From Candidatus Uhrbacteria bacterium (lineage in GTDB: Bacteria; Patescibacteriota; Patescibacteriia; UBA9934; UBA10169), in NCBI GenBank assembly GCA_016187485.1, contig JACPJO010000005.1, positions 155,519 to 219,518 of the forward strand: a stretch of DNA of 64,000 nucleotides. The letters are read 5' to 3'. This document shows, one piece after another, positions 1 to 64,000 of the stretch. Under the pieces are notes generated by a model. It was not told the origin of the DNA. It was given only the letters and a program-made list of their open reading frames with translations, and did not search any database. The position numbers were made by a program, and so were the translations under genes. Every line of letters begins with the position of its first letter. Within the stretch, counting starts at the first letter, position 1.

Positions 1-49
1 ACCACAATAGGTTGTGTTTTGTCTCAAGCCGGTTATCCACAGCCGGATT

Positions 50-637
50 CTAAAATCCCATGGTCAAGTTAAGTGCAGGCGTTCCAGCCCTCTCGAAGCT
101 AAACTGTACCGGAATCCCTTTGCGAACGCCGGTCCTATCAACAAAAGCAAGGGCTCCGTGGCGCAAACCATACTCGTATATTCCCTTCGTAACACGAACA
201 TCTTGCAGGCAGTATGATTTGATTTCGTCTACCTTCCCATCTTTCCACCACTCCACCGCTTGTCCGCCGTATCCAGACTTCCCCTCCCCGATGGTGGCCA
301 TCGCCACATCCTGTAATTTCAGCCGATACCCAAGCGCATGCTCGATCTCCGCGAGCATATCAAGCGTGGGAAACTTCCGGAAGTCCCCCGTATAGTAGTT
401 ATTCATAACAAGGTAGTCGAAGCCAATGGTGTTGTAGCCGATCAACCGATCGGCGCGCTCAAGACGCGGCCAGAGTTCAGCAAACTCCCGCTCCTCGAAT
501 GCACGGTATTCATCCGTATCGTAAAAGTAACACCCAATCACCGAGATTTTCAGCTGGGAATGGTCGTTTGACCCTATATCCGTAAACCAGTTTTGTGTCT
601 CTATGTCGAGAACAACCTCGCGACCAGTGGGTGACAT
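50..637 (-). CDS. DEDD-type 3'-5' exonuclease (RNase H-like fold, DnaQ/PolB-exo-like)
   Basis: ORF 50..751 trimmed to internal ATG (MSPTGREV). Motifs VVLDIETQ (Exo I), GYNTIGFDYLV (Exo II), YCLQDVRVT (Exo III). Confidence 0.55.
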   Translation of the reverse strand: MSPTGREVVLDIETQNWFTDIGSNDHSQLKISVIGCYFYDTDEYRAFEEREFAELWPRLERADRLIGYNTIGFDYLVMNNYYTGDFRKFPTLDMLAEIEHALGYRLKLQDVAMATIGEGKSGYGGQAVEWWKDGKVDEIKSYCLQDVRVTKGIYEYGLRHGALAFVDRTGVRKGIPVQFSFERAGTPALNLTMGF

Positions 638-662
638 ACATCTTGGGTGTTTTAAGCAGTTC

Positions 663-1139
663 CTATTCGAACCAACGTGTATAAATCGTTTCCGCGACGA
701 TATATGCCTCGTGTTTTTCATCCGGGCAGTGGCAGAGCAAGCGCTTCGCAATGGCCCGGTCCACGCTGAAACGCCCGGCGCCGGAAATCAGGAACATGCC
801 CGCGACGGCAAACAGGAGAAGTTCAAAGGACAAGCCGATCTCTTCAAACCCAAGCGGAAGCCGCTCAATGGTGATGGATACAATCATCTCAATGACCAGA
901 AGGAAGCCAGCAAGACGGGTAAGAAATCCGGGAATCATCAGCACTCCGCCAACGAATTCGATAACGGCAAATCCAAGAACGATGCCGTAAGCCGTTTCGC
1001 TTGGGAGGTCAGCCAGAAACGTTCCCGAGGCTTGGCGCACGGCGATAAGCCGGCTTGCTCCATGAACCAATAGAAGGGACCCAAAAACGATGCGCAACGG
1101 GATAAACCCCCAAACGGGACGGGTTTTAAAGAGCGTCAT
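663..1139 (-). CDS. DoxX-family membrane protein
   Basis: Four hydrophobic segments; DoxX-like RIVFGSLLLVHGASRL motif. Start trimmed to MTLFKTRPVWG. Confidence 0.5.
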   Translation of the reverse strand: MTLFKTRPVWGFIPLRIVFGSLLLVHGASRLIAVRQASGTFLADLPSETAYGIVLGFAVIEFVGGVLMIPGFLTRLAGFLLVIEMIVSITIERLPLGFEEIGLSFELLLFAVAGMFLISGAGRFSVDRAIAKRLLCHCPDEKHEAYIVAETIYTRWFE

Positions 1140-1183
1140 AAGAACATGAAGCCGACGCTCAGAAATCACCATAGCGCGAGCGA

Positions 1184-2275
1184 TTATACCAAAGCGACAT
1201 GGCCACGGCCAGCGTCCACTTCCAATTTATCCCCATCGTGAACATGCTCCAAAAGCCCCCGTATCCCCACGACCGCCGGAAGCCCAAGTTCGCGGCAAAC
1301 AATAGCCGCGTGCGATAGGATTCCTCCCTTTTCCGTCAAGACCGCAGATGCTTTTTGCATAAGTGGCAGGAATCGTACATCTGTGTTTTGCGTCACAAGG
1401 ATGTCCCCCTCCTCCATGCGTGTTTGCTCGATGGCCTCTGGCGCAATAACCCTCGCCCGCCCGACAATATGGCCCGCAGATCCGCATTGACCAGAAAGCG
1501 TGCCGAGCGTCTCCTCGACAACAGGAGCAACAGGCACAAGCATTTCGTGTAAAAGACGATTGTAATCAATAAATATGAGCCGGCCGGGCCAAAGAAGTGT
1601 CTCAAAATACCCAAGCATGTGCCCGGAAGGAGAAAACTCCGCAGAAAGTTCCCTTCGGAGCGACTCCTGTATCTCTCGGTCATCCACAAGAAGGCTTGCC
1701 AATATATTTTTGACATGAGTTTCTACGTTCGCATCTCGCGAACTCCAACGATATGTCCCCTCAGGACTCACCTGAAACGTCCATGAACCGCCGGTGACAT
1801 CTCCTTGTGTGAGCTGATGGTGAAGGCCTGTCACCACATGACCGAAAATTCCATCGTTGCGTACAACAAAAATTGTAGAATATTCCGCCACGTCATTGTG
1901 TTCCACCACCTCCACATTATAAAGTGCGGGGTCGATTTTTTGCTCATAGAGCCAGGAAAGCGAGGCCTCAAGCGTGCGGCCGCGCGTGCGAAGTTTTGGA
2001 AGGGCGGGGTCTTTCGGCACAAGCCGGAGAGCACACAAATCCTTCGCGTGCTCTTTAAAAAATGTCTCCGTAGCTGGCGCACGGGAAAAAACCTCCACCG
2101 CCGAAAACGTCCAGACGTGATCGTAATCAAGACCAATAATGCGTGAAAGGGCGGCGAGCCGATCGCGCTTCTTCACATCTTCTTCCTGCATGTCCGTCTT
2201 AGAGGGGTGGTGAAATTGGCCAAACCACTCGGTAAGCGACGGTTGAAACGAGGAGACCACGGAATTCTCTGCCAT
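1184..2275 (-). CDS. PEP-utilizing-enzyme mobile (phosphohistidine) domain protein
   Basis: C-terminal GGILSHAAIVCRELGLPAVVG swivel-domain signature; N-terminal 280 aa unassigned. Confidence 0.6.
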   Translation of the reverse strand: MAENSVVSSFQPSLTEWFGQFHHPSKTDMQEEDVKKRDRLAALSRIIGLDYDHVWTFSAVEVFSRAPATETFFKEHAKDLCALRLVPKDPALPKLRTRGRTLEASLSWLYEQKIDPALYNVEVVEHNDVAEYSTIFVVRNDGIFGHVVTGLHHQLTQGDVTGGSWTFQVSPEGTYRWSSRDANVETHVKNILASLLVDDREIQESLRRELSAEFSPSGHMLGYFETLLWPGRLIFIDYNRLLHEMLVPVAPVVEETLGTLSGQCGSAGHIVGRARVIAPEAIEQTRMEEGDILVTQNTDVRFLPLMQKASAVLTEKGGILSHAAIVCRELGLPAVVGIRGLLEHVHDGDKLEVDAGRGHVALV

Positions 2276-2290
2276 AGTTCCCTAAGAGTA

Positions 2291-3328
2291 TCACGTCCAC
2301 GAGACGTGAACCATGTGCTCCACAAACGTGACTTCAAGGTGTTTTTTCCGCCTTGTTTCAACGTCTTCCACGCTGGGAGTTGATGCAGGATCGTGGATAA
2401 GAGCTGAGAGCTCCACTGGGCGCAAGTGCCACAGGAGATGCTCGGGAAACTTTGTGCGTTTGGCAATTTCTTTGCCGATGCTTTCTTGAAATTCCTCAAG
2501 CTCCACCCAAAGCTCGCGCCCGCGCAAACGCCAGGTAGCAGACTCCTGAAGTGCCCGGATGGCGTCCCGATCAACGGCCTGAAGACCCGTGTTGTCCATG
2601 AATCCCTCCACACGGCGCGAAACACCAACTCTCCCGCGTGTTTCTCGCAGGGAAACATCTTTCGGCTCTCCCTCAAGCTGAGCAGCACGCGCCATAAAAT
2701 CTTTAAATGCAAAAGGGCGCCCCAAAGGAGAAAGCCGCCCAAGCGCGCCATACTCCTTCAAATAGCGAGAGATTTTTGAACGCGACGCACGATCAAGCGA
2801 GTGTGTACGCGCAAACGCTGCCATGTCCAAAAACGCTCGTCGCTCGCGCATAACTGCCGTCTCCTGTTTTGGATACGCAAAAAGGGCAAGCCATTGGGCG
2901 TGGTCCGTCGGGGAGACACCTACATGCGTGAGCATGCTCCGGACACGCTCTTCGGTAATATGGAAAAGTAATTCCCCAACGCATACCGGCACGGCAAGCG
3001 CTCCATATATATCGCAGAGTTCGTGGACCAGAATCTCCGTAGAACCGACGGTCTGCGCACTTTTAATGCGCTTGGCCACGCGCGCTTGGGTGTGTTTGAG
3101 GTACTGCATAATCCAAGCCGGCGCCTGGGCCGCCAAACGATACCGCAGAAGACTCGCCCAGTGCTCCGTAACAAACCACGCCTCGTCTCTATATTGCACA
3201 AGGGCGGGAGCAGGAGCCAAACCGCTCGCGCGCGCAAAAGACCCGGGATCCACCAGCGCCGTACCAAAACACTCCACACCATAAAGCGGGAGCGTGCGTT
3301 CGTAGAGTTTTTCCGGGCGCTCAATCAT
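2291..3328 (-). CDS. hypothetical protein; immediately upstream, possibly co-functional with the PEP-utilizing-domain protein
   Basis: 345-aa ORF with coding-like composition and a 15-bp gap to the downstream gene. No recognisable motif. Confidence 0.4.
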   Translation of the reverse strand: MIERPEKLYERTLPLYGVECFGTALVDPGSFARASGLAPAPALVQYRDEAWFVTEHWASLLRYRLAAQAPAWIMQYLKHTQARVAKRIKSAQTVGSTEILVHELCDIYGALAVPVCVGELLFHITEERVRSMLTHVGVSPTDHAQWLALFAYPKQETAVMRERRAFLDMAAFARTHSLDRASRSKISRYLKEYGALGRLSPLGRPFAFKDFMARAAQLEGEPKDVSLRETRGRVGVSRRVEGFMDNTGLQAVDRDAIRALQESATWRLRGRELWVELEEFQESIGKEIAKRTKFPEHLLWHLRPVELSALIHDPASTPSVEDVETRRKKHLEVTFVEHMVHVSWT

Positions 3329-3350
3329 GGTCCTCCTTTTTGCATCGTGT

Positions 3351-3851
3351 TTATTCCGGACAAGCTCCGGAGCGAATTCCCACTTCGGGTATCAAGCAGT
3401 TCGGCCCTTCAGAAATGTTTGCCTCGGCAAACCCATGTTCGAGTTCAAACCCTACACGGTAGCTGGCTCCCCCTTCCTTTGCCGTGTAGCAATATCCCGC
3501 CGCGGGCGGCACGCCACAACGAACAGCCGAGGAAATGCCTGCGGTGTACTCCCGAGAAACACGTGAAAGAAACACGCGAGAAGCCCCTTGGCACGAGGCA
3601 GAAAAACCGGCGGAGGAAAGGCATGCGCTCTTCCCCTCCTCCCCAAGCCACAGGCCCTCCCCGGTAGGATACTGGTTGAATTCCTTATAGTAATCCTCAA
3701 GTGCACTTTGAAGCTGGCGCATGTCGGAGAGGCGGCGCGCATCACGCATCTTACTTCGCGCGGCGCTCACCCCAAGCGCGGATGCGGCACCGAGGATGGC
3801 AATGATAGACACGACGATCAGCACCTCAAGTAACGTGAATCCGCGTTTCAT
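3351..3851 (-). CDS. prepilin-type N-terminal cleavage/methylation domain protein (type IV pilin/pseudopilin-like)
   Basis: N-terminus MKRGFTLLEVLIVVSIIAILG is the classical class III signal peptide with the G-F-T-L-L-E motif. Confidence 0.7.
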   Translation of the reverse strand: MKRGFTLLEVLIVVSIIAILGAASALGVSAARSKMRDARRLSDMRQLQSALEDYYKEFNQYPTGEGLWLGEEGKSACLSSAGFSASCQGASRVFLSRVSREYTAGISSAVRCGVPPAAGYCYTAKEGGASYRVGFELEHGFAEANISEGPNCLIPEVGIRSGACPE

Positions 3852-3865
3852 ATAGATAAAGTGTA

Positions 3866-4258
3866 TCACGCAAGACGTCCGCCAACAATTTTTTTCACCT
3901 TGCGGACCGTCTCGATGGGAACAAAGTGTCCTTTCAAGAGATACTCCGTGGCACCGGCGGAAAACGCGCGCCCAATAACCGTTCGATCCGCAAGATCGGT
4001 AAGAACAATGATAGGCACGGCAAAACTTTTTGGTTCCTCACGAACTTCACGGATGAAAGCAAGACCGGCATCACGATCTTGCGCGAGCTCAAGCAGAATC
4101 GCGCGCGGCGTTTTCCGCCGCAGAATTTTGCGCGCAACAGCAAGTGACTCGGCCACCTCTACCCCCAACCGCTCTTGCGCAAACTTGCTGGCGTAGATGC
4201 CGGCAAAAAAGGGGTCAGGCTCGATCATGAGAATGCTTTTTGTCCGCACACTATTCAT
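3866..4258 (-). CDS. single-domain response regulator (CheY-like receiver)
   Basis: 130 aa. ILMIEPDP...ILLEL...VPIIVLT pattern with conserved Asp/Thr/Lys positions. Confidence 0.65.
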   Translation of the reverse strand: MNSVRTKSILMIEPDPFFAGIYASKFAQERLGVEVAESLAVARKILRRKTPRAILLELAQDRDAGLAFIREVREEPKSFAVPIIVLTDLADRTVIGRAFSAGATEYLLKGHFVPIETVRKVKKIVGGRLA

Positions 4259-5378
4259 TCTCCCGCATGGCTAGCCCTACGGCGATAGCGAGCGACGGCC
4301 CTACGGTTTCGAGCAAAAGACGAACATCTTCTGGCACCGCCACGCGCGCCCACGGATCGCCCACATACGCATTCACGCCAAGCGCGTCAACAAAAAATCT
4401 CGCGATTCCTGGCAAATGTGCCGAACCGCCTGTAAGGATCAGCTTCTCCACGCGTTTGCTGTCGGAAAATTCCTGGCGCTTGTACTGCTCAAACACGTAC
4501 CGTACTTCGTTCACCAACTCCCCAAAAACTTGCTTCACCAGGTCAGGAACCGTAGGGGCCAGCGGGCTCATGGCCAAGTCAAATTTCATTTGTGCAGCCT
4601 CACTCTCGGAAACACTGAGCATTTTGGCAAGCGCCCCGGTAAATGCGTTCCCGCCTATCTGCACGCTGCGCGTGAAAAACGGAATGCCTTTTTCTACAAC
4701 CGTGAGATTCGTGCGCACAGCCCCCATGTCTACAAGAAGCACGGTTGAACGGTCTTTTCCGATGAGGGAGCGGATGAGGCCAAACGATTCAAGGTCGAGC
4801 GCCGTGAGTTCCAGCTTGGCAGCGCGAAAAATTTCCACATAGCGCGAGACAAGAGATTTCGGAGCAGCACTCAGCAGCACACGCACGTTTTTCTGTTCCT
4901 CTGGCTTGCTTGTCGCCAGCTCCTGATTGCCCGTCTCCTCAACCTTTTTAACTTTTCCCACCTCTTTCTTCAACACGCTTTCCTTTTTGACCGGGTCAAT
5001 AAACGTCCACGACAGAACCATCTCCTCAAGAGGAAGCGGGACGAGCTTGCGCGCTTGCACTTCTAAAATAGGCTTGGCGGCTTCTTGGGTCTTTGGAGAA
5101 GGTATGGCAATGACTGCCGTAAAAACCTGCGAGAGCGGCAGGGCCGCAACGGCACGGCGTCCCATAGCGCCAGATGCACCCCACACGTCCGCAAGCAACT
5201 TCCCCGCTGCCGCGGGGTCCTCAAGAAGCGGCACCGCATTTGCGTCGCGCTCCGTGTACCCATACGTCAAAAGCCGCGCGCGCCCTCCCTCGTTGGAAAG
5301 TTCAACCAATTTCACGCCAGAAGCCCCCACGTCCACACCAAGTAAAGAGGCGATTTTTTTCTTTCCAAATCCAAACAT
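4251..5378 (-). CDS. pilM: type IV pilus assembly protein PilM (actin-like ATPase fold)
   Basis: N-terminal LLGVDVGASGVKLVEL and C-terminal KLILTGGSAHLPGIARFF motifs typical of PilM; about 370 aa. Confidence 0.8.
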   Translation of the reverse strand: MFGFGKKKIASLLGVDVGASGVKLVELSNEGGRARLLTYGYTERDANAVPLLEDPAAAGKLLADVWGASGAMGRRAVAALPLSQVFTAVIAIPSPKTQEAAKPILEVQARKLVPLPLEEMVLSWTFIDPVKKESVLKKEVGKVKKVEETGNQELATSKPEEQKNVRVLLSAAPKSLVSRYVEIFRAAKLELTALDLESFGLIRSLIGKDRSTVLLVDMGAVRTNLTVVEKGIPFFTRSVQIGGNAFTGALAKMLSVSESEAAQMKFDLAMSPLAPTVPDLVKQVFGELVNEVRYVFEQYKRQEFSDSKRVEKLILTGGSAHLPGIARFFVDALGVNAYVGDPWARVAVPEDVRLLLETVGPSLAIAVGLAMRENE

Positions 5379-5410
5379 AATAGGAAAAGTATAACACAAA
5401 ATGCCCGGGC

Positions 5411-5830
5411 TTATGTGTGCGCATCAAGCACCTTGTTCACAAGAGCGTCTGCCTCCTTGTTCATGTGCCGACGGACATGTTTGAATCGTACGCGCGTAAA
5501 TTGCCCGCGCAAACGGTAGATTTCCATAAACCGTTTAGCAATTTCCGCATCCTTCACACGGTATTCCCCGTTCAACTGACGGCTCGCCAATTCGGAGTCC
5601 ATAAACACTTCGACATGCTTGGCACCAAGTTCCGCCGCTTTTTTCAATCCCAAAACGATTGCCGTGTATTCGGCCTGATTGTTCGTTGTCGTGCCAAGAT
5701 AGGCGCTCGCGGTGGCAATCACCTCCCCCTCAGAACCATCCTTGAGGGACTTAAGTACGGCAGCCGACGCCGATGGTCCGGGGTTCCCTCGCGATCCCCC
5801 GTCCGTATAAATGCGGACGTCCATAATCAT
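5411..5830 (-). CDS. rnhA: ribonuclease HI
   Basis: IYTDGGSRGNPGP...NNQAEYTA...DSEL...NKEADAL catalytic D-E-D-D framework. ATGA overlap with the recJ stop. Confidence 0.75.
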   Translation of the reverse strand: MIMDVRIYTDGGSRGNPGPSASAAVLKSLKDGSEGEVIATASAYLGTTTNNQAEYTAIVLGLKKAAELGAKHVEVFMDSELASRQLNGEYRVKDAEIAKRFMEIYRLRGQFTRVRFKHVRRHMNKEADALVNKVLDAHT

Positions 5831-7464
5831 GCATGTCGCCAATCAATAAGAGAACACTGTACATCCTTCCGACCATTCCATTCATTCCATCCCACCTCGC
5901 AAACTGCGTCTATGGTACTCCCAAGCGCCATCTCCTCCAAGAGGTATCCGAACCCAAACGCGATGCATGTTTGCCGGTGTCCCGCATCGTCAGAGAGTAT
6001 GAGCCGCGCGTGTTTCCCGCCCTGTCCCACGGGAAAAAGTCCCGCGATCTTCACGCGGGAGAGGAGAAATAGTGGGCGTGGATTCCCCTCCCCATGCGGC
6101 TCAAGCTTTAGAAAATCTTCCACAAGGCCAGGGGAGAGATCCGCAAGAGCAAGCGATGTGTCAATAAAAATCTCCGGCTCTAAAATGACACCGTTAAATG
6201 TTTTGCGCGCATGTTCATGAAGCGTCGAACGCACCGTGTGAAAATGATCCTCTCCCTCTACGGTAAATCCGCACGCCTGCGGATGGCCACCGTATTTTAC
6301 AAAATGCGGCTCCGCGGCATGCATGGCGGCAACCAAGTCGTATCCGCGCACCGATCGGCCGGAACCGACAAACCGCTCACCGTGCTTGCCCGCCACCATG
6401 ACAGGCCGGCCAAGTTCCGTCTGGAGTTTTCCTGCGACAAGCCCCACGAGTCCCAAGTGCCACCCCTCCCCCCACACAAAAATGAGAGACTCGTCATCTT
6501 GCTTTCTGGCTTGTTCAAGCGCTACGGCATAGAGCGCGTCGCTCTCTTTCTGGCGAGTTTTATTGCAGGCATCAAGTTCCACCGCAAGCGCAGCGGAAAG
6601 CATATCGTCTTCCTCCACCAATACGCGGTGGGAAAGTTCCGCGTGCTTCATTCTTCCCGCCGCATTCAACCGTGGACCAACACGAAATCCAATGTGTGTC
6701 GTAGTAAGACGCTCATGAAGAGAGCCGGAGAGTTTCAAGAGGTGCCGAAGTCCTGTACGCCGCGTCTTCTCAAGTACACGAAGTCCAAAATATTCGAGCG
6801 CGCGATTCTCGCCCACAAGCGGCATCACATCCGTCACCGTAGCGATCGCCACAAGATCGAGCAACCACTTTTCGCTTCCCTCCCTTACCGGTAGCCCACG
6901 TCGCCGTGCTTCATCGTAGAGCGCAAACGCGAGTTTGCTCGCTACCCCTGTGCCGCAGAGTTTTTTGTTGGGATACGTTTCTCCAGGTACAAGTGGGTGA
7001 AGCAGAACGGCATCGGGCACATCACGCGCGAGTGCATGGTGATCGCACACAATCACCTCTCCGCCCCCCTCTCGAAAAAGAGCAATGGGCTCACGATTCG
7101 CAATGCCACAATCCACAGTGATAAGAAGAGTGGCCCCTTCAGCGAGAAATTGGCGGACATTTTTTTCATTCACACCATACCCATCGCGCTCACGCTCCGG
7201 CAGAAAAACCTTCACGTGCGCGTGTGATGACAATAACCGAACGACCACCATGATCGCCTCATAAAGCAGCGAGGCGCCACACACCCCATCTGCGTCATAG
7301 TCACCGTGGATGACGATATGACGGTCCTCCTCGAGCGCACGGAAAACATGGGCCACCGCCTCAGGCATCTGCAAAAATAGAGACGGCGAATACACATCAC
7401 GCTCATACGACGGTTCTACAAACGACGCAGCCTCCAGGGCTGTGCGTATCCCACGATTCCACAA
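5827..7464 (-). CDS. recJ: single-stranded-DNA-specific exonuclease RecJ (DHH family)
   Basis: IHGDYDADG, VDCG, CDHH motifs and a DHHA1-like C-terminus. The ORF begins with a TTG at 7464; the first ATG is at 7368. Confidence 0.85.
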   Translation of the reverse strand: MWNRGIRTALEAASFVEPSYERDVYSPSLFLQMPEAVAHVFRALEEDRHIVIHGDYDADGVCGASLLYEAIMVVVRLLSSHAHVKVFLPERERDGYGVNEKNVRQFLAEGATLLITVDCGIANREPIALFREGGGEVIVCDHHALARDVPDAVLLHPLVPGETYPNKKLCGTGVASKLAFALYDEARRRGLPVREGSEKWLLDLVAIATVTDVMPLVGENRALEYFGLRVLEKTRRTGLRHLLKLSGSLHERLTTTHIGFRVGPRLNAAGRMKHAELSHRVLVEEDDMLSAALAVELDACNKTRQKESDALYAVALEQARKQDDESLIFVWGEGWHLGLVGLVAGKLQTELGRPVMVAGKHGERFVGSGRSVRGYDLVAAMHAAEPHFVKYGGHPQACGFTVEGEDHFHTVRSTLHEHARKTFNGVILEPEIFIDTSLALADLSPGLVEDFLKLEPHGEGNPRPLFLLSRVKIAGLFPVGQGGKHARLILSDDAGHRQTCIAFGFGYLLEEMALGSTIDAVCEVGWNEWNGRKDVQCSLIDWRHA

Positions 7465-7666
7465 GAGCTGATGACACCCTCAGTAAAGCCAAGTGCTTCC
7501 CTCTCTTCCTTCCCTATTTCGTCGGCGATGGTCCAATGTTTTTGATGTGATTTTCTTTGCATGTGAAGTACTGGGGCATGTCGCAAGGCCGGGGTCCCCA
7601 TAACCCCACAGCGAGTCGGCGAGCGAGGAGGATGGGGTGGCCGTAGCGGTTACATGCCCAAAAGCA

Positions 7667-9326
7667 TTATCGTTTGAGCACGGCAAGGTAAGCCGACGAG
7701 GGAATATCCACACTCCCGCGCCCCATCGCCATCATTTTCTTTTTCCCCTTCTTCTGTTTCTCCAAGAGTTTTCGTTTACGCGTCACGTCCCCGCCGTACA
7801 GATACCTTTTCGACAACGGATTTGCCGATGCGATACGCGTCCTTCTCGAAAACAAGAAACGCCAACGCCTCGACCGGCTCCTCGGCCACCAAAATATCCA
7901 CACGCGCAATCTCGGCCTCGCGATATTCAAGCCAGTCATAGTTGAGTGAGGCATAGCCGGATGTGATGCTTTTGAGCGTGTCGTAAAAGTCAATCACGAT
8001 GGACGCAAGCGGCATCTCGTAGTGAATGAGCGCGCGCGTCGCATCAAGATATTCTGTTGTTTTGTACACCCCACGCTTGTCCGTGCAAAGTGCCATCACT
8101 CCACCGATAAACTCTGCTGGCGTCACCACATCCACGCGCACCCACGGCTCCTCCGTTTTCATGATATGTGATTGGTCGGGCATCTCAAGGGGACCATGCA
8201 CGTCTATCACTTCCCCCTTCATGCTAAAAACACGGTAGCTCACCGATGGCACGGTCATGATGACTTCAAGTTGGCACTCGCGGCGCAAACGTTCCTGCAC
8301 AATCTCCATATGTAACATCCCTAAAAATCCACAGCGGTATCCATGTCCCAGCGCCGGCGAATATTCTGGCTCGTATGCAAGCGCGGCGTCCGACAAGGAA
8401 AGCTTCAGCATGGCTTCACGAAGCTCCTCGTATGTGTGCCCTTCGTGCGGAAAAACGCCCGCATACACCATTGGCTTCACCACTTTGTACCCGGGAAGCG
8501 CCGGTGCCGAACCGTGTTCACGCACTATTGTGTCTCCCACACGACACCCCTCAATACTTTTGAGACCCGTGGCAACGTAGCCGATCTCGCCCGCCGCAAG
8601 GGAAGCATTCGGTGCATACGCAGGTGTGAGCGCTCCCGCCTCCATGACCTCAAACGTGACGCCAGATGCCGACATGCGCAAACGCTCGTGCGGGCGCACA
8701 GCACCATCCACGACACGCACGTACGCCACGACACCTTTGTAGTCGTCATACTTGGAATCAAAGATGAGAGCACGAAGTCCTCCTGCTGTTTGGCTTGCGG
8801 GAGGTGGAATGCGCGCAATGACTTCATCGAGAAGTTTCGCCACGCCTTCCCCGGTTTTCCCCGACACCAGCAAAATATCTTCCTCCCTGCAGCCAAGAAG
8901 TTTCACCAACTCCGCGCGGCGGCGAGGCACGTCCGCAGCGGGCAAGTCAATTTTATTGAGAACGGGAACAATGGTGAGATTTTGTTCCATTGCCAAATAG
9001 AGGTTTGCGATGGTTTGCGCTTGCACGCCTTGCGTTGCATCCACCAAGAGCACCGCGCCTTCAACAGCAGCAAGTGAGCGGGACACCTCATACGTAAAGT
9101 CCACGTGGCCAGGCGTATCAATCAAGTTGAGTTCCACGTCCTTGTAGTGCATGCGCACGGGCGTCAATTTGATGGTAATGCCCTTCTCTCGTTCCAAGTC
9201 CATCGAATCCAAAAGTTGCTCCTTCATTTTACGCTTCTCCACCGTGCCGGTAATCTCAAGCATCCGGTCCGACAGCGTGGACTTGCCGTGGTCAATGTGC
9301 GCAATAATGCAAAAGTTGCGAATCAT
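7667..9326 (-). CDS. lepA: elongation factor 4 (LepA), 3' end frameshifted/internally deleted (possible pseudogene or assembly error)
   Basis: N-terminus [12 protein letters not shown] (GTPase G1) and the rest of LepA lie in frame 7776..9326. The conserved C-terminus [22 protein letters not shown] continues in another frame (7667..7810). About 37 aa between ...GKSVVEK and CYGGD are missing. Confidence 0.75.
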
Positions 9327-10468
9327 GTCGAGATTATACCACCTCCTAAAACGGTGCCGTCTTCTGTGTAAAACACGATGGATTGGCCAGGAGTAATGGC
9401 ACGAATAGGATTCTCGAACTGAACGCTACTGGGGTCAGACCCCGTACGGGGTCTGACCCCGGCCCCGCTCACATGACACGGCTCGAGCGGTTGGCGATAC
9501 CTCACTCTCGCGAAGCACGAGAAGGGGGTCAGACCCCGTACGGGGTCTGACCCCCTCGGCGTAAGCCAATTACATTGCCCCGCGGTAAGTTCTCTCGAGT
9601 ATAACTCTGGATCCACCTCACTCCCGACCACAAGCGTATTCGTTACTGTCTCTTTTCGTACAACATACCACGGCGTGCCACCGCCCACGGAGCCGATGCC
9701 TTCGCGCTGACCAATCGTATAAAACGCCAACCCTTCGTGCTCTCCCACCACACGCCCGTCCGTTGACTTGATGAGTCCAGGCGAGAGCTTGATGCGCTCT
9801 TTCAAAAATTCTTTAATATCCACTTCACCTACGAAGCAAATCCCCATGCTATCTTTTTTTTCTGCAACAGATAGACGGTGCTTGCGCGCAATCTCACGCA
9901 CTTCGGATTTCAATAAGTCACCGACGGGAAACATCACACGCGGCAAAACCTCCTTCGGCATCGCCCACAGAAAATAGGTTTGATCTTTACTCTGATCTCT
10001 CGCAGCCTTCAGAAAAGGGGTCTGGCCCCGTACGGGGTCAGACCCCTTTTCTACTCTCGCATAATGCCCCGTCGCCACAAACGCACACCCGAGTCTGTCC
10101 GCCTCACGCACAAACAAATCAAACTTCACAAATTTGTTGCAGAGCACATCTGGGTTAGGTGTCCGTCCTGCTTCATACTCGTTAAACAGGTTCTCGACAA
10201 CCTTCTCGCGATACTCCTTTTCAAAATCGAGCGTGACAAACTCGATCCCAAGTTGTGCCGCCACGCGCATGGCATCACGTCTCTCGCTGCGCCAATCGCA
10301 TTCGACAAACTCTTGTGTACCGTTGCACGTGCGCGTGCTCCCGCTCCAATTTTTCATGAACGCGCCAATCACTTCGTATCCCTGTTCCAACAACAAAACC
10401 GCGGACACAGATGAGTCAACGCCGCCGGACATGCCAAGCAAAACTCTCTGTTTTGGCATAAGGGCCAC
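9323..10468 (-). CDS. mnmA: tRNA-specific 2-thiouridylase MnmA carrying three in-frame palindromic insertions
   Basis: SGGVDSSVSA PP-loop, FMKNW, GHYAR, C-terminal PGQSIVFY. The ORF starts with GTG at 10468; the first ATG is at 10459. Confidence 0.85.
   Translation of the reverse strand: MALMPKQRVLLGMSGGVDSSVSAVLLLEQGYEVIGAFMKNWSGSTRTCNGTQEFVECDWRSERRDAMRVAAQLGIEFVTLDFEKEYREKVVENLFNEYEAGRTPNPDVLCNKFVKFDLFVREADRLGCAFVATGHYARVEKGSDPVRGQTPFLKAARDQSKDQTYFLWAMPKEVLPRVMFPVGDLLKSEVREIARKHRLSVAEKKDSMGICFVGEVDIKEFLKERIKLSPGLIKSTDGRVVGEHEGLAFYTIGQREGIGSVGGGTPWYVVRKETVTNTLVVGSEVDPELYSRELTAGQCNWLTPRGSDPVRGLTPFSCFARVRYRQPLEPCHVSGAGVRPRTGSDPSSVQFENPIRAITPGQSIVFYTEDGTVLGGGIIST
9431..9460. repeat. 30-bp perfect palindrome GGGGTCAGACCCCGTACGGGGTCTGACCCC, in frame inside mnmA (encodes GVRPRTGSDP)
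   Basis: Read directly; reverse complement is identical. Confidence 0.9.
9525..9554. repeat. second copy of the same 30-bp palindrome inside mnmA (encodes GSDPVRGLTP, different frame)
   Basis: Read directly; flanked by an extra G/C pair. Confidence 0.9.
10017..10046. repeat. third copy (one mismatch) of the 30-bp palindrome inside mnmA (encodes GSDPVRGQTP), extended by AAAA/TTTT arms
   Basis: GGGGTCTGGCCCCGTACGGGGTCAGACCCC read directly. Confidence 0.85.
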
Positions 10469-10529
10469 ATCATACCCCTACAAGCTACCGGCTACAAGAC
10501 ACATCCTTCGCTAAATCTAGCTTAATTCC

Positions 10530-10558
10530 TTGACAAAATCGCCAAAATATGATAAATT
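10530..10558 (+). promoter_or_regulatory. sigma70-like promoter: TTGACA, 17-bp spacer, TAAATT, at the left edge of a GC-rich island
   Basis: Hexamers read directly. The track's ORF at 10530 starts on the TTG of the -35 box, so that start is rejected. Confidence 0.45.
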
Positions 10559-10622
10559 TCCCTGTTTCGTCCTTTCCCGATCCTGGCATGGTGCCGGGAT
10601 CACAACTCGTGGAGGCAGAGGT

Positions 10623-10811
10623 ATGCGGAAGCAGGTTTTTCCCAATGGCGATTGCTTTGTCCTCTCGGACACGGCGATCATGCTGGTCGAGTTGAACGAC
10701 CCCGATCCGCCGGAGCCCCTGTGCTACGGCGACCTGGTCGTGTACTCGATCTGCGGCTTCTTGCTGGGCAGCGGCTTCGCGGCCGTGATCTTCGCCCACC
10801 TGGTCGCCTGA
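10623..10811 (+). CDS. small hypothetical protein with a C-terminal transmembrane helix (GC-rich island)
   Basis: Internal ATG preceded by GGAGGCAGAGGT; GC3-rich codons; hydrophobic C-terminus. Confidence 0.4.
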   Translation: MRKQVFPNGDCFVLSDTAIMLVELNDPDPPEPLCYGDLVVYSICGFLLGSGFAAVIFAHLVA

Positions 10812-10863
10812 GCAACACCACTAACCCGGCCGCGTTGGCCGGACATGCGGAGGAATGCGAGAG

Positions 10864-11844
10864 ATGTTGAACGCCAACTTCCCCAACCCCGACATCGGTG
10901 ACGACAACACGATCGAGCGCCGCTCGATCCTCGGGGACACCCGGTTCGGGCTCCGGGCGCGGAACAACGCCGAGCGCGTGCGCCACAACCGGCGCCGGCA
11001 GCGGAGCCGCGGGTGCTACGTCCCGAAGTTCACGCACGGCAAGCGCGACGTGAAAGACTGCCTGGTCGAGGCGCAGAACTTCGCGCCGATCCAGGCCTAC
11101 GACAGCACCGACAACGGCGAGGACGTGGTCATCACCGCGATCAGCAACGGGATCGAGGACATGGACGAGGGCGAGGCCGTGCTCATGGCGTGGGCCAACG
11201 CGTTCGAGGAGGACCTCGACGCCCAGCTCGCCTACTACGACGAGCTGGAGGCCGAGTTCGCCGAGCCCGAGGAGCCCGACTACCGGGCCGAAGGTGCCCT
11301 CTACGAAAACGACCGGTACGAGGAGCTCGAGCTTGCGGAGCCGCCGCGCATCCCGCCCCACCAGAGCTACCCGCCCAAGCGCCACGTGGTGGACCGCCTC
11401 TGGGTCCTCCTCGGGTTCAAGAACCTGGAGGACGCAGAGTTCATGGTGCGCCGTGCCGAGTGGCAGTGCGTGGATGCGAAGAGCCCGGAGGAGCTCGAGC
11501 TGAAGCGCCTGGCGCTTCAGGTGGCCGAGACCACCCGTGACGAGCGGCGGGAGTCCCTCCTCCACCGCTTCGGTCGCACGATCATGGCCCCGATCCGACG
11601 CGAGCACACGCCGTGCCGCCAGAGCCCCTGGAAGGACCGCAAGGCCCCCCGCCAGTGGGCCAGGCACCAGCCGCGGCACCGCTCCACCATCCCGCCCATC
11701 GAGGTGATCAACACCCGCGCGGCGTGGATCGAGGAGCAGGAGGCAGTCGTGGAGATCATCATCCGCGCCATGTTCGTGGACGAGCCGGATGTGCTCCCCC
11801 GGGGCACGCCGATCGAACTCGCCCTCGAACTCGCCGCCGCCTAG
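10864..11844 (+). CDS. hypothetical acidic/Arg-rich protein (GC-rich island)
   Basis: GGAGG 10 nt upstream of the ATG; strong GC3 bias; followed by conserved hairpin GGGGACccaatcGTCCCC. Confidence 0.5.
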   Translation: MLNANFPNPDIGDDNTIERRSILGDTRFGLRARNNAERVRHNRRRQRSRGCYVPKFTHGKRDVKDCLVEAQNFAPIQAYDSTDNGEDVVITAISNGIEDMDEGEAVLMAWANAFEEDLDAQLAYYDELEAEFAEPEEPDYRAEGALYENDRYEELELAEPPRIPPHQSYPPKRHVVDRLWVLLGFKNLEDAEFMVRRAEWQCVDAKSPEELELKRLALQVAETTRDERRESLLHRFGRTIMAPIRREHTPCRQSPWKDRKAPRQWARHQPRHRSTIPPIEVINTRAAWIEEQEAVVEIIIRAMFVDEPDVLPRGTPIELALELAAA

Positions 11845-11866
11845 CGCCGCCGTCCCTTTCAGTTCC

Positions 11867-11899
11867 TTTCTCTCGGGGACCCAATCGTCCCCATTCCCC
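11867..11899. repeat. 34-bp direct repeat TTTCTCTCGGGGACCCAATCGTCCCCATTCCCCC (copy 1), contains a 6-bp-stem hairpin
   Basis: Identical sequence at 12800-12832, each just downstream of a GC-rich gene. Confidence 0.8.
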
Positions 11900-12009
11900 C
11901 CGTCCGGATGATAAAATACATTCGTCCTGACAGGTGGAGTAGTAGGTCCTTCACTTAACACGCGTAACGGCTGGCATCCATAAGCCCAGCCAGGCGCACT
12001 GGATAGATC

Positions 12010-12237
12010 ATGAACGACTGGACTGCCGTGACACTCAGTTTCTTGGCCCTCATCGTCATGTGCCTCGTCGACTACAGCCACGGGCAGGTCTACGGAATCG
12101 AGAACGGTTGCTGCCCCTACCGGCCCGCCCCCGCCTTCGAGTGGGGGTGCACGTCGGTCGAAAAGGACATCTGCACCGACGAAGATCCGCGTGACTACGT
12201 CTACGGCGACGTGATGAGCGACTCTTCCAGCCGCTGA
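12010..12237 (+). CDS. small secreted cysteine-rich protein (signal peptide, 6 Cys)
   Basis: N-terminal hydrophobic segment AVTLSFLALIVMCLV followed by CCPY...GC...C. GC-rich. Confidence 0.45.
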   Translation: MNDWTAVTLSFLALIVMCLVDYSHGQVYGIENGCCPYRPAPAFEWGCTSVEKDICTDEDPRDYVYGDVMSDSSSR

Positions 12238-12299
12238 AGAAGCCCCAACCCCACTTGCGCATCCGAGCCCTACGCAGGCCAGGCGCATGGAGACGTTCG

Positions 12300-12776
12300 A
12301 TGTCCGATCCTAAGATCCCCGCCATCCTCCCCAACTACAAGGAAATGGAGACCACAGCGGCACGGTCCGTCGTGATCGACATCCTCCTCTTCTGCGGCTT
12401 CCTCCTGGCCCAGAACATCACCGCAGCGCTCTTCACGGGGCTCGTCATCGCCGGCAAGCCGGTCTGGAGCATCGTCACCGTCGGCGTGTTATGGGTGGTG
12501 ACCGGTGGCTGCATGGTGCGTGTGGCCAGGAGCCTCCGCGACAGTCACGCGAACTTGGTACTCGTCCGCGACCACAAGCGCGCCATCCACGCCGTGCTTG
12601 CTCATCCCAATGTAGCCAAAGAAGCATGGTTCTTCTTCAACTACTGCCAGAGGATGCACCCAGACAACATGTGGCACGCCCTTCTCATGTTCCACGCTCA
12701 CCTGACGAAGACGACGGCCACGCCGGTCAACGGCCACGTGGGTGATGGCTTCGACGACCCGATCGAGGACGACTAG
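12300..12776 (+). CDS. hypothetical membrane protein (3 predicted TM helices)
   Basis: GGAGA RBS 6 nt upstream of the ATG; hydrophobic helices; GC-rich. Confidence 0.5.
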   Translation: MSDPKIPAILPNYKEMETTAARSVVIDILLFCGFLLAQNITAALFTGLVIAGKPVWSIVTVGVLWVVTGGCMVRVARSLRDSHANLVLVRDHKRAIHAVLAHPNVAKEAWFFFNYCQRMHPDNMWHALLMFHAHLTKTTATPVNGHVGDGFDDPIEDD

Positions 12777-12799
12777 CCATTACCCGCCAGTACTGCTCT

Positions 12800-12832
12800 T
12801 TTCTCTCGGGGACCCAATCGTCCCCATTCCCC
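12800..12832. repeat. 34-bp direct repeat (copy 2) with GGGGACccaatcGTCCCC hairpin
   Basis: Identical to 11867-11899. Confidence 0.8.
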
Positions 12833-12934
12833 CTTTTCTAGCAATATTATAGATATGATGCCTCGTTATCTGTCCGACCGGACACTTAACACAGCCGACT
12901 ATTGCTTGCAGAGGGGGAATCCTGCCAATCGGTA

Positions 12935-12977
12935 AACTACCAAAAATCAGGAGCTTAGCTCCTGATTTTTGGTAGTT
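12935..12977. repeat. 39-43-bp perfect palindrome ACTACCAAAAATCAGGAGCTtAGCTCCTGATTTTTGGTAGT
   Basis: Read directly. The core AGGAGCT(A/T)AGCTCCT recurs at 41883-41897. Confidence 0.8.
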
Positions 12978-13025
12978 GCAGATTTTTGCGTTCCCGCGTA
13001 GGGTGTTCAGACACCGGGAGGACAC

Positions 13026-13292
13026 ATGCGGCCAGAACGCATCGCGTGCATCGTCTCCTCGATCTTTGGCATCGGCATCCATATAGGAGCCTTTTGGTGG
13101 TCAGTAACCATCGAGCCGCTCCCGCAGGAGATTCTCAACGTCTACCCCCTCCTCGCGTCCATGATCGGCTTCTGCCAGCTCTTTCTCATCGTCGCCGCCC
13201 TCAACGATAAGCCCAGCCCAAGAAATCGCAAAAGCTGGACGAACCGGCGATTATGGAAGCCGCGCCGCAGCAACCTGCGCGCCATCCGCTGA
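13026..13292 (+). CDS. small membrane protein (2 TM helices), last gene of the GC-rich island
   Basis: GGGAGG RBS 4 nt upstream of the ATG. Followed by the conserved 3' module (hairpin 13307-13321 plus ATTTCTGCTTT). Confidence 0.45.
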   Translation: MRPERIACIVSSIFGIGIHIGAFWWSVTIEPLPQEILNVYPLLASMIGFCQLFLIVAALNDKPSPRNRKSWTNRRLWKPRRSNLRAIR

Positions 13293-13360
13293 CTCCTTCC
13301 TTCTCTCCCGCCCCGTGCGGGATTTCTGCTTTCTGCAGCTAGCGCGGTACCAGGTACCGC

Positions 13361-14662
13361 CTAGACGGCTTGCTGGAATTTTTCTCTGTCCTCCCGCAAG
13401 ACATAAAAATCTGTAAAGCGGATTTTTTCGTTATATTTTTTCAGAAGATCAGAGTATTCCGCAATCGGCACATTCTCATATCCATGAATCATCTTCCGCG
13501 CCACAAATAGACCACTCTTCTCCCCTGACACATCCACTTTGGAAAGTGCGTTACGCGATTCCACGACAAAAAACCTTATTGCCTCTCGCTTGCATAACTG
13601 CATAAGCCCACCCAAGAGCAGGCGGTCTTTCTCGCGCTCCTCGTGGAACCGCATTACATGCTTGGCGGGAACGCGGCGCATCAAATGCTTGGACCAATAC
13701 TTCTCGGCCACAGCCGCCTCCTCCATCATTTCGACAACCTTACCATCACGCAGAGACGCGTAGGTATAAGGATCGGAAGGGATCACCAAGTCAATTTCAC
13801 GCTCGCGAAATACTTGCGTAAGGTAGTGCGTGAACCCCACGGCAGTCTTATGAAAATATACTTGGTCAATCATGTGGTAGCGTGCCAGCAGCATGTCCTC
13901 GAACGCGCGCACGCCATTTTCGGAAAGCTGCAAAACCATTTGCCCGTCCTCGATGGCAAACCCAAGCGAGCTGATGAGCCAATCAAGATCGTACATGCCG
14001 TACGCGACTCCGCAATAGTAAGAATCACGCAGAAGGTAGTCCATGCGGTCGCAATCTACCTCGCCCGAAATGAGCGCCTTGCACGCGCGCTGAAGCCGTG
14101 GAACCTCGTGCTCTAGATCTTCAAACCACGTAGACGGAACCACCTCTTCGTGGATGAGCGACGCAACATCTTGCGCCATCGTCTGTGGCAGCACGCCATC
14201 TTCGGCCAGCGTCTGCACAAGCAATACGGAGTAATCTTCGTGCCGCGCTTGGCGCATTGGTCTCTCCCCATTTACCCACCAACTGTTATTAAGTGGGAGC
14301 GATGTAAGTTTCGGAAAGACAGATTCGCTGGCATGAGAAAATGGCCCGTGTCCCACGTCATGCAGAAGCCCCGCAAGCCGCATGACTTGGGCGAGCTCGT
14401 CCCACACTTCCGCACCAAGCGCCACACGCGTGCCCTCAAGTGACGTGCGCATCCTTCCCGCCAGTCGCCCAGCCACATGCATGGCGCCAAGCACATGGGA
14501 AAAACGGTCGTGTGTAGCACCCGGATACACATACGCTTGCAGAAAAGAAAGTTGACTGATGAAGCGCAGCCGTTGAACAAACGGATGGTCAATGACCTTG
14601 TGCTCCAGGGCATTGAAGGGGATGCGTTTGTGGATGGGGTCGCGAATTTCAAACTCAGCCAT
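13361..14662 (-). CDS. dGTPase-like HD-domain triphosphohydrolase
   Basis: HDRFSHVLGAMHVAG and LHDVGHGPFSHASE motifs (metal-binding HD signature of the dGTP triphosphohydrolase family). Confidence 0.8.
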   Translation of the reverse strand: MAEFEIRDPIHKRIPFNALEHKVIDHPFVQRLRFISQLSFLQAYVYPGATHDRFSHVLGAMHVAGRLAGRMRTSLEGTRVALGAEVWDELAQVMRLAGLLHDVGHGPFSHASESVFPKLTSLPLNNSWWVNGERPMRQARHEDYSVLLVQTLAEDGVLPQTMAQDVASLIHEEVVPSTWFEDLEHEVPRLQRACKALISGEVDCDRMDYLLRDSYYCGVAYGMYDLDWLISSLGFAIEDGQMVLQLSENGVRAFEDMLLARYHMIDQVYFHKTAVGFTHYLTQVFREREIDLVIPSDPYTYASLRDGKVVEMMEEAAVAEKYWSKHLMRRVPAKHVMRFHEEREKDRLLLGGLMQLCKREAIRFFVVESRNALSKVDVSGEKSGLFVARKMIHGYENVPIAEYSDLLKKYNEKIRFTDFYVLREDREKFQQAV

Positions 14663-14697
14663 ATCGCCCCCTTTTATGGTTTTTAGATTTCTTTAGA

Positions 14698-15471
14698 TTA
14701 CTGCATCCACACAAAAAAGAGTAGAGCAGCCAGCATCAGGCGGTACGCGCCAAACCAGAGATATTTGCCTTTTGTAAGAAAGCGCAAAAGCCAGCGTACG
14801 GCAACAAGGCCGCTAAAGAAGGCGGCAAGAAATCCCACGAAAAGTGGGATCGCATCTATGGCCACTCCGCCCGACGCAATATCGAAAAACTTTTTGAGCC
14901 CAGCCACAGCAGTAATAGGAATACCGACAAGAAACGCGAGGCGAGCCGCCGCAATGCGATCAAGTCCGGCGCTCAAGCCAGCGATAATTGAGATGCCCGA
15001 TCTGGATGTGCCAGGAACAAGCGCCACGGCTTGAGAGAGAGTGACGAGAAGGGTTTGACGCCAGTTGCCCACAAGAGGTTGCTCGTTGCTGGTTGCTGGT
15101 TGTCGGTTCGAGTGCCAATCGGCGAAAATGAGCATGGCGCCCCAAAACGCGAGCGAACTGGCCACCACTGGCAACGACCGCAGATCGTTCACGCGTTCAA
15201 GCCACAGTCCGACAAGACCCACAGGAATGGTTGAGAAAAGGATCACCCAAAGCAGATGACGACGGTGAGTTACTACCTCGACAATGTCCCTCCAAAAAAC
15301 CGACAGGATGACCAGAAGAGTGGCCAAGTGGATCGTTGCATCAAAGGCCACATCTTGAAGAGGCCAGCCGAAAAGCTCCGGAAAAATTACCAAGTGCCCC
15401 GAACTCGAGATCGGGAGAAATTCCGTGATGCCCTGCACGATGCCGAGGATGAGAGCCTGGAGGATGGTCAC
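14698..15471 (-). CDS. uppP: undecaprenyl-diphosphate phosphatase
   Basis: ITEFLPISSSGH and PGTSRSG motifs; 8 TM helices; GTG start. Confidence 0.85.
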   Translation of the reverse strand: MTILQALILGIVQGITEFLPISSSGHLVIFPELFGWPLQDVAFDATIHLATLLVILSVFWRDIVEVVTHRRHLLWVILFSTIPVGLVGLWLERVNDLRSLPVVASSLAFWGAMLIFADWHSNRQPATSNEQPLVGNWRQTLLVTLSQAVALVPGTSRSGISIIAGLSAGLDRIAAARLAFLVGIPITAVAGLKKFFDIASGGVAIDAIPLFVGFLAAFFSGLVAVRWLLRFLTKGKYLWFGAYRLMLAALLFFVWMQ

Positions 15472-15486
15472 AACTATTCTCTTATT

Positions 15487-15506
15487 CCTGCCTGCCGGCA
15501 GGCAGG
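15487..15506 (-). terminator. 20-bp perfect GC-rich palindrome CCTGCCTGCCGGCAGGCAGG downstream of the last paralog
   Basis: Read directly, 9 bp downstream of the stop at 15515. A/T-rich flank. Confidence 0.5.
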
Positions 15507-15514
15507 CTCACGAA

Positions 15515-17254
15515 TTAGCCGCGCGAGGTTCCTGATTCAATAAACTTATAGTAACACTCTTTGCAGTATACCGCCCGTTTTGGATACACCTTATTCTTCC
15601 CAACGGAAATGCTCTTTTGGCACTCCGCGCACAATGCCGGCTCCACGATCGCCATGTTGAGCTCGGCGTAGAGGTCCATGAGACGCCGCGTGGCATGCGA
15701 CCTGGGCGGCGCAATCTTGAGCGCGCGGTAAATCGCAAGCTCGGGCACGAGGTATGAAAACCGCCGGTCGGAGACATCATCGCGATACACCGTCTTCGTC
15801 ATGGCGTCGTCTGCGCGATCAGGAATCTCGCTCGTTGCATGGATCATGCTCGCATCCATAGCGGCACCCTCCGCTCCCTCGCTTGTCACATCAACATCAG
15901 GCATACCGAGTTTGATCAGCTCCTCCTTCGGCGTGTCATAGATGTAGCGTGCGCCGCATCCGCTCCAGTGCTGGGTCGAAAACTTCGCCGATGGTAAGTC
16001 ACCATACTCTCCCCTCTCAAGCATCGCGCACTTGAGTGCATCCACGGTCTTCCAATATTCCTCCTCCGTGTATTGCTTGTTCAAGATGCAAAACTTTTTG
16101 TGCTTGAGCCCAATGCATCCGAAACAGTTTTCGCAATCCATGCACGCATGACAATATTCGCACTCAAGACAGCGCGTGAGAAGCGAGAGCGAGTAGCGAG
16201 TCTTCGAGCTGTACCCATTCCCGATACCATAGTAGCAATCCGACGCACCATTTACCGCCGCACACATGTAGCAATCGCTCGACGGCACACCATAGGCGAT
16301 ATTGACCCATCCAAGATCGGCACACCCTTTGCAGACATAAAATGCATCGCGGATGCGCGTTGAATCGTAAATGTATTCCCCCGTCACGTCTTCTGCATGC
16401 ACGTTCCAGTTTTCCGGCCAGGCGGCGTGCGCAATAAGATCTTTGAAGCGCTGCTCGTATTCCGCGCGTACCGCATACGAAGAAAGGTCAACCTCTGAAC
16501 GTCGTTTCTTCCACTCCGCTTCAGTAAGCTGTTCATTCCACCAAAGATATTTCGCATTGCGTTTATTCGTCGCACCGAAGCAAAACTCGCAGTTTCGACA
16601 ATCGAAGAGAAACGCACCTGAGAGACAATCGAGGCATTCGCGCAGATACAAACAGTCCGCGATGTTTTGAGAATGGACGACATTGTAGGAGCGCGAGATG
16701 TGGGTGGAGAGCGCGACCTCGGCAGAGTCTTCCATGTCCGATACGTTCATCGAAAAAACAGAATTCTTTGATTTGCACGCCAAGACGAAGTAGCTGTTCT
16801 GATCCCCACGCGAGATGAACGCGAGAGAATTTTCCGGCTGGACGTAATTAAAGTTCGCCGAACGTGGTACGGCAAGAGACAGCTTGTAGAGTTGATCGAC
16901 AAACGAGCGAGAGAGATCAAGCTCGCGTCCGTGCGACGTGAAGTCTTGCTTGAACCACTCGTCATCCGGGATCACACGGATGCCACTTGCGGGGTGAACG
17001 ACGGAGATAAGCGGTTTGCCGCCATTCGGTTGTGCGTTGTACCACATGTCAAACATGACGATGTGGGCATTCATGAGCTTCATCCGCGTCATGGGCGCAT
17101 ATTTCGACGGCGGGACGTTGTATTTGCGATACTGCGCAATCTCCGTGTCGTCCATCATCCACTTCGTCCCAAGCACAGCACACGTCCGCTCCCCGGGTTT
17201 GGTAGCATCGAGGATGGCTTTGACTTTTGCATCGTAGTTGGAGGTTTTGCTCAT
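15515..17254 (-). CDS. cysteine-rich paralog family protein P6 (about 27 Cys, no signal peptide, C-terminal CxxC...CxxC zinc-ribbon-like motif)
   Basis: N-terminus MSKTSNYDAKVKAILDATKPGERTCA, FLFDCRNCEFCFGATNKR, CENCFGCIGLKHKKFCILNKQY. Shares these blocks with five neighbours. Confidence 0.7.
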   Translation of the reverse strand: MSKTSNYDAKVKAILDATKPGERTCAVLGTKWMMDDTEIAQYRKYNVPPSKYAPMTRMKLMNAHIVMFDMWYNAQPNGGKPLISVVHPASGIRVIPDDEWFKQDFTSHGRELDLSRSFVDQLYKLSLAVPRSANFNYVQPENSLAFISRGDQNSYFVLACKSKNSVFSMNVSDMEDSAEVALSTHISRSYNVVHSQNIADCLYLRECLDCLSGAFLFDCRNCEFCFGATNKRNAKYLWWNEQLTEAEWKKRRSEVDLSSYAVRAEYEQRFKDLIAHAAWPENWNVHAEDVTGEYIYDSTRIRDAFYVCKGCADLGWVNIAYGVPSSDCYMCAAVNGASDCYYGIGNGYSSKTRYSLSLLTRCLECEYCHACMDCENCFGCIGLKHKKFCILNKQYTEEEYWKTVDALKCAMLERGEYGDLPSAKFSTQHWSGCGARYIYDTPKEELIKLGMPDVDVTSEGAEGAAMDASMIHATSEIPDRADDAMTKTVYRDDVSDRRFSYLVPELAIYRALKIAPPRSHATRRLMDLYAELNMAIVEPALCAECQKSISVGKNKVYPKRAVYCKECYYKFIESGTSRG

Positions 17255-17269
17255 ACAAACTATTCGCTT

Positions 17270-17281
17270 ATTCGCACGAAT
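17270..17281. promoter_or_regulatory. ATTCGCACGAAT (imperfect copy of the ATTCGCGCGAAT motif), 15 bp upstream of the P6 start
   Basis: Part of the conserved TATTCGCTTATTCGC(A/G)CGAATTAG block. Confidence 0.45.
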
Positions 17282-17290
17282 TAGCCGCGC

Positions 17291-19033
17291 TTACCCGTTC
17301 TTTTCAATAAACCCATGATAACAATTCATGCAGTATACTCTCCGCTCGGGAAACGTGAAATTTTTATACGTGGTCGTTTTGGCGCTGCAGGAGGCACAGA
17401 CAACTTCGATCGCAAAGGGGGAGTTCGCGTGGCGGAGCCAGTGTGTGAGGCGCGTAATAAAATGCCGCCGTGGGAATGGCCAGCGCTTTTCTTTGTAGAT
17501 CGCAAGCTCTTTTGGCACGATGCTGAAATCGCGATCGAGCTCCTCATCATGGATCGGCGTGTTCACATGCTCGGACGAGACCTCATCAATGCAATCCGGG
17601 ATATCCTCGATGCGAAGCCGTACCACATGCGCCTCCTCCCGTTTCGGCGCAAGCACCAATCCTTGCTTTGGATCCACACGAATCGCGCCGAACCTCTCGA
17701 GGTCTCGCTCGCGGTAATCAAAGTACACGGCACCCGTCGAGTGTTCAAAACCCGAGAGCGAAAACTTTCCGGGAAAAAACTCGCCATAACTTCCGTCATC
17801 GAGCATCGCGCACTTGAGCTCATCTACACGTCTCCAGTATTCCTCTTTTGGATACGGCTTGTTGAAGATGTGAAACTCCTTTTTGTGAAGTCCAGCACAC
17901 CCGAAGCAACGCTGGCAATCATCGCAGACGGCACAATACTCAAGTTCTACTCCATTGCTGCATCCCATCGTAAACTTGTTATCAGCGCCGTTCGTGTCCC
18001 CCGTGCTCATGTAGGTCCGTGTCGCCCAGCCAAATCCACTACAATACGCGCAATCGTTCGCCTCAATGCCGAATCGGCAGTGGTAACAGCCCGTGCACTT
18101 GTCGAGCCAATAACTATATCCATCGCAATTAACACAAAAGTTCAGGTGCTCACCGCGACTGTTTTCGTTTCGGATCCCGAAGGAGGCTGGCCAGATACTC
18201 TGTTCGTGCCAGAGTCTGTAGAACTTCTCGAGCCACGCATCTGCGGTCGATCGACAGCCGAGATCTACTTCCGCGCGCCGCTTTTTCCATTCTGATTCCG
18301 AGAGTTGTTCGTTGAACCACAGATATTTTTTCTGCCGTTTGTTCGTAGCCCCGAAGCACAGCTCGCAATCGCGGCAATCAAAAAGGAAGGAACTTTTGAG
18401 ACACCGATAACAGCTGAAGAGATATTCCGAATCGGCAATATTATGCGAATCGCTTATGGAAAACGAGCGGGCAATGTGTGTTCCATTGACCACGTCCACA
18501 CAGTCCTCCGCCTGAAATGCTGCGTAGGTGTAGAGAGAGCGAAGAGCCTGCGAGGCGCACGACATATAACTCTCCACGCTTTTCCACGAACCGACCGCGA
18601 CCGACGCAGCATCCACATCACGATTGCGTTTGGCACGCATGGGAACCATCGTCACGAGATCCCAGATTTGATCGAACACCGGACGGGAGGGATCAATGTC
18701 TTGATACGTGGAGGAAAAATCATGTTTGTACCAATCAATGTCCTCAACGACTTTGAACGGAAGATCGGGATGAATGGCAGAGACGATCGGCTTGCTCGAG
18801 AACACATCACGGTTCCAAAAAATGGCCAACCCGGTGTTGTAGCCATTCAGCATATTCATGCGCGTACCAGGTTTCACTTTCGACGGCGGGACACGAAACT
18901 TTTTACAGATAGCGATTTCGCTTTCATCCAACACCCACGTCTCGCCCGTCAATGCGCAAACCCGCTCCTCCCCTGCCTTCAAGCCGGCGAGGATTGCATC
19001 GAGCTTGGTGTCAAAGTTGGGTGTGTTGGACAT
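17291..19033 (-). CDS. cysteine-rich paralog family protein P5
   Basis: Start trimmed to MSNTPNFDTKLDAILAG by alignment to the paralogs. It abuts the P4 stop with a gap of about 1 bp. CDDCQRCFGCAGL motif. Confidence 0.65.
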   Translation of the reverse strand: MSNTPNFDTKLDAILAGLKAGEERVCALTGETWVLDESEIAICKKFRVPPSKVKPGTRMNMLNGYNTGLAIFWNRDVFSSKPIVSAIHPDLPFKVVEDIDWYKHDFSSTYQDIDPSRPVFDQIWDLVTMVPMRAKRNRDVDAASVAVGSWKSVESYMSCASQALRSLYTYAAFQAEDCVDVVNGTHIARSFSISDSHNIADSEYLFSCYRCLKSSFLFDCRDCELCFGATNKRQKKYLWFNEQLSESEWKKRRAEVDLGCRSTADAWLEKFYRLWHEQSIWPASFGIRNENSRGEHLNFCVNCDGYSYWLDKCTGCYHCRFGIEANDCAYCSGFGWATRTYMSTGDTNGADNKFTMGCSNGVELEYCAVCDDCQRCFGCAGLHKKEFHIFNKPYPKEEYWRRVDELKCAMLDDGSYGEFFPGKFSLSGFEHSTGAVYFDYRERDLERFGAIRVDPKQGLVLAPKREEAHVVRLRIEDIPDCIDEVSSEHVNTPIHDEELDRDFSIVPKELAIYKEKRWPFPRRHFITRLTHWLRHANSPFAIEVVCASCSAKTTTYKNFTFPERRVYCMNCYHGFIEKNG

Positions 19034-19034
19034 A

Positions 19035-20750
19035 TTATCCTCTCTCCCCAAGATACTCCCAATAGCACTTTTGACATAGAATGCGACGCATAGGAAATGT
19101 CGAGTTTCGGTACGTCGTAACTTCCGCGTGGCACTTCTCACACATCGCCTGCTCTTCACGCGGGCCGTTCGAGAACCGAAAACGGTTTTTCATGGAGAGG
19201 AATGGGTGCTCACTCGGCACGGCAACATTTTGCTTGCGGCAAAATGCCAGCTCGGCTTGTGTTACAACAAACGGACGGTGGAGAATGGGATCGAGAACAG
19301 ATTTGTTGATGAAGTTTTCCCATGCGGGATCATCGGCACGATCCGGAAGGTCGTCCGGTGAGAGAAGATCGGGCGTCGTCGATCCTATTGATGTTTCATA
19401 CATGGGGGCGCCGTGAGCACGAAGCTCGTCCGGTAAGTATTCCGCATACAAGTCACCCATCGAGAACTGGAAACCTGGCTCGGAAAATGCAGCAGGGAAA
19501 AATTCGCCGTACTCTCCACGATCAAGCATTGCACATTTCAGTTCATCGAGCTTCTGCCAATAATTCGCCTCGTCATATTGCTGATTCAGAATGCAAAACT
19601 TCTTGTGCCGTAAACCAACGCAGCCGAAACAATGCTCGCAATCATAACAGTTGAGAGAGTACTCCATGCCGATCGAACGCCACGTGCGGAAACAGAAACG
19701 GTTTTGGCTTCCCGAGAGCATGTCGCAACACTCATACATCTGTCCGCCCTTGCCACCCCAACCGGTAAACGCCGACTCTTGAAGTTCGAGCGTCGCATAG
19801 CAACGAAAGCAATCCGTTGAGTCGTAGTTGCGATAAGCAAACTTACAACGTGTTGAGTCGGAAATATGCTCCCCCGTGCACCCCTCCGAGCCAACATGGA
19901 CATACGCCGGCCAGACCGACTGACGGATCATCTCGAGAAACTGTTCATGCTGTTTTTGATACACGGCGCGCGATGAGAGATCAACTTCTTGTCGCCGCTT
20001 TTCCCATTCCTCTTTGGAAAGTTGCTCGTTCCACCACAAATACTTTTTATGCAACTGATTGCTCGCACCAAAACAGAATTCGCAATCAACGCAATCATAG
20101 AGGAATGCACTTGATGAACAGCCGTTGCAAGAAAAACAATCAACACAGCTAAAGCACTTGCTCGAATAGCTCGTCTGAAAACAAAATCGGCATCGACTGT
20201 TGTCGATCACGTCCATGCAATCTTCGTTCTCAAGACCGAGGAACGCATGAAGCACACGCCGGTTATACATAAGCGCGAAGGCCAAGTAGGCATCCTCACA
20301 CTTGATAAGGTCGACGCCGGTACAGCGAAGGTTCGAACCATCATCGCGGAGCGCCCCGACAGGAATACGGTGAGCCAGAGGAAGAAGCTGGTCGAAAAAT
20401 GATCGTTGAGAATCAAGTAACTGCCCCGGTTCTAGAAACTCTTTCGAGAACCATTCTTTATCGTGAATGATGTTAAACGGCGAGTCAGGGTGCACAAAAC
20501 TCCAGATTGACTCTCCCGTCTCGGCATGTGGTTTTTTCCAAAGCGCTAATCCCGACACAAACCCCATTAAGTGCCGCATTCTCGTATACGGCGCCCGCTT
20601 ACTCGGCGGGACGTTGAATTTTCTGTACCAGCCAATCTCTTCATCCGTCATGTTCCACTTTTCTCCCGTCAACGCACAAACTCTCTCGCCCGGCTGCGTG
20701 ACGTCGAGAATGGATTTTACTCTCAGGTCAAAATATTGAGTCTTGGACAT
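19035..20750 (-). CDS. cysteine-rich paralog family protein P4
   Basis: MSKTQYFDLRVKSILDVTQPGERVCALTGEKWNMTDEEIGWYRKFNVPPS, CEHCFGCVGLRHKKFCILNQQY. Confidence 0.7.
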   Translation of the reverse strand: MSKTQYFDLRVKSILDVTQPGERVCALTGEKWNMTDEEIGWYRKFNVPPSKRAPYTRMRHLMGFVSGLALWKKPHAETGESIWSFVHPDSPFNIIHDKEWFSKEFLEPGQLLDSQRSFFDQLLPLAHRIPVGALRDDGSNLRCTGVDLIKCEDAYLAFALMYNRRVLHAFLGLENEDCMDVIDNSRCRFCFQTSYSSKCFSCVDCFSCNGCSSSAFLYDCVDCEFCFGASNQLHKKYLWWNEQLSKEEWEKRRQEVDLSSRAVYQKQHEQFLEMIRQSVWPAYVHVGSEGCTGEHISDSTRCKFAYRNYDSTDCFRCYATLELQESAFTGWGGKGGQMYECCDMLSGSQNRFCFRTWRSIGMEYSLNCYDCEHCFGCVGLRHKKFCILNQQYDEANYWQKLDELKCAMLDRGEYGEFFPAAFSEPGFQFSMGDLYAEYLPDELRAHGAPMYETSIGSTTPDLLSPDDLPDRADDPAWENFINKSVLDPILHRPFVVTQAELAFCRKQNVAVPSEHPFLSMKNRFRFSNGPREEQAMCEKCHAEVTTYRNSTFPMRRILCQKCYWEYLGERG

Positions 20751-20761
20751 ACTATTCGCTT

Positions 20762-20773
20762 ATTCGCGCGAAT
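20762..20773. promoter_or_regulatory. ATTCGCGCGAAT perfect 12-bp palindrome, 11 bp upstream of the P4 start
   Basis: Read directly. Confidence 0.5.
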
Positions 20774-20785
20774 TAGAGATCATTG

Positions 20786-22516
20786 CTAGCCACGTTCTTC
20801 CATGTACCGAAGATAGCATGGTCTGCATAACACGCGCCGACGGCTGGAAAAAAGTGCGTTTCGGCTTGTCGTAACTGAGGTGCAGCAGATAGCGCATGTC
20901 GTTTCTTCAGGGATAGGCACATTCGAGTGGCGTACAAGGTGGAGAAGGCGAGTGAGAAAGTGCTTGTCGGGAATTGGTAATCGGTGTTTTTGATAAAAGG
21001 CAAGTTCCGCTGGTGTGATCGTGTATAAACGATTAAGTGACTCATCCAGAATTGGTTTCCCAACATGTTGGGAAACATCAATATCCAGAAGTCGGTCAGG
21101 TAGTTCAGATGCTTTGAGCAGCCCTTCGGACTCATTGATATTCCCTTTCGTAGGATCGAACGTCGGCGCGCCGAATTTCTTGAGTTCATCGTCACTATAC
21201 CCAAAGTAAAACTCCCCCATCGAAAACTGAAATCCTGTCTGCGAAAGACTCGCAGGAAAAAACATGCCGTACTCGCCACGGTCGAGCATCGCACACTTGA
21301 TCTCGTCCACCCGCTGCCAATATTCCTCTTCGCCGTACGGCTTGTTGAAAATGTGAAACTTCTTTTTTTTGAGACCGACGCAGCCAAAACAGTGCTCGCA
21401 GTCGTAGCAGTCCATGCAATATTCTAAGTCTTGGCACCGCCATGAGCGTGAGCAGAATTTGAGGTTGTGATAATACGCGATATCCGCCGAGCAGTACGCC
21501 GCGTCTCCCCACCCCAACCACACGACACTCATGCTGTCACGATCATCCAGACTCATCCAGCATTGAAAGAGGTCCGTGCTCCCTTCGACCCAGTAACTCT
21601 CGCGACATCTTGTGGCGCGCACCAAATACTCTCCCGTGCTCTCCACGTCTGTCGCAAAGTTGAAATGGTCGCGGAAATACCCTTCCCCACGAATCATCTC
21701 AAGGTATCTTTCCGAGCACTCGTTCCATGTACGCCGTGATCGGAGGTCGACCATCTCAAGACGTTTACGATACTCTCCCTCCGACAGCTGTTCGTTCCAG
21801 AATATAAATTGTTTATCCTTCTTATTCGTTGCACCGAAGCAGTCTTGGCAGCGGCTACAATCAAAGAGAAACGCGCTGTTGATACAATCACCGCATTGGA
21901 AACAATAGGTACAGTGATGCATGTTCTCGGCCGCGTTGATGTGATAGCTCTCATTTACCCGAAGGGTGTTCGTGATACAGGCCGAATCACTTCCATGAAA
22001 ACTCACCGACGCATACAAAACACGTTGTAAATCCGCTCCGCCAAACAAAAGATAGGTGTCTTGGCATTTGATCATGTCCACGCCAACGCTGTTGGTACTT
22101 GACCCCTCATCGCGCAGAGCACCCACAGGAATCGAATATGCAAGTTGTTGAAACTGAGCAAAGAATGGTTCTCCAGGATCGAGCTCTCTTGTTGTTTGTG
22201 CGAATTCACGGTTATGCCAGTCGCGGTCGGGAATCACTTGATATGGACTGTCTGGGTGCACAAACGTAAGAAGCGGCTCCTTAGTCTCCGCATGCGGCTT
22301 TTTCCAAATGGCTATCCCAACAGGAAAGCCCAGGAGCTGTTTCAATCGCGGAATCGGCGCGCAGGAATGCGGCGGCACGTTGAACTTTTTGTACCATCCA
22401 ATCTCCTCCTCGGTCATGTTCCACTTCTCCCCCGTCAACGCACAAACCCTCTCGCCAGGTTTTATCGCGTCGAGGATGGATTTTACTTTGGCATCGTAGT
22501 TAGGTGTCCGATTCAT
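20786..22516 (-). CDS. cysteine-rich paralog family protein P3
   Basis: MNRTPNYDAKVKSILDAIKPGERVCALTGEKWNMTEEEIGWYKKFNVPP, CEHCFGCVGLKKKKFHIFNKPY. Confidence 0.7.
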   Translation of the reverse strand: MNRTPNYDAKVKSILDAIKPGERVCALTGEKWNMTEEEIGWYKKFNVPPHSCAPIPRLKQLLGFPVGIAIWKKPHAETKEPLLTFVHPDSPYQVIPDRDWHNREFAQTTRELDPGEPFFAQFQQLAYSIPVGALRDEGSSTNSVGVDMIKCQDTYLLFGGADLQRVLYASVSFHGSDSACITNTLRVNESYHINAAENMHHCTYCFQCGDCINSAFLFDCSRCQDCFGATNKKDKQFIFWNEQLSEGEYRKRLEMVDLRSRRTWNECSERYLEMIRGEGYFRDHFNFATDVESTGEYLVRATRCRESYWVEGSTDLFQCWMSLDDRDSMSVVWLGWGDAAYCSADIAYYHNLKFCSRSWRCQDLEYCMDCYDCEHCFGCVGLKKKKFHIFNKPYGEEEYWQRVDEIKCAMLDRGEYGMFFPASLSQTGFQFSMGEFYFGYSDDELKKFGAPTFDPTKGNINESEGLLKASELPDRLLDIDVSQHVGKPILDESLNRLYTITPAELAFYQKHRLPIPDKHFLTRLLHLVRHSNVPIPEETTCAICCTSVTTSRNALFSSRRRVLCRPCYLRYMEERG

Positions 22517-22524
22517 ATTCGCCT

Positions 22525-22536
22525 ATTCGCGCGAAT
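22525..22536. promoter_or_regulatory. ATTCGCGCGAAT palindrome, 8 bp upstream of the P3 start
   Basis: Read directly. Confidence 0.5.
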
Positions 22537-22796
22537 TAGAGAAGAGAAATAATCTGCTTTGCGCCGGACGGCTGGTCTTTGGAAAGACGATAGAACATCT
22601 CCAGGCTCCGCTGATCACGATCAACGATATCAGCTGCAAAAAGAATCCCCAAATGCTTCGAGGTTGCTTTAAGTGATAGCTTGATCTTATTGGCAATCTC
22701 CCACACCGGTGCTTCCTCTTTTTCTCTTAGGAACTCAACGATCGCAAGCCGCCTGCGGTTCGCCAACGCCTTCAATGTACGCTCTAATTGCCTCAT
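22536..22796 (-). CDS. small ArsR/SmtB-type winged-helix transcriptional regulator (second regulator of the array)
   Basis: 86 aa. NRRRLAIVEFLRE...VWEIANKIKLSLKATSKHLGILFAADIV has the HTH_20-like layout. Preceded by an extended palindrome centred on ATTCGCGCGAAT. Confidence 0.55.
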   Translation of the reverse strand: MRQLERTLKALANRRRLAIVEFLREKEEAPVWEIANKIKLSLKATSKHLGILFAADIVDRDQRSLEMFYRLSKDQPSGAKQIISLL

Positions 22797-22802
22797 ACAA
22801 AA

Positions 22803-22834
22803 CTATTCTATCATTCGCGCGAATTAGAGAATAG
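22803..22834. promoter_or_regulatory. extended palindrome CTATTCTATCATTCGCGCGAATTAGAGAATAG upstream of the small ArsR-like gene
   Basis: Core ATTCGCGCGAAT at 22813-22824 with imperfect outer arms. Confidence 0.5.
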
Positions 22835-22849
22835 ATTTATCCACTATGT

Positions 22850-23485
22850 TTAAGTCGATAGACGTAGGAATGAATTATGTGTCTTTATGACTTCCACGTG
22901 TCCGTCTTGCACAAGAACCGCCTCATCATCCGTTAAGCGGGTGCTCATGACTCCATGCTGTCGCTCATATTCAGCGATCTGTTCTTCTTCAGCCGGTTCA
23001 TAGTGCGGAGTAATGGTGAGATCGACAAGCCCCATACCGCGCATATCCTTGAGATCAACAATGTTTTTATCTCCCCCGACACCAAGTCCTGAATGTCCAA
23101 TATCCTTCCCCGCCACTATCGAGCCGGCGCTTACTCCGATGTAGATCCCCCCTTTTTCTAAAAATGACTTTACTGCTACATCGAAGCCGCTCTCGCGAAT
23201 ATATTTCATGAGGTAATAGGTGTTGCCGCCTTGGACATAGATAATGCGACTGCGCTCAAGTGCTCTTACGGTTTCATCCTGCGTCTTACCAGCCAGATCA
23301 TACTCCTCAACAATCCAACCCATCTGCTCCATTACGACACGGTCTCCGTCCACATAGTGCCAATCCGATTCCGGAACGGACGCCGTGATGATATGCAACA
23401 CATGGGGCGCTCCCTCAAGAGGAGCGACAAACGATTCGATCTCGTGTTTCATTCTCATCCCCGCTGATGTAAGAAAAAGTTTCAT
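22850..23485 (-). CDS. S51-family peptidase (peptidase E / alpha-aspartyl dipeptidase-like)
   Basis: MKLFLTSAG N-terminus, YVQGGNTYYL and YIGVSAGSIVAG (Ser nucleophile in GxSAG) as in PepE/cyanophycinase. Confidence 0.7.
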   Translation of the reverse strand: MKLFLTSAGMRMKHEIESFVAPLEGAPHVLHIITASVPESDWHYVDGDRVVMEQMGWIVEEYDLAGKTQDETVRALERSRIIYVQGGNTYYLMKYIRESGFDVAVKSFLEKGGIYIGVSAGSIVAGKDIGHSGLGVGGDKNIVDLKDMRGMGLVDLTITPHYEPAEEEQIAEYERQHGVMSTRLTDDEAVLVQDGHVEVIKTHNSFLRLST

Positions 23486-23493
23486 GTTCGCCT

Positions 23494-23505
23494 ATTCGCG
23501 CGAAT
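23494..23505. promoter_or_regulatory. ATTCGCGCGAAT palindrome, 8 bp upstream of the S51 peptidase start
   Basis: Read directly. Confidence 0.5.
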
Positions 23506-23517
23506 TAGAGATTGCCC

Positions 23518-25251
23518 CTAGCCGTTCTTCTCGAGATACTCCAAATAACACTTCTTGCAATACACCTTCCGATCTGGATACTTTGCATTGAATGAGATCG
23601 TAACCTCGGCGGAACATGCCACGCAAACGCGCTTCTCGAACCCGCATCCTTGCATCGTACGGAAAAGCTCGATCACGCGCGAGATGAAGTGCTCCTTCGG
23701 TGGAGCAAGACGGAGTTTTCGATAGAGTTCAAGTTCGGCGGGAAGAAAAGCAAACTTTCTGTTTGCCTTCGTATCGAAAATAGGGGTTCTTGTCCATTCG
23801 TCCGTTACCTCGTCGAGTTTGTCGGGGATCTCATCCGGAGATTTCATCGCCGCCCCGGCAGTCTCCACGCCGCACGCACCGTCACTGCATTGTTCGAGCA
23901 TGTTGGCTCCAAGTTTTTTCATCTCCTCAAGACTTGCACCGCAATACAGCATCGAGCCCCCATGCGGCGCGTACGTCGTTGCCATCGACAAGAGGAAGAA
24001 CCTCCCATACTCACCGCGCTCGAGCATCGCACACTTGAGCTCGTCCACACGTCTCCAATACTCCCCAGGAGAGTACGGCTTGTTGAAGATGTGAAACTCT
24101 TTGTGCTGAAGCCCCACGCACCCGAAACAGTTTTTGCAGTTGTAACAGGTGATGCAGTACTCGCAAGTATCCGACCCGATCGTGCGCCAGCACCCGACAA
24201 GCCGCGTGGAATTCGCCGCCGTCATGGACATATAACACTCGGTTGCATTGAATGGACCAAAGCAATCGAAGCACCCATGCGTGTTATGCCCGTATGCGCA
24301 ACGATAATTGTCCGTCGAGTGTTCCGTGAGCGTAAAGCACTCTCGGCAGTTCGTGCAGTCGGTGAGATACTCTCCTGTTGAATCGATCGCTTTCTCATTG
24401 AAGTTCTCCGGCCAGATGGTTTCCGTCTGAAGAAGGTTCTCGAACTTCGCAAATTGCTCCTCCAGGACTCGGCGCGAAGAGAGATCCACGGAGACCCGAC
24501 GTTTCTCCCACTCTTCTTTCGAGAGTTGCTCGTTCCACCAGAGATACTTTCGCCGACGCTTGTTCGTAGCGCCAAAACAATATTCACAATCGCGGCAGTC
24601 AAAGAGAAACGCAGAGTCCACGCAATCGAATGACTCACGCGCCACAAGGCAACGGTACATTCGATCGCAATGAAGCATGTTCCAGCACTGATTGGACTTG
24701 TTCACGGTGATCATGTCGGCACATTCTTCCCCATCAATTAGAAGCACGCTGTAGTAGGCATTCTTTGCTTTGCAGGCCAGCGTGAAATAACAATTCTGGT
24801 CGCCCATGGAGACGAGCGAGATGGAGTTCACCGCCGGAACAATCGTCGAGGTCGCGATCATGGGAATCTTTTTCTGAAGCTCCCGCAGTTGCGGGAAGAG
24901 AGACTGCGCAGGATCGACCTCCAAAGAAATATCCGAGAAGTCCTTGTTGAACCACTCCGCATCTGGCAACACACGAACGCCGGAGGTGGGATGATGAAAC
25001 GACAACACAGGCACACCCGTCTCAAAATGTTTGTTCCACCAAAATTGGTACCCCGTCGTGTAATGCGCCATCAAAACCCATCGCGTGCGTTGTGAATAAC
25101 TCGACGGGGGTACATTCAAACGTCGGCACCAATCGATCTCCTCTTGCGTAAGCACCCACTTGTCGCCGAGCAACGAACAAACCCTCTCGCCGGGTTGGGT
25201 AGCATCAAGGATGACTTTGATTTTCGCGTCGTAACTTGGAGTCCGGGACAT
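23518..25251 (-). CDS. cysteine-rich paralog family protein P2
   Basis: MSRTPSYDAKIKVILDATQPGERVCSLLGDKW, FLFDCRDCEYCFGATNKR, CKNCFGCVGLQHKEFHIFNKPY. Confidence 0.7.
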   Translation of the reverse strand: MSRTPSYDAKIKVILDATQPGERVCSLLGDKWVLTQEEIDWCRRLNVPPSSYSQRTRWVLMAHYTTGYQFWWNKHFETGVPVLSFHHPTSGVRVLPDAEWFNKDFSDISLEVDPAQSLFPQLRELQKKIPMIATSTIVPAVNSISLVSMGDQNCYFTLACKAKNAYYSVLLIDGEECADMITVNKSNQCWNMLHCDRMYRCLVARESFDCVDSAFLFDCRDCEYCFGATNKRRRKYLWWNEQLSKEEWEKRRVSVDLSSRRVLEEQFAKFENLLQTETIWPENFNEKAIDSTGEYLTDCTNCRECFTLTEHSTDNYRCAYGHNTHGCFDCFGPFNATECYMSMTAANSTRLVGCWRTIGSDTCEYCITCYNCKNCFGCVGLQHKEFHIFNKPYSPGEYWRRVDELKCAMLERGEYGRFFLLSMATTYAPHGGSMLYCGASLEEMKKLGANMLEQCSDGACGVETAGAAMKSPDEIPDKLDEVTDEWTRTPIFDTKANRKFAFLPAELELYRKLRLAPPKEHFISRVIELFRTMQGCGFEKRVCVACSAEVTISFNAKYPDRKVYCKKCYLEYLEKNG

Positions 25252-25263
25252 AAACTATTCTCT

Positions 25264-25277
25264 AATTCGTACGAATT
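25264..25277. promoter_or_regulatory. AATTCGTACGAATT perfect 14-bp palindrome (variant of the motif), 12 bp upstream of the P2 start
   Basis: Read directly; overlaps the P1 stop codon. Confidence 0.45.
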
Positions 25278-27018
25278 AGCCGACCTGTTCGAGATACGCA
25301 AGGTAGCACGCCGTGCAGTAAATCTTCCGTTTTGGAAACGCGATGTTTTTGTGTATCACCACTTCCTTTGAGCACTTTTGACATAGGCCCTGCTCGGCCA
25401 TAAAAGTATTCCCTAGTCGAGCGAGCGCACGGATGCGTGTCATGAAATGTCGCCGAGGAAATGGAAGTCTCATGTGCGTATAAAACGCCACATCTTCTTT
25501 TCGTACGGTAAAGGGACGTTCAAGCTCTGGATCCATAATAGGCCTTCCAGCAAACAACGCGCAGGCCTCCAGTCCATCCGGCAACAACTCCGGATCCATA
25601 GACTCACCATACACGGCCGATTGCGAGAGAGAGATGACCGCCCCGCGCTTCGCATCAAAAACAATTCCACCGAGACGAACAACCTCCTCGTCGGTAAGCG
25701 GTGCATGAAGCTCCCCACCCCACTGGATGCCCGACGGAGAAAAGTCTCCAGGGAAAAAGTTCCCGTACTCGTCCCGATCAAGCATCGCGCATTTCAATTC
25801 GTCGAGCTTGTTCCAATATTCTTCCTCAGCATAGGCCTTGTTGAGAATATGAAACTTCTTGTTCTTGAGTCCAACACATCCGAAGCAGTTTTCACAATCG
25901 GAACAATTGAGACAGTACTCGATGTTTTGACAGCGCATGCACGCCGTCGAGAACAAGACGCGACTCCCGTTGATAACACCAACCGCCATGTAGCTGTCCG
26001 ATGTCCCGTCAATTCCGCTCGTGTACGCATTCCCCTGGACGACGGAATGACAAAGCTGGCAGGCGTACATATCCGTCGCAAACGAAAGTCCGAAACCGTC
26101 GGTGCAACGCACGCACTTCATGAGATACTCTCCACTCGACGCCTCACAGCCGACATTGAAGTTTTCTGGCCATACCGCTTCCGTTCGCAACATCTCGAGA
26201 TAGCGTTGCATCCATGACTGAAAAACTTTCCAGGACGTGAGATCCACTTCTTTCATTTTTTGCTCATACGTCTCTTTCGAAAGTTGTTCATTTGCGAAGA
26301 CGTACTTCCGATTGCGCAAATTGCTCCCGAGAAAGCAGGACTCGCAATTGCGGGAATCAAAGAGGAAATCGCAAGACACGCATTCCTGACATTGCATCGC
26401 CACCCGACAGCGATACATTTTTGTAGAGCGGTTGAGCGAAAAGCTTTCTTGTGACGATGTCCCGATAAAGGTGTCCTCGCAATCTTCCAGCTCTTTGCAC
26501 ATGAACCCGTACGCGGAACGTCTGGTGTTTTTCACGCCGCCAAAAACCATAAACGAATCTTCAGCAGAAATAATCCCGACACCCATACTGTTCACAGGGG
26601 TACCAAAGGTGCGTGTCGCTTGAAATGGCACGGCGTGTAATACCTGGCGAAGTTGTGGAAAAAATGGTTGCGCGATATCAAGACCCCTCGCTCCGCGATC
26701 GCTCCAATCCTGTGCGTGCCACAGAGAGTCCTCAACGACCGGAATGGGATTGTCCGGATGGATATAGGAGACGATGAGTTTCTTGGTCACGGCATCGGTA
26801 TTCCACCAGATGGTAACACCGGAGTTGAAACCGAACAGGAGTTTCCGCCGAATCGTCGGCGAAATATCAGAAGGTGGGACCTGGAACTTACGCATCCAGA
26901 TAAGCTCTTCTTCCGTCATCATCCATCTCTCACCTGAAACCGGGCACACTCGCTCGCCGGGTTGTGCGGCGTCAAGGATCGCTTTGATCTGTACATCGTA
27001 GTTGGGGGTATGAGACAT
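25276..27018 (-). CDS. cysteine-rich paralog family protein P1
   Basis: Start trimmed to MSHTPNYDVQIKAILDAAQPGERVCP. CENCFGCVGLKNKKFHILNKAY. C-terminal CQKCSKEV...YCTACY. Confidence 0.7.
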   Translation of the reverse strand: MSHTPNYDVQIKAILDAAQPGERVCPVSGERWMMTEEELIWMRKFQVPPSDISPTIRRKLLFGFNSGVTIWWNTDAVTKKLIVSYIHPDNPIPVVEDSLWHAQDWSDRGARGLDIAQPFFPQLRQVLHAVPFQATRTFGTPVNSMGVGIISAEDSFMVFGGVKNTRRSAYGFMCKELEDCEDTFIGTSSQESFSLNRSTKMYRCRVAMQCQECVSCDFLFDSRNCESCFLGSNLRNRKYVFANEQLSKETYEQKMKEVDLTSWKVFQSWMQRYLEMLRTEAVWPENFNVGCEASSGEYLMKCVRCTDGFGLSFATDMYACQLCHSVVQGNAYTSGIDGTSDSYMAVGVINGSRVLFSTACMRCQNIEYCLNCSDCENCFGCVGLKNKKFHILNKAYAEEEYWNKLDELKCAMLDRDEYGNFFPGDFSPSGIQWGGELHAPLTDEEVVRLGGIVFDAKRGAVISLSQSAVYGESMDPELLPDGLEACALFAGRPIMDPELERPFTVRKEDVAFYTHMRLPFPRRHFMTRIRALARLGNTFMAEQGLCQKCSKEVVIHKNIAFPKRKIYCTACYLAYLEQVG

Positions 27019-27079
27019 AACGCCCACAGTCTATCTCATTTCCCCCAAAAACTAAAAACCCTGCGCCCCGCCGATCTCC

Positions 27080-27101
27080 CAACCTTTCAATTGAAGGGTT
27101 G
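27080..27101. promoter_or_regulatory. operator-like 22-bp inverted repeat CAACCTTTCAATTGAAGGGTTG (one mismatch), about 60 bp upstream of P1
   Basis: Read directly; near-identical to 27342-27363. Overlaps the 3' end of the ArsR-like gene. Confidence 0.55.
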
Positions 27102-27332
27102 TTTGATAAACCGACGCGCTGGCGAGGAGAGAACCACTTCACCAGCTCGGTTTTGTTCAATCAGGCCCACCCGAGCCAGTCGTTTCAAGTGCGAAGATGT
27201 TGCTTGCTCTGAAATGTCGAGTTCGTGGGCAAGATCACAAACAGCAGCCTTGCCGTGTTCGTGAAGGTACATGAAGACAGTGAGACGTCGTTCATTGCCC
27301 AAAGCTCGGAAAAAATCTGCCAGAATTTTCAT
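27087..27332 (-). CDS. ArsR/SmtB-family transcriptional repressor
   Basis: Trimmed to MKILADFFRALGNERRLTVFMYLHEHGKAAVCDLAHELDISEQATSSHLKRLARVGLI, the canonical ArsR HTH with a VCDL motif. Confidence 0.7.
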   Translation of the reverse strand: MKILADFFRALGNERRLTVFMYLHEHGKAAVCDLAHELDISEQATSSHLKRLARVGLIEQNRAGEVVLSSPARRFIKQPFN

Positions 27333-27341
27333 AGATGCCCC

Positions 27342-27363
27342 CAACCTTTCAATTGAAAGGTTG
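27342..27363. promoter_or_regulatory. perfect 22-bp palindrome CAACCTTTCAATTGAAAGGTTG, 10 bp upstream of the ArsR start (autoregulatory operator candidate)
   Basis: Read directly; reverse complement identical. Confidence 0.6.
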
Positions 27364-27393
27364 CCTTTGAGATCAGCACACAAAGAAAATACC

Positions 27394-28839
27394 CTACACA
27401 ATAATCTCTCCCATATCAATCGGCTTGGCTTCGGGTTCTTTTGCGACCGAGTCGCCGCCCTCCAATTCTTTTTCTACTTGCACGCGAGGCGTTGCGTACT
27501 TCTCGCGCGACTGTTTAACAATACGCTCGACAAAATTTCCATGCTTGGGCTTGTCCACGGTAAGCACATCGGCAGAAAACGGATCCCATCGGCGCCCGTC
27601 AATCGTCATTTTCACATAAATCTCCCGCTCAGAAAGATTAATCATGTCGTTCACCGAGAAAACTGGCTGCATTTCGTTGGACATAATCTCCGCATCCTCC
27701 GCGCTGATCTGAAATGACACGATAGAGGCGACGTTGCCAAACAAAGATGACCGCAGCGATGGCGAAAGTTGGGAGAGGTTTTGGTTGGCCACCGTCAAAC
27801 AAAAGCCGAATTTGCGCGCTTCGGCCAAAATATTTTCAAATGTCCTTGTGGCGATATTTTGAAACTCGTCTACATAGAGGTAGAACGGGGTACGATCTTT
27901 CTCCGGCAGACGGATGCGCTGCATGGACGCTTGATAGAGTTTTGTCACAAGTACCGCGCCAAAGAAAGCAGATTTCTCGTCTCCCACACGACCTTTCGAC
28001 AGATTCACGAGCAGAATCTTTTTGTTCTGCATGATCTCATACAAGTCGATCTTGCTTTTTTTCTGTCCAAAAATATTGCGGAGCAGCGGATCAGTAAGCA
28101 ACTGGCCGAATTTATTGAGAAGAGGCGACACCGCTTCCGCATCATACCGCTGCGACCACTCCGGAAACTCAATCGCCCAAAACCGTCGCACCACCGAATC
28201 TTTGATATGCTCAATTACCTTACCGCGAAATGGACCCGAGGAAAGCATGGAGACAATGCCGTTCAACGTTCCGTCGGGATAATCAATCATGGCCAGACAC
28301 GAAAAGCGCAGTAAGTGTTCAATGCGTGGAGACCAGTCGGAGGCAAATTGCTTTTTGAAAATCTCGATAATCGAGTCCGTCACCATATGCTTATCCTCGT
28401 CGGCAACGTTGGCAATCGGGTTAAACGCTACGGGAAAATCACGGTCGGCTGGGTCAATCAGCACCACATCATCAATACGATTCTCCGGAATGAACTCCAA
28501 CATGGAGTTGATCAAATCTCCATGCGGATCCACAACACCCACCGCGTGGCCAAAATGAATATCCGCTCGCATGAGAAGTTCCATGAGTTTTGTTTTCCCC
28601 ACGCCAGACTTCCCAATCACATACAAATGGCGACGACGATCGCGGCGCTTAATACCAAAAATGTACCGCTTCGCTGCATAGCCGGTGGAAAAGTTTGTTT
28701 TACCAAAAAGAGAAATCTCTTCCGGTGCGACGTCTTGCGGGGTCGGGAGAGTATCGGGTGGTTCATGACGCCGAGCAACAAACGTCTCCAGTTCTCCGTC
28801 GCCCGCCGTTGTCGGTGATTGAAAAAGTGGATCGGCCAT
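27394..28839 (-). CDS. FtsK/HerA-superfamily P-loop ATPase, TraD/VirD4- or DUF87-like (paralog 1)
   Basis: Walker A GKSGVGKT, DPHGD motif, Walker B FYLYVDEFQN followed by AEARKFG. 481 aa. Confidence 0.65.
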   Translation of the reverse strand: MADPLFQSPTTAGDGELETFVARRHEPPDTLPTPQDVAPEEISLFGKTNFSTGYAAKRYIFGIKRRDRRRHLYVIGKSGVGKTKLMELLMRADIHFGHAVGVVDPHGDLINSMLEFIPENRIDDVVLIDPADRDFPVAFNPIANVADEDKHMVTDSIIEIFKKQFASDWSPRIEHLLRFSCLAMIDYPDGTLNGIVSMLSSGPFRGKVIEHIKDSVVRRFWAIEFPEWSQRYDAEAVSPLLNKFGQLLTDPLLRNIFGQKKSKIDLYEIMQNKKILLVNLSKGRVGDEKSAFFGAVLVTKLYQASMQRIRLPEKDRTPFYLYVDEFQNIATRTFENILAEARKFGFCLTVANQNLSQLSPSLRSSLFGNVASIVSFQISAEDAEIMSNEMQPVFSVNDMINLSEREIYVKMTIDGRRWDPFSADVLTVDKPKHGNFVERIVKQSREKYATPRVQVEKELEGGDSVAKEPEAKPIDMGEIIV

Positions 28840-28842
28840 ACA

Positions 28843-30699
28843 TCACCACGGAAAAATACTCGGCTCTTTTGCCACTTGCAGGGGCTCCTCCTCTTCCCCA
28901 TCATCCCCACCGTCATCTTTCTGTGGAGCACTCCCCGCGGACGGTGGGGAATTTCCATGAGGCTTCTTGTGACGGCGGCGTTTACGCTTTCCTCCTTCAT
29001 CCGGACGAGAACCCACAGAGACGGTCGGTGCATTCGTCGGCGTCACAGGAGAAGTTGCCACAGAAACAGAGGCTGCAGGTGTCGGGGTCGTTATCCCTGT
29101 TGGACGAGGAGCGCTTAGCGCCGACAACGACACCTCTCCCACCGTCTCCGTCCTCACCACTTCAGCGTCTTTCATAACAGAGACCGGCGTTTCTCCAGGT
29201 CTGGACGGTTTTTTACCGGCTTTGCGTTCTGCCTTCACAATATCAATGCAATCTTCACAGTAAATCGGCCGCGAGCGATCCAGTTCAACCGGTAACTCCA
29301 TGTGTTTTTGGCATCGCGAACACGTATACTCATGCATCCACGACTTCTTCTTCGACACAGGCGGCGCAACTTCTGGAATTTCTGGAAGCGCCCCCTCTTC
29401 GATCACGGGTTTACTTTCACTCCACCGCAGAATCCGCTCTTCCACAAGTTCGCGCGGGACGGCATATTGCTGTCGGGAAGCCGCAATAACCTTCACCTCA
29501 TTCTTTGTGTGAATCTGGATTGGCGGAAGCGTTACGGCAGAGAACGGATCACCGGCAATTCCTTTCGAGAGAAGTTTCAAATAAATGTTTGCCTTGGGGA
29601 GATTTACAAGGTCGTCCTCGATAAATTTTGGCGCAAACTCCACGGCTAATTTTTCTGCATCGGCCGATCCTACACGGAACGAAATAAGCGTTCCGGCGTT
29701 TCCAAACACGGCCGCTTCGACCGTTTCATCCAGCTGCTCAATGTATTGGTGAGCCATGATAAGCGCGAGGCGGTATTTACGCGCTTCGGAGAGAATGTTC
29801 GCAAACGACTCCGTGGCAAAGTTTTGAAATTCGTCAATGTAGAGGTAGAAGTCCTCACGAGCTTCCTCCAAAATATCCACGCGCGCCATTGCGGCAAGCT
29901 GCATCTTTGTCACAAGAAGCCCCCCAAGCAGCCGGCTTGCGTCCTCCCCAATACGTCCCTTCGACAGGTTCACAATAAAGATGTGGTTTCCATCCATGAT
30001 GTGGCGCATGTCAATCGTGGACTTCTCTTGTGCCACGATGTTGCGCACAAGCGAGGTAGAAAGAAACTGGCCGACCTTGTTTTGAATCGGCGCAATTGCT
30101 TCCGTGCGAAACTTTGGATCCCACTGCTCAAATTCTGTCACCCAGAAAGCCTTCACCACCGGATCTCGAATGCCCGCCACAATTTTCCGGCGGAAGTCGC
30201 GGTCTACAAGAATACGGTTGATGCCAAGAAGGGTATTCCCGGGATTTTCCAGCAAACTCAAAATACAGTTATTCATGATGTGCTCCATGCGTGGACTCCA
30301 CACATCCGGCCAAATCTTTTTAAAGACGCCCATGAGACCCGAGGCAATCACGTGCTTGTGGCTATCGTCCACGGCTTCGAGTACGTTGAACCCAATGCAA
30401 TGATTGAGATCGGATGGATTGAAATACACGACGTCATTGATCCGATGCTCGGGAATGGCATCAATGATCTTCTCGGCAGAATCCCCGTGCGGATCAATAA
30501 ATCCGACGCCGTGGCCGTAGTAGATGTCGGCCAAGATCATGTTTTCAATCAGCGTCGTTTTTCCCACACCGGATTTTCCCACAATGTACATGTGCCGGCG
30601 GCGATCATCCGTGCGAATGCCAAACTTCCGCAAACGGTTGCGGAAGTTTGTTCGCGCGAAGAAAATTACATCTTGTTCGTGATCGTGAAAGTATTTCAT
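28843..30699 (-). CDS. FtsK/HerA-superfamily P-loop ATPase (paralog 2) with a C-terminal CxxC...CxxC zinc ribbon and a Pro/Thr/Lys-rich tail
   Basis: GKSGVGKTT, DPHGDS, FYLYIDEFQN, SEARKYRL; CSRCQKH...CEDC. The start may be 30726 (26-bp overlap) or the internal ATG at 30699. Confidence 0.65.
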   Translation of the reverse strand: MKYFHDHEQDVIFFARTNFRNRLRKFGIRTDDRRRHMYIVGKSGVGKTTLIENMILADIYYGHGVGFIDPHGDSAEKIIDAIPEHRINDVVYFNPSDLNHCIGFNVLEAVDDSHKHVIASGLMGVFKKIWPDVWSPRMEHIMNNCILSLLENPGNTLLGINRILVDRDFRRKIVAGIRDPVVKAFWVTEFEQWDPKFRTEAIAPIQNKVGQFLSTSLVRNIVAQEKSTIDMRHIMDGNHIFIVNLSKGRIGEDASRLLGGLLVTKMQLAAMARVDILEEAREDFYLYIDEFQNFATESFANILSEARKYRLALIMAHQYIEQLDETVEAAVFGNAGTLISFRVGSADAEKLAVEFAPKFIEDDLVNLPKANIYLKLLSKGIAGDPFSAVTLPPIQIHTKNEVKVIAASRQQYAVPRELVEERILRWSESKPVIEEGALPEIPEVAPPVSKKKSWMHEYTCSRCQKHMELPVELDRSRPIYCEDCIDIVKAERKAGKKPSRPGETPVSVMKDAEVVRTETVGEVSLSALSAPRPTGITTPTPAASVSVATSPVTPTNAPTVSVGSRPDEGGKRKRRRHKKPHGNSPPSAGSAPQKDDGGDDGEEEEPLQVAKEPSIFPW

Positions 30700-30700
30700 A

Positions 30701-32446
30701 CTAACGGACGTCGTCCATTGTATCACGAAGCCCTACATCTTCCGGCTCAACCCCTTGCTCAATAAGCACGCGGATTTCATCGGGAATACCTGCCGGTGAT
30801 CCTGTCTTCAAATGCGAAGGGGTGGGAGGACGTGCATCGTATGCGTTCGCGCGCGGGGCGATATTTTGCGGCGTCAGTGAGGAGGACGGCGCAGCATGCG
30901 CGGTCGGAGCTACTGGCCGCGGGGCAGAAAGGCCCTCTGCCGGTCTATCGGCATGAGCATCTCCTTCGATTGCCACTTCGTGCGACGGCGCCGCTTTAGC
31001 GTGGGATGTATGCACAACCTCGCCCATCCCATGCGCGGGCGGAATAGCCATAGGCATCTCGAATAAATCCGCCGGCGCCTCTTCCTTTTGTACTTCCCCG
31101 CCCGGCAGAATCATTTTGGGCGCGACCAACATTTCCTCTTCTTCATCGGCAAACGGCGTATCTGTAGGCGGCTCGGCACGCTTGGCGAGCGTCTTCTTGA
31201 TAAGCGGCACCTTTACGTTGATCGTCGGGAAGTGCCAGAGCGTCGCCAACTCCTCAGTGTTCAACACAAACGCCTCGGCGCCAATCTCGGTACTTCTCTC
31301 CACATATCCTTTCATGAGCTTGTTTTGGTAGTACGCGTACCACCACACTTGCCAGAAGTAGTCATCTTCCGGACTCCCATGCCCCGTAAAGGCGTTCAAA
31401 TCTTGGTGTGCGAGCTGCTTGAGGAATCCTTTCACGATATCTTTGCGTGTCACCTTCGTGAAGACTTCTTTGCGCGCTACATAGATCACGCGGATTTTTG
31501 TCTTGAGCCCTGGTTTGCCGATCTTGCGCACAACCGATTTACTGATTTCCCGCTCCTGCTCTGTAACTTTAAACGCCTTCCATACCTCTTCTTGGAATTT
31601 ATCTTTCCCGGCCTCGGCCTCACCTCCCAGAATGTCTCCAATTACGACGCCCGGTACCGATGCAATCGCGCCGCCGATGGCGCCCAACAAACCGCCGGAT
31701 TCTGCATGCTTGTTACTCACCCCATAGGTCTTTTTGATAAAGGCGTCCCCCTCTTCTTTCCATTCTTCGCCCGCATGCTCAGTAAGCACTTGAAACCATA
31801 ATTGCTCGCCGGGCTTCATCTGCGCCATCCCTTCAAAAAGTGTGACAAGCGGGTCCTTGAGGTCCTGTGTCAGCGAGTGCTCAAAATCTACATAGGTGCG
31901 CACAGACATGAAACTTGGTTTCGCAAGCACGTACTCTGCCCCCCATACGTCCCACTGCTCATGGGGAAAATGGTGCGGCACCTCCTTCGCGTAGTCATCG
32001 ACGAGAGCAATTTCCGCATCGGGGTATTGTGCATAAATAACCGCTTCATAGACATCGCGATACCGCTGCTCCGTCCAAATGTAAAATTGGATATAGCCGT
32101 TAATCGAGGCAATCTCAAAACTATGGCGCCAGGGCACCTTTCCCATGAGGTACGTCTCAAGCCACGTGGGAGAAGCTTTCAGGGCAACGGTAACACCAAA
32201 GATGTTTTCCACGGCACGGGGACTTTGCTCCGTGAGGCGTGGGACATCTATCGCAAGTAGGATATACGGCCGGTGGTGGCGCCAATAATGGCGCTGCATC
32301 TCAAGCCACATTTCAAAAATGCCGTAGAGGAAGACGACAAGAAACGGGATCCAGCCGAAATACAACAAGAGATCAATGATGATCTCGTCCACCGGCTGGT
32401 TCAGAAATTGCGACAGGGTAAACCCTCCAATTGTCGCAAGAAGCAT
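30701..32446 (-). CDS. large membrane-anchored hypothetical protein (N-terminal TM helices, long Pro/Ala-rich C-terminal tail)
   Basis: 581 aa; hydrophobic N-terminus. Operon-like juxtaposition with the two ATPases. Confidence 0.55.
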   Translation of the reverse strand: MLLATIGGFTLSQFLNQPVDEIIIDLLLYFGWIPFLVVFLYGIFEMWLEMQRHYWRHHRPYILLAIDVPRLTEQSPRAVENIFGVTVALKASPTWLETYLMGKVPWRHSFEIASINGYIQFYIWTEQRYRDVYEAVIYAQYPDAEIALVDDYAKEVPHHFPHEQWDVWGAEYVLAKPSFMSVRTYVDFEHSLTQDLKDPLVTLFEGMAQMKPGEQLWFQVLTEHAGEEWKEEGDAFIKKTYGVSNKHAESGGLLGAIGGAIASVPGVVIGDILGGEAEAGKDKFQEEVWKAFKVTEQEREISKSVVRKIGKPGLKTKIRVIYVARKEVFTKVTRKDIVKGFLKQLAHQDLNAFTGHGSPEDDYFWQVWWYAYYQNKLMKGYVERSTEIGAEAFVLNTEELATLWHFPTINVKVPLIKKTLAKRAEPPTDTPFADEEEEMLVAPKMILPGGEVQKEEAPADLFEMPMAIPPAHGMGEVVHTSHAKAAPSHEVAIEGDAHADRPAEGLSAPRPVAPTAHAAPSSSLTPQNIAPRANAYDARPPTPSHLKTGSPAGIPDEIRVLIEQGVEPEDVGLRDTMDDVR

Positions 32447-32461
32447 AGCGCCCCCATTATA

Positions 32462-33370
32462 TCACGAATGGGAGAGAGCGTGCTTTTTGTCCCACTCATG
32501 CCACGTGACAAGAAGAGGCGACGCAATGAAGATCGAAGAGTAGGCTCCCGCCGACATACCGATAAGAAGCGCCAGAGCAAACGAGCGTGTGGTCTCCCCG
32601 CCAAAAAGAAAGACGGCAAGAATCGCCAAAAGAGTTGTGAGAGTCGAATTGATAGAGCGAGCGTAGGTTTGCCGTAAACTTTTCGTCACAAGTCCGCTCA
32701 AATCTCGGCCGCCTTCACGGGCAAGATTTTCCCGCGTGCGGTCAAACACGACAATCGTGTCATTAATTGAGTACCCAAGAATCGTGAGAATAGCGGCGAC
32801 AAACGCCGTATCCACCTGAAAGGACTGCGAACGTCCCAACACGGCAAAGACTCCGAGTGGAATAAGAATGTCATGCAATCCTACAAGGACGGTCAGCACC
32901 GCATATTTCCATGAGGCGACCGGTTCGGAAACTTTCCGGAACATCCAGGTGATGTACACCACAATAAGGAGAACGGAAAGCACGAGACCAAAGAGCGACT
33001 TCCGCTTAAGTTCAGAGCCAATCACCGGGCCCACCGAATCAAACCTTCGCTCCTCAACAGTGCCGAATTTCTCTCGGAGTGCTCCAAGAAGCGCTTGGTG
33101 TTTTTCTTCCGATAGAACGGGCAGCCGCATAAGCGCTCCCTGCTCTTCTGTCTCTTGCACGACCGCTTCGGGGTATCCCGCTTCTTTCACCGCCTCGCGC
33201 ACGACGACCACCTCCGTCGCTGTCTCGAAGCGCACCTCCATCAAACTCCCGCCAGTGAAGTCAATCCCAAATGGCAGATGGAAAACAATGAGAAGCACGA
33301 TACTGGCTGCGGCAATAGTGCCAGAAACGGCATACCAAATTTTTCGTCCGGCAATAGGATGAAGGGTCAT
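32462..33370 (-). CDS. secF: protein translocase subunit SecF
   Basis: IDFTGGSLMEVRF, six TM helices, SINDTIVVFDR motif. Start trimmed to the ATG abutting the secD stop. Confidence 0.85.
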   Translation of the reverse strand: MTLHPIAGRKIWYAVSGTIAAASIVLLIVFHLPFGIDFTGGSLMEVRFETATEVVVVREAVKEAGYPEAVVQETEEQGALMRLPVLSEEKHQALLGALREKFGTVEERRFDSVGPVIGSELKRKSLFGLVLSVLLIVVYITWMFRKVSEPVASWKYAVLTVLVGLHDILIPLGVFAVLGRSQSFQVDTAFVAAILTILGYSINDTIVVFDRTRENLAREGGRDLSGLVTKSLRQTYARSINSTLTTLLAILAVFLFGGETTRSFALALLIGMSAGAYSSIFIASPLLVTWHEWDKKHALSHS

Positions 33371-35373
33371 ACGGAAGCTTTTTGAGATACGCCATACCAC
33401 CACGAACGCTTGGCGAACTTACTTACGACGAGAAGGAGAAGACGGCTTACCGTAATGGTGGTGAACATGGAGAGAAGAATACCGATTGAGAGCGTAACGG
33501 CGAAACCTTTAATAAAGCTTGTACTGAAGAGAAAGAGCACGGCCGCGGTGATGAGCGATGTGGCGTTTCCGTCACGGATGGATGTCCATGCGCGCTTGAA
33601 GCCTTCGATCATTGCCATATGCAGGTCACGCCCATCGCGGAGTTCTTCTTTAGTGCGCTCGAAGATGAGAACGTTTGCGTCTACAGCCATACCAAGCGAG
33701 AGGATGAAACCCGCGATCCCAGAAAGCGTCAATGTTACACCGAAGATTTTATACGCAGCAAGGTTGAGAAGCGCGTAAATAGTAAGCGCAATGATCGCAA
33801 TGACACCGGAGAGCCGATAGTACAAGACCATGAAGAGAGCGACGAGGAAAAAGCCGATAAGGCCCGCCTTGAGTGACCGGTCGAGCGAGTCGGCGCCGAG
33901 CGTGGGACCAACCGTGCGCTGCGAGAGAAGCTCGACGGGCACGGGAAGCGCGCCGGCGTTGAGACGCTGCGCCAATAGTTTAGCTTCTTCTACCGTAAAG
34001 GTTCCCGAAATAACGGCGCGGCCTCCATAGATCGCCTGCTGGACAACCGGCGCCGAGATCACCTCGCCGTCAAGGAAGATGGCAATTTGCTGCTTGATGC
34101 GTCGCGCCGTGATCTCCCCAAACAACTTGTCGCCCTCCGCATCAAATTGAAGCGCAACATAGGGTTGGCCGGTGGATTGATCGAACTCAACGCCGGCGCG
34201 CTCAAGCTGCTTGCCTGAAAGCGGCGTGTTCACCCATGCCCCCGCATCGGGCGCAACATCCCACGGCTGCGTGAGTTTGGAGACGTTGCGTGTCATGGTG
34301 TACGTTTTCACCGGCTTTTCTGCGCGTTTCAAAAAGACGTGATAGCCATACTCTGTTTCGACGGCGCTCGATACGCTTCCCACAGGAAGAGAGCGCACTG
34401 CCAACTCCGCTGCCGGCGGCAAAAATCCCGGTTGCGTCCACGAAAGTTCTCCGCCGTTTTCTTTGGCAGAGGGATCCGTGGAAAATTCACGGGCACGGTC
34501 GGCAAAATTCTCTGCCATAATGCCGTCTGTTGCCTTTTGCACTTGGATAGACGCCTCAATCGCCGGAATGGGATTAGGACAATTCGTTTTCCCTTCAAAA
34601 CAAATAAGAATGTGCGAGAGATCCCATTCGGTGTCTTCCCCGACAGAATCCAATCGGAGAACATTGATGCCCTCGGCGTTTTCCTCGGATGTATACCCAC
34701 CCACACGAATTTTGTTTGTCACAATGGCAGACACGAGCGGCCCGTAGAGCGGGTGCGCGGGCGCAATGTTTGTGAGTGTTTCCGTTTGCGTGTCCCCAAA
34801 TCCCTCTCGACGAGCTTTCGCAAGAAGATCCTTTGCCGCCTTGCGCTCCTCGGCCTGCTTTGTTTCCAGTTCTGTTTTCTGTTCAGGGGTCAGCCCTTCT
34901 TGATTCGCCCCAGGTTCTTTAAATTCCAAAATGGGTGTCTCGCCAATTTCACGAATCGCTTCGGATACATCAAGCACTCCTGCTAAATCGACAACCACGC
35001 GATAGCCCCCGCCGCTTGTGATCGTCTGCACAACCGGTTCAGAAACCCCGAAAGCATTCACACGGCGCTCAATAACATCACGCACGCCCTCAAGCGCTTC
35101 GTCTCGCTCGGATGAAGGAATATCACTCATGTCAGCACCGTACTCCAAGTGCGTGCCGCCCTTTAGATCAAGGCCTAAACGATAAGACTCGGTAGAAAGC
35201 CCCGGAAGCCCAATAGCTTGAAAGGCTTGCGGCACGGCAAACCCAAGCGCTAAAAGAACAAGAACCACAAGGACACTGATTTTCGCCCAGAGCCAAGAGC
35301 GGCCGCTGCCGGAACTTCTGGATGCTTGAGAGCGGTGCTTTGCATCAAGGTACTTACGATAGCTATAACCCAT
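33367..35373 (-). CDS. secD: protein translocase subunit SecD with an embedded parvulin-type PPIase domain
   Basis: SecD TM bundle LSGIAGFILSLGMAVDANVLIFER. The periplasmic region contains SHILI...FSTDPSAKENGGELSW...VETEYGYHVF, matching PpiC/parvulin. Confidence 0.8.
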   Translation of the reverse strand: MGYSYRKYLDAKHRSQASRSSGSGRSWLWAKISVLVVLVLLALGFAVPQAFQAIGLPGLSTESYRLGLDLKGGTHLEYGADMSDIPSSERDEALEGVRDVIERRVNAFGVSEPVVQTITSGGGYRVVVDLAGVLDVSEAIREIGETPILEFKEPGANQEGLTPEQKTELETKQAEERKAAKDLLAKARREGFGDTQTETLTNIAPAHPLYGPLVSAIVTNKIRVGGYTSEENAEGINVLRLDSVGEDTEWDLSHILICFEGKTNCPNPIPAIEASIQVQKATDGIMAENFADRAREFSTDPSAKENGGELSWTQPGFLPPAAELAVRSLPVGSVSSAVETEYGYHVFLKRAEKPVKTYTMTRNVSKLTQPWDVAPDAGAWVNTPLSGKQLERAGVEFDQSTGQPYVALQFDAEGDKLFGEITARRIKQQIAIFLDGEVISAPVVQQAIYGGRAVISGTFTVEEAKLLAQRLNAGALPVPVELLSQRTVGPTLGADSLDRSLKAGLIGFFLVALFMVLYYRLSGVIAIIALTIYALLNLAAYKIFGVTLTLSGIAGFILSLGMAVDANVLIFERTKEELRDGRDLHMAMIEGFKRAWTSIRDGNATSLITAAVLFLFSTSFIKGFAVTLSIGILLSMFTTITVSRLLLLVVSKFAKRSWWYGVSQKASV

Positions 35374-35417
35374 AATTGGGGAGAAGTGTAGCGGAGGGAG
35401 AAAAGGAGCGCAAGCGA

Positions 35418-35446
35418 TTGACAAATTCCCCTTTTTTGTGCAGAAT
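35418..35446 (+). promoter_or_regulatory. sigma70-like promoter: TTGACA, 17-bp spacer, CAGAAT
   Basis: Hexamers read directly, about 45 bp upstream of the GGDEF gene's ATG. RBS AAAGGAAG. Confidence 0.45.
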
Positions 35447-35489
35447 GGGATGTCCATACTGGACACCTCACGCCAAGAAAGGAAGCGAC

Positions 35490-36167
35490 ATGGGGAACAG
35501 CGACCCTTCCCAGACAGAGGAGCTCGAACGACTCCGCAAACAGGTGCAAGCGCTCGAGGCTGCGATCGCAGCCAAAGATCGCGAGATCGGGACCAAAGAC
35601 GGGATCATCAGCCAATTCGCCCGTCGCGTCGTGAACCTGCGCTCACAGATCCGTGAGAGCGAGGAGACGTCGCACACCGACGGCCTCACCGGACTCCTCC
35701 TCAAGACCGAGCTGGAACGCGCCCTCCCCGGCATCGTACGCCGCGCCAAGAACAGCAGCGAGCCGTTGAGCATGATCTTCGTGGACCTGAACGACTTCCG
35801 CGAGGTCAACACGGCGCACGGTCACATGGGAGGCGACGCGGTTTTGCGAGAGGCCGCGCGCCGTCTCCGGCGCGTGCTCCGCCTCACCGACCTGGCAGGA
35901 CGTGTGGGCGGCGAAGAGTTCGCCGTCATCCTGCCGGGGACGCCCAAGAAGATGGCGGAGCGTGTCGCGACGCGCATCTACGCCGCCATCGCCAAGGATC
36001 CCTACCGCATCCCCGATGATGGCGAGGTCATCATGAGCGCCAGCGTGGGCTGGGCATGCGTCGCGGACACCGGCTACAGCCACGAGGAACTCTACAAGGC
36101 CGCCGACCAGGCCATGTACCGCGGAAAAGCAAAGAAGGGCTCAGGCGAGCCCACCTTGTCCGACTGA
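35490..36167 (+). CDS. GGDEF-domain diguanylate cyclase with N-terminal coiled coil (GC-rich)
   Basis: GGEEF active-site motif, RVGGEEFAVIL. N-terminal LERLRKQVQALEAAIAAK coiled-coil. GC3-biased. Confidence 0.75.
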   Translation: MGNSDPSQTEELERLRKQVQALEAAIAAKDREIGTKDGIISQFARRVVNLRSQIRESEETSHTDGLTGLLLKTELERALPGIVRRAKNSSEPLSMIFVDLNDFREVNTAHGHMGGDAVLREAARRLRRVLRLTDLAGRVGGEEFAVILPGTPKKMAERVATRIYAAIAKDPYRIPDDGEVIMSASVGWACVADTGYSHEELYKAADQAMYRGKAKKGSGEPTLSD

Positions 36168-36192
36168 ACGTTCTTTTTCTCCTTCACCTTCG

Positions 36193-36220
36193 CACCCCTC
36201 CGGGTGCGTTTCTGCTTTTA
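36193..36220 (+). terminator. intrinsic-terminator-like hairpin GCACCCctccGGGTGC plus GTTTCTGCTTTT
   Basis: Read directly after the GGDEF stop. A member of the conserved 3' module family. Confidence 0.55.
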
Positions 36221-37489
36221 GAGGCGTGTGACGCGTGCATCGTCAATAAAGAGGCGCGTGCTCTTCGGTACGTTCCCAAAAAAGAGTGTGACATCCTCCG
36301 CTGTTGGCTGCGTCACGTTTCCGTAAAGACTCCGCGGGCCTTGACGAACATCAAGGTACACGCACTTCCATTCCGAACCGACAGGCGTTGAATAGGACTG
36401 CGTGATGGCCGAGTATGACTGCGTGCCACGCGTTTCTTTTGCGATGGTCACCGGCACGGAAGAACCGCCGTTGATGAACTTCATGCGCATGGAGACACGG
36501 TACCATTCTCCTTCCGAGAACAAATTCGTTACGTCATATCCCACGGCCTCGTCATAAAGGTACGGCGCTGTCCGCTCGCGGCCATTGTCTTGACCATAAC
36601 TCGCGTTGGAGAGTCCAAGTGACTGAAAACCGTCGTAGCTTTGCGTCGAGGTAAGTGTGTTGGCAACCGATGTGCCAGACGAATAATCATGCACGCTGGA
36701 TGTCCAGCTCGAGATAAGGGCACCAAAACGGAAGCGCGCGTCTATACCCACACCCGGCTCAAATGCGGTGCGCAAAACAAGTTCACCGTTCAACGGAGCA
36801 CAGGTATCGCCGGAAGGATTCGGACGAGGCGCAGGAGCGGAGGTCACCGTTGAGAGAGAAGCCGGAATATCCGAAAGGCGCGAGCGGTACCACTCCACCA
36901 CGGTCAGAGCGTCGGCGGGACGGTCAACAACGTAGAATCCCGGGCGATAAAACCAGGCCTCAAGGTTGCCCTTCACTGACCCACGGCGCTCGGCTTGCTT
37001 CAAGAAAAGGCGCGCCGTATCAGTCCCGCTCGGAAGAGAAAAAACTCCGTAACTGATGGCCCACACGTTTTCCGTGCCGGCATCGTGACGCATTTCCTGT
37101 CCTTGCATGTACGTGCGGATGCGCGTGCCGTCCATTAGGTATCCGTAGAGATAGGGAAGGCCCGTAATATCCATGGCATTCGCGTTTCCACGGTTGTCTA
37201 TACGTTGCGCTTTTGTGTACGCAATGAAAACCGCGTAGTTCCCGTCATTGTCGGAAAGAGACACGTCACGCGAGAGGAACATTTTTTGGTTCCCGCTCTC
37301 ACGCAAGATGACGCGACCATCGGAAAGGACACTTGGTCCGCCGGAGACCTCCCATTGGCCGACCGAACCGGCAAAGTTGGGACGGCTCGCAACAGATTCC
37401 ACCGAAATAGCCAGGGCAGGAATGGCAGGGGCGAGCAGGCTTGTGCTTGCAACAGCTATCGAGGCAACACGCACGAAAAAAGCTTTCAT
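36218..37489 (-). CDS. secreted hypothetical protein (signal peptide)
   Basis: N-terminus MKAFFVRVASIAVASTSLLAPAIPALA; 423 aa, beta-rich composition. Confidence 0.5.
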   Translation of the reverse strand: MKAFFVRVASIAVASTSLLAPAIPALAISVESVASRPNFAGSVGQWEVSGGPSVLSDGRVILRESGNQKMFLSRDVSLSDNDGNYAVFIAYTKAQRIDNRGNANAMDITGLPYLYGYLMDGTRIRTYMQGQEMRHDAGTENVWAISYGVFSLPSGTDTARLFLKQAERRGSVKGNLEAWFYRPGFYVVDRPADALTVVEWYRSRLSDIPASLSTVTSAPAPRPNPSGDTCAPLNGELVLRTAFEPGVGIDARFRFGALISSWTSSVHDYSSGTSVANTLTSTQSYDGFQSLGLSNASYGQDNGRERTAPYLYDEAVGYDVTNLFSEGEWYRVSMRMKFINGGSSVPVTIAKETRGTQSYSAITQSYSTPVGSEWKCVYLDVRQGPRSLYGNVTQPTAEDVTLFFGNVPKSTRLFIDDARVTRL

Positions 37490-37523
37490 AATGTGAAAAC
37501 CCTAGCAAAAAAAGGCGTTTTTG

Positions 37524-37739
37524 TCAATATTCTACGACTTTATGGCGAGACGCGCGCCCGCGGACAATTCGCAAAGTCGAGGGGGCCACCCCGAGCTCTT
37601 TTGCAAGCAGTCGGATCACCCCCTCGTTTGCCCGCCCATCGCTCGGCGGCGCCATAACCCAAACATCATAACTCCCGTCATCATTCCTGATCACAGCATC
37701 TTTTCCAGCTCCTGGATGGGCTTTTACCGCAAGACGCAT
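37524..37739 (-). CDS. DUF167/YggU-family protein
   Basis: MRLAVKAHPGAGKDAV...VWVMAPPSDGRANEGVIRLLAKELGV...IVRGRASRHKVVE matches the YggU pattern. Confidence 0.55.
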   Translation of the reverse strand: MRLAVKAHPGAGKDAVIRNDDGSYDVWVMAPPSDGRANEGVIRLLAKELGVAPSTLRIVRGRASRHKVVEY

Positions 37740-37740
37740 G

Positions 37741-40500
37741 TCACGCTCCGTGACACTTCTTATACTTTTTCCCGCTCCCGCATGGGCAGGGATCATTGCG
37801 ACCGACTTTCGCAACAGACACGGCAGGTTGTGCAGAGGAAATGACATCACTGGTTTTCGCGGGAGCAGAGAGGTGAATACCGCGCCGCTCAAAAACCGAC
37901 TTCGCCAACTCTTCTGCCTCGCGTGTCGCGGCCACGTGTTGAGCAAACTTGAAAAAATTGTTAGCCACTTCCATCGATACAGCCAGCAAAAGACGATTGA
38001 ACAGTCCAAACGCCTCGCGCCGATACTCAATAAGCGGATCGCGCTGGCCGTAGCCGCGCAAGTTCACGCTTTGGCGGAGTGCCGTCATCACATCGAGGTG
38101 ATCAATCCACAACCGGTCAATGCTACGCAAAATTACTGCGCGTTCCAAATCCCGCAAATCCTTGCGGTCAGCAAACCGCCCCTCCAGCTCGTCGTACGCT
38201 CGCCGTACCACTGCCATAAGCTTCTCGGAAATCTCTGTGCGCGCTTTGGCGGTGCCCGCCTTTGAGACGCTGGTTTCCTTCAACAGGGGGGAGATTTCTT
38301 CCTGCTCAGCAACCGAAAGCGGCAACATCGCGGAAAGTGTCTCAAGGATCTCTTTGCGATTCGTATCGCCCTTCGCCGGCAGTGCTTCTTGAAATTGTGC
38401 GGGCACATGCACCTCTTCGCCTGTGTGAAACATCACCACTTCCTCGAGGGCCTCATCAAAGTGACCCAAGATAAGCTCGCGCAGGGCTTGCGGCTCTCCC
38501 CCATCATACGCCTCTAGCACGGCGCGACGATTTTTATACACAACTTCACGATGGCGATTAAGCACGTCGTCATAGGAGAGCAGATGTTTGCGCGCATCGT
38601 AATTGTTGCCCTCCACACGCTCCTGCGCCTTTTCAAGCGAGCGCGATACCATCTTATTTTCAATCGGCATGTCGTCGGGGATGCCCATGCGATCCATCAA
38701 GCGCTTCATGCGATCGCTGCCGAAAATGCGCATGAGGTCATCCTCCATCGAGACGTAAAATTGCGTCGCGCCCGGATCCCCCTGACGTCCCGACCGCCCG
38801 CGGAGCTGATTATCAATGCGCCGCGCTTCGTGCCGCTCGGTGCCGATGACCGCCAACCCGCCGAGTTCACGCACCGCTCTCGCCTCCTCGGGATCGGATG
38901 GATTTCCGCCAAGCACAATGTCCACACCGCGTCCCGCCATGTTCGTCGCAACCGTCACCGCACCGCGCCGACCAGCCTGCGCAATAATTGCCCCCTCTCG
39001 CTCGTGATTTTTTGCATTCAGTATTTCAAACGGAAGCCCCTCGGCCGTCATCATCTGCCCGAACAGTTCATTCTTTTCAATAGAAGCCGTGCCCACCAAA
39101 ACAGGCTGGCCTTGTTCATGCAAACGCTTGATTTCTGCAATCACAGCGCGGAATTTTCCAAGCTCGGATTTATATACACGGTCTGGCAGGTCCGTACGCG
39201 AAGACGGTCTGTTCGGCGGGATGATGATGACATCCATACCGTAGGTTTTGTGGAACTCCTCCGCGTCTGTGGCACCCGTTCCTGTCATGCCCGCGAGTTT
39301 CTCGTAGAGCCGAAAATAATTTTGAAACGTGATCGTTGCGAGCGTTTGGCTCTCCTGTTTGATCGTTACGCCTTCTTTCGCCTCAATAGCTTGGTGCAAA
39401 CCCTCCGAATATCGCCGTCCCTCCATCAACCGGCCGGTGAACTCATCAACAATAATGATTTCCCCCTCGCGCACCACGTAATCCTTATCACGGCGATAGA
39501 GCGCGTGCGCCCGGAGCGCCTCCTCCATGTGGTGCACCATCTCGGCTCCCTGCGCCGTGTACAAATTTTCCACTCCGAGCGCTTGCTCCACGCGACTGAT
39601 GCCTTCATCCGTAAGCGTCGCCGCACGCAATTTCTCGTCCACATTATAGTGCGTGCCCACCGTAAGCTCGGCAGCGATATGTGCGCACGTCATGTACAGA
39701 GAACTCGGCGTCTCGGATGGCGCCGAAATAATAAGCGGGGTGCGCGCTTCGTCAATCAAAATGGAGTCCACCTCATCTACAATCGAATAAAAAAGCGGTC
39801 GCTGAACGAGCTGTTCCGTCCGGATCACCATGTTGTCACGCAAGTAATCAAACCCAAACTCATTGTTCGTGCCGTACGTGACGTCCGCAGCGTACGCCTC
39901 TTTGCGCGAGACGGGACGCAAATAATCCATGTCCACGCGGAACGATCCCGTCGCATCACGTTTCGCATCTGACGCCTCTTCATTCTCCACATGGCGATAC
40001 GCAGGATCATAGACAAAACTCGCGTCGTGCTGAATGCATCCCACACTCATACCAAGCGCATAAAACACTTGTCCCATCCACACGGCATCACGCTTGGCAA
40101 GATAATCGTTGACCGTCACGAGATGCGCGCCCTTTTTTGCAAGGGCATTCACATAAAGCGGCGCAGTGGCCGTGAGCGTCTTTCCCTCGCCCGTGCGCAT
40201 TTCTGCAATGTTGCCGTCGTGCAACGCCATGCCACCCGCCATCTGCACGTCGTAATGCCGCTGGCCAAGCGTGCGGCGCGCCGCCTCGCGCACCACCGCA
40301 AACGCCAGAGGCAAGAGCGCATCAAGCGTCTCGCCCGTAGCAAGCCGCGCCCGAAACTTCTCCGTTTGTTCTTTCAGCTCGTCTGCCGAGAGAGTCGTGA
40401 CAGACGGCTCTAACGCGTTGATGTCTGCCACGCGTTTGAGATACGTCTGCTGTTTTTTTACGCTTGGATCCGGAAATAACCGATTAAGCCATTGGGCCAT
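37741..40500 (-). CDS. secA: preprotein translocase ATPase SecA
   Basis: [24 protein letters not shown]-like motor motifs, C-terminal zinc finger [14 protein letters not shown]. Start trimmed to MAQWLNRLF. Confidence 0.9.
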
Positions 40501-40548
40501 AGTGGACACAAGGATAGCCGAAACCGCCCAAGAAATCAATGCGCTGAG

Positions 40549-40884
40549 CTACATTTTGTCCGGCCTTTGCGCTTTCTTTCGCCGGTCAGCCAAACGCTCC
40601 TTAAAATCCACAATTTGTCGGCGTAATTCATCACGTGCGCCATCGATAGCCGCATACAAATCCTCGTGCTCTTCTTCCGCCTGAAAGTGATTGGCTCCCA
40701 AGTGAAGATGGAACGTCGCACGAAAATACGGTCCTTTGTTATGGTGTTTCGTCTCCTTCCCCACTTCCGCATCCAACTCCAGAGACTCGTGGCCTTCAAG
40801 CATTTTTAAAATAGGCTCAAGGCGCTTCTGGACGTATTCGGCAATGGAAGGCGTGAGTTCAATGTTGAGGGATTTTATGTTCAT
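40549..40884 (-). CDS. hpf: ribosome hibernation promoting factor / RaiA family
   Basis: 111 aa; LNIELTPSIAEYV...ELDAEV...FRATFHLHL pattern of the YfiA/HPF family. Confidence 0.75.
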   Translation of the reverse strand: MNIKSLNIELTPSIAEYVQKRLEPILKMLEGHESLELDAEVGKETKHHNKGPYFRATFHLHLGANHFQAEEEHEDLYAAIDGARDELRRQIVDFKERLADRRKKAQRPDKM

Positions 40885-41843
40885 ATAAGAAATTGTATCT
40901 CTTCTTGCAACTGAATGCCAAGCGCGTTTCGGACACGGGATTTAAGAAGAGCGATGAGCTGCATAATGTCGTCCGCCGTGGCTTTTCCTTCATTCACCAA
41001 AAAGTTTCCGTGCACATTGCTCACCTTCGCGCCACCGACCGCCGTGCCTTTGAGATCGAGCTGATCTATTATCCATCCGGCACCGATGCGGCGTGACGCC
41101 AACATGCTTTCGGGCAGATGAAAGTGTTCTTGCAAACGCGCAAGCTCGGCGTCGTCTTTCACTTCGTAGTTTTTGAAAATGCATCCGGCCGAGCCGACAT
41201 TGGTCGGCTGAGACGCCTTGCGCGACGCCACGTGCTCATCAAGCTGTTTCTTTAATTCTTCGGCGTTCCCCCATTCCAACATAAATGTTGCCGAAAGCAC
41301 CACCCAGTCTTTTCCGCTTGGCTCCTTGAAAATGGAGTGGCGATAGCGCAAGAAAAGTTCCGCGGCCGATAGAGAAACAATAACGCCTTCCGCGGGTTTA
41401 TAGAGAGAAACGGATGCCAGATGATCTTTTGTCTCGCCGCCGAAACATCCCGCGTTCCCTCGCACGGCACCACCGACAGTTCCCGGAAGCGAGATCATCC
41501 ACTCAAGTCCAGCAAGCCCAGCCTCTGCCGTCTTTCGTGCAAGAAGACCCGAAGGAACACCCGCCCCCGCGATCACCTGCATCCCCTCGATCGCCACATC
41601 GCGTAGCGCCGGCACAAGGACGAGCGCATCCACGCCGGTATCGGCCACAAGCGTGTTCGACCCTCCGCCGTGGACAATCACGCGCACGCCATCCGTTCGC
41701 GCCGCCTCAAACGCCCTCATAATCTCCTCCGCTGACTGCGCTTCCACATAAAAACGTGCGGGCCCGCCAATGCGAAAATTGGTGTGTTTGCTCATGAGTT
41801 CGTTTTCCTTGAGCCGCGTACCGAATATCGTTTTGAGATGCAT
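40881..41843 (-). CDS. murB: UDP-N-acetylenolpyruvoylglucosamine reductase MurB
   Basis: HTNFRIGGPARF, HGGGSNTLV FAD-binding motifs. Start trimmed to MHLKT. Confidence 0.8.
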   Translation of the reverse strand: MHLKTIFGTRLKENELMSKHTNFRIGGPARFYVEAQSAEEIMRAFEAARTDGVRVIVHGGGSNTLVADTGVDALVLVPALRDVAIEGMQVIAGAGVPSGLLARKTAEAGLAGLEWMISLPGTVGGAVRGNAGCFGGETKDHLASVSLYKPAEGVIVSLSAAELFLRYRHSIFKEPSGKDWVVLSATFMLEWGNAEELKKQLDEHVASRKASQPTNVGSAGCIFKNYEVKDDAELARLQEHFHLPESMLASRRIGAGWIIDQLDLKGTAVGGAKVSNVHGNFLVNEGKATADDIMQLIALLKSRVRNALGIQLQEEIQFLI

Positions 41844-41880
41844 ACAAGTAAGGATCTTAGCTCCTGACAGATCGAGTTCA

Positions 41881-43161
41881 TTAGGAGCTAAGCTCCTGAC
41901 TGAATGAGTTTTGGTTGAACTTCCGGGCAACTTCATCAATGTCTCCGGCGCCCTGGAAAAAGAGTACGTCTCCCGGTTTTGCGAGTTCTCGCACCATCCG
42001 ATTCGTTGCCTCAAGACTCTCGGTATAGAAGATGGCCACATCAGGATGGTTTTTCTTCACCGCCTCCACAATATCACGGCTCGAGACGTGCGTGTCCTCG
42101 GTGCGGCCGGCAACGCCATAGATCTCAGGAACAATCGTGAGGTCTGCCGCCGTCCCCAAAGCAGCAACAAAATCACTGAACAACTCCCTTGTTCGCGCGT
42201 GCTGATGCGGCTGGAAAATATGTACCAGACGACGACGGGGAAAAGCCTCGCGCGCCGCGGCAAGAGCAACCTTGATCGCTGTTGGGTGATGTCCGTAGTC
42301 CGAATAAACATCCGCGCCGTTCCACGTGCCGACATGTTCAAACCGCCGCCAGATGCCGGGAAACTCCTCGAGTGCCTTGCGTGCTACACCCTCGTCGACA
42401 CTAAGCGTCCGCGCCACCGCCATTGCTCCCGCCGCGTTACGTTGGTTGTAAGGACCGGGGATACGAAGGTGAATATCAAGCTCGGGTTCCTTCTCGACCC
42501 AAATGGATTTTTCGGACTGCTTGGCAAACTGCTCCATTGTTTCCTGCACGTGCCCGACATTGCGATAAAAATCTGGGTGATCCATTTCGACGTTGGTGAT
42601 CACTCCAATTTTTGGGTGGATGAGAAGATGATTGGCGAGATGTTCGCACGCCTCTATCACCAACTGGGGGGGCTGCCCCGGGGCTGCCCCGGGACGGTTC
42701 CCTCCTAGACGAATGTTCCCGTCCCAGCCGGGAACGCGCGAGCCGACAATAACAGTCGGGTCAAGCCCCGCAGCTTCTAAAACTTTTCCAACCATGGCAG
42801 TGGTAGTGGATTTGCCGTGCGTACCCGTGACCGCAATCGTGAAGTACCCCTTTGCAAGCTCACCCAAAAATTGCGCCAGAGTAAGCTGCCTGATCCCCCG
42901 CGCCTTTGCCGTCAGCCGTTCGGGGTTGGTTTCCGGCACTGCCGAGGAGTAAACAATCAGATTGCAATCGTTTGGAATGTTTTCCGCTTTGTGGTCCAGG
43001 TGAATTATGGCGCCGGCCTCTACAAGATCATCAACAAAAAGTCCTCCGTGAAGGTCAGAGCCGGTGACTTTGCACCCCCACCCTAAAAAAAGCTTCCCCA
43101 CGGCAGAAACCCCCACTCCGCCCGCACCGACCAAATGGACATGATGAACGTGGTCAAACAT
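41881..43161 (-). CDS. murC: UDP-N-acetylmuramate--L-alanine ligase MurC
   Basis: VHLVGAGGVGVSAVG, GTHGKSTTTAM, DVYSDYGHHP motifs. Confidence 0.85.
   Translation of the reverse strand: MFDHVHHVHLVGAGGVGVSAVGKLFLGWGCKVTGSDLHGGLFVDDLVEAGAIIHLDHKAENIPNDCNLIVYSSAVPETNPERLTAKARGIRQLTLAQFLGELAKGYFTIAVTGTHGKSTTTAMVGKVLEAAGLDPTVIVGSRVPGWDGNIRLGGNRPGAAPGQPPQLVIEACEHLANHLLIHPKIGVITNVEMDHPDFYRNVGHVQETMEQFAKQSEKSIWVEKEPELDIHLRIPGPYNQRNAAGAMAVARTLSVDEGVARKALEEFPGIWRRFEHVGTWNGADVYSDYGHHPTAIKVALAAAREAFPRRRLVHIFQPHQHARTRELFSDFVAALGTAADLTIVPEIYGVAGRTEDTHVSSRDIVEAVKKNHPDVAIFYTESLEATNRMVRELAKPGDVLFFQGAGDIDEVARKFNQNSFSQELSS
42669..42690. repeat. tandem 2 x 11-bp palindromic unit GGGGCTGCCCC inside murC (encodes an extra PGAAPGQPP-like segment)
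   Basis: Read directly. The unit is its own reverse complement. Confidence 0.7.
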
Positions 43162-43180
43162 GGGGAAAGTGTAGCATCTA

Positions 43181-43209
43181 TTGACAAAATGGCCTATTTT
43201 TGCTAAATT
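43181..43209 (+). promoter_or_regulatory. sigma70-like promoter: TTGACA, 17-bp spacer, TAAATT
   Basis: Read directly, upstream of the GC-rich gene at 43294. Confidence 0.45.
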
Positions 43210-43293
43210 AGCGCGTCATGCTAGCGGGAATTTCCCGTTGGCCTCTGATCGGCTTTTGTGCCGTTCGACCATTTGAAAGATTGGAACAATGCC

Positions 43294-44043
43294 ATGACCG
43301 ACCCCGATTCCCCGACCGAGACCGAGCCCACGGACAAGATGACCACCGGCGACAAGATCCTCTTCAGCATCGTGCTCCTCATCATCATCGGAAGCGCCTG
43401 GTTCAGCATCAGCAACACGCGGGATCTCCGGAAGGACAAGGCGCAGATCGCCATCCTGGAGCAGAAGTTGGCGACGCACGACGAGTACATCGACCAGCAC
43501 CTCTCGGGAGACCTGCCGGAGAACTTCATCCTCGGGCAGTGGGTGACCGACCAGGAGAAGGCCATCAAGGACATCAACGCCGCACTGGGCCCCTACAAGG
43601 ACAACGACGTCCTGCCGGTCATCTCGGGCGCACTCAAGGTCCACAACGTCGCCACGCTCGTCGGGCTCGTGAAGGCCCTCGACAGCGACATGGACGGGAT
43701 CACGAACGAACGCGACCTCTGCCCGAACGAGTCCACGATGGATCCTGCCACCGTCCCCGACGTGAACCAGGACGGCTGCAACGACGATACGGACAGCACC
43801 GCCCGACTGGCCAAGTTCGGGATCAACGGCGTCAAGGGCGTGCGGAAGGTCGGCGCCAGCTGGCGCGTGACCTACACCGCCACGGCCAAGTCCCCGGCCG
43901 ACGAGGCCGAGATCAAGTTCGAGGTCTCGTGCCTGGCCCTCGACAACGAGGGCAAGGAGCTCGCGGCAGACGCCACGATCGCCGACGGATGGACGCCGAC
44001 CAACGTCGACAAGTGCTTTGTCCGGCCCGCCTCCGCAAGCTGA
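43294..44043 (+). CDS. GC-rich membrane-anchored protein with thrombospondin-type-3-like DxDxDG calcium-binding motifs
   Basis: N-terminal TM helix ILFSIVLLIIIGSAWF. DSDMDGITNERDLCPNE and DVNQDGCNDDTD motifs. GC3-biased. Paralogous to 44379..45086. Confidence 0.55.
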   Translation: MTDPDSPTETEPTDKMTTGDKILFSIVLLIIIGSAWFSISNTRDLRKDKAQIAILEQKLATHDEYIDQHLSGDLPENFILGQWVTDQEKAIKDINAALGPYKDNDVLPVISGALKVHNVATLVGLVKALDSDMDGITNERDLCPNESTMDPATVPDVNQDGCNDDTDSTARLAKFGINGVKGVRKVGASWRVTYTATAKSPADEAEIKFEVSCLALDNEGKELAADATIADGWTPTNVDKCFVRPASAS

Positions 44044-44127
44044 TCGGCACCAACGCGACAGGGGCCGGCTCGGGGCAACACTCCGAGCCGGCCTCCGCCG
44101 CTCACTCGCTCTTTCTCTCTCCTCAAA

Positions 44128-44157
44128 CCTCCCATCCCTGGGAGGTTTCGTGCTTTT
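44128..44157 (+). terminator. hairpin CCTCCCatccctGGGAGG plus TTTCGTGCTTTT (conserved 3' module)
   Basis: Read directly downstream of the stop at 44043. Confidence 0.5.
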
Positions 44158-44161
44158 AAAT

Positions 44162-44187
44162 TCTCTCTAAGAGATCTCTTAGAGAGA
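44162..44187. repeat. REP-like perfect palindrome TCTCTAAGAGATCTCTTAGAGA (family A)
   Basis: Read directly. A related half-site CCTCACTTAGAGAGAA lies at about 44249-44266. Confidence 0.75.
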
Positions 44188-44378
44188 AAATACTGGGGGA
44201 GAGCTTCTTGTGCTTACTTTAGAGCTTAATATCGTCAATCCCACTTGTCCTCACTTAGAGAGAATTTCCCGTGGTATTAACCGCTGTTGACTTTTTCTCT
44301 AAATTCATCTAACCTCCTCCCCTTGTGCCGGGCAATCCTTGTCCGCCACATTCGCCCTTTGGGCAAAGGAAGACGGGC

Positions 44379-45086
44379 ATGTCCGACCCCGCTTTGGGCG
44401 CTTCTGGCGCCACCAACAAGAACAAGGAAGATGAGCCCGGAGCGCTCGACAAGATCTTCAGCGCGAGCGTTCCCGTCTGGGTGTTCCTCATGTTCGTCAT
44501 CATGCTCGGGCTCATGCACTTCTTCTGGGGCGTGAGCCGGGGACGCACGGACAAGATCGCGAGGCGCGTTGCCCAAATCGCCGTGCCCCTCGAGCACGCG
44601 GCGAAGGCCAGCAACAAGTCCACGACCGAGATCGCGGACTCACTGGTCGAGGTGGGCAACAGCGAGACGCTCGTGCGGCTCCGCGCGCTCGACCCGAAGG
44701 TGGTGGATCACCTCGTGGCGGAGTTCACCGACCAGGACGAGGACGGCCTCCCGGACTACAAGGACACCTGCCCCATGAAGCCGCCACGGAACTTCCCGCA
44801 AGGCTTCCCGCCGACCTACTACCCCAACGACTGGAACAAGGACGGCTGCGACGACGACGAGCGCGACGTCTCCGGCCTCCTCGCCACGATCGTCACGGGA
44901 AGACTCGGCTGGCGTGAGATCGTCGGCCACGAGACTCGGTTCGTCTACCAGGCGAACGGGTACACCGTCTTCTGCGTCCCGCTCGACGCGAACGGCCGGC
45001 CCTACGAGCCCACCACCCCCGGGGGCCTGGCGTCGGACCCGCCCAACGTGGGCACCTGCCTCGTCCGGGGCCCGTTCTACCACTAG
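44379..45086 (+). CDS. GC-rich membrane-anchored paralog with DxDxDG motifs
   Basis: RBS AAGGAAG. TM helix VWVFLMFVIMLGLMHFFW. DQDEDGLPDYKDTCPMK, NKDGCDDDERD. Confidence 0.55.
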   Translation: MSDPALGASGATNKNKEDEPGALDKIFSASVPVWVFLMFVIMLGLMHFFWGVSRGRTDKIARRVAQIAVPLEHAAKASNKSTTEIADSLVEVGNSETLVRLRALDPKVVDHLVAEFTDQDEDGLPDYKDTCPMKPPRNFPQGFPPTYYPNDWNKDGCDDDERDVSGLLATIVTGRLGWREIVGHETRFVYQANGYTVFCVPLDANGRPYEPTTPGGLASDPPNVGTCLVRGPFYH

Positions 45087-45105
45087 TACGTTCCTTCTTT
45101 TCAAT

Positions 45106-45131
45106 CCAGCCCACGGCTGGATTTCGCTTTG
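45106..45131 (+). terminator. hairpin CCAGCCcacGGCTGG plus ATTTCGCTTTG preceded by a CT-tract (conserved 3' module)
   Basis: Read directly after the stop at 45086. Confidence 0.5.
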
Positions 45132-45165
45132 TCAACTAGTAACAACTCAAGTAGAATGTGGCAGT

Positions 45166-46455
45166 ATGTTACACCAAACCGACCCACAGATTGCCGAGTA
45201 TCTCGAGGCTGAGCTGGAGCGTTCTCGACGCGGACTCGAGATGATTCCTTCCGAGAACTTTGTAAGTCAAGCCGTACTCGAGGCGCTCGGTTCCGTTGGC
45301 ACCAACAAATACTCCGAAGGATATCCCGGCATGCGTTACTATGGGGGGAACGAATTCGTGGACGCGATCGAAAATGTGGCACGCGATCGGGCAAAAGCGT
45401 TGTTTGGAGTTTCGCACGCTAATGTTCAGCCGGCGTCGGGATGTGCGGCCAACATTGCCGTCATGTTTGCTTTATTGAACCCAGGCGACACGCTCATGGG
45501 AATGTCCCTTCCCTTTGGTGGTCACATGACACACGGACTCAAAGTAAATTTCTCTGGCCGGTATTACAACTCCGTTCAATACACGGCGACAAAAGATGGA
45601 TGGATGGATTTTGAAGAGATGCAAAAACTTGCCGAAGAACACAAACCAAAACTCATCATTGTAGGAGCCACGGCTTATCCGCGCGTGATTGATTGGGCAA
45701 AGGCACGACAGGTTGCCGACACGGTTGGAGCGTTCCTTTTAGCCGACATCTCTCACGTTGCAGGTCTTATTATTTCTGGTGACCATCCCTCCCCCGCCGG
45801 TATCGCGGACGTCATCACTACGACCACACACAAAACGCTTCGTGGCCCGCGTGGCGCGATGATTCTGTGCAACGGCAATCCTTCACAACCGCTTAAACCC
45901 GCCGACGTGACAAAAGAGAATATCCCCACGCTTGTTGATCGTGCGATCATCCCAGGTATTCAAGGCGGGCCGCATAATCACCAAACCGCCGCCATCGCCG
46001 TCGCTCTCCACGAGGCGGCACGAGATTCATTCAAAGAGTACGGCCACCAAATCGTGAGGAATGCGAAAGCGCTCGCGGGCGCACTCACGGGGCATGGTTT
46101 TGAGCTTGTCACGGGAGGAACTGATAACCACTTGATGGTCGTCGACCTCACGAACAAAGGGCTAAGCGGTAAGGAAGCAGGAATTGCACTCGATAAAGCC
46201 GGTATCACGGTCAACAAAAACACCGTGCCATTTGACATACGCAAGCCATTCGACCCTTCGGGCATCCGGCTTGGCACGCCGGCGCTCACGACCCGTGGCA
46301 TGAAGGAGAGCGAGATGATCGAAATCGCCGGATACATTGCAGAGGCCGTTGCCCAACATACCGATGAGGCAAAACTTGCCGCCATCAAACAGTCCGTCCG
46401 CACCCTCACTGACCGTTTTCCCCTTTACCCTTCCCTCACTTATCTCTCTAAGTGA
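45166..46455 (+). CDS. glyA: serine hydroxymethyltransferase
   Basis: EMIPSENFVS, GYPGMRYYGG, PLP-Lys context TTTHKTLRGPRG. The long GC-rich N-terminal extension in the track is rejected as an artefact. Confidence 0.9.
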   Translation: MLHQTDPQIAEYLEAELERSRRGLEMIPSENFVSQAVLEALGSVGTNKYSEGYPGMRYYGGNEFVDAIENVARDRAKALFGVSHANVQPASGCAANIAVMFALLNPGDTLMGMSLPFGGHMTHGLKVNFSGRYYNSVQYTATKDGWMDFEEMQKLAEEHKPKLIIVGATAYPRVIDWAKARQVADTVGAFLLADISHVAGLIISGDHPSPAGIADVITTTTHKTLRGPRGAMILCNGNPSQPLKPADVTKENIPTLVDRAIIPGIQGGPHNHQTAAIAVALHEAARDSFKEYGHQIVRNAKALAGALTGHGFELVTGGTDNHLMVVDLTNKGLSGKEAGIALDKAGITVNKNTVPFDIRKPFDPSGIRLGTPALTTRGMKESEMIEIAGYIAEAVAQHTDEAKLAAIKQSVRTLTDRFPLYPSLTYLSK

Positions 46456-46469
46456 TCACTAAGTGAGGA
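46443..46469. repeat. REP-like element TCTCTCTAAGTGATCACTAAGTGAGGA (family A) overlapping the glyA stop
   Basis: Read directly. Followed by GATAACTGGGGTTGACAAGAA, a 50-bp block nearly identical to 52688-52737. Confidence 0.7.
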
Positions 46470-46521
46470 TAACTGGGGTTGACAAGAACAAGAAAAAGTG
46501 TTTACATAACCACAGCTTAAC

Positions 46522-46556
46522 AAATCTCCCCCTTGAGCTGGGAGATTTGTTTTTTC
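46522..46556 (+). terminator. rho-independent terminator AAATCTCCCccttgagctGGGAGATTT plus T-run
   Basis: 9-bp stem followed by GTTTTTTCT, downstream of glyA. Confidence 0.6.
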
Positions 46557-46566
46557 TAAACAAAAC

Positions 46567-46592
46567 TCTCTCTAAGTCATCACTAAGAGAGA
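46567..46592. repeat. REP-like element CTCTCTAAGTCATCACTAAGAGAGAA (family A), 5 bp upstream of the RAYT start
   Basis: Read directly. Confidence 0.7.
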
Positions 46593-46596
46593 ATTT

Positions 46597-47250
46597 ATGC
46601 GGCTAGAAGAGTTTACAAATGGGGAGTTTTACCATATTTATAATCGTGGCGTAGACCGGCAGACAATGTTCCGAGAGAGAGAGGACTATCTCGTCTTCCT
46701 CGGATACCTTTATCAGTTTAATAGTTCCCAGAGCATTAAAACTTCTCGACACTCTCGCACTACACTTGTGTCTATTATCAGCTACTGCCTCATTCCCAAC
46801 CATTTTCATCTGGCAATGCGTCAGGAACAGGACGGCGGAATCTCCAAGTATCTCCACAAAATCGGTATGCGCTATGCAAAGTACTTTAATGCAAAATATG
46901 GGAGAAAAGGCCGATTCTTTGAAAACGCCTTCCAGGCCAAGCACATCTCATCAGATGCATACCTAGAGCATATACCACGATACATTCACTTAAATGCCCT
47001 GGATCTCACTGCCCACGATTGGCGTAATGGGAGTGTAAGAAATTGGAACGATGCTCTTGCCCACCTAGAACAATACCCATGGTCGAGTCACCACGCATAC
47101 AGCACAAGGTCACAAGCCATTCCAATTATTGAGATGCGGATTGTAAAGGAAATGTTTCCTACTCCAAAGGAATATATTTCATTTCTTAAACAGTGGTCTC
47201 AAGCCGAAATCTCCACGTTGTCTCTTAGTGATCTCTTAGTGACAACTTAG
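46597..47250 (+). mobile_element. IS200-like / REP-associated tyrosine transposase (RAYT, HuH Y1 transposase) gene
   Basis: YHIYNRGVDRQTMF and IPNHFHLAM (HuH) motifs; about 217 aa. Flanked on both sides by family-A REP-like palindromes. Confidence 0.65.
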
Positions 47251-47256
47251 AGAGAA
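47221..47256. repeat. REP-like element TCTCTTAGTGATCTCTTAGTGA...CTTAGAGAGAA (family A) overlapping the RAYT 3' end
   Basis: Read directly. Confidence 0.65.
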
Positions 47257-47277
47257 ATTGGTATCGTGGCGGGCGTT

Positions 47278-48090
47278 ATGATGAAGATGCTTGATGGGCG
47301 AGTATTAGCTGAGCGGATTCGAGAACGTGTGGCGGAGAAGACGCGCGAGTTCGGCCACCAGCCCGGTCTTGCAATTATTTTGGTCGGTGACGATCCTGCG
47401 TCACACCTGTACGTGCAGCTCAAAGAAAAAGCCTGCGAAGAGGTCGGGTTTCTTTTTGAAAAACATGTCCTTCCCGCAAATACGCCGACAGACCAACTTG
47501 TCCTCCTTGTGAAGCAATTAAACGCGCGCGGGGACATCCACGGAATTTTAGTCCAGCTCCCCCTTCCCTCTCAAGACGAAGACGCGGTTATCCGCACTAT
47601 CCACCCGGCAAAAGATGTGGACGGGTTCCATCCGCAAAACTCCTCTCTTGCTCCACCCACCGTGCTTGGCATCATGAAACTCATCGAGTCAACAGGCGAG
47701 TCGATCACAGGAAAACATGCATGCGTTGTCGGATCAGAATTATTTGCCAATCCTCTGCAAACCTTCCTGGCCGAGCGCGGCGTTGAAACGACGCGCCTGG
47801 ACCCCTCTTCCCCCACTCTCGCCGAGCAAACAAAAAATTACGACATTCTTATTACGGTTGTAGGAAAACCCGGACTGATTACTTCCCCGATGATTAAGCC
47901 TGACGCCATCGTGATTGATGTGGGCACCACGCGCGTAGACGACAAAACTGTCGGCGACGTGGATCCATCTGTCGCGGAGGCAAACACTGGTTGGCTCACG
48001 CCTGTTCCGGGGGGCGTGGGGCCGATGACGGTTGCCATGCTGATTCTGAATGTTCTAAGAGCGGCACATCTTCAGCACGACGGCGCTTGA
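47278..48090 (+). CDS. folD: bifunctional methylenetetrahydrofolate dehydrogenase/cyclohydrolase
   Basis: LAIILVGDDPASHLYV, GILVQLPLP, VPGGVGPMTVAML. The start is ambiguous: a GTG at 47266 or ATGs at 47278/47281/47287. Confidence 0.85.
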   Translation: MMKMLDGRVLAERIRERVAEKTREFGHQPGLAIILVGDDPASHLYVQLKEKACEEVGFLFEKHVLPANTPTDQLVLLVKQLNARGDIHGILVQLPLPSQDEDAVIRTIHPAKDVDGFHPQNSSLAPPTVLGIMKLIESTGESITGKHACVVGSELFANPLQTFLAERGVETTRLDPSSPTLAEQTKNYDILITVVGKPGLITSPMIKPDAIVIDVGTTRVDDKTVGDVDPSVAEANTGWLTPVPGGVGPMTVAMLILNVLRAAHLQHDGA

Positions 48091-48472
48091 GAAAGATAGG
48101 TACCAGAAACCCCAACACAACCGCAAGATCTACCGCTATCGAGAACAGCTCGGTAAATTCTGTTTGCCATGGGATACCATAGAGAAATGGATTGAGAAGA
48201 GCGGATGCGAGCGCAAACAACGCTCCCCACGCTAACGCCATCTCCCCGCCGTGCCGCGCAGACGGCGTTGGGTGGCCGCGAAAGAAAAGCGCGGAGAAAA
48301 GTGCGCTCAATACGGGGATGCTCGCCATCATGGCATACCCTGGCCACAGACTTCCAGGGGTGTACAACACGGCATACGAGACGACAAACACAGACGCCGC
48401 ATGTACGAGGAGAAGGAATGCAACCCAGAAGATGACAAACCGGCTGGCAAGACGCGCGAGAGGATGTATCAT
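47996..48472 (-). CDS. hypothetical membrane protein
   Basis: Four hydrophobic helices; coding-like. Convergent overlap with the folD 3' end, so low confidence. Confidence 0.3.
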   Translation of the reverse strand: MIHPLARLASRFVIFWVAFLLLVHAASVFVVSYAVLYTPGSLWPGYAMMASIPVLSALFSALFFRGHPTPSARHGGEMALAWGALFALASALLNPFLYGIPWQTEFTELFSIAVDLAVVLGFLVPIFLKRRRAEDVPLLEHSESAWQPSSAPRPPEQA

Positions 48473-49605
48473 ACAACATGCGAAAGAAGTTCCACGACGG
48501 CTCCCGCAAAAAAGAGGAGGCCGATGAGCCACAAGAGTGGGAGTGGAATAGTAAAGCATTTTATCCGGCGGCACACGGTGCGTTGAAGCCGGCGGTAAAT
48601 GACAAGAATAAGGCAGGCAAGAAGCGCCGAGAAGACCGTGCCGGTAAAACTAATAACGGTAATAAACTCGCGTACACCAAAAAGAAAGAGCAGTGCGGGA
48701 ACTCCAAGAGCAAGTACAACGGCCGATAGACGACCAAATCCAAGATCACGACGACACGTATCTTTCAACTGCTCTCCAATCATCATGAAAATAGACCATA
48801 GCGTGAGAAGGCCGAGCACTGATCCCACCGCTGCCATGTCGGGTCCAATCACGCGCGCAAAGCCAAGAAGCACGTTGGGAGTCGTGGTTGAACCTGTCAC
48901 ACCCACCATGAGAAATGTGAAAAGAAGGTAGAGGAGAAAAATAATTCCCGATCCGTACAACACGGCGCGAGGCAAGCGATATTCATACCTCTCACCCAAG
49001 ATCGCATGCATCTCGGGCATGACACCAAGACTAGAAGTAGCAAACAGGATAATGCCGTAGGGAACGAAAAAATGCTCAAGGTTCACCGCAGTAATGAGAG
49101 CGGGATCAAACGCGGGGAGGCCAGAAAGCATGAGTACGAGAAACAGTGTGAGAAGAACAGCACCGATGAGAAGCTCGAAAGACGCGGCGCGGCGCAACGG
49201 AAGAACGACCAGCAAGAGGCCAACAAGAAAGAACATCGAGGGTCCCGCAAGCGGCGGGAGCGCAGGAAAAAGCGTGCGCAAAAATTCGCCACCTAAAATA
49301 AGATACGAGAGCAAAATCCCCCACTGCCCGCCAAAAAAAATGAGCATGGCAATAGCGCGCGCGCCCGGGCCGAGGTAGTGCCCTGCGAGTCCCACCAGTC
49401 GCGACTGCCCTGGCGTTTGTATGGTGATCTCCGCCAAAAGAAGTTGGAGAAGAAGGAGAAAAAATCCAAGTACGACAAGGAAGAACGCGCCCGCCACCCA
49501 CCCCGATTGTGCAAACGCATACGGAAGCCCGAACACCCCCGCCCCAAGCGTCGAGCCAACAAACACTGCGGTTGCTTGCAGGGAACGTTTCCGCGCCTCC
49601 GTCAT
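48469..49605 (-). CDS. amino-acid permease-like membrane transporter (aromatic amino acid/AAAP-type)
   Basis: About 11 TM helices; FVGSTLGAGVFGLPYAFAQSGW N-terminal motif. Confidence 0.6.
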   Translation of the reverse strand: MTEARKRSLQATAVFVGSTLGAGVFGLPYAFAQSGWVAGAFFLVVLGFFLLLLQLLLAEITIQTPGQSRLVGLAGHYLGPGARAIAMLIFFGGQWGILLSYLILGGEFLRTLFPALPPLAGPSMFFLVGLLLVVLPLRRAASFELLIGAVLLTLFLVLMLSGLPAFDPALITAVNLEHFFVPYGIILFATSSLGVMPEMHAILGERYEYRLPRAVLYGSGIIFLLYLLFTFLMVGVTGSTTTPNVLLGFARVIGPDMAAVGSVLGLLTLWSIFMMIGEQLKDTCRRDLGFGRLSAVVLALGVPALLFLFGVREFITVISFTGTVFSALLACLILVIYRRLQRTVCRRIKCFTIPLPLLWLIGLLFFAGAVVELLSHVV

Positions 49606-49706
49606 ATTGGCATCAGTATACCAAAGTTACTGCGAACCGTCCCCAAAACATACACAGGTTGTGCGCTTGCGAGAGCGTAACGCTGGTCGTACTATACGCC
49701 CACCCT

Positions 49707-51191
49707 ATGGCAGGAATCGATCGCGTCCCCCCGCACAATCTAGAGGCCGAGGCATCTCTGCTTGGTTCGCTTTTGATTGATCAACAAGCCGCCATCAAGA
49801 TTGCCGACCGCCTAAGCGCCGAGGACTTCTATCGCCCGGCTCACGCCACTGTCTATGAGGCCATGATGTATTTGTTTGCGCGTCACGAGCCGATCGACGT
49901 GCTTTCGGTGGGCAACCGACTTGAGGAAATGAGTAAGCTTGAAGAGATCGGCGGACGAAGCGGACTTGCAGAGATCTCCAATACGGTTCCCACGGCGGCG
50001 CACGTGGGACACTACGCAGACATCGTCAAGAAGAAGGCGGTTTTGCGCCGACTGATTTCCGCTGCAAACGATATCTCCGCGCTTGGGTACCACGAGGAAC
50101 AGGAAATTGAACAACTCCTCGACCAAGCAGAGCAGCGGCTTTTCGGCGTATCCCAACGGATGCTTAAGCAAAACTTTGTGCCGCTTACCGATATTTTGGC
50201 GCAAGCATTCGAGCGTATTGATGAACTCCATCGCGAACGCGGCAAGCTCCGCGGCCTCCCCACGGGTTTCTCCGAGCTCGATAGTATCCTTGCCGGCCTG
50301 CAGAAGTCCGACATGGTCGTACTTGCTGCCCGCCCATCGGTAGGAAAGACGAGTCTTGCTCTTGATGTGGTACGCAACGTTGCGATCAAAACAAAACTGC
50401 CTGTTGCCGTTTTCTCTCTTGAAATGAGCAAGGAGCAACTGGTGGACCGCATGATCTGTACCGAGGCAAACGTGGATTTGTGGAAGATGCGCACGGGGCG
50501 GCTTTCCGAACGCGACGACGACTTTCCGCGTATTGGACATGCGCTTGGTGTTCTTTCCGAGGCGCCAATTTTCATTGACGATTCCGCCGGCGCCAATATT
50601 ATGGAGATCCGCACAAAATGCCGGCGCCTCCAAAGCGAAAAAGGGCTTGGTCTTGTTGTTATTGATTATCTTCAGTTGATGGAGGCCCCAGGCGGATCTA
50701 CCAATGACAGCAACCGCACACAAGAAGTCTCCCAAATGAGCCGCGGACTCAAACAGCTTGCACGCGAACTCAACGTCCCGGTAGTAGTGCTGTCACAGTT
50801 GAACCGCGCGGTCGAGCTTTCCAAACCCGCGATCCCCAAACTCGCTCACCTACGCGAGTCCGGCTCTATTGAGCAAGACGCCGACGTCGTGTTGTTCATC
50901 TATCGCAAATCGGCTGACCCGAATTTCCGCAACGAAGAACTGCCGCTCGAAGAACGAAGTTCCGCAGAAATTTATATAGCGAAACACCGCAATGGGCCCG
51001 TGGGTATGGTGCGGCTCGCCTTTGATCCACAACGCGTGTGTTTCCGGTCTATGGATCGACGCCACCCTTCCGCACAGCCATCAGTATCTCAAAAACCCTC
51101 GATGCCACTCATTGAGCCTCCGCCTTTGGAAACGATTGAGATTCCTCCACCCCCCGAACCTTCATCCGATGTCTCATCCGACGAGACGTAA
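49707..51191 (+). CDS. dnaB: replicative DNA helicase DnaB
   Basis: PHNLEAEASLLGSLL N-terminus; Walker A AARPSVGKTSLAL; VIDYLQLM; RecA-like C-terminal domain. The GC-rich upstream extension in the track is rejected. Confidence 0.9.
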   Translation: MAGIDRVPPHNLEAEASLLGSLLIDQQAAIKIADRLSAEDFYRPAHATVYEAMMYLFARHEPIDVLSVGNRLEEMSKLEEIGGRSGLAEISNTVPTAAHVGHYADIVKKKAVLRRLISAANDISALGYHEEQEIEQLLDQAEQRLFGVSQRMLKQNFVPLTDILAQAFERIDELHRERGKLRGLPTGFSELDSILAGLQKSDMVVLAARPSVGKTSLALDVVRNVAIKTKLPVAVFSLEMSKEQLVDRMICTEANVDLWKMRTGRLSERDDDFPRIGHALGVLSEAPIFIDDSAGANIMEIRTKCRRLQSEKGLGLVVIDYLQLMEAPGGSTNDSNRTQEVSQMSRGLKQLARELNVPVVVLSQLNRAVELSKPAIPKLAHLRESGSIEQDADVVLFIYRKSADPNFRNEELPLEERSSAEIYIAKHRNGPVGMVRLAFDPQRVCFRSMDRRHPSAQPSVSQKPSMPLIEPPPLETIEIPPPPEPSSDVSSDET

Positions 51192-51241
51192 TGTGCTACC
51201 ATGTCCTCTGGCAACTCCCCTAACTCCTACAAGCTACCTCT

Positions 51242-51541
51242 ATGTTCTCCAAAATTAAAGCCATCAAGGACATGCGCAATCAGGCAAAGAAGATGCAGAG
51301 CGCGCTTGCGGAAATTATCGAAGTAAGTGAAGCCGCGCACGGAGGCATACGCATCACGATGGATGGTAATCAAGTCGTGCAACGTGTAGAAGTCGCCGAC
51401 ACCATGCTCACAGAAAAAATAAGGCTCGAGGGGGCGCTTAAAGAAGCATTCAATGAAGCCGTGCAGAAAATCCAAAAAAAGATGGCGGCAAAAGTAAAAG
51501 AAATGGGCGGGCTGGATGCATTCAAAAATCTTGGCGTGTGA
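51242..51541 (+). CDS. ybaB: nucleoid-associated protein YbaB/EbfC
   Basis: 99 aa; MQ...QKMQ...AFNEA pattern; sits between dnaB and recR. Confidence 0.75.
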   Translation: MFSKIKAIKDMRNQAKKMQSALAEIIEVSEAAHGGIRITMDGNQVVQRVEVADTMLTEKIRLEGALKEAFNEAVQKIQKKMAAKVKEMGGLDAFKNLGV

Positions 51542-52137
51542 GGAAGTTTCCCGAACCCATCCAAACTCTCATGACAGAGTTCATGCGTCTTCCAGGCGTC
51601 GGACCAAAGACGGCGCTTCGATATGTCTACGCGCTCTTGAAACAGGGCGCAGCCGCGCGTGAATCGTTTGCGGAAGCCGTCAATAATCTTTCCCACATCC
51701 AGCTCTGCTCGCGGTGTTTTGTCCACGCGGAATCCCCTCTCTGCCCGCTCTGCAGCGACCCTACAAGGGACGACCGGCTGTTGTGCGTGGTCGCAGAGTC
51801 GCGAGACATTGCCACCGTAGAAGCAACGGGAACGTATCGCGGACGCTACCACGTGCTTGGGGGATTTCTCGATCCTGTCGAAGGAGTCACGTCGGAGCAT
51901 TTGCGCGTGCGCGAGCTCGTAGAACGCGTGATGACCGACCAGAAAATTGAAGAAATCATTTTGGCAATCTCCCCTGACCTTTTGGGGGAAATGACCATGA
52001 GCCATGTCTTCCAAGCGCTGAAACCTTTGAGCCGGCGCGTGACACGCTTGGCGCGCGGGCTGCCCACCGGCGCCGAACTAGAGTTTGCTGATGAGGTGAC
52101 GCTTGGGGATGCATTTGCTGGTCGGCGCGAAATATAA
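51538..52137 (+). CDS. recR: recombination protein RecR
   Basis: LPGVGPKTA HhH motif, C4 zinc finger CSRCF...CPLC, Toprim segment. Confidence 0.9.
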   Translation: MRKFPEPIQTLMTEFMRLPGVGPKTALRYVYALLKQGAAARESFAEAVNNLSHIQLCSRCFVHAESPLCPLCSDPTRDDRLLCVVAESRDIATVEATGTYRGRYHVLGGFLDPVEGVTSEHLRVRELVERVMTDQKIEEIILAISPDLLGEMTMSHVFQALKPLSRRVTRLARGLPTGAELEFADEVTLGDAFAGRREI

Positions 52138-52175
52138 AACGATGCCCGGCGACTTTGTGCCAAGCATCGTTTTTG
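52138..52175. terminator. bidirectional rho-independent terminator AACGATGC...GCATCGTT plus TTTTG between convergent recR and rplU
   Basis: 8-bp perfect stem read directly. Confidence 0.65.
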
Positions 52176-52484
52176 TTATGCAATTTTTTCAATCTTGATG
52201 CTCGTAAACGGCTGTCGGTGGCCTGCCTTGCGGCGATAACGGACCTTCGCTTTGTACTTGATGACCGAGATTTTTTCGCTGCGGCCATGCTCCACCACTG
52301 TGGCGCTCACCATTTTGCCGCTTCCAGGCTTTCCCACAGTAATCTGGCCTCCATCCTCTTCCGCCACCAAAAGCGCGTCAAATTCCAGCGGCGCGCCAAC
52401 GGCCTGCTCAAGTTTCTCCACTTTGAGCACCTGCCCCTCGTGCACGAGGTACTGTTTCCCTCCGGTCGCAATGACTGCAAACAT
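52176..52484 (-). CDS. rplU: 50S ribosomal protein L21
   Basis: MFAVIATGGKQYLV...KYKAKVRYRRKAGHRQ. Start trimmed to MFAVI. Confidence 0.85.
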   Translation of the reverse strand: MFAVIATGGKQYLVHEGQVLKVEKLEQAVGAPLEFDALLVAEEDGGQITVGKPGSGKMVSATVVEHGRSEKISVIKYKAKVRYRRKAGHRQPFTSIKIEKIA

Positions 52485-52670
52485 AGATGTTTTTCGTCCG
52501 CCGGCGCCTCGCAGAGAGGACTTGAAAGCCAACGGCTCGTTTAAGAATGGGGAGAGTGTAGAGGACTTAGGGGGAAATGTCAACGAGCTCCTCCGGCCGC
52601 CTAGCGACCCCTCTTCTTCTCACAAAGGCCCCACGGCCTTTTTCAAATTGGGAACCCATCCAATCCCAAA

Positions 52671-52700
52671 CTTTCTCTCTAAGTCATCACTAAGTGAGGA
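52671..52700. repeat. REP-like element CTTTCTCTCTAAGTCATCACTAAGTGAGGA (family A), followed by a TTGACA-containing block
   Basis: Read directly; near-identical to 46443-46490. Confidence 0.7.
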
Positions 52701-52761
52701 TAAGTGGGGGTTGACAAAGAAAAACGCTAAAGTAAGAAGAGAAAGTTTTTTGTCCGTGTTT

Positions 52762-52787
52762 TCTCTCTTAGTGATCACTAAGAGAGA
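52762..52787. repeat. REP-like perfect palindrome TCTCTTAGTGATCACTAAGAGA (family A)
   Basis: Read directly. Confidence 0.75.
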
Positions 52788-52905
52788 TTTGGGGGTGGCG
52801 ATTGACGGGAGTGAAGTTTTGTGCGAAAGTGCCCCACTGGTGCGCACGGCAGGGAGCCGAGATGCGCATCAGCAAACCCCCACGGAAAATTCCCAGGAGT
52901 GCCCA

Positions 52906-53463
52906 ATGGACCCGTACGTTCTCATCGCAACCGTCTCCACCCTCGCCGCCCTCGGTGCCCTGTGCGTGATCTTCTCCTCCCTCTACCGCGCCGAGCAGCG
53001 GAAGCTCGAGCTCAAGACCGAGGCATACGACGGACTAGCCAAGGAAGCCAAGCGCGTGGCGCGAGCAGCCGACAAGTACAAGGAGCTGAGCTCGCTCTCG
53101 CTCGATGTGCTTTTCGACCTGTACCTGTTCAACATCATCTCCACGGCGAAGGGACAGAGTGTCAGCCTTTGCACGTCCATCGCCAAGAGCATGCTCGGTC
53201 TCTGCGCCAAGCGCGGATGGACCTTCGAGGAGACCATGGCCTACTTCGAGCAACGGTTCGTCTTCTACAGTGAGGACCGTCCCTCCATGGAGCCGATCGT
53301 CACGGCGATCCGCGGCATCATCACGACAAGCGAGTTCCGCATCGGCGTGGACGGTGCCGTCGCGTGGTTCCCAGCTTCCCCCGAATACGAGGCCGCCGCC
53401 ACGACGTGGCTGCACCTGCGTTCAACAAGAGACAAGCCTGATCCCCATCCGCCCGCTGCCTAG
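52906..53463 (+). CDS. GC-rich hypothetical membrane protein (N-terminal TM helix)
   Basis: AGGAG RBS 8 nt upstream. TM helix VLIATVSTLAALGALCVIF. GC3-biased. Confidence 0.5.
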   Translation: MDPYVLIATVSTLAALGALCVIFSSLYRAEQRKLELKTEAYDGLAKEAKRVARAADKYKELSSLSLDVLFDLYLFNIISTAKGQSVSLCTSIAKSMLGLCAKRGWTFEETMAYFEQRFVFYSEDRPSMEPIVTAIRGIITTSEFRIGVDGAVAWFPASPEYEAAATTWLHLRSTRDKPDPHPPAA

Positions 53464-53498
53464 CCGCAGCAACAACTTCGTCCGTTCTTTCTTCACGT

Positions 53499-53524
53499 CC
53501 ACGCCTCGCGTGGATTTCTGCTGT
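53499..53524 (+). terminator. hairpin CCACGCctcGCGTGG plus ATTTCTGCTGT preceded by a CT-tract (conserved 3' module)
   Basis: Read directly after the stop at 53463. Confidence 0.5.
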
Positions 53525-53536
53525 ATGTGATGACCG

Positions 53537-54481
53537 CTACCGTGTTTGAAGAGCGAGAGCGACAAGACTAAAGAGCAATGCGACGATAATGTAAAAAAAG
53601 ACAACACGCGGTTGGCTCCAGCCCTTATCCAACAGACGATAGTGTAAATGCCGGCGATCGCCCTCCACGACTGCATGCCACCCCCCGCGCAGACGTTGGG
53701 CAACCACAGAGAGGAGATCCATCCCGGGAATACCCAAGACGAGCAATGCCATGGCCACCTTACTTCCAGAAATAATCGCAAGTGTCCCCAACAAATACCC
53801 AACAAACGTACTCCCTCCCTCGCCAAGAAAAATCTTCGCCGGGTACCAATTCCAGACCAGAAATCCAAGAAGAGCGCCTGTGGCGATACTTGCAAACAGC
53901 GCAATATCCGGTTGAAAATAGGTAGCGGAAAGAGAGAGAAAAAGAATGGCTACAGTGCCCGTGACCACAACGCTCGTATCCAATCCATCCAACCCGTCAA
54001 GCAGCTTTGTCACATACATCACCACAAGGAGCCAGACAAAGACAAGAATCTGTGAAGTCCCCGCCGAGAGCTCAAGAACGCCGCCAAACGGATTCGTGAG
54101 CTTACTCACTTCGATCCCTCCCACAACGGCTGCGAGCGCGGCAAAGACAGGGAAAAGGAACGACACGGACGGGGGCAGACGAAATCGGTCATCAAGGACT
54201 CCCCCGATCATAAGGATGGTTCCCCCGACAAAGAAACCCACATAGTGTCGCACGTCAATCAGACCTACGGTAAGACGGTCTGTGGCAAAGAGCGCTATCG
54301 CCGTCACAACGACCACAGCGACAAACACCGCAAGGCCCCCAAGCAGCGGGGTGGGGCGGGCGTGAGTTTTCCTTTCCTCTTTCGGCTCATCCAAAACACC
54401 CGCACGCACCGCACACGCGGCCACAAGGGGTGTAGAAGCGCACGCGACCAGAAAACTCGCGATCATCCACGGCCACAACAT
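53537..54481 (-). CDS. mraY: MraY/WecA-family polyprenyl-phosphate N-acetylhexosamine-1-phosphate transferase (glycosyltransferase family 4); MraY by context
   Basis: LLDGLDGLD, NWYPAKIFLGEGGSTFVGY, DRRHLHYRLLDKGWSQPRVV. Sits in the dcw-like neighbourhood. WecA cannot be excluded. Confidence 0.55.
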   Translation of the reverse strand: MLWPWMIASFLVACASTPLVAACAVRAGVLDEPKEERKTHARPTPLLGGLAVFVAVVVVTAIALFATDRLTVGLIDVRHYVGFFVGGTILMIGGVLDDRFRLPPSVSFLFPVFAALAAVVGGIEVSKLTNPFGGVLELSAGTSQILVFVWLLVVMYVTKLLDGLDGLDTSVVVTGTVAILFLSLSATYFQPDIALFASIATGALLGFLVWNWYPAKIFLGEGGSTFVGYLLGTLAIISGSKVAMALLVLGIPGMDLLSVVAQRLRGGWHAVVEGDRRHLHYRLLDKGWSQPRVVFFYIIVALLFSLVALALQTR

Positions 54482-54482
54482 A

Positions 54483-55580
54483 TTAAGCACGAAGCGCCTC
54501 CATAAGGCGCAAGTAAAAACGAAGATTATGAACCGTCGCCAGCCGATAGGCCAGCATCTCGCCCACGGAGAAAAGGTGTCGGAGGTACGCACGCGACGTT
54601 GTCATACACGTGGGACAATCACAGAGAGGATCAACAGGGGAGTCGTCGCGTGTATACTGTTCGTTCGTGATATGCAGACGCTCATAGAAATCTGTCTTAT
54701 CCTCACGCCATTGAATCGTTGATGGGTGTCCCCGCCAGACAAACAACGTTCCGTGGCGCGCATTGCGCGTGGGAAGCACGCAGTCAAACAGATCCACTCC
54801 CTGGTGCACATAATACACGATTTCTTCCGGCATGCCGCCGCCCATAAAGTAACGTGGCCTATCGTTCGGCAAAAGCGGAGTCGCCCCACGCACAATCCGG
54901 TACGCGTCTTCGCGCGCTTCCCCTACCGAAAGTCCGCCGATGGCGTATCCATCAAAACCGATATCCACAAGGGCTCTTGCTGATTGCTCCCGAAGGTCCT
55001 CGTGTGTGCCACCCTGGACAATACCAAAAAGCTTGTCGCTTGTACTATGCGGCTTGCAGGAAGAAAAATAATCCTTACAGCGGGTGGCCCAGCGGAGAGA
55101 ACGCTCCATCGCCTCCTCCGCGCGTTCACGCGGCGAACCGCCAGCAGCAACATCATCAAATTGCATTAAAACATCCGCGCCAATGGCCATTTGCATCTCC
55201 ATCGAACGCTCCGGGGTAAGAAACAAATGAGATCCGTCGATGTGCGACTGGAACTCGACACCGTCTTCTGTTGTTTTGTTAAGTCGAGAGAGGCTAAACA
55301 CCTGATACCCACCACTGTCGGTAAGAAGTGGGCCCGCCCAGCCCATAAGACCGTGAAGTCCACCAAGATCCTTGAGCACATCCATTCCCGGACGCAAAAG
55401 CAGATGATACGTGTTAGTCAATATCATACTAGCGCCAAGCGCCTTCACGTCACCTGGGGAAAGTGTTTTAACCGCGCCTGTCGTAGCAATAGGCATGAAA
55501 CACGGCGTGGGAACAGTCCCATGTCCCGTGAGAAGAGTGCCCCACCGGCGTGCCTTATCCGTTTTGTGCAGCGTAAACAT
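54483..55580 (-). CDS. tgt: queuine tRNA-ribosyltransferase
   Basis: HGTVPTPCFMPIATTGAVK; zinc site CDCPTC...H near the C-terminus. Confidence 0.85.
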   Translation of the reverse strand: MFTLHKTDKARRWGTLLTGHGTVPTPCFMPIATTGAVKTLSPGDVKALGASMILTNTYHLLLRPGMDVLKDLGGLHGLMGWAGPLLTDSGGYQVFSLSRLNKTTEDGVEFQSHIDGSHLFLTPERSMEMQMAIGADVLMQFDDVAAGGSPRERAEEAMERSLRWATRCKDYFSSCKPHSTSDKLFGIVQGGTHEDLREQSARALVDIGFDGYAIGGLSVGEAREDAYRIVRGATPLLPNDRPRYFMGGGMPEEIVYYVHQGVDLFDCVLPTRNARHGTLFVWRGHPSTIQWREDKTDFYERLHITNEQYTRDDSPVDPLCDCPTCMTTSRAYLRHLFSVGEMLAYRLATVHNLRFYLRLMEALRA

Positions 55581-55751
55581 GTCGGCACACTATCACAAAG
55601 CGAGAGAAAATCGAAAACTCCCAGAGGAGGGAGCTTTCGTTTCTTTTCGTTTTTGTTTTCTCTCGTCGAACGTTTCAGAAGATCCGAAACGGCCGAAGAG
55701 CTCGACTTGCGTCGATCCTCTGCACCCGGAAGATGCACAGGACCGACGCCG

Positions 55752-56036
55752 TCAGGGAGCAACAGCCACGGCAGGCGTTGTTGCTGGGACGTACGAGACA
55801 GACTCGGGACGTACCATGCCGAGAATCGAGACGCGGCGCGCGACGTTATACATAGCGCGATTGTCCGCCGCTCGATATTCCAGTTGTTGATTCGCGATAG
55901 CAAGTTCGTCCACGCGCGTTTGCAAGTCTTTCATCTCGTATCCCATCTGTGCGGCCACATTAACTGTACTGACGTAAAGGATGCCAAGTACAAGTGAGGC
56001 CACAAGGAGGAACGTGTTAAGCAGGAGCGTCCACAT
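55752..56036 (-). CDS. FtsL-like cell-division membrane protein
   Basis: Single TM helix plus coiled coil; located immediately downstream of rsmH as in dcw clusters. Confidence 0.45.
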   Translation of the reverse strand: MWTLLLNTFLLVASLVLGILYVSTVNVAAQMGYEMKDLQTRVDELAIANQQLEYRAADNRAMYNVARRVSILGMVRPESVSYVPATTPAVAVAP

Positions 56037-56967
56037 GGAGGTGCGTGCTGTTCCTTGTTGCGTTGTTTTGGGGGATCGTTGAAACATATTTCTGTATGAT
56101 CCGCAGTCGCGCGCTCCGTGAGCGCGGGTTTGTGCGAATCTCCTCTTTTGTTGGTTTCTGTGCATTCTTTGGCTGACAAGCGCCTTCTCCTTTTGCAACT
56201 CGCTCTCGCATAAACATCTTTACGATGCGATCTTCAAGCGAATGGAAGGAGATGACCGCGAGACGGCCGCCCGGAGCGAGTAGGTTCCAGATGGCAGGCA
56301 GTCCTGCGCGGAGTTCGCCGAGCTCGTCGTTTACAGCAATGCGCAAGGCTTGGAAGATATGCGTCGCTGGATGAATCCGACGGCTATCGCTGTGGCGTTG
56401 CTCCGCAATGAAGTTGGCTATATCAGTCGTGGTGTGGAACGGCTGTGCGCGCCGGCGAGCAATGATCGCCTGTGCGAGGCGCGCGGCATGTCGTTCTTCT
56501 CCATAACGGGAGAAGATCATCGCGAGGTCCTGTGCGCTCCACGTATTGATGATGTCCGCAGCCGAGAAGGAAAGAGACGGATCGTAGCGCATGTCGAGCG
56601 GCCCTTCCGTCTGAAAGCTGAAACCGCGTGCGGGGTCGTCCACATGGGACGAAGCAAACCCGAGGTCCAACAGTGCGCAATCCACGTTACGAATTCCATG
56701 TTCATAAGCTATGCGGGTCGCGTCTTTGTACGATCCCGCGTTCCACTCCACATTCTTCCACCCTCGGAGGCGATCTTTGGCGCGTGCAAGCTGTGCAGGA
56801 TCGCGGTCTATGGCCAGAAGCCTCCCGTTTTTCCCGATTCGCTCAAGAATGGCCCCGGCATGCCCGCCCAGTCCTACGGTTCCATCTAAAACCGTAAGGC
56901 CTGGACGAAGCGCCAGGCCCTCTATCACCTCCGTTAACATAACCGGGGCATGAGAGAAGATCTTCAT
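56017..56967 (-). CDS. rsmH: 16S rRNA (cytosine1402-N4)-methyltransferase RsmH (MraW)
   Basis: DGTVGLGGHA SAM motif, DLGFAS, ISFHSLEDRIVK. Confidence 0.85.
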   Translation of the reverse strand: MKIFSHAPVMLTEVIEGLALRPGLTVLDGTVGLGGHAGAILERIGKNGRLLAIDRDPAQLARAKDRLRGWKNVEWNAGSYKDATRIAYEHGIRNVDCALLDLGFASSHVDDPARGFSFQTEGPLDMRYDPSLSFSAADIINTWSAQDLAMIFSRYGEERHAARLAQAIIARRRAQPFHTTTDIANFIAEQRHSDSRRIHPATHIFQALRIAVNDELGELRAGLPAIWNLLAPGGRLAVISFHSLEDRIVKMFMRERVAKGEGACQPKNAQKPTKEEIRTNPRSRSARLRIIQKYVSTIPQNNATRNSTHLHVDAPA

Positions 56968-57395
56968 AGGCCAAGCTCGCCAAGTTGTTCAGCGATATTC
57001 CCCGAATCCTTCTCCGCCGAGCGTTTATACGACTCCCAACGGGCAGGATCCCAAAGTTCAATGCGATCAAAGACGCCTGCGAAAACGATCTCTTTGCGTA
57101 TGCCAGAGTAGTGCCGAAGGTAGTCGGGCAGACCAACGCGTCCCTGTTTATCCACGTCAACCTCCATCGCGCCCGCAAGCATAAGCCGCGAAAGCGCGCG
57201 AGAAGTGGCGCGCCCCAAGGGCAAACTAGCTAAACGTTTCGCCAGTTTGTCCCACTCCTCTTTAGGGAACAGGAACAGCGAGGTGTCGAGGCCTCGTGTC
57301 ACCACCGCACCGCGTTTGAGAGCATCTCGAAAGCGGGCCGGAATGGCCACGCGTCCTTTTTCGTCTAAACGATGTCGGTATTCACCAAAAAACAT
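56964..57395 (-). CDS. mraZ: transcriptional regulator MraZ
   Basis: Two DxxxR-type repeats (LDEKGRVAIP / VDKQGRVGLP). Start trimmed to MFFGEY. Confidence 0.8.
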   Translation of the reverse strand: MFFGEYRHRLDEKGRVAIPARFRDALKRGAVVTRGLDTSLFLFPKEEWDKLAKRLASLPLGRATSRALSRLMLAGAMEVDVDKQGRVGLPDYLRHYSGIRKEIVFAGVFDRIELWDPARWESYKRSAEKDSGNIAEQLGELGL

Positions 57396-57615
57396 ATGGG
57401 GTTCGCCCACGACCAATGTTGACTTCCACGGAAAGCCCAGCTGAGGCTCGGCGAAGGGGAATAAAAAATGGGAAAAGAGATTCCCCACGTCCAACCACGA
57501 TTTACCCTTCGCTCCCCACTTTATACCACTTTGTTTTTGCCGGCAATACGGAGGTGTGGATAAAGAAAACAAAGACGAGGTCGAGGGACCCCGTCTATAA
57601 CTTCTGATAGTGGAT

Positions 57616-57855
57616 CTACTTTCTCCGGAGACCAACAATGGCGCCAAAGATCCCTCCAATCAATGTTCCCCACCCCATGGCCATCGTAAGAAGTATAGGC
57701 ACGGGTATGAACTCGCCCCCCATGTAGGATGCCGGGACAGAAAGGGAGAGAATAAGGAAGATGAGAAGGCCAAAAATGAGACCGCCGAGCATGCCGGCAA
57801 ACGCGCCGACAAATCCTCCGGCGACCACATGAACGAGCGGATCGCGTGATCGCAT
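57616..57855 (-). CDS. small hypothetical membrane protein (2 TM helices)
   Basis: Gly-rich hydrophobic helices; short ORF. Confidence 0.3.
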   Translation of the reverse strand: MRSRDPLVHVVAGGFVGAFAGMLGGLIFGLLIFLILSLSVPASYMGGEFIPVPILLTMAMGWGTLIGGIFGAIVGLRRK

Positions 57856-57886
57856 AAAAAAATTAAGAAAAGTTTTTAAGAGTATA

Positions 57887-59200
57887 TCACAGCCCAAGCG
57901 AGAAGCGTGTGCGTAACTTACGGTGATAGGCCACGGCAAAGCGATGTGCTTCGTCCCGCGCGCGCTGAAACAACTCTTTACCCCGCGTCGCCACGCGCGC
58001 AAGTTCCGCGTCATGGTGGTCGAAGACGAGACGGTCCTGTTTGCGATCAAAGCCTTTAGCAATACCGATGACTTTGGGAACTTTTCCACCCTTTCCAATT
58101 TTTCCAACCTCCTCAACCACCGTTCTCACCTGCCCCTCCCCTCCATCAATAACCAGGACTTCCGGAAGCGGCCATGCATGGGGCTGCCGGCGAGCTCGGG
58201 CCAAACGACGGCGGAGGACCTCCTCCATCATAGCCACGTCGTTCGCGCCTTTCACTGTGCGAATCTTAAATCGGCGGTACTTGTCCTTTGCCGGCTTTCC
58301 ATGCTCGAAGACCACCATTGATCCCACAGCCGAGGTGCCAGAAATGTTTGAGATGTCATATGCCTCGATGCGCCCTTCAAGATCAATCCCTGACTCTTCA
58401 TATGTTCCCCGAACGTCCGGCACGTCACGCTGAATAAGCGCCACGTCACGGATATGATCAAGAGCGAACAGACGATTACGGAGCGTTGCGGCTTCTTCAA
58501 AGCGTTCCCGTCGCGCGGCGTTCTCCATGCGTTCTCGTAAAAGTGTGCGGAGTTCTCGTGTTCGCCCGCGAAAGAAGAGTATGAGGTCACGGATATATTT
58601 GCGATAGGCGGTGGGGGAAATGGTTTTTATGCAGACGCCGGGACAGAGTCCGATCGAGACAGAAAAACAGGCGCGGCGCGCGCCGGGTAAGCAGTCACTC
58701 CACGGAATAAACTTCCGGACCAGATCAAGCGCGACACGGAGGCTCTGCGCGCTCATGTAGGGGCCGAAGAGCGTAAGGAATTGCTTGCGCGCGATGTGGG
58801 AAAGTTTCCGCTCAAACGGTCGCACTCCTAAACGTTCAAGCTCAAGACCGCGCAGGATAAACGGTCGTGGATACTGTTCATTCGTGATAGCCAGATAACA
58901 AAAACTCTTATCGTCTTTCTGGCGCACGTTGTAAAACGGTTGATGCGCGCGAATTTGGTTCGCCTCAAGCACCAGCGCTTCGAGCACCGTGGGAAGTTGC
59001 TCATATTCAATTCGCGCAATACGTGCGACAAGTTCCTCGGTACGGCGCGTATGCGCTTTGACAAAATAGGACTCCACCCGGCGTTTGAGCGATGTCGCCT
59101 TGCCGATGTAAAGCAATTCTCCCCTCTTGTCGTAATAAAAATACACTCCGGGCTCATCCGGGAGCTTTCCGTTCTTGATGGTAATCATCTCTGGAATCAT
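57887..59200 (-). CDS. uvrC: excinuclease ABC subunit C (short form, GIY-YIG + UvrBC-interaction + RNase H-like domains)
   Basis: GVYFYYDKRGELLYIGKATSLKRRVESYF (GIY-YIG), central Cys cluster. No C-terminal HhH seen. Confidence 0.75.
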   Translation of the reverse strand: MIPEMITIKNGKLPDEPGVYFYYDKRGELLYIGKATSLKRRVESYFVKAHTRRTEELVARIARIEYEQLPTVLEALVLEANQIRAHQPFYNVRQKDDKSFCYLAITNEQYPRPFILRGLELERLGVRPFERKLSHIARKQFLTLFGPYMSAQSLRVALDLVRKFIPWSDCLPGARRACFSVSIGLCPGVCIKTISPTAYRKYIRDLILFFRGRTRELRTLLRERMENAARRERFEEAATLRNRLFALDHIRDVALIQRDVPDVRGTYEESGIDLEGRIEAYDISNISGTSAVGSMVVFEHGKPAKDKYRRFKIRTVKGANDVAMMEEVLRRRLARARRQPHAWPLPEVLVIDGGEGQVRTVVEEVGKIGKGGKVPKVIGIAKGFDRKQDRLVFDHHDAELARVATRGKELFQRARDEAHRFAVAYHRKLRTRFSLGL

Positions 59201-59221
59201 GCGTGTTATACTGTGTGCATT

Positions 59222-59641
59222 ATGACATCTTTCGCTCTTCTTTTTACACTTGCCGCCATCGGCGTCGCCGAAGCGCGCTACCTCCTCCACAAACGTCTCG
59301 CAGAGGAACATCCCGTCTGCCCGATCGGCGGTCAGTGCGAGCTGGTACTAAATAGCGAGTATAACAGAACATTTGGCGTACACAACGACCTTCTCGGCCT
59401 CGGATTTTATACGGGTCTGCTGGTCCTTACAGCGCTTGTCGTGCTCGGAGTGGGAGCTACCGCCCTCTGGAGCGTCATCGCTGCCATGATGGTTACCGGT
59501 GCCGCCATAACTTCCCTCTATTTCATCTACATTCAAGCACGCGTGGTTCGTGCGTGGTGTACATGGTGTCTTTTTTCCGCCCTCACCATCTTCCTTATGA
59601 CCGCCATTTTGATAACCAAAGGTTTTATTCTTGTTCTATGA
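59222..59641 (+). CDS. vitamin K epoxide reductase (VKOR)-family thiol-disulfide oxidoreductase
   Basis: Loop cysteines CPIGGQC and active-site CTWC within a TM helix. Confidence 0.55.
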   Translation: MTSFALLFTLAAIGVAEARYLLHKRLAEEHPVCPIGGQCELVLNSEYNRTFGVHNDLLGLGFYTGLLVLTALVVLGVGATALWSVIAAMMVTGAAITSLYFIYIQARVVRAWCTWCLFSALTIFLMTAILITKGFILVL

Positions 59642-60006
59642 AAGACTCTTCCTACCATATTCTGCGCGTCGGAATTGCCATTACCTTCCTGTGGATCGGA
59701 CTACTTATCTTTAAAGAGCCTGAAGCGTGGGGCGCGTTTTTGCAACCCTGGGCAGCGGGTATTCTTCCCATGCCTATTGAACAGGCCATGACCAGCACCG
59801 CCGTTTTAGATCTACTCATTGGCCTTGCTCTTCTACTGGATTTCTACGTCTGGCTCGCCGCTCTACTTGGCATGATCCATCTTGTGATTGTTCTCACTGT
59901 CTCCGGCATCAATCCTATCACCGTCCGCGACATCGGTTTGTTGACGGGGACCTTCGCCCTTCTTTATCCCGATTTGAAGACCTGGTGGGAAAAACGAGAA
60001 CTTTGA
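59638..60006 (+). CDS. DoxX-like small membrane protein
   Basis: ATGA-coupled to the VKOR gene; 4 TM helices. Confidence 0.45.
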   Translation: MKDSSYHILRVGIAITFLWIGLLIFKEPEAWGAFLQPWAAGILPMPIEQAMTSTAVLDLLIGLALLLDFYVWLAALLGMIHLVIVLTVSGINPITVRDIGLLTGTFALLYPDLKTWWEKREL

Positions 60007-60035
60007 CGACGACACGACACTCGGTGTCGTCGTGG
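60007..60035. repeat. REP-like palindrome (family B, core ACAC-TCG-GTGT): ACGACGACACGACACTCGGTGTCGTCGT
   Basis: Read directly; abuts the stop at 60006. Confidence 0.65.
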
Positions 60036-60036
60036 T

Positions 60037-60714
60037 TTATTCGTCGAAAGAACCTCCCGGAATATCGAATGTGAGTGCCATGCGGCCGACCCACTCTTCC
60101 ATTTCCTTAAGGTACTCTAACGGGTCTGGAGCTCTTTCTTTTAGATACTGCTCGTCTAAAATAGGGACTCGCTCCAACTGTCCACGAAATGCATGATAAC
60201 TAGACCAGGAATACACGTCCAGGAATGTTTTGGCTTTTGGCCATTCCTTAGAAACCCCCTCCCTCCATAATATTCCGCTTAAATCGAGGGGGTTTAAGTG
60301 AATATAATTTGTGAGATGGAACCATTGAGATTCCCTGCAGATATGGACACACCTGTAGGCAGACTCAAAGAGTGTGCCTCTACGTTCATGGAGAGTATTA
60401 AAGTATTTTGCATATGCCATCTGGAATCGTTGAAGGAACCTCTGAATCCCATTTTCCTTTACCTGCTTCAATTTCATGTGAAAATGATTCGGCATAATAA
60501 CGTAAGAGCAGATTGCAACAAGCCGCTTCTCTTTTAGAACAACACTCGGTGTTGTTCTAAGTATATCCCTGGAAAGCCGATCTTCTTGATTACAAAAATG
60601 AAGCAGCAAAAGAAACCTTTCAAAATCCCCGTCATTATGAAAGAGGGTTTGTCGATCTACTCCTCTATTAAAGACGTGGTAATACTCTCCGATGGCTAAT
60701 TCAGTGTTCCTCAT
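60037..60714 (-). mobile_element. second IS200-like/RAYT (HuH Y1) transposase gene, diverged paralog
   Basis: YHVFNRGVDRQTLF and MPNHFHMKL (HuH) motifs; 225 aa. Surrounded by family-B REP palindromes. Confidence 0.65.
60538..60558. repeat. family-B REP palindrome GAACAACACTCGGTGTTGTTC located inside the RAYT2 coding region
   Basis: Read directly. Confidence 0.75.
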
Positions 60715-60721
60715 AAAATGT

Positions 60722-60739
60722 CGAGACTCGGTGTTGTCG
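60722..60739. repeat. family-B REP (imperfect) CGAGACTCGGTGTTGTCG just upstream of RAYT2
   Basis: Read directly. Confidence 0.55.
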
Positions 60740-60854
60740 TCAAAAACATAAACTCCCCAGCTCTTATAGTGGGGAGTTTATTACTTACTTTGCTTAGTCA
60801 ATCATATTTTCATTTAAAAATCAAGGTGTCGCTGTGGAAAACCTGTCACAATAA

Positions 60855-60877
60855 CCTACAACACTCGGTGTTGTAGG
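60855..60877. repeat. family-B REP perfect palindrome CCTACAACACTCGGTGTTGTAGG
   Basis: Read directly. Confidence 0.75.
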
Positions 60878-60904
60878 TAGTATGGGGTGCTTTCTTTAGA
60901 TACG

Positions 60905-60924
60905 AAAACCGCCCAATGGGGCGG
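60905..60924 (-). terminator. rho-independent terminator CCGCCCaatgGGGCGG plus TTTT (minus-strand sense)
   Basis: Downstream of the stop at 60962. Confidence 0.6.
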
Positions 60925-60961
60925 TAGGTAAGTGAGGGCCCTCCCCGAGCGGGAGGCAACC

Positions 60962-62446
60962 CTAGTGCTTCATGGCGTTGTCCGTTTGCGCGGCGAGAAG
61001 CATGGGTGCGATGGTCCGGTCGAAGAGGACGCGGATCTCGTGCGCTCGGACATCCCGGCCGAGATTCTCTTGCAATGTCGCAAGATTGTTCGCCTCGAGA
61101 GTCAGTGCCTCGACCCTCTGCACGCTGAGCGATCCAGCCTTGGCCCGAGACGATACCTCATCACATGTGGCGAGGAAGCGCTCGGTCCATCGATCAATGG
61201 ACGCAGCGTGAGATGACCCAACCTCCTCGACAAGAAGTCTGTCCCAGTGGGCCCTGGCCAAGAAGTAGAACACTTCGGCCACATTGGCGAGCGCCTCCGG
61301 CTCCATATCGTCCGTGACGAGGGACAGCGGTCCGACCGGCAAACCCTGGTGTGGATTGTACGGATTGCAGAGAGACGCGCCTTCCAACCGGAGATTCCCC
61401 TGCAGTAACTGGTCGAACTCTTCTCCCACCTTGATGGCCCGAGCCGCATCCCCAACCTCCTGCGCCAGAAGATACAACTCTCTAAAGAACGCGCCGACAA
61501 CGCTCTCTTTGGCACGCTGGAACGTCTCCGGCCCATCGATCTGACTCGGCGCCGCTCGAGCAAAGGCCTCGAGAGCGCACTGCCGTCGTGCCATCGTGTG
61601 CGTCAGGGATTGGACGGCGATATCCAGGTTGCGGCCACTCGCAGGCATGAGCCTATCGACCATGGCCTTTCGCAAATCCGTCATCTCGAGAAGCAACGCA
61701 GCCTGCGCCAGGTTGTCGTCCGCCCGAATGAAGGCCGCCTGGAGAACATCCAGACCGCGGCGGAGATGTTGGTCGGACGAGCCGTGCCACTCCTCGTCCG
61801 ATGGATGCTCGATGTAGGACCCGTGGTAGCGAGCCATGAAGACAGCCACAGCCGTCTCCGCTCCTGCTTCCGTGGCCTCGTCGAGTACCTCTCGCACCAT
61901 CTCCACGAGCGAATCGAACTCGGAGGTGTCCCGATCTCGATTGACGGCCTCCCGGAGCACTTTGAGCGCAACCATGCTCCGCTGCTGCGACACTTGGCGA
62001 TCGAGTGCAGGATTCAACCGTAGGGAATCGCCGAGCACATAGGCGATGGCGAGCGAAAGCCCGAGCGTCCATTTGTCGCGCTCCGCTGGGGGATAGTCAG
62101 CAATATTCCTCGCGTAGTCCCTCGGCGCCTGCTCCAATTCCGCGAGCATGCGGCCTTCCTCCTCCTCCGTGAACACGTAGCCGCCGACTAGAAGCCGGAC
62201 AGCGTGGAGGGCGAACGTGTCGAACGCATTGCCAATCCTGGCCTGGGGCGTGAACGCCGGCTCTGCGAGAGGCGTCAGTGCCTCCAGTCCGACACGCGCG
62301 TTCACGTACTGGCGGAGGATGTACGCTTGCTTCCCGACCTCACTAGTGGACTCGAGGCTGTAGGACACGTCCCTTGCCACGCTCGTGATCGGAAGGAGGG
62401 ACACGATGGCGAGGAGCGCCGCGACCAGAAATGAACGAGAGAACAT
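60962..62446 (-). CDS. secreted hypothetical protein (signal peptide; GC-rich)
   Basis: MFSRSFLVAALLAIVSLLPITSVA signal peptide; 494 aa; alpha-helical composition; GC3-biased. Confidence 0.5.
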   Translation of the reverse strand: MFSRSFLVAALLAIVSLLPITSVARDVSYSLESTSEVGKQAYILRQYVNARVGLEALTPLAEPAFTPQARIGNAFDTFALHAVRLLVGGYVFTEEEEGRMLAELEQAPRDYARNIADYPPAERDKWTLGLSLAIAYVLGDSLRLNPALDRQVSQQRSMVALKVLREAVNRDRDTSEFDSLVEMVREVLDEATEAGAETAVAVFMARYHGSYIEHPSDEEWHGSSDQHLRRGLDVLQAAFIRADDNLAQAALLLEMTDLRKAMVDRLMPASGRNLDIAVQSLTHTMARRQCALEAFARAAPSQIDGPETFQRAKESVVGAFFRELYLLAQEVGDAARAIKVGEEFDQLLQGNLRLEGASLCNPYNPHQGLPVGPLSLVTDDMEPEALANVAEVFYFLARAHWDRLLVEEVGSSHAASIDRWTERFLATCDEVSSRAKAGSLSVQRVEALTLEANNLATLQENLGRDVRAHEIRVLFDRTIAPMLLAAQTDNAMKH

Positions 62447-62548
62447 GACAGAACCTCCGTATGCGGTTGCTTTCCGAAAGTCACTACGCCTTCCGGATAC
62501 GTGGAACCTAGCATAAAAGTAACTTCCTGTCTATCGGGGCAACCCTCC

Positions 62549-63562
62549 CTAAAAACTCACTCTCACACTCGCTAGTACCTCTTCATAAATCTTCGGATCA
62601 AGACCAGGAGCTGCGGCGACAACGTAGTATCGCGTCGCGCCTTCTCTGTCGCGGAAGTCCGTGACGATGTGGCGCTCGTTGCGCCATGCGGGTTGGTCGG
62701 GAAAGTCGGGAACGCCCGGCTTTTTTTCGATGTCGTAACGACGGGCTGTATAGTTCCCTCTTCCCACCTTGAGATCTTCCGCTGAGTAGATCGTTACGGT
62801 CGAGAGTGTCAGAAAATCACTCGCGTCAAAATAGCGAATAAACATCTGCGATCGCTCACGCGCTGACCCCTCGCCAGACATAGCAAAGAGATTCCACGCT
62901 TCAAGCTGCGGCACCCACTCTACTTCCCAACCGGCAGGAAGATCAAATGAGAGCCGAAGGACGTCACCCCCGCGCTCAATGGCTGGGTCAATCGTGCGGC
63001 TCGGCGATGTTGCCTCTTGCCCTTGTGCCGCAAACCAATCGTTTGGATTGAGCCATTTCTGAACGGCTGCTTCCTGCTGTTCGTACCCGTGAATCTTCCT
63101 CTCCCCTTCTTTGTACAATCCAAAGTGCAGATGCTCGCGTTCACCATCCGTTTCTTCCGATTTGTCGTCACCGAGATTTCCAATAATCTGTCCGGCGCTC
63201 ACTGAATCTCCCGCCTTGAGAGAAACGGACCCCAAATCCATGTGCCCATAAAGAGCCGTCACGTCACCGTGTTCAATCGCAACAAGTCCGCCGTATCCCC
63301 CAATGTAATCCACTCGCCGTACGACGCCATCCTTCACCGCCTTCACCGGTGTTTCTCCTGCCACGTCCGCCTCCACATCGTCGGCAACATGATACCCGGT
63401 AAACCGATCATCAAGATATTCGCCAAAACTTTTAAACCACCTCCCCTCGCGGTAATTTTCCACAGGAAAAGCCACCGTAGGTTTCGGTGTTTCTGATCCT
63501 CCCGGCGCCACACACCCAGCGCCGAGAAAGAAGATAAGACTTATAAGACCAACACGACCCAT
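62549..63562 (-). CDS. M23-family (LytM-like) metallopeptidase, lipoprotein-like N-terminus
   Basis: HGDVTALYGHMD...GQIIGNLG...HLHFGLY zinc-ligand pattern. LISLIFFLGAGC lipobox-like. Confidence 0.75.
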   Translation of the reverse strand: MGRVGLISLIFFLGAGCVAPGGSETPKPTVAFPVENYREGRWFKSFGEYLDDRFTGYHVADDVEADVAGETPVKAVKDGVVRRVDYIGGYGGLVAIEHGDVTALYGHMDLGSVSLKAGDSVSAGQIIGNLGDDKSEETDGEREHLHFGLYKEGERKIHGYEQQEAAVQKWLNPNDWFAAQGQEATSPSRTIDPAIERGGDVLRLSFDLPAGWEVEWVPQLEAWNLFAMSGEGSARERSQMFIRYFDASDFLTLSTVTIYSAEDLKVGRGNYTARRYDIEKKPGVPDFPDQPAWRNERHIVTDFRDREGATRYYVVAAAPGLDPKIYEEVLASVRVSF

Positions 63563-63567
63563 AAGAC

Positions 63568-64000
63568 CTAAATATATTTCTTCAAATACTGTCCCGTGTA
63601 ACTCGCTGGCACCTTGCAAATGTCCTCGGGCGTGCCTTCGGCGACGACTTCGCCACCCTTGTCGCCTCCTTCAGGACCCAAGTCGATAATCCAATCCGCT
63701 TGCTTAATGACATCAAGGTTGTGCTCAATGACGATAACCGTGTTGCCCTTGTCCACGAGCTTGTGGAGCACCTCCATGAGCTTGCGCACGTCGTGAAAGT
63801 GAAGCCCTGTGGTCGGCTCATCCAGCAGGTAGAGTGTCCGGCCCGTGGCCATTTTGGAAAGTTCCGCGGCAAGCTTCACGCGCTGAGCCTCTCCTCCTGA
63901 AAGTGTAGGCGCACTCTGTCCCACACGCAAGTATCCAAGTCCCACCTCGCAGAGCTTCCCAAAACGATCTTGCACAAGAGGAATGTCCTCGAAAAACTTC
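63568..64000 (-). CDS. uvrA: excinuclease ABC subunit A, C-terminal part (gene continues beyond the window end)
   Basis: [12 protein letters not shown] (ABC signature), [15 protein letters not shown] (Walker B), [23 protein letters not shown]. Confidence 0.85.

Follow-up and report, generated by a model that had tools for sequence, protein, structure and literature searches.

Three short palindromes inside the mnmA gene of a Candidatus Uhrbacteria genome are probably REP-doublet-like elements that have been kept in frame in permissive loops of the encoded tRNA-modification enzyme. The gene is located in a 64-kb stretch of genomic DNA, hereafter the window, which also encodes two RAYT-like transposases. 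In the scenario that we favor, a small non-autonomous hairpin repeat of the REP/REPIN type would have entered mnmA in three copies. An IS200/IS605-type Y1 (RAYT-like) transposase, acting on single-stranded hairpin DNA, would have mobilized the repeat or copied it anew at the locus. The copies would have been retained because the unit has 30 nt, two of its three frames are free of stop codons, and the landing sites are tolerant, solvent-exposed turns between beta-strands, which may accept extra Gly/Pro-rich residues. We infer from the combined observations below that a RAYT-type enzyme was the mover, that the three copies arose by this route, and that they are functionally neutral; most likely they would be neutral or slightly deleterious passengers.

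Palindromes in the mnmA gene

The first two copies, at positions 9431-9460 and 9525-9554, are exact matches to the same perfect 30-nt palindrome GGGGTCAGACCCCGTACGGGGTCTGACCCC, as stated in the initial annotation, and represent the AT isoform. Copy 3 at 10017-10046, GGGGTCTGGCCCCGTACGGGGTCAGACCCC, belongs to the TA isoform. Two of its three differences from the literal 30-mer are an exchange of the central A/T in both arms, by which the perfect palindrome is kept, and the remaining one is a true stem mismatch at position 9. Given the swap at W and the stem mismatch, the original description of copy 3 as a one-mismatch copy applies to the TA isoform but not to the quoted 30-mer. Each 30-mer combines two inverted units of the 13-nt self-complementary module GGGGTC-W-GACCCC, connected by GTAC, and palindromy reaches 34 nt in copy 2 (9523-9556) and 42 nt in copy 3 (10011-10052, AGAAAA...TTTTCT). 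The exact 30-mer has zero expected occurrences (no matches in 100 dinucleotide shuffles), which rules out its chance or low-complexity origin. The window contains no Rfam or tRNA match, so a structured RNA or tRNA-like element was also rejected.

Translation of the minus strand places all three copies inside the mnmA ORF (9323..10468, minus strand) and confirms that two codon phases are used, giving the peptides GVRPRTGSDP (copy 1), GSDPVRGLTP (copy 2), and GSDPVRGQTP (copy 3). Two out of three frames are stop-free in each of the AT and TA isoforms, also in agreement with the earlier description.

Copies 1 and 2 are separated by 64 bp, and the three copies together span 616 bp; that all of them fall within a single gene of 1.1 kb departs strongly from a uniform expectation. 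No further full or half sites with up to two mismatches were detected in the window, and no further copies or half-sites outside mnmA in the ~78 kb of the source genome that were inspected (63 kb of window and 15.4 kb of extensions, the source contig being 303 kb). None of the three copies has a target-site duplication (flanks ACT/GGC, AAG/CTC, and AAA/TTT), and the flanking matches are inverted rather than direct. These features could also be produced by one founding insertion in mnmA from which the other copies arose via ectopic gene conversion or template switching, without a transposase. The tight clustering, the identity of the two neighboring copies, the missing target-site duplications, and the palindromy that continues past the 30 nt of copies 2 and 3 all agree with such an origin. 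However, copy 3 is of the other isoform (TA), which a simple duplication of copy 1 or copy 2 would not yield, the codon phases differ among copies, and the flanking homology that might guide conversion is limited to a weak shared TCTCG located 19 nt upstream. We therefore consider a single founder unlikely, and its relation to inserts in other lineages is discussed below.

Position of the inserts in the MnmA protein

Assignment of the host gene to tRNA 2-thiouridine(34) synthase is based on Pfam, sequence motifs, an AlphaFold model, and Foldseek. The ORF encodes 381 aa and corresponds to the 378-aa NCBI protein model P0001 of Candidatus Uhrbacteria (100% identity). Pfam detects the tRNA_Me_trans HUP domain, the PRC-barrel and the C-terminal barrel (E = 5e-74; families PF03054 with 249 bits, PF20259, and PF20258). 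The SGGVDSS PP-loop, CNK, and GICF motifs, including the two catalytic cysteines, are found at P0001 residues 11, 107, and 206 and form invariant columns in a 40-sequence MnmA alignment. The model has TM scores of 0.82-0.90 to the solved MnmA structures 2hma, 2der, 2det, and 2deu; the MnmA fold, the three domains, and the catalytic motifs are intact.

The peptide encoded by copy 1 (P0001 residues 334-343) lies in the C-terminal barrel, in the loop that connects strands E326-331 and E344-353. That of copy 2 (residues 303-312) is in the loop leading from E287-298 to E313-318, and that of copy 3 (residues 139-148) is in the catalytic domain, where the beta-hairpin E133-137/E149-152 carries it at its tip. 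The mean pLDDT is 88.7 for the whole model and 73, 53, and 58 for the 10-residue insert blocks, two of which have the lowest pLDDT of the model, the third being among the lowest. All three inserts are thus placed in low-pLDDT loops between beta-strands.

Comparison with MnmA orthologs

In the 120 Uhrbacteria orthologs listed, the commonest lengths of the three loops are 14, 15, and 23 aa, vs 23, 22, and 29 aa in the protein studied here. The net gains of +9, +7, and +6 aa are smaller than the +10 expected for a full palindrome, suggesting that native loop codons were also lost in each event, or that the loops were shorter when the insertions took place. In P0002, the nearest relative (65% identity), the loop at site 2 is of insert-free length, and site 3 holds an insert of unrelated sequence. 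No homologous peptides occur at the insert positions among these 120 orthologs, with the exception of a related element in P0061. The proposal that the palindromes are in-frame insertions is borne out by these longer loops, and the alignment supports the view that the segments are insertions and not native sequence.

A metagenome scan for Uhrbacteria mnmA loci, in which the matches listed were mostly distant MnmA (40-48% identity), provided three usable relatives. Another Uhrbacteria genome, that of P0061, carries a 99-bp in-frame element in an mnmA loop that is shared with a palindrome site of this genome. The terminal inverted repeats of the element are perfect over 21 bp and start with the 13-mer of the mnmA palindromes; its reading frame differs from theirs, which indicates an independent event.

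Loop length varies in all MnmA proteins, and the loops of S. pneumoniae are somewhat longer than the commonest Uhrbacteria form, as might be anticipated if the segments were native ancestral loops. Such ancestry at the protein level cannot account for one 30-mer in three loops and two frames, nor for the near absence of homologous peptides in the orthologs. A Logan contig assembled from another sequencing run matches this locus at 99.95-100% identity, includes copy 1 and stops within copy 2; an assembly artifact is ruled out by this independent assembly, which is identical across copy 1 and into copy 2. Native loops or an artifact, to which we give hardly any credence, are refuted by the ortholog alignment, the independent contig, and the two-frame reading.

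Recurrent loop inserts across Uhrbacteria

Inserts at the three MnmA loops are present in 70 of 120 Uhrbacteria homologs (58%) and missing in the remaining 42%. An analogous pattern exists at one loop of TGT, where about 50 of 120 Uhrbacteria homologs (~39%) have inserts; the TGT encoded in the window is without one. The inserts in MnmA and TGT are of unrelated sequence, and some of those in MnmA are non-palindromic, while palindromes also occur in the mnmA loops of other Uhrbacteria. Taken together, these sequence comparisons suggest that specific MnmA and TGT loops repeatedly take up repeat DNA throughout the Uhrbacteria. At nine loci, 3 perfect palindromes inside mnmA compare with 24 in the flanks, a density comparison that its overly strict criterion makes uninformative.

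Related inserts within one gene were observed in four independent lineages (P0082, P0001, P0041, and P0026), with ~0.3 related pairs expected by chance, and the elements inspected at the DNA level (L122 and L123) have no copies elsewhere in their 13-15 kb loci. Both observations are in line with copying from a single founder, whereas in 19 of the 23 proteins that have several loops occupied the inserts are unrelated, which speaks against it. A broader version of our preferred reading is that the in-frame capture of REP/MITE-like hairpin repeats at hot loops, three in MnmA and one in TGT, is a way in which proteins evolve throughout the CPR/Uhrbacteria lineage. RAYT-like enzymes residing in these very small genomes would drive it, with strictly local or targeted insertion, rather than passive filtering, giving the multi-copy pattern. 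We put this forward only tentatively, as a possibility that is less likely than not. If true, it would represent an RPE-like phenomenon beyond Rickettsia that has a larger scale and prefers certain sites.

The palindromic module in other genomes

The palindrome arm GGGGTCWGACCCC occurs widely as a hairpin module, pairs of which were found at more than 120 loci in many phyla among the matches listed, vs ~0.007 loci expected by a rough calculation made without a dedicated tool. These matches include at least 13 exact 30-mers with the GTAC loop in both isoforms, and AT, TA, AA, and TT module pairs as well as arrays are present in other genomes. In Duganella and Rugamonas (Betaproteobacteria), several 30-mers are positioned shortly upstream of real gene starts, and in a CPR genome of the WWE3 group a module pair is located 11 nt past a stop codon. 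The extragenic status of such copies was judged from translations near real gene starts; a test for stop-free frames was dropped, as the long spurious ORFs of high-GC genomes leave it without useful information. As to a viral vector, the 30-mer was seen in only one viral contig. A literature search for the 13-mer returned no relevant report.

As RNA, the three palindromes form very stable hairpins of -31.7 kcal/mol (copy 1, z = -5.1), -35.9 kcal/mol (copy 2, z = -7.1), and -32.8 kcal/mol (copy 3, z = -6.8). Copy 3 has T-rich tails at both sides and resembles a terminator on either strand; a terminator scan, a consensus match only, scores its site on the plus (antisense) strand. It is conceivable that the hairpins were selected for a role in mnmA expression, as an attenuator or terminator, a ribosome pause site or an mRNA stabilizer, or that the arms GGGGTCWGACCCC are sites of a dimeric protein. 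The hairpin stability, the UUUUCU that follows copy 3, the A/T swap that preserves perfect pairing in this copy, and the palindromes in mnmA loops of other Uhrbacteria are compatible with a selected function. On the other hand, the loop inserts of 58% of the orthologs are unrelated and partly non-palindromic, and 42% have none, which means that there is no conserved structure; the TGT genes have a similar pattern at one loop, with no insert in the TGT of the window; and the module is extragenic in other genomes. Given also that the terminator prediction is a mere consensus match, we regard selection for expression as distinctly improbable.

RAYT-like genes

Two loci in total associate the module with RAYT genes. 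In Halomonas, a Y1_Tnp/REP_Tyr_transpos-like gene has module pairs on both sides, and in a member of Desulfobulbales its homolog (52% identity) has a module pair 68 nt upstream of the start, with a GTAG located 5 nt upstream of this pair.

The window itself encodes two RAYT-like Y1 (HUH) tyrosine transposases, both compared with Pfam and NCBIfam models and both retaining the HUH motif and the tyrosine. Gene 1 (46597..47250, plus strand) scores 30.6 bits with Pfam Y1_Tnp, above the 23-bit cut-off, and 31.9 bits with NCBIfam REP_Tyr_transpos, below the 80-bit cut-off. It has 26-nt palindromes of its own, TCTCTCTAAGTGATCACTAAGAGAGA, at 46443-46478, 46567-46602, and 47219-47254. Gene 2 (60037..60714, minus strand) scores 22.7 bits with Y1_Tnp, just below the cut-off, and 38.9 bits with REP_Tyr_transpos, also below the cut-off, and is flanked by the hairpins ACACTCGGTGT at 60006-60033, about 60722-60742, and 60854-60878, the last one with a CTAC...GTAG tag. 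The flanks of both genes thus hold other palindromes; the mnmA palindrome is absent from them, and no Y1/RAYT-like gene flanked by the mnmA unit was found in ~79 kb of this genome. Likewise, no RAYT gene adjoins mnmA, and the high-GC region next to it has no Pfam matches. Gene 1 is a candidate for the class of trans-acting enzyme only, and gene 2 is presumably linked to the mnmA palindromes. We found no literature report of REP/RAYT systems in CPR bacteria.

The initial interpretation of the palindromes as mobile elements is upheld in part. It is favored by the extragenic copies of the module in other bacteria, by its RAYT-flanking copies in two other phyla, and by the termini of the P0061 element, but the ~78 kb inspected contain no copy outside mnmA, which leaves dispersal within this genome unproven, target-site duplications are lacking, and the net length gains fall short of +10 aa. 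Membership of the mnmA palindromes in a mobile family is suggested by indirect evidence.

Similarity to known palindromic repeats

Intragenic REPs are GTAG- or CGTC-tagged palindromes within genes (Di Nocera et al. 2013, PMC3733652). They are short (20-40 bp) GC-rich hairpins that have entered housekeeping genes without disrupting the frame, as singles or, often, as inverted dimers, and sometimes two per ORF; different REPs may share one gene site in related species, and the host genes include the tRNA-modification gene queA of Opitutus terrae (PMC3733652). REPs are linked to RAYT/TIRYT tyrosine transposases, and the flanking repeats can have the GGGGWSAS motif (PMC3733652), which is matched by the A-arm GGGGTCAG of the mnmA palindrome. 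The mnmA unit resembles REPs also in being a 13-nt self-complementary module arranged in inverted doublets. The differences are as follows: i) its tag is a central GTAC common to both units, instead of a GTAG/CGTC at the hairpin end; ii) the doublet encodes 10 aa rather than 20-30 aa; iii) there are three copies in the ~78 kb inspected, all of them intragenic and in one gene, whereas REPs are predominantly extragenic and have high copy numbers; and iv) the host is a CPR bacterium.

The initial annotation compared the palindromes with Rickettsia palindromic elements (RPEs; Ogata et al. 2000, 2002), which are translated in frame in unrelated essential genes, their peptides being predicted at fold-tolerant places (PMC10969869, PMC3733652). 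RPEs of Rickettsia are reported to be about 100-150 bp long (PMC10969869); they encode a conserved peptide family of ~35-50 aa and have tens of dispersed copies per genome, at intergenic as well as coding sites. The mnmA palindromes are likewise in frame and translated, in the single host gene seen here. In contrast to RPEs, the unit has 30 nt (10 aa), or 42 nt at its longest extension, a single gene harbors all of its copies within the ~78 kb inspected, and its reading in two frames leaves no conserved peptide. As insertions that keep the frame and fall into low-pLDDT loops, the palindromes are a functional analog of RPEs, namely coding palindromes tolerated in loops, and to this extent the comparison holds. 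They are probably not members of the RPE family, from which they differ in size (30 bp vs about 100-150 bp), and they look like head-to-head doublets of a 13-nt hairpin module of the REP type.

A REPIN is a REP doublet mobilized by RAYT, in which the inverted hairpin units form a longer hairpin. The mnmA palindrome is also an inverted doublet that forms a longer hairpin, its module flanks RAYT-like genes in Halomonas (L067) and Desulfobulbales (L066), and the RAYT-like genes of the window have flanking palindromes, albeit of other sequences than the mnmA unit. Unlike in REPINs, where the spacer is longer, the mnmA units abut via a 4-nt palindromic spacer, and the copies are intragenic. MITEs are comparable as non-autonomous elements with terminal inverted repeats: the arms of the mnmA palindrome are inverted repeats, and the 99-bp element of P0061 with its 21-bp perfect terminal repeats has MITE-like anatomy. 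The three mnmA copies differ from MITEs by the lack of a target-site duplication and by having essentially no internal sequence between the arms.

Conclusions

Palindromes in coding sequence were initially regarded as peculiar to Rickettsia, and intragenic REPs were catalogued later in a handful of free-living bacteria. This single locus alone would not surprise a specialist in bacterial repeats; what is new is the lineage (CPR/Uhrbacteria). The locus provides an example from Patescibacteria in which three insertions are tolerated in one core tRNA-modification enzyme. It matters for how genomes are annotated and assembled, the repeat being the very point at which a k-mer assembly broke, and for the diversification of surface loops in conserved enzymes. 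It also bears on how streamlined genomes with little intergenic space house selfish repeats. Finally, the phylogenetic spread of GGGGTC-W-GACCCC and its adjacency to RAYT genes offer a handle for REP families across phyla.

Palindromic doublets in the mnmA gene

The minus-strand ORF at 9323..10468 encodes the tRNA 2-thiouridylase MnmA (three Pfam domains, with E = 5e-74; a 100% identical MnmA encoded on a 303-kb 'Candidatus Uhrbacteria' contig at NCBI; E = 2e-89 against S. pneumoniae MnmA, 2HMA) and contains all three palindrome copies that the initial annotation had placed there. Two of them, at 9431-9460 and 9525-9554, are exact matches to the 30-mer GGGGTCAGACCCCGTACGGGGTCTGACCCC, as first described (0 copies expected by chance in the window). 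The third, at 10017-10046, had been reported as a one-mismatch copy and in fact differs at three positions: two represent a swap of the central A/T in both arms, yielding the perfect palindrome GGGGTCTGACCCCGTACGGGGTCAGACCCC (the 'TA' isoform, as opposed to 'AT'), and the remaining one is a true stem mismatch. Each 13-nt arm, GGGGTC-W-GACCCC, is self-complementary about W, and the 30-mer is thus an inverted doublet, two small hairpin modules with the palindromic tetranucleotide GTAC between them. The palindrome continues into the flanks to 34 nt at copy 2 and 42 nt (AGAAAA...TTTTCT) at copy 3. No other full or half site was found in the 64-kb window with up to two mismatches allowed.

The palindrome is translated as GVRPRTGSDP in phase 0, and as GSDPVRGLTP and GSDPVRGQTP in phase 2. 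The AT and TA isoforms each have a TGA in exactly one of three frames, and the earlier statements on two reading frames, these peptides and two stop-free frames are thus correct.

The Logan contig L204 (run SRR12113431) is 99.95-100% identical to the window and holds copy 1 in full and ends after 28 nt of copy 2; the palindromes are not an assembly artefact. L204 and a second contig overlapping the other end of the window (L205) extend it by 15.4 kb, and the added sequence has no half-site. The gene of 1.1 kb therefore has three copies, versus none in the ~78 kb around it. This absence counts most against reading the palindromes simply as a 'dispersed selfish element': the in-frame palindromes of the original selfish-element proposal are real, but no copy lies beyond mnmA in this ~78 kb. 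L204 also contains, at 1747-1856, 110 bp of conserved lepA coding sequence absent from the window between 7806 and 7807. This gap shifts the frame of lepA (minus-strand ORF 7776..9326), leaving 516 aa in the window versus 589 aa in L204 (589-600 aa in the four loci where LepA was called), and marks either an error in the MAG assembly or a pseudogene at the strain level.

Insertion into MnmA loops

The best 120 MnmA homologues, all of CPR/Uhrbacteria type, are 54-65% identical to the window protein, except for its own database entry (P0001). The commonest lengths between conserved anchors at the three loops are 14, 15 and 23 aa (in 55, 62 and 73 of 120 sequences, respectively), versus 23, 22 and 29 aa in the window MnmA. 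By this alignment, the palindrome segments are insertions and not native loops, in agreement with the initial annotation. The net gains of +9, +7 and +6 aa fall short of +10: each site either lost native loop codons or had a shorter loop at the time of insertion. Palindrome peptides are absent from the best 120 homologues besides the window's own, with the single exception of P0061, which carries, in the same loop as copy 2 (site 2), a 99-bp element whose terminal inverted repeats match perfectly over 21 bp (GGGGTCAGACCCCGCTCTGGC...GCCAGAGCGGGGTCTGACCCC). It is translated in the other frame (GVRP...GSDP) and so represents an independent event by a related element.

An AlphaFold2 model built from a 40-sequence alignment (mean pLDDT 88.7, pTM 0.88; TM-scores of 0.82-0.90 to 2HMA, 2DER, 2DET and 2DEU) places the palindrome peptides at residues 139-148, 303-312 and 334-343 of 378. 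Each is predicted to lie wholly within a loop between two beta-strands. The 10-residue blocks holding them have mean pLDDT of 73, 53 and 58, two being the lowest of the chain, and the PP-loop and both cysteine motifs are intact.

The hairpin module in other genomes

When a single genome of each species was scanned for module pairs with a spacing of 0-12 nt, at least 120 loci were identified, compared with ~0.007 hits expected by chance according to our rough arithmetic. The matches listed (L001-L120) include Betaproteobacteria, Gammaproteobacteria, Lachnospiraceae, Actinomycetota, Acidobacteriota, Planctomycetota, Omnitrophota and CPR WWE3. In them the module is arranged in pairs, inverted or direct, and in arrays; the four orientations (AT, TA, AA, TT) are all represented, with many spacers, and 13 instances are the exact GTAC-loop 30-mer, both isoforms included. 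Several 30-mers of Duganella and Rugamonas immediately precede real gene starts, and a module pair of WWE3 follows a stop codon by 11 nt; in these genomes the module has the character of a REP-like extragenic hairpin. The exact 30-mer is also present at 3400-3429 of an IMG/VR viral contig (L209).

The module directly flanks RAYT-like genes in two phyla. In Halomonas (L067, 3761-4531), module pairs lie on both sides of a gene for a 220-aa protein matching Pfam Y1_Tnp (35 bits), whose best NCBIfam match, REP-associated tyrosine transposase, scores 63.7 bits and falls short of the 80-bit cut-off. In a Desulfobulbales MAG (L066, 1-700), a module pair is located 68 nt upstream of the start of a 52%-identical homologue. 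Di Nocera et al. (PMC3733652) describe a GGGGWSAS motif common to the repeats around RAYT-like 'TIRYT' genes; GGGGTCAG fits it, which we regard as a lead. Our literature search found no paper mentioning the 13-mer.

RAYT-like genes and other features of the window

The Halomonas protein used as a tblastn query (E ~1e-11) revealed two RAYT-like Y1 transposase genes, at 46597..47250 (plus) and 60037..60714 (minus). Y1_Tnp and REP_Tyr_transpos are their sole family matches, one gene being above and one just below the Pfam cut-off and both below that of NCBIfam; the HUH motif and the C-terminal Tyr region are retained in each. Each has its own flanking palindrome family, with remaining copies clustered within a few kb. 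The first is bracketed by 26-nt palindromes TCTCTCTAAGTGATCACTAAGAGAGA in a REPtron-like unit (46443-47254), with further copies at 44162-44197, 52674-52709 and 52762-52797. The second lies amid ACACTCGGTGT hairpins (60006-60878), one of them within the gene itself (60534-60560) and an upstream copy (60854-60878) tagged CTAC...GTAG, like canonical GTAG REPs. The enzyme class and REPtron-like units are thus present, none visibly cognate to the mnmA palindrome.

The 62% GC region directly upstream of mnmA (10500-13000) contains long overlapping ORFs on both strands with no Pfam matches, 37-nt direct repeats (97% identical; 11864-11900 and 12797-12833), and a perfect 43-nt palindrome scored as terminator-like (12935-12977). 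A tandem array of at least six paralogous genes of ~575-625 aa occupies 15515-27027, and also 28843-32446, with a conserved 31-nt motif (AAACTATTCGCTTATTCGCGCGAATTAG...) repeated at intervals; the member tested (15515..17254) has no Pfam match. Arrays of genes of the same ~578-aa size (L207, 4346-7863; L208, 1-8595) adjoin bacA and mnmA in other Uhrbacteria loci.

Proposed mechanism and known systems

The mnmA palindromes are probably a REP/REPIN-type hairpin doublet, which a Y1 (RAYT-like) transposase would move or re-copy by acting on single-stranded hairpin DNA. Three properties would explain the persistence of the doublet in mnmA: a length divisible by three, stop-free reading in two of the three frames, and target sites in exposed turns. 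That the copies cluster in this gene may be due to re-insertion close by, or to a compact genome offering very little permissive target space; the chief rival, in which one insertion was spread within the gene by conversion or template switching, seems unlikely. A selected RNA or DNA role could be argued from hairpin stabilities of -32 to -36 kcal/mol and the terminator-like appearance of copy 3, but orthologues have no conserved structure, and we consider such a role improbable.

The suggested resemblance to Rickettsia palindromic elements (RPEs) holds for palindromes translated in tolerated loops, but not for RPE size and peptide features. The closest known systems are intragenic REP singles and dimers; the catalogue of Di Nocera et al. 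(PMC3733652) includes ORFs hit twice, recB of two Xanthomonas species, where one site is occupied by different REPs, and O. terrae queA with a REP dimer. Unlike canonical REPs, the mnmA palindromes have a GTAC centre and, in ~78 kb of genome, are observed only within a gene. No paper linking CPR with REP/RAYT or coding palindromes was found in our literature search.

Lineage-wide loop inserts in MnmA and TGT

Inserts of at least six extra residues at any of the same three loops occur in 70 of the 120 MnmA homologues (23 at two or more loops, four at all three), and their sequences are mostly unrelated to each other. At the DNA level, in six loci, the larger inserts are mostly strong hairpins, including a 105-nt hairpin of -50 kcal/mol (L206), CCCCTCTCCCTGAGGGAGAGGGG (L207) and CCTCCCCTTGG[A/C]A[A/G]GGGGAGG (L122 and L208), while several shorter ones fold weakly; none recurs in the flanks of up to 10 kb. 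The site 3 insert EPANLRTCEP (P0008, P0012, P0039, P0073) looks, from the peptide, as if ~3.5 tandem copies of the octamer GAACCTGC were read through all three frames, so that not all loop inserts would be palindromes.

A second tRNA enzyme, TGT, served as a control; its gene in the window (54483..55580, minus) has no insert. Among 120 Uhrbacteria TGT homologues (P0121-P0240), 50 have an internal insert of at least 5 aa, and in 47 it lies in one particular loop, following core alignment column 176 (5-61 aa). The peptide families LPLSKGELEGV and ...KQS..EIAS..PRN appear in MnmA and TGT inserts alike, in different genomes, which argues for dispersed insert families with a few permissive loops as putative sinks.

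Related inserts within one protein were detected in four of the 23 multi-insert MnmA proteins (P0082, P0001, P0041, and P0026, whose pair is at threshold and was confirmed at the DNA level), versus ~0.3 pairs by chance; the same-element, same-gene pattern of the window thus recurs, in a minority. At the DNA level, Uhrbacteria mnmA genes other than that of the window hold two copies each of their own genome-specific element (L122, 10155-10194 and 10329-10368; L123, 3702-3773 and 4326-4363), placed at two of these three loops, and 13-15 kb of sequence shows no further copy. The mnmA palindromes are real, explained in outline and of a kind already known; the hot-loop pattern across homologues is a more interesting lead than the single locus.

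Follow-up and report, generated by a model that had tools for sequence, protein, structure and literature searches.

Autonomous "more DNA" transcription units known as morons occur in lambdoid and other phages (PMC3594210). In T4-type phages, the hyperplastic regions contain promoter-early stem-loop elements (PeSLs), mobile regulatory cassettes (Arbiol et al. 2010, PMC2839356) that number about 50 per phage genome and have about 100 bp of similarity (PMC2839356). Here, we describe a locus with likenesses to both systems in a Candidatus Uhrbacteria MAG (CPR), from an uncultivated groundwater bacterium. Within the 64-kb stretch of DNA that was analyzed (64,000 nucleotides; the window), a slot at 10520-13335 lies between two housekeeping genes, mnmA and a dGTPase-like gene, and holds five plus-strand ORFs, all annotated by NCBI (HYW18_03600-03620). 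We consider the best explanation, with a probability of about 50%, to be a hyperplastic accessory-gene slot in which resident regulatory frames are combined with exchangeable GC-rich orphan payloads.

Gene content of the slot

The gene order uppP-dGTPase-mnmA is kept across Uhrbacteria (the backbone reads uppP-dGTPase-mnmA-lepA), with a dGTPase-mnmA gap that varies from 15 bp to 4 kb. The two genes are adjacent or nearly so in many Uhrbacteria (15 to 590 bp apart in ten relatives), and in several relatives the gap holds one small gene on the opposite strand. Across the group, the gap is empty or contains a REC-like gene, a membrane protein, the ORF2 family, or a 4-kb insert. The genes of the locus studied here are as follows.

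9323-10468, minus strand: left flank, mnmA, with its transcription directed away from the slot; 75% amino acid identity to the mnmA of a relative on contig L093
10623-10811, plus strand: ORF1 (HYW18_03600), 62 aa, acidic, C-terminal TM segment; GC1/2/3 of 0.60/0.38/0.89; GGAGG ribosome-binding site (RBS)
10864-11844, plus strand: ORF2 (HYW18_03605), 326 aa, GC3 of 0.95, pI 5.1, 62 D+E, 11% Arg, no TM segment; GGAGG RBS
12010-12237, plus strand: ORF3 (HYW18_03610), 75 aa, acidic, N-terminal hydrophobic segment, 5 Cys; GC3 of 0.86; no GGAG-type RBS
12300-12776, plus strand: ORF4 (HYW18_03615), 158-aa membrane protein, two or more TM-like segments in residues 18-76, soluble C-terminal half; GC3 of 0.85; GGAG RBS
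13026-13292, plus strand: ORF5 (HYW18_03620), 88-aa protein with two TM segments and a strongly basic tail at the C terminus (pI 11.4); GC3 of 0.79; GGAGG RBS
13361-14662, minus strand: right flank, HD-domain dGTPase-like gene (Pfam HD), convergent with ORF5; uppP/mnmA synteny in relatives; 3' end 93% identical to L094 926-970

Hydropathy predicts that the acidic ORF2 product is cytoplasmic and that the other four are small membrane or secreted proteins, with ORF3 as a putative small secreted or membrane-anchored peptide; we guess at a role at the envelope or in host contact. An earlier note on this DNA had described a TM protein, an acidic Arg-rich protein, a Cys-rich secreted peptide, and two membrane proteins, which agrees with hydropathy and composition, and the good RBSs that it credited to several genes are present at all but ORF3.

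ORF2, predicted to be mostly helical (AlphaFold pLDDT of 44), is the only payload gene with a homolog: among 1.84 billion cluster representatives, it finds itself and one protein, P0003 (228 aa). The gene for P0003 occupies the corresponding slot of the relative, behind a promoter ortholog and before a repeat hairpin that are considered below. ORF1, which is missing from that slot, and ORF3 have no match in Pfam, PHROG, PADLOC, or NCBIfam; ORF1, ORF3, and ORF5 are singleton clusters; and ORF4 finds nothing but itself among 5.8 billion proteins. Small TM proteins accompanied by a Cys-rich exported peptide, in units that are moron-like, could suggest a prophage remnant or a lysis- or bacteriocin-type cassette in which ORF4 or ORF5 is holin-like and ORF3 is the secreted peptide, and ORF4 does match Pfam Holin-X. 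However, this match is confined to TM helices and falls below the Pfam threshold (E of 0.0011; 19.5 bits for a cut-off of 28.4), PHROG gives only weak matches (E of 0.013 and 0.42) and PADLOC none, phage, viral-contig, and plasmid collections yielded no relative, and the flanks are housekeeping genes. We regard such a remnant or cassette as very unlikely.

Composition and codon usage

The GC content is about 0.49 to 0.53 in the flanks, 0.65 to 0.73 at 10700-11900, and 0.59 to 0.66 in the other ORFs. The GC3 of the five ORFs is 0.79 to 0.95, versus a median of 0.58 (robust standard deviation of 0.034) for window ORFs of at least 150 aa, which bears out the sharp rise over the flanking genes that had been noticed earlier. 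The codon-usage comparison proposed at that time likewise shows the block to be shifted from the core, with shares of 0.95 versus 0.39 for Ile ATC, 0.61 versus 0.24 for Leu CTC, and 1.00 versus 0.48 for Gln CAG. Spacers within the payload are also G+C rich (0.66 versus 0.48 for core spacers; P = 7e-5), and the regulatory frames, promoter and hairpin, have a GC content of 0.47 to 0.56. Silent sites of the payload are saturated for G/C, with C above all.

The codon dialect of the payload correlates with that of other GC3-rich cassettes of the window (r of 0.97) and with that of Uhrbacteria of 61 to 66% GC (r of 0.91 to 0.94), with CTC preferred over CTG; this preference is atypical for Actinobacteria. 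The GC2 of 0.42 and the amino acid composition are those of a mid-GC proteome, with 9.3% Ala and 4.9% Gly in the payload versus 12.9% and 8.0% in one member of the Uhrbacteria, of 66% GC. Acquired and orphan genes of bacteria are usually A+T-richer than their genome.

Regulatory signals

The signals between and around the ORFs are listed below.

10530-10558, plus strand: promoter P1, TTGACA-N17-TAAATT with a TG-extended -10, from a consensus scan
11864-11900, plus strand: R1, in which a C/T-rich leader precedes the hairpin GGGGAC-ccaatc-GTCCCC at 11875-11892 and ATTCCCCC follows it; lacks a T-run
11909-11917, plus strand: putative promoter P2 of ORF3-ORF4, extended -10 TGATAAAAT, then TTCGTCCT as in P1; read from the sequence
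12797-12833, plus strand: R2, the second R copy, 36/37 identical to R1, loop included; hairpin at 12808-12825
12826-12920, plus strand: structured non-coding element, 21-nt inverted arms, 86% complementary, around 53 nt; fold z of -4.1
12935-12977, no strand assigned: 43-nt perfect palindrome with an AAAAAT-CAGGAGCT-t-AGCTCCTG-ATTTTT core; arms of 21 and 21 nt, 1-nt center, 100% complementary
13306-13332, plus strand: ORF5 terminator, a C/T-rich leader, hairpin TCCCGC-cccgt-GCGGGA, and tail TTTCTGCTTT; fold z of -2.45

Of the signals reported in the earlier note, three hold as described: the promoter now called P1, the identical 34-bp repeat with its hairpin, and the perfect palindrome. P1 is the sole 10/12 consensus match in the 9- to 15-kb region and one of just three sites in the window that fit a relaxed sigma-70 pattern; we infer that it is a strong sigma-70-type promoter, diverging from mnmA. 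A conserved box, TTTCGTCCTTT (10565-10575), follows it. Its ortholog in the relative lies at L093 1167-1195, and the promoter regions are 79% identical over 57 nt. All six substitutions relative to that sequence fall in the spacer and leave the -35, TG, and -10 unchanged, an outcome with a chance probability of about 0.01 by simple arithmetic. A promoter of the P1 type (TTGACAAAA..GCC..T-rich..TGCTAnnnT) also occurs at 37527, before a minus-strand gene of ordinary composition, suggesting that the regulatory signals are native in type.

P2, which would drive ORF3-ORF4, was missed by the consensus scan because its -35 is poor; at this position, the relative has GGATGAT-GTGA-TCGTCC, without the -10. 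Judged by consensus, P2 is weak, and so is the promoter of ORF5. The palindrome, which has a folding energy of -34.9 kcal/mol (z of -8.5) and is unique in the window, resembles an intrinsic terminator that acts in both directions, or else an operator that overlaps the weak ORF5 promoter. The structured element has no match in Rfam; it contains CACTTAACAC (12883-12892), which recurs about 50 nt after R1 (11952-11961).

Repeat R and the assembled order

R is exact over 34 nt (11867-11900 and 12800-12833; 97% over 37 nt), with 0 such repeats expected by chance, and its copies bracket a 933-bp unit that holds ORF3-ORF4. The R1 hairpin is orthologous to the hairpin after P0003: the stem is identical, the loop differs at 4/6 bases, and the flanks are conserved, with 82% identity over 82 nt (compare 77% for mnmA DNA). 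Since R2 equals R1 even in the loop, the duplication is younger than the split from the relative.

Direct repeats around a two-gene unit, as against only one R copy in the relative, would suit a site-specific mobile element, integron-like or a small integrative module, with R as the attachment site and the integrase elsewhere. Logan contig L092 (963 nt; 11867-12829) recovers the R1-R2 unit, and this length is also expected from a 933-bp circle at k=31. Against such an element, none of the four genes around the slot (lepA, mnmA, the HD-domain gene, and BacA/uppP) is an integrase, R as read from the sequence has no GTTRRRY-type core, the units have their own promoters, and the window contains no tRNA. 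In addition, R is limited to two copies in the 64 kb and is absent from the distant loci, which leaves a dispersed cassette system unsupported. We consider this explanation quite unlikely.

Every short-read contig breaks at R and the palindrome, as might be seen if G+C-rich DNA of another organism had been joined there in a chimeric assembly; in the Logan assemblies these are the only break points, and the seven contigs that reach in from the dGTPase side all stop at 12945. Yet independent Logan assemblies of several runs match slot segments at 99.96 to 100% identity, with ORF5 joined to the dGTPase gene in 7 independent contigs and ORF1-ORF2 joined to mnmA in several assemblies. The relative independently has the order mnmA - P1 - ORF2 homolog - R - dGTPase, and what follows R there, CGTCCGGATGAT..TCGTCC, agrees with what follows R1 here (the R1-to-ORF3 junction), thus validating the assembled order. 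A chimera is extremely unlikely.

Related cassettes in the window

Other GC3-rich genes of the window lie in cassettes of similar design.

35418-36218, plus strand: GGDEF cassette, TTGACAAA promoter, GGDEF protein with GC3 of 0.79, and a C/T leader-hairpin-TTTCTGCTTT terminator
43181-45125, plus strand: TSP3-like cassettes, TTGACAAAAT promoter and two TM-anchored paralogs with GC3 of 0.92 and 0.90, and a terminator of this design after each
52711-53524, plus strand: small orphan cassette, TTGACAAA promoter flanked by two REP-like palindromes, a small TM-anchored orphan gene, and a hairpin followed by TTTCTGCTGT

The proposal that the 3' module of ORF5 is common to other GC-rich cassettes thus stands for the design but not for the sequence. 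The arrangement of C/T-rich leader, G+C hairpin, and TTTCTGCTTT-type tail recurs at five sites (13306, 36191, 44127, 45105, and 53498), all on the plus strand and each after a GC3-rich gene, whereas the 26-nt string CCCGCcccgtGCGGGATTTCTGCTTT has no second copy, even at 3 mismatches. The 10-mer TTTCTGCTKT occurs 3 times versus 0.37 expected.

Persistence of the G+C bias

Our comparison covers one close relative, represented by a 2-kb and a 1-kb contig. P1 and R are as conserved in it as the flanking core genes are, and ORF1, ORF3, ORF4, and ORF5 are absent from this closest relative found. Where ORF2 and P0003 share identical residues, their synonymous codons are 81 to 92% of the way to saturation, and 17/20 third-position changes are exchanges between C and G. 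A crude model of passive amelioration predicts a GC3 of about 0.76 to 0.79; the values are 0.94 for P0003 and 0.95 for ORF2. Silent sites that are near saturation yet still G/C indicate a bias at equilibrium or maintained, not the remnant of one recent transfer.

These data bear on a single recent insertion of the whole 2.8-kb block, un-ameliorated, from a high-GC donor such as Actinobacteria. The strong compositional contrast, the short or empty slot of many relatives, and the orphan status of all five genes would fit such an event, but it is contradicted for ORF2, whose family occupies the relative's slot with the same promoter and hairpin, and by the turnover of silent sites with GC3 unchanged. 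Moreover, the block is modular, with three units split by mid-GC native-type frames, and its CTC preference resembles high-GC Uhrbacteria. The high-GC donor suggested in the earlier note found no support, as no homolog was detected in high-GC taxa. Presence of the island in all relatives at the same site with matching composition was named there as evidence against acquisition; for ORF2, one relative shows this in the form of P0003. Of the proposed horizontal acquisition, what survives is the foreign composition, the adjacency of the flanks in many Uhrbacteria, and the absence of 4/5 ORFs from the relative. We hold a single insertion to be unlikely.

A tentative alternative, which we take more seriously, needs no donor: native, fast-evolving, lineage-specific genes whose silent G+C is held high in place by transcript selection or by GC-biased gene conversion at a frequently recombining locus. 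It is favored by the positional orthologs, both at a GC3 of about 0.95 despite near-saturated silent sites, by the old TSP3-like paralogs, 29% identical and both at about 0.9, by the vertical inheritance of the frames, and by the fit of GC2 and amino acid composition to a mid-GC proteome. In two relatives (L018 and L020), the GC3 of the slot gene is also above that of the genome. On the other hand, the bias reaches the payload spacers and stops sharply at the frames and flanks, unlike conversion tracts anchored in flanks, and G-ending Lys, Glu, and Gln codons are usually not those favored by translational selection. No mechanism is known to raise the GC3 of individual bacterial genes from 0.58 to 0.95.

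A proposed slot with resident frames and exchangeable payloads

In the accessory-gene slot that we favor, P1 and the R hairpin would form a vertically inherited frame layer of ordinary G+C, and the orphan genes and intercistronic spacers lying between the frames would form the payload layer. The ancestral state, retained by the relative, would be P1 - one ORF2-family gene - R. This genome would have gained ORF1 between P1 and ORF2, ORF3-ORF4 with the second R copy, and ORF5 with its own terminator. The contrast between R - module - R here and a single R in the relative suggests that the repeated hairpin and promoter-like cassette serves as a recombination site through which modules are gained and lost, as demonstrated for PeSLs in T4-type phages (PMC2839356). 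Against this, neither a recombination intermediate nor an empty site was observed, and R occurs just twice in the 64 kb. The most likely source of the payloads is a G+C-rich gene pool with an Uhrbacteria-like codon dialect that is re-sampled repeatedly, which would account for the undecayed bias, although no such reservoir turned up and phage, plasmid, viral, and metagenome collections gave no homolog; a one-off foreign insertion fails to account for G+C bias that has not decayed over evolutionary time.

In terms of expression, ORF1-ORF2 would be transcribed from P1, with ORF3-ORF4 added by P2. As R has no T-run, it probably attenuates or stabilizes the transcript rather than terminating it fully. 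The palindrome, with its A-tract, stem, and T-tract, would block read-through both ways, and ORF5 would be a separate unit whose end at 13306-13332 shields the convergent dGTPase gene.

Comparison with known systems

Integron gene-cassette arrays likewise consist of small genes in one orientation with repeated hairpin elements between them and modules bounded by direct repeats. In contrast to such arrays, the four genes that flank the slot include neither an integrase nor attI, attC core sites are missing from R, promoters are present in the units, and R is identical in its two copies, while attC sites vary. As in flexible genomic islets and replacement hot spots, the flanking core is conserved and the content differs between lineages; here, however, the genes are far G+C-richer than the genome, and it is the payload that changes, within a conserved regulatory frame.

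As with phage morons (PMC3594210), the units separate genes that adjoin in relatives, differ from their neighbors in G+C, have a promoter and a hairpin terminator each, and carry accessory cargo, often a membrane or secreted protein. Unlike morons, they are stacked, three in number, in a bacterial chromosome backbone (dGTPase / mnmA), their extreme composition offset is stably kept in an ortholog, and phage genes and homologs are absent. The slot departs from PeSLs in its repeat, which is exact over 34 to 37 nt and present in two copies in 64 kb, in its CPR host, and in the GC3 saturation of its orphans, a feature not reported for PeSL-flanked orphans. It shares with them a stem-loop and a sigma-70-type promoter element beside orphan genes, two copies flanking an orphan module where a relative has one, a module size that fits a mini-circle, and an element that serves, here putatively, as both attenuator or terminator and recombination substrate.

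A G+C-rich gene slot between mnmA and a dGTPase-like gene

The region lies on a 303-kb contig of a Candidatus Uhrbacteria MAG (NCBI locus tags HYW18_). The stretch from mnmA to a dGTPase-like gene spans 2,892 bp and carries five plus-strand open reading frames (ORFs), all hypothetical proteins according to NCBI. From left to right, the features are as follows:

9323-10468, minus strand: mnmA, the left flank
10530-10558: predicted promoter P1
ORF1, plus strand: 62 aa, acidic, with a TM helix at the C terminus
ORF2, plus strand: 326 aa, acidic and Arg-rich, no TM segment
11864-11900: R1, first copy of the hairpin element R
11909-11917: P2, a putative promoter
ORF3, plus strand: 75 aa, hydrophobic N-terminal segment, four Cys in the other ~50 residues
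ORF4, plus strand: 158 aa, TM-like segments at residues 18 to 76, soluble C-terminal half
12797-12833: R2, second copy of R
12935-12977: palindrome
ORF5, plus strand: 88 aa, with a pair of TM helices and a strongly basic tail
13306-13332: predicted hairpin terminator
13361-14662, minus strand: HD-domain dGTPase-like gene, the right flank

The earlier note had described a sharp rise in G+C content and GC3 within this island, and both were borne out. G+C content climbed from ~0.50 in the flanks to 0.65 to 0.73, most strongly at silent sites: GC3 was 0.89, 0.95, 0.86, 0.85, and 0.79 in ORF1 to ORF5, respectively, against a median of 0.58 (robust standard deviation, 0.034) for window ORFs of at least 150 aa. 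The codon usage comparison that the note proposed also separated the island from the core genes (Ile ATC, 0.95 versus 0.39; Phe TTC, 0.83 versus 0.32; Leu CTC, 0.61 versus 0.24; Gln CAG, 1.00 versus 0.48). The two intercistronic spacers between the island genes, or payloads, had a G+C content of 0.66, compared with 0.48 in 14 core spacers (P = 7e-5), whereas the frames around the payloads, that is, the promoter and terminator elements, had values of 0.47 to 0.56. Since the payload spacers are G+C-rich and the frames are ordinary, the edge between G+C-rich and ordinary DNA is also the edge between payload and frame, and the bias exceeds a codon effect. A minus-strand ORF at 10678-12288 (536 aa; GC1, 0.86) was dismissed as an antisense shadow of the plus-strand GC3-rich genes.

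An assembly chimera could in principle bring such unlike sequences together. In independent Logan assemblies, three segments were recovered from several sequencing runs at 99.96 to 100% identity: mnmA-ORF1-ORF2, ending at the repeat; the 933-bp ORF3-ORF4 unit, as a 963-nt contig (11867-12829); and palindrome-ORF5-dGTPase-uppP. Breaks were confined to points where a k=31 graph has to break, and the length of the middle contig (933 + 30 nt) fits a circle or the chromosomal arrangement alike. The segment order is independently confirmed by the close relative described below; the slot is not an assembly artifact, and a chimera, with little to support it, is extremely improbable. The sole differences between the MAG and the compared Logan contigs were C/G at 14522 and A/G at 49159, and the population was nearly clonal over the sampled runs. 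The proposal that the single Logan mismatch marked the palindrome center was rejected; it is the SNP in the dGTPase gene at 14522.

Promoters, hairpins, and related cassettes in the window

The individual signals that had been read from the sequence were recovered. P1 is TTGACA-N17-TAAATT with an upstream TG; the 34-nt repeat occurs as exact copies at 11867-11900 and 12800-12833, extending to 37 nt at 97% identity; the palindrome is perfect over 43 nt (fold z score, -8.5); and a hairpin terminator lies at the end of the last gene. The latter, with its T-rich tail, and the palindrome, with a T-run, passed a terminator scan. In R1 and R2, the hairpin is conserved and followed by no T-run, so that R is probably an attenuator or a 3' stabilizer rather than a full terminator. 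Seventeen nucleotides past the R1 hairpin (11875-11892), upstream of ORF3, lies TGATAAAAT (P2); a consensus scan found no convincing promoter downstream of R2. Pattern and profile searches detected R only twice in the 64 kb and nowhere in ~1.3 Mb of other Patescibacteria loci, and Rfam gave no match either at the gathering threshold or at an E value of ≤1. We considered whether the TTGACAAA promoter is a specialty of GC-rich cassettes and rejected the idea, because a minus-strand gene of ordinary composition at 37527 carries a promoter of the same type, TTGACAAAAACGCCTTTTTTTGCTAGGGT; judged by its sequence, this promoter type is native.

The terminator module at the end of the last gene had been thought to be shared with other GC-rich cassettes, which proved correct for its design and incorrect for the exact 26-nt string, which is unique in the window. 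The recurring design, a C/T-rich leader followed by a G+C hairpin and a TTTCTGCTTT-type tail, is found at 13306, 36191, 44127, 45105, and 53498, in all cases on the plus strand and after a GC3-rich gene. The GC3-rich genes outside the island are these:

35490-36167: GGDEF protein
43294-44043 and 44379-45086: two TM-anchored paralogues with thrombospondin-type-3 (TSP3)-like Asp/Cys motifs (29% identical; GC3, 0.92 and 0.90)
~52.9-53.5 kb: small TM protein
60962-62446, minus strand: 494-aa exported orphan

They occupy intergenic positions beside core genes (secDF, murC, and glyA) and have TTGACA-type promoters and the island's terminator design. Codon usage in the island correlated with that of the GGDEF gene and the two TSP3-like paralogues at r = 0.97 and with that of core genes from Uhrbacteria of 61 to 66% GC at r = 0.91 to 0.94, with CTC used over CTG. 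The island belongs to a wider group of GC3-rich genes in the window. The two paralogues, orphans placed between murC and glyA, combine an N-terminal TM anchor, D-x-D-G-x-x-D-x-x-D-x-C-P motifs (TSP3-like, calcium binding), and conserved Cys residues, features that make them candidate surface or adhesion proteins.

A different kind of repeat was noted in the same part of the window. The palindromic motif TCTCTCTAAGTGATCACTAAGAGAGA has six intergenic copies (44162, 46443, 46567, 47219, 52674, and 52762), one of them separating the TSP3-like cassettes and another pair bracketing the promoter at 52711. Several copies flank gene 46597-47250 (217 aa; low GC, 0.44), which has a weak match to Y1 transposases (PF01797). 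Motif and gene look like a REP/RAYT-type pair, and this family fits the many-copy REP pattern at 44 to 53 kb.

Orphan products

None of the five island proteins scored above threshold in Pfam, PHROGs, PADLOC, or NCBIfam, and a PDB profile search gave no match. The PHROGs matches were weak (E values of 0.013 and 0.42), and a Pfam Holin-X match to ORF4 was set aside at 19.5 bits (cutoff, 28.4), as it covered TM helices alone. Viral contigs scanned for ORF2, ORF4, and R gave no match, nor did a tblastn search of phage and plasmid collections with ORF2. A prophage or lysis remnant, the origin to which a holin would point, thus has little support and is very unlikely.

A word-seeded search of 5.8 billion proteins returned ORF2 itself only, and a full HMMER search of 1.84 billion cluster representatives returned one credible relative, P0003 (228 aa), which aligns in two colinear blocks, EEDLDxQLAYYDELxAEFA and QWARHQP. 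The other weak phmmer match, P0002, is a repetitive acidic surface protein and was judged compositional. Metagenome contig scans with alignment A1 and then with P0003 yielded no confirmed locus. The suggested high-GC donor found no support in the homology searches: ORF2 and ORF4 matched just themselves and P0003, and ORF1, ORF3, and ORF5 were checked against 90% clusters and HMM libraries. An AlphaFold model of ORF2 from the two-sequence alignment was mostly helical and of low confidence (pLDDT, 44). CPR bacteria are generally held to be episymbionts, and with this lifestyle and the predicted topologies in mind, our guess is that the products act in the envelope or in host contact.

A close relative shares the frames and ORF2

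Two short JGI metagenome contigs (L093 and L094; metagenomes 3300055478 and 3300056725) encode P0003 at the same locus as ORF2, and the comparison is with this one close relative. The mnmA genes are 75% identical in protein and 77% in DNA. The relative's slot, ~975 bp, comprises the mnmA start, the promoter, the ORF2 homologue, the hairpin, ~60 nt, and the dGTPase stop; ORF1, ORF3, ORF4, and ORF5 have no counterpart there. P1 is TTGACAAAATCGCCAAAATATGATAAATT in the window and TTGACAAAGTAGCAAAATTGTGGTAAATT in the relative, and all six differences fall within the spacer. The -35 element, TG, and -10 element are unchanged, and a downstream box, TTTCGTCCTTT, is identical; by our arithmetic, the chance of six changes missing all 14 constrained positions is ~0.01. 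The R hairpin is GTTCCTTTCTCTCGGGGACccaatcGTCCCCATTCCCCCCGTCCGGATGAT here and GTTCCTTTCTCCGGGGACccttctGTCCCCATTCCCCTCGTCCGGATGAT in the relative, with stems and flanks kept and the loop varying. The relative's DNA after the hairpin resembles that after R1 and not that after R2, so that ORF2-R1-ORF3 is the true chromosomal junction. R1-[ORF3-ORF4]-R2 in the window thus faces a single R on L094, and R2, which equals R1 even in the loop, is by its sequence the younger duplicate.

DNA homology continues across the start of ORF2 (window 10864-10935 versus L093 1226-1300). The 13-nt CCCCAACCCCGAC is coding in the window (ORF2 residues 7 to 11) and upstream of the called ATG in the relative, where it would be in a different frame if an upstream GTG is taken as the start; our reading of these sequences is that the ORF2 family's start codon has shifted its position.

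Two further repeats touch this locus. The window's mnmA contains three in-frame insertions (9431-9460, 9525-9554, and 10017-10046) of GGGGTCAGACCCCGTACGGGGTCTGACCCC, a perfect palindrome of 30 nt, which translates to GSDPVRGQTPF- and GVRPRTGSDP-type peptides; mnmA of the relative (L093) is without these inserts. They resemble the palindromic elements of Rickettsia, which enter genes in frame. In the relative, the dGTPase stop is followed by the hairpin ACAACACTCGGTGTTG(T) (L094 870-895), which also occurs twice in the window (60539-60564 and 60858-60883), on either side of a gene of low GC content (0.42) at 60037-60714. This hairpin may represent a second shared terminator or a REP-like family.

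G+C bias outlasts silent-site turnover

The relative bears directly on the idea of recently acquired cargo still bearing a donor's composition. GC1/2/3 was 0.70/0.42/0.95 for ORF2 and 0.70/0.41/0.94 for P0003, with GC3 values of 0.58 and 0.64 in the respective neighboring mnmA genes. We compared codons at identical residues within each orthologue pair. For mnmA, 48% of the codons differed, against a saturation expectation of 63% (76% toward saturation); for ORF2/P0003, 29 to 33% differed, against 36% expected (81 to 92%), and 17 of 20 third-position differences were C-G exchanges. Codon differences that are near saturation and mostly C-G imply that silent sites turned over yet remained G or C. 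Under a crude decay model (start, 0.95; equilibrium, 0.60), GC3 should have fallen to ~0.76 to 0.79 in each lineage, compared with the 0.95 and 0.94 seen. On this codon evidence, the G+C bias of the ORF2 family is maintained and not fading.

This contradicts, for ORF2, the idea of one recent transfer from an unrelated donor of high GC content: its homologue sits at the same site, within the same frames and with matching composition, and there has been no drift toward the host. What survives of the earlier note's proposal of horizontally acquired cargo is the absence of ORF1, ORF3, ORF4, and ORF5 from the site in the relative, and as an account of the whole island we regard a single recent transfer as unlikely.

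The slot is an old, variable site

Species-representative genomes were scanned with mnmA, giving Uhrbacteria loci at 52 to 61% identity. The uppP-dGTPase-mnmA synteny was kept, with dGTPase-mnmA gaps of 15 bp to 4 kb; ten loci had gaps of 15 to 590 bp, compared with 2,892 bp here, in line with the claim that the island is inserted between these neighbors. Gaps of 250 to 600 bp usually held one small opposite-strand gene, encoding a REC-like or a membrane protein depending on the lineage, and in two lineages (L018 and L020) its GC3 exceeded that of its own genome; Uhrbacteria genomes range from 33 to 66% G+C. Conserved synteny with variable gap content indicates an old, variable site. Another slot state was seen in Uhrbacteria RIFCSPHIGHO2_01_FULL_63_20 (L027; 66% GC), with a 4-kb insert (6025-10000) whose two large ORFs (496 and 690 aa) share the strand of the flanking genes. 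Elsewhere in the window, 15515-27027 holds tandem paralogous genes of ~580 aa with no Pfam match, present in 3 to 5 copies in L018 and L024; the array spacers carry a conserved palindrome, ATTCGCGCGAAT-TAGAGA.

We propose, with a probability of about 0.5, that the region is a hyperplastic slot, in which P1 and R are resident frames between which orphan modules of high G+C content are inserted or replaced. ORF1 and ORF2 would be transcribed from P1; P2, an extended -10 promoter that would derive from a small insertion relative to the close relative, would add ORF3 and ORF4; the palindrome (A-tract, stem, T-tract) would block read-through both ways; and ORF5 transcription would stop at its own terminator, opposite the convergent dGTPase gene. 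Transcripts would then begin ~7 nt past 10558 and 11917, with 3' ends expected at 11892, 12825, ~12985, and ~13332. An empty site should read ORF2 end-R-TTTTCTAGC. Payloads would be repeatedly resampled from a G+C-rich gene pool with an Uhrbacteria-like dialect, an origin favored because the bias includes the payload spacers and ends at the frames. The main alternative, that biased gene conversion or selection holds the bias in place, would also maintain GC3 through silent-site turnover; we consider it possible but doubtful.

Extending the hyperplastic-slot reading, some CPR (Uhrbacteria) chromosomes may, speculatively, have their own equivalent of the hyperplastic regions of phages, with vertically inherited promoter/hairpin frames at fixed intergenic sites as landing pads on which orphan modules are exchanged. 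On this rather unlikely reading, the silent sites and internal spacers of the modules would be actively held near G+C saturation (GC3 of 0.8 to 0.95 in a 54% GC genome), through some directional process or through constant resampling from a dedicated G+C-rich pool, and the small membrane and secreted products would form a fast-diversifying host-contact repertoire.

Recent horizontal transfer is the routine reading of atypical composition, and bacterial genes that are acquired or orphan tend to be A+T-rich. The slot has the opposite sign, with orphan genes far G+C-richer than the genome, and in one relative the extreme bias outlasts saturating silent-site turnover while promoter and hairpin are vertically inherited. 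Should the pattern be general, methods that detect transfer from composition would misdate such genes, and CPR genomes would have a modular, phage-like swapping of small envelope and secreted proteins that bears on episymbiont adaptation to hosts. The locus also yields testable sequence-level predictions of a promoter/terminator grammar in a lineage without genetics. A literature search on Uhrbacteria, horizontal transfer, and GC content found nothing relevant.

Comparison with known systems

Classical genomic islands and integrons offer few parallels. No tRNA was found in the window, none of four flanking genes encodes an integrase, and direct repeats enclose the internal 933-bp unit only, not the island boundaries. 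An integrase-driven element has little support on these grounds, and we think it quite unlikely. Unlike integron arrays, the locus has no intI or attI among its neighbors (lepA, mnmA, HD-domain, and BacA genes); the 37-nt R lacks a GTT-containing core on either strand and hence the paired attC cores GTTRRRY/RYYYAAC; and its units have predicted promoters (P1 and P2), whereas integron cassettes are promoterless. With two copies in 64 kb, R also differs from REP/BIME elements, which have many extragenic copies.

Morons, autonomous phage transcription units, are closer by published criteria (PMC3594210). The slot lies between genes that are adjacent in relatives (one gene in the gap in the closest relative); it has a putative promoter of its own (TTGACA-N17-TG-TAAATT, hexamers and TG invariant, spacer variable); and its composition is unlike that of its neighbors (GC3 of 0.79 to 0.95 versus 0.58 ± 0.034). 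As to a factor-independent terminator, 13306-13332 and the palindrome passed the scan, and R1 and R2 lack a T-run. The difference is residence: the flanks are lepA, mnmA, the HD-domain dGTPase gene, and uppP, with no phage or viral-contig match.

In T4-type phages, promoter-early stem-loop (PeSL) cassettes can enclose an orphan gene where a relative has a single cassette, and the enclosed gene can excise as a mini-circle (PMC2839356). A stem-loop and a putative sigma-70-like promoter likewise adjoin an orphan gene at R1/TGATAAAAT/ORF3, and a module with two flanking copies here (R1-[ORF3-ORF4]-R2) corresponds to one copy on L094. PeSLs have many dispersed copies, chiefly in hyperplastic regions, in contrast to the two of R; the topology of R-module-R versus single R matches that of PeSL-mediated shuffling. 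The variable islet and its moron- and PeSL-like modularity are of a known kind. What is new is the setting in a CPR chromosome, the direction of the compositional offset, and the fact that this offset persists past a speciation event within vertically inherited frames.

Follow-up and report, generated by a model that had tools for sequence, protein, structure and literature searches.

Gene Content and Composition of the Locus

The stretch of DNA analysed (64,000 nt, hereafter the window) lies on a 303-kb contig of an uncultured Candidatus Uhrbacteria (CPR) genome. With the DNA of the same genome that adjoins the window on the left (L105), 79 kb was covered, and every class count below holds for those 79 kb. 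GC3 was bimodal, with core genes at 0.43-0.65 and a second class at 0.74-0.95 (Table 1). The codon signature was uniform across unrelated genes of this second class, with a C3 of ~0.5-0.6 and an A3+T3 of ~0.1. At third positions, 12 of the 13 class genes of this genome displayed a C3 of 0.47-0.62 compared to a G3 of 0.24-0.41, the exception being 60962-62446 (C3 0.35, G3 0.39). Class units were scattered between 10.5 and 62 kb, occurred in either orientation and had individual promoters. A preliminary description of this DNA had regarded the genes upstream of five recurrent 3′ modules as GC-rich and atypical, and their GC3 (0.79-0.94) lies within the second class. It had also assigned TTGACAA-type promoters to these genes; such promoters are present, but they follow the ordinary sigma-70 -35 consensus, and the normal-GC gene 36218-37489 uses one too.

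Ten of the 13 class proteins had no similarity to one another, whilst 43294-44043 and 44379-45086 are tandem paralogues. A search of 5.8 billion proteins with the product of 44379-45086 returned that protein alone, the product of 60962-62446 had no match among 5.8 billion proteins or 1.84 billion representatives, and three class proteins scanned against IMG/VR had no viral relatives. None of the island genes scored over the Pfam threshold, with one weak holin-like match (E 0.001) for 12300-12776. The class is GC3-rich and uses C-ending codons; most of its products are orphans, and most are membrane or secreted proteins.

Table 1. GC3-rich genes of the window and the modules at their 3′ ends.
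Feature	Coordinates	Strand	GC3	Description
GC3-rich island	10620..12776	+		promoter TTGACAAAAT..TGATAAATT at 10530-10558; genes (GC3) 10620-10811 (0.88), 10855-11844 (0.95), 12010-12237 (0.86), 12300-12776 (0.85)
GC3-rich gene	13026..13292	+	0.79	88-aa membrane-like orphan; module 1 at end
GC3-rich gene	35490..36167	+	0.83	GGDEF diguanylate cyclase-like (PF00990, E 3e-36); divergent from secD, convergent with 36218-37489; module 2 at end
Promoter of 43294..44043	43181-43209			TTGACAAAATGG..TGCTAAATT
GC3-rich gene	43294..44043	+	0.94	N-terminal TM, thrombospondin-type-3-like (TSP3-like) D-x-D motif; module 3 at end
GC3-rich gene	44379..45086	+	0.92	TM segment, TSP3-like motif; module 4 at end
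GC3-rich gene	52906..53463	+	0.83	185-aa TM orphan; module 5 at end
GC3-rich gene	60962..62446	-	0.74	494-aa orphan, signal-peptide-like N-terminus; minus-strand copy at end
Extra copy	11860..11906	+		tail ATTCCCCCCGTCC without T run; behind GC3-rich gene 10855-11844
Extra copy hairpin	11875-11892	+		same GGGGAC hairpin as 12795-12839
Extra copy	12795..12839	+		C/T tract GCTCTTTTCTCTC; tail ATTCCCCCTTTTCT; behind GC3-rich gene 12300-12776
Extra copy hairpin	12808-12825	+		GGGGAC-ccaatc-GTCCCC
Module 1	13293..13335	+		C/T tract CTCCTTCCTTCTC; tail TTTCTGCTTTCTG; between convergent genes 13026-13292 (+) and 13361-14662 (-)
Module 1 hairpin	13306-13322	+		TCCCGC-cccgt-GCGGGA; -10.2 kcal/mol, z -3.4
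Module 2	36170..36220	+		C/T tract GTTCTTTTTCTCCTTCACCTT; tail TTTCTGCTTTTA; between GGDEF gene (+) and convergent gene 36218-37489 (-); orthologous copy in L107
Module 2 hairpin	36191-36208	+		CGCACCC-ctcc-GGGTGCG; -12.9 kcal/mol, z -4.6
Module 3	44108..44157	+		C/T tract GCTCTTTCTCTCTCCTC; tail TTTCGTGCTTTT
Module 3 hairpin	44125-44148	+		(AAA)CCTCCC-atccct-GGGAGG(TTT); -15.9 kcal/mol
Module 4	45090..45131	+		C/T tract GTTCCTTCTTTTC; tail TTTCGCTTTG
Module 4 hairpin	45103-45123	+		AATCCAGCC-cac-GGCTGGATT; -13.3 kcal/mol
Module 5	53484..53526	+		C/T tract GTTCTTTCTTC; tail TTTCTGCTGTAT; between gene 52906-53463 (+) and convergent MraY-like gene 53537-54490 (-)
Module 5 hairpin	53498-53514	+		TCCACGC-ctc-GCGTGGA
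Minus-strand copy	60896..60944	-		tract CCCTCACTTACCT; tail TTTCGTATCTAA; behind gene 60962-62446
Minus-strand copy hairpin	60925-60908	-		ACCGCCC-catt-GGGCGGT

Architecture and Enrichment of the 3′ Module

The preliminary description placed one module behind each of the plus-strand genes ending at 13292, 36167, 44043, 45086 and 53463, and all five copies were found there; its third, fourth and fifth example sequences are ordered differently from its coordinates and belong to the copies at 45091, 53483 and 44111, respectively. Its count of at least five copies was exceeded, with three more detected in the window (eight in all) and three in L105. From 5′ to 3′ the module consists of a C/T tract (12-25 nt) poor in purines, a GC stem-loop and a tail starting TTTC(T/G). 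The stem comprises 5-7 bp of GC (at most 9 bp with A-U extensions) around a loop of 3-6 nt. RNAfold energies of the isolated hairpin ranged from -10.2 to -15.9 kcal/mol, with z values of -3.2 to -4.6 across the five reported copies. The C/U tract was unpaired in every RNAfold structure, and purines were scarce from the stop codon through to the loop. A GTTCYTT start to the tract recurred in 7 of 13 copies, often right behind the stop codon, and CCTCC or CTCCT cores were present in several, with a full anti-SD core in a minority of tracts. The tail opened with TTTC in all 10 non-duplicate copies; the next base was T or G, and T recurred at positions 8-10. All copies were located on the coding strand, 0-65 nt past the stop codon at a transcription-unit end, and three of the five reported copies occupy convergent junctions. 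The 3′ UTR containing module 3 has another strong GC hairpin upstream of it (~44061-44095), and the glyA promoter (TTGTCA..TAGAAT) lies directly 3′ of module 4.

The T content of the 12 nt past the stem was 6-8, with interrupted U-tracts, and copy 11860-11906 has no T run; some copies may therefore be weak terminators. Copy 11860-11906 has 97% identity over 37 nt to 12797-12833, with the same C/T tract, and probably represents a terminator within the island that is weak or has decayed. In the L105 copies at 14225 and 17073 the C/T tract adjoins the stop codon and is separated from the hairpin by 30-50 nt, so its association may be with the stop codon or 3′ UTR and not with the hairpin.

A strict scan required a perfect GC stem of at least 5 bp whose 20 preceding nucleotides were at least 80% pyrimidine and whose 12 following nucleotides included six or more T. 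It resulted in six matches in the window, all on the plus strand, compared to 0.04 expected from 100 dinucleotide shuffles. The same scan of 2.07 Mb of other CPR loci also gave six matches (Poisson P ~5e-8 for the excess in the window).

Restriction to the GC3-Rich Class

A pyrimidine tract with a GC hairpin was present at 11 of 11 GC3-rich transcription-unit ends compared to 0 of 22 core ends (Fisher P 5e-9), ~6 of the core ends carrying a terminator convincing enough for comparison. The tract abutted the stem at eight of the GC3-rich ends, and six passed the strict scan. With an automatic pick of hairpins, the 15 nt upstream were 27-60% pyrimidine at core ends and 87-93% in six class copies; for the remaining class copies a different hairpin was chosen or the tract lay nearer the stop codon. 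Clear core terminators (glyA, 46519-46557; recR/rplU, 52136-52173; 60007-60032) have A/T-extended stems, with an A-tract or A-U stem extension on their 5′ side, and those of glyA and recR, previously described as not sharing the motif, indeed both lack a pyrimidine tract. The three GC3-rich genes in the L105 flank also obeyed the rule, in both orientations. Within the 79 kb the module was confined to the GC-rich class, as first proposed, and did not follow genes regardless of composition. Its presence at every GC3-rich end and at no core end of those 79 kb indicates that it is not a species-wide terminator consensus.

It is accordingly improbable that the module is the ordinary consensus of the species, its link with GC-rich genes being a sampling effect that arises because these are the genes needing their own terminators in an operon-dense window. 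Core units with a clear terminator are scarce in the window, and a T-rich tail with an early C does occur at the core end 55633-55618 on the minus strand (GGGAG-TTTTCGATTTTC) and at that of 57616 (TTTGTTTTCTTT). However, such a consensus would leave the lack of the pyrimidine tract at all 22 core ends, the A/T-extended stems and the extension of the rule to genes outside the window unaccounted for.

Conservation in Relatives

The GGDEF unit has an orthologue (61% protein identity) at the locus of a relative, L107, that is syntenic and has the same convergent neighbor. GC3 of this orthologue was 0.79, compared to 0.58 for the neighbor gene. The relative keeps a tract starting ACGTTC and a TTTCT tail, with tract composition retained despite indels. 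Its stem (CCCCGCC/GGCGGGG) differs from that of the window (CGCACCC/GGGTGCG) in three of seven pairs, each changed on both sides, and both stems fold; this compensatory evidence comes from a single sequence pair. Synteny of the unit, with a changed stem between conserved flanks and a conserved high GC3, points to vertical inheritance of a selected structure and not to recent insertion.

Unit 52906-53463 was wholly missing from L110, the closest relative with a long contig. L110 does have GC3-rich genes in a slot that it shares with the window, and their 3′ ends resemble the module only loosely. Homologous TSP3-like genes occupy the murC-glyA slot in the sister species. Overall, class membership was patchy among relatives.

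Origin of the Modules

The uniform codon signature across unrelated genes and the patchy membership would both be expected if the GC3-rich genes came from one high-GC donor lineage or element, the module being the donor's terminator style, and the nearest non-self GGDEF homologues (at most 49% identity) are indeed from Acidobacteria-type organisms. We nevertheless regard such an import as distinctly unlikely: the protein searches gave no homologue for 44379-45086 or 60962-62446, the IMG/VR scan of three proteins gave no viral relatives, and the promoters are of the same type as core promoters. Moreover, the two lineages have diverged to 61% protein identity and both kept the high GC3, next to a gene at 0.58, which indicates an equilibrium and not un-ameliorated foreign DNA.

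The preliminary description attributed the shared 3′ ends to a common origin or a common insertion mechanism, with a cassette or MITE-like vehicle. A module forming the 3′ end of mobile gene cassettes (an attC-like site, or a MITE or IS end) moved by one mechanism is very improbable, even though orphan genes that are unrelated end in a common 3′ element, its flanks conserved and its hairpin variable, and the 37-nt copies lie behind two unrelated genes. Beyond this near-identical pair the stem sequences were unrelated. Across nine border pairs the longest shared words, direct or inverted, measured 5-9 nt, inside the shuffled range (maximum 10-11); the target-site duplications that the preliminary description proposed to look for at cassette borders, like terminal inverted repeats, were therefore absent beyond chance. 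The GTTCYTTY... and TTTC(T/G)... (TTTCKG) flanks are neither complementary to each other, unlike attC R''/R', nor a match to the consensus of these core sites. No integrase family was present among the Pfam-annotated gene calls, and instead of a co-oriented, promoterless array of the intI/attI kind, the units, which carry their own promoters and face either way, are spread across >60 kb. Absence of a unit from L110 would fit mobility, as would the two Y1-transposase-like (Y1_Tnp) genes (46597-47250 and 60037-60714) with REP-like palindromes nearby, but the palindromes flanking these genes belong to other sequence families, and the true REP-like families of the window (TCTCTCTAAGTGATCACTAAGAGAGA and ..ACACTCGGTGT..) are distinct from the module. 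The syntenic GGDEF unit with its compensatory stem changes, and the homologous TSP3-like genes in the murC-glyA slot, also argue against mobile cassettes. Of the earlier proposals, a common origin stands for the 43294/44379 paralogues and for the 37-nt pair of the 10.5-12.8 kb island; direct common descent of copies is shown for these two pairs only.

Proposed Functions of the Module and Its C/U Tract

In our view the modules are probably intrinsic terminators of self-contained units of the GC3-rich class, and their resemblance would mainly reflect functional constraint common to one gene class. Their position, fold, enrichment, class specificity and, in one orthologue, conservation with compensatory stem changes were observed directly. 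Each transcription unit would comprise a sigma-70 promoter and one to few genes, closed by the module. Many class units oppose densely packed core operons, in antisense or convergent arrangement, and termination at the module sites, where the GC hairpin and UUUC(U/G)NNUUU would halt RNA polymerase, may prevent antisense reading into neighbor genes. The C/U tract may have a function of its own, most likely as a single-stranded, YC-rich site of the Rho type where a termination factor or an RNA-binding factor would land and aid the weak, interrupted U-tract, with a C/U-rich regulatory 3′ UTR segment as the alternative.

A more tentative reading, compatible with a terminator hairpin, is that the C/U tract is itself a post-transcriptional or factor-binding element that co-regulates the class, by seed pairing with Shine-Dalgarno regions or as a YC-rich site for Rho or an RNA-binding protein. 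The unpaired, purine-poor tract, its composition kept in the L107 orthologue, the GTTCYTT start and the CCTCC or CTCCT cores are consistent with such an element, and class coding strands, C-rich and G-poor at third positions, resemble Rho substrates; however, the full anti-SD core occurs in a minority of tracts and, at 12-25 nt, the tract is shorter than expected of a rut site. It is unlikely, at a lower probability again, that the module as a whole (tract, variable hairpin, UUUC(U/G) tail) is a dedicated 3′-end signal marking and co-regulating a separate pool of GC3-rich orphan envelope genes in a CPR episymbiont. Such a signal would be read by a specific Rho-like or RNA-binding factor, or act as a C/U-rich riboregulatory seed, and codon usage and terminator would then make up one expression regime for accessory genes. 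Less likely than this is an undescribed gene-capture mechanism that left the module as its footprint.

To our knowledge, next to nothing is known of the gene-expression signals of CPR (Patescibacteria) bacteria, and a full-text literature search for 'intrinsic terminator' with 'Candidate Phyla Radiation' found no paper. With modules that are probably class-specific terminators, one small genome harbors two gene classes that differ in codon composition and terminator architecture, a difference that has outlasted a species split. If genome-wide, the module would provide a sequence handle on the accessory, fast-evolving, mostly envelope genes of these episymbionts and a natural case for the effect of a pyrimidine flank on an intrinsic terminator; if merely a local terminator habit, it would still be a useful annotation rule for the lineage.

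Comparison With Known Systems

The inverse core sites of attC, R'' (RYYYAAC) and R' (GTTRRRY), lie around an imperfect palindrome. Integron cassettes resemble the module units in that a hairpin with conserved flanks and a variable middle follows each of a set of unrelated and often orphan ORFs, whereas the module units are without complementary R''/R', integrase, attI or array, have their own promoters, and are dispersed in both orientations, one being syntenic across species. REP/REPIN elements with RAYT (Y1) genes, and MITEs, likewise comprise extragenic palindromes downstream of genes, and the window does contain Y1-transposase-like genes, but REP/MITE copies share their palindrome sequence, whereas module stems all differ and lack TIRs or TSDs.

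A classical rut site is an unstructured RNA segment of ~60-80 nt, rich in C and poor in G, that precedes the release site. The module shares with Rho-dependent terminators a C-rich, G-poor, unstructured, YC-rich RNA upstream of the release point, and differs in that its tract spans 12-25 nt and is only a few nucleotides away from a classical hairpin with its U-run. No rho gene lies in the 79 kb covered. By analogy, C/U-rich seeds of 3′ UTRs and sRNAs may also be compared, with an unpaired C/U motif 5′ of a terminator hairpin and, in some, CCUCC-like cores; many module tracts are without an anti-SD core, and a seed role is putative. The S. aureus icaR 3′ UTR reportedly carries a UCCCCUG anti-SD motif, and Rsa sRNAs are said to carry UCCC motifs.

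Canonical intrinsic terminators of E. coli and B. subtilis share with the module a GC stem-loop followed by a U-rich tract just past the stop codon, and a structure kept by compensatory change. Studies of model bacteria indicate that upstream adenines are the favorable terminator context. The 5′ flank of the module is non-canonical, being pyrimidine-only instead of an A-tract; the module differs further in a U-tract broken in a fixed way (UUUC, U/G, UUU at 8-10) and in a form limited to one compositional gene class.

A 3' module at the ends of GC3-rich transcription units

Third-position GC content (GC3) was bimodal in the 79 kb of genome read, which includes an 8.8 kb left extension via Logan contig L105. 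Core genes had a GC3 of 0.43-0.65, and a second class (ten genes in the window and three in the flank) had 0.74-0.95, with third-position A/T almost absent and a third-position C content of 0.47-0.62 in 12 of its 13 members (0.35 in 60962-62446). Its 13 genes make up 11 transcription units, every one of which ends in a C/T tract and a GC hairpin; the tract abuts the stem in eight, and six pass the strict scan described below. This combination was found at none of the 22 core-unit ends (Fisher P from 4e-4 to 5e-9, varying with stringency), and the clear core terminators have A/T-extended stems. Because no core end carries the tract, the module does not follow most genes whatever their composition in these 79 kb, and the earlier view that it is tied to GC-rich genes was supported there.

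The preliminary description placed five plus-strand copies (modules 1-5) after the genes ending at 13292, 36167, 44043, 45086 and 53463. All five were located there, each directly 3' of the stop codon; its coordinates were correct, but the order of three of its example sequences did not match its coordinate list. The C/T tract is purine-poor, 12-25 nt long and starts with GTTC(Y/G) in 7 of 13 copies. The stem has 5-7 GC pairs (up to 9 bp with an A-U extension) and a loop of 3-6 nt, and the tail starts with TTTC, then T/G, with T again at positions 8-10, in all 10 non-duplicate copies. RNAfold predicted hairpins of -10 to -16 kcal/mol with the C/U tract unpaired. A minus-strand copy is located 3' of gene 60962-62446, and three further GC-rich genes on the L105 extension each have a C/T tract, GC hairpin and TTTC tail in the 3' UTR. 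A 37-nt stretch (C/T tract plus GGGGAC hairpin) was present twice with 97% identity, after genes 10855-11844 and 12300-12776.

Descriptor scans in Python were used in place of a covariance model, which was dropped because the MAFFT alignment was ungapped and, with differing loop lengths, left the stems out of register. A strict descriptor required a perfect GC stem of at least 5 bp, preceded by 20 nt that are 80% or more pyrimidine and followed by 12 nt with six or more T. It matched six sites in the window, on the plus strand only, compared to 0.04 expected from 100 dinucleotide shuffles and to six sites in 2.07 Mb of other CPR loci (Poisson P of about 5e-8). The module pattern is real and particular to this genome. 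A near-miss inside the recJ coding region probably reflects chance or an internal attenuator, and an extra, very stable hairpin lies between the 43294-44043 stop codon and module 3.

A reverse-strand reading was considered, in which the C/T tract is the purine-rich Shine-Dalgarno leader of minus-strand genes; module 1 does read AAGGAAGGAG-N7-ATG in reverse. This reading was ruled out by the coding signal of the plus-strand frames (GC3 periodicity, GGDEF at E 3e-36, thrombospondin-type-3-like (TSP3-like) paralogues) and because the remaining copies have no start codon. In-frame read-through peptides past the stop codon were also rejected, since open frames are a trivial result of purine-free sequence. 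As for the TTGACAA-type promoters ascribed to the cassettes, TTGACAAA is present but is the normal -35 consensus and not specific to the class; it also drives the normal-GC gene 36218-37489, and several cassettes have other -35 variants.

Coordinates of core terminators, hairpins, palindromes and start-site motifs (window positions unless L105 is named)
Feature	Position	Sequence or remark
glyA core terminator	46519-46557	A/T-extended stem
recR/rplU shared core terminator hairpin	52136-52173	A/T-extended stem
Core terminator	60007-60032	A/T-extended stem
Module near-miss in recJ	6060-6040 (-)	ctatttctcctc-TCCCGCG-tgaagat-CGCGGGA-ctttttccc
Extra hairpin	44061-44095	GGGGCCGGCTCGG..CCGAGCCGGCCTC, about -32 kcal/mol
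REP-like palindromes	44162-44187, 44247-44267, 46443-46468, 46567-46592, 47219-47254, 52674-52699, 52762-52787; L105 just upstream of 15421	TCTCTCTAAGTGATCACTAAGAGAGA
Palindromes around 60037-60714	60007-60032, about 60720-60742, 60853-60877	ACACTCGGTGT
30-nt palindrome in mnmA	9431-9460, 9525-9554, 10017-10046	GGGGTCAGACCCCGTACGGGGTCTGACCCC
Perfect 43-nt palindrome	12935-12977	AACTACCAAAAATCAGGAGCT-T-AGCTCCTGATTTTTGGTAGTT
17-nt palindrome	13344-13360; L105 14122-14138	GCGGTACCWGGTACCGC
murC, secD starts	43150-43210; 35455-35490	GCTACACTT(T/C)(T)CCCC
27-nt block	43179-43205; recurs at 37503-37529	Partly palindromic

Source genome and encoded proteins

The window has a GC content of 54%, and most of its genes are packed into tight operons on the minus strand. 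Best identities of GlyA (45166-46455) were 79-83%, to proteins of Candidatus Uhrbacteria MAGs, and the NCBI entry for one window protein, encoded on a contig of 303 kb, is 'hypothetical protein HYW18_03745 [Candidatus Uhrbacteria bacterium]'. The same strain was contained in many Logan assemblies (runs SRR12113383-SRR12113433). No Rfam family and no tRNA was detected in the window.

One GC3-rich gene product is a GGDEF protein (E 3e-36). The tandem genes 43294-44043 and 44379-45086, closed by modules 3 and 4, encode paralogues that combine TSP3-like Asp motifs with a TM segment at the N-terminus. No Pfam family was detected above threshold in the remaining GC3-rich proteins, most of which appear membrane-bound or secreted. 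The sole match of 44379-45086 among 5.8 billion proteins was itself. 60962-62446 had no match in two protein libraries, the representative one of which may lack it because even its own entry was not matched. Cassette proteins compared with each other displayed no kinship outside the TSP3-like pair, and a viral origin was rejected as three of them had no relatives in IMG/VR.

Inheritance of the modules

A cassette or MITE-like vehicle had been proposed to account for the shared 3' ends; the evidence was against it. Stem sequences differ among all modules outside the 37-nt pair, direct or inverted repeats (TSD/TIR) at nine cassette border pairs did not exceed chance, the module flanks lack the mutual complementarity of attC core sites, and there was no integrase among the annotated gene calls and no cassette array. 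An orthologue of the GGDEF unit, with 61% identity and the same convergent neighbour, occurs in JGI metagenomes (contig L107). GC3 of this orthologue is 0.79 compared to 0.58 for the neighbour gene and is kept at 61% protein identity, indicating that the atypical composition is maintained and is not that of a fading, un-ameliorated transfer. Its 3' UTR has the (A)CGTTC start, pyrimidine-only stretch and TTTCT end seen in the window, and its stem is CCCCGCC/GGCGGGG versus CGCACCC/GGGTGCG in the window; in three of the pairs both bases differ. This compensatory change between kept flanks, which rests on one orthologous pair, is the pattern that marks vertical inheritance of an RNA or DNA hairpin under selection.

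In L110, the closest relative with a long contig (GlyA 83%), the slot between murC and glyA holds GC3-rich plus-strand genes, one of which is a distant TSP3-like homologue, pointing to a resident, fast-evolving family in this slot. In five further relatives (L001, L003, L005, L007, L112) the slot holds a different minus-strand gene, moderately GC-enriched and without a module. Unit 52906-53463 is absent from L110, where the intergenic DNA has diverged too far for junctions to be defined. Only two cases support direct common descent among modules, the 37-nt pair and the tandem paralogues, whose modules have ..CAAW-stem-TTTCG..CTTT in common.

Other palindromes and start signals

REP-like palindromes of the TCTCTCTAAGTGATCACTAAGAGAGA family were found at both ends of an IS200-like, RAYT-like Y1_Tnp gene (46597-47250; Pfam E 4e-7, GC 0.44) that is absent from L110. 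CTCTCTAAG was counted seven times compared to 0.25 expected. Several GC-rich units have a palindrome of this family upstream, and a TTGACAA -35 box is attached to two of the copies. The transposase, expected to be possibly multi-copy, was tried as a route to more of the genome and yielded no new loci because it is single-copy. A second Y1_Tnp-like gene (60037-60714, minus strand) has low GC, falls just below the Pfam cutoff (E 1e-4) and lies between members of a palindrome family of its own, with ACACTCGGTGT (three exact copies, 0.07 expected). This CPR window would then contain two RAYT/REP-like systems.

Within the coding sequence of mnmA (9323-10468, minus strand; tRNA 2-thiouridylase), three palindromes keep the reading frame and encode GSDPVRG(Q/L)TPF-like inserts, resembling the Rickettsia palindromic elements inserted in frame in genes. 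At 15515-27027 (minus strand), six tandem paralogous genes (about 570-580 aa) adjoin TraG/TrwB-like ATPase genes and are separated by a partly palindromic 31-nt intergenic motif, AAACTATTCGCTTATTCGCGCGAATTAGAGA, in six copies; 15515-17254, the paralogue scanned, matched no Pfam family.

The perfect 43-nt palindrome is bidirectional-terminator-like, and all seven Logan contigs with the neighbouring HD gene stop at it. Strain variation was rejected as the cause: the break was probably introduced by the assembler, the palindrome probably being longer than its k-mer (k = 31). The 17-nt palindrome occurs twice in the 79 kb, both times between two convergent genes and adjoining a predicted pyrimidine-tract terminator. 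murC and secD start immediately 3' of the tabulated motif, and their mRNAs are suggested to be leaderless: neither gene has a Shine-Dalgarno sequence, and the ATG is preceded at about 6 nt by a TACACT -10-like box. The divergent promoters of murC and the GC-rich gene 43294-44043 overlap in the 27-nt block.

Proposed function

Judged by sequence and predicted folding, the simplest reading is that the modules are intrinsic terminators. These would insulate self-contained, often antisense-oriented units from neighbouring core operons. Convergent junctions house three of the five reported copies, and termination is predicted in one direction only because purines follow the hairpin on the opposite strand.

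The non-canonical feature of the modules is the pyrimidine flank. Termination in model bacteria is helped by adenines immediately 5' of the hairpin, and RNA rich in pyrimidines characterises rut sites. For these reasons we favour a putative role of the unpaired C/U tract as the place where a termination factor or another RNA-binding factor would land and aid the weak, interrupted U-tract; for a Rho-type site, however, 12-25 nt is short compared to a rut site. Alternatively, the tract could act as the seed of a C/U-rich regulatory 3' UTR, but the anti-Shine-Dalgarno core occurs in only some tracts. Anti-Shine-Dalgarno mimicry was rejected as a role common to all tracts, as CCTCC or CTCCT is present in only some copies. 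Overall, the preliminary observation was verified and enlarged, and its interpretation is supported in part: the link to one gene class stands, and the mobile vehicle does not. The modules are described here as predicted intrinsic terminators with a pyrimidine flank restricted to that class.
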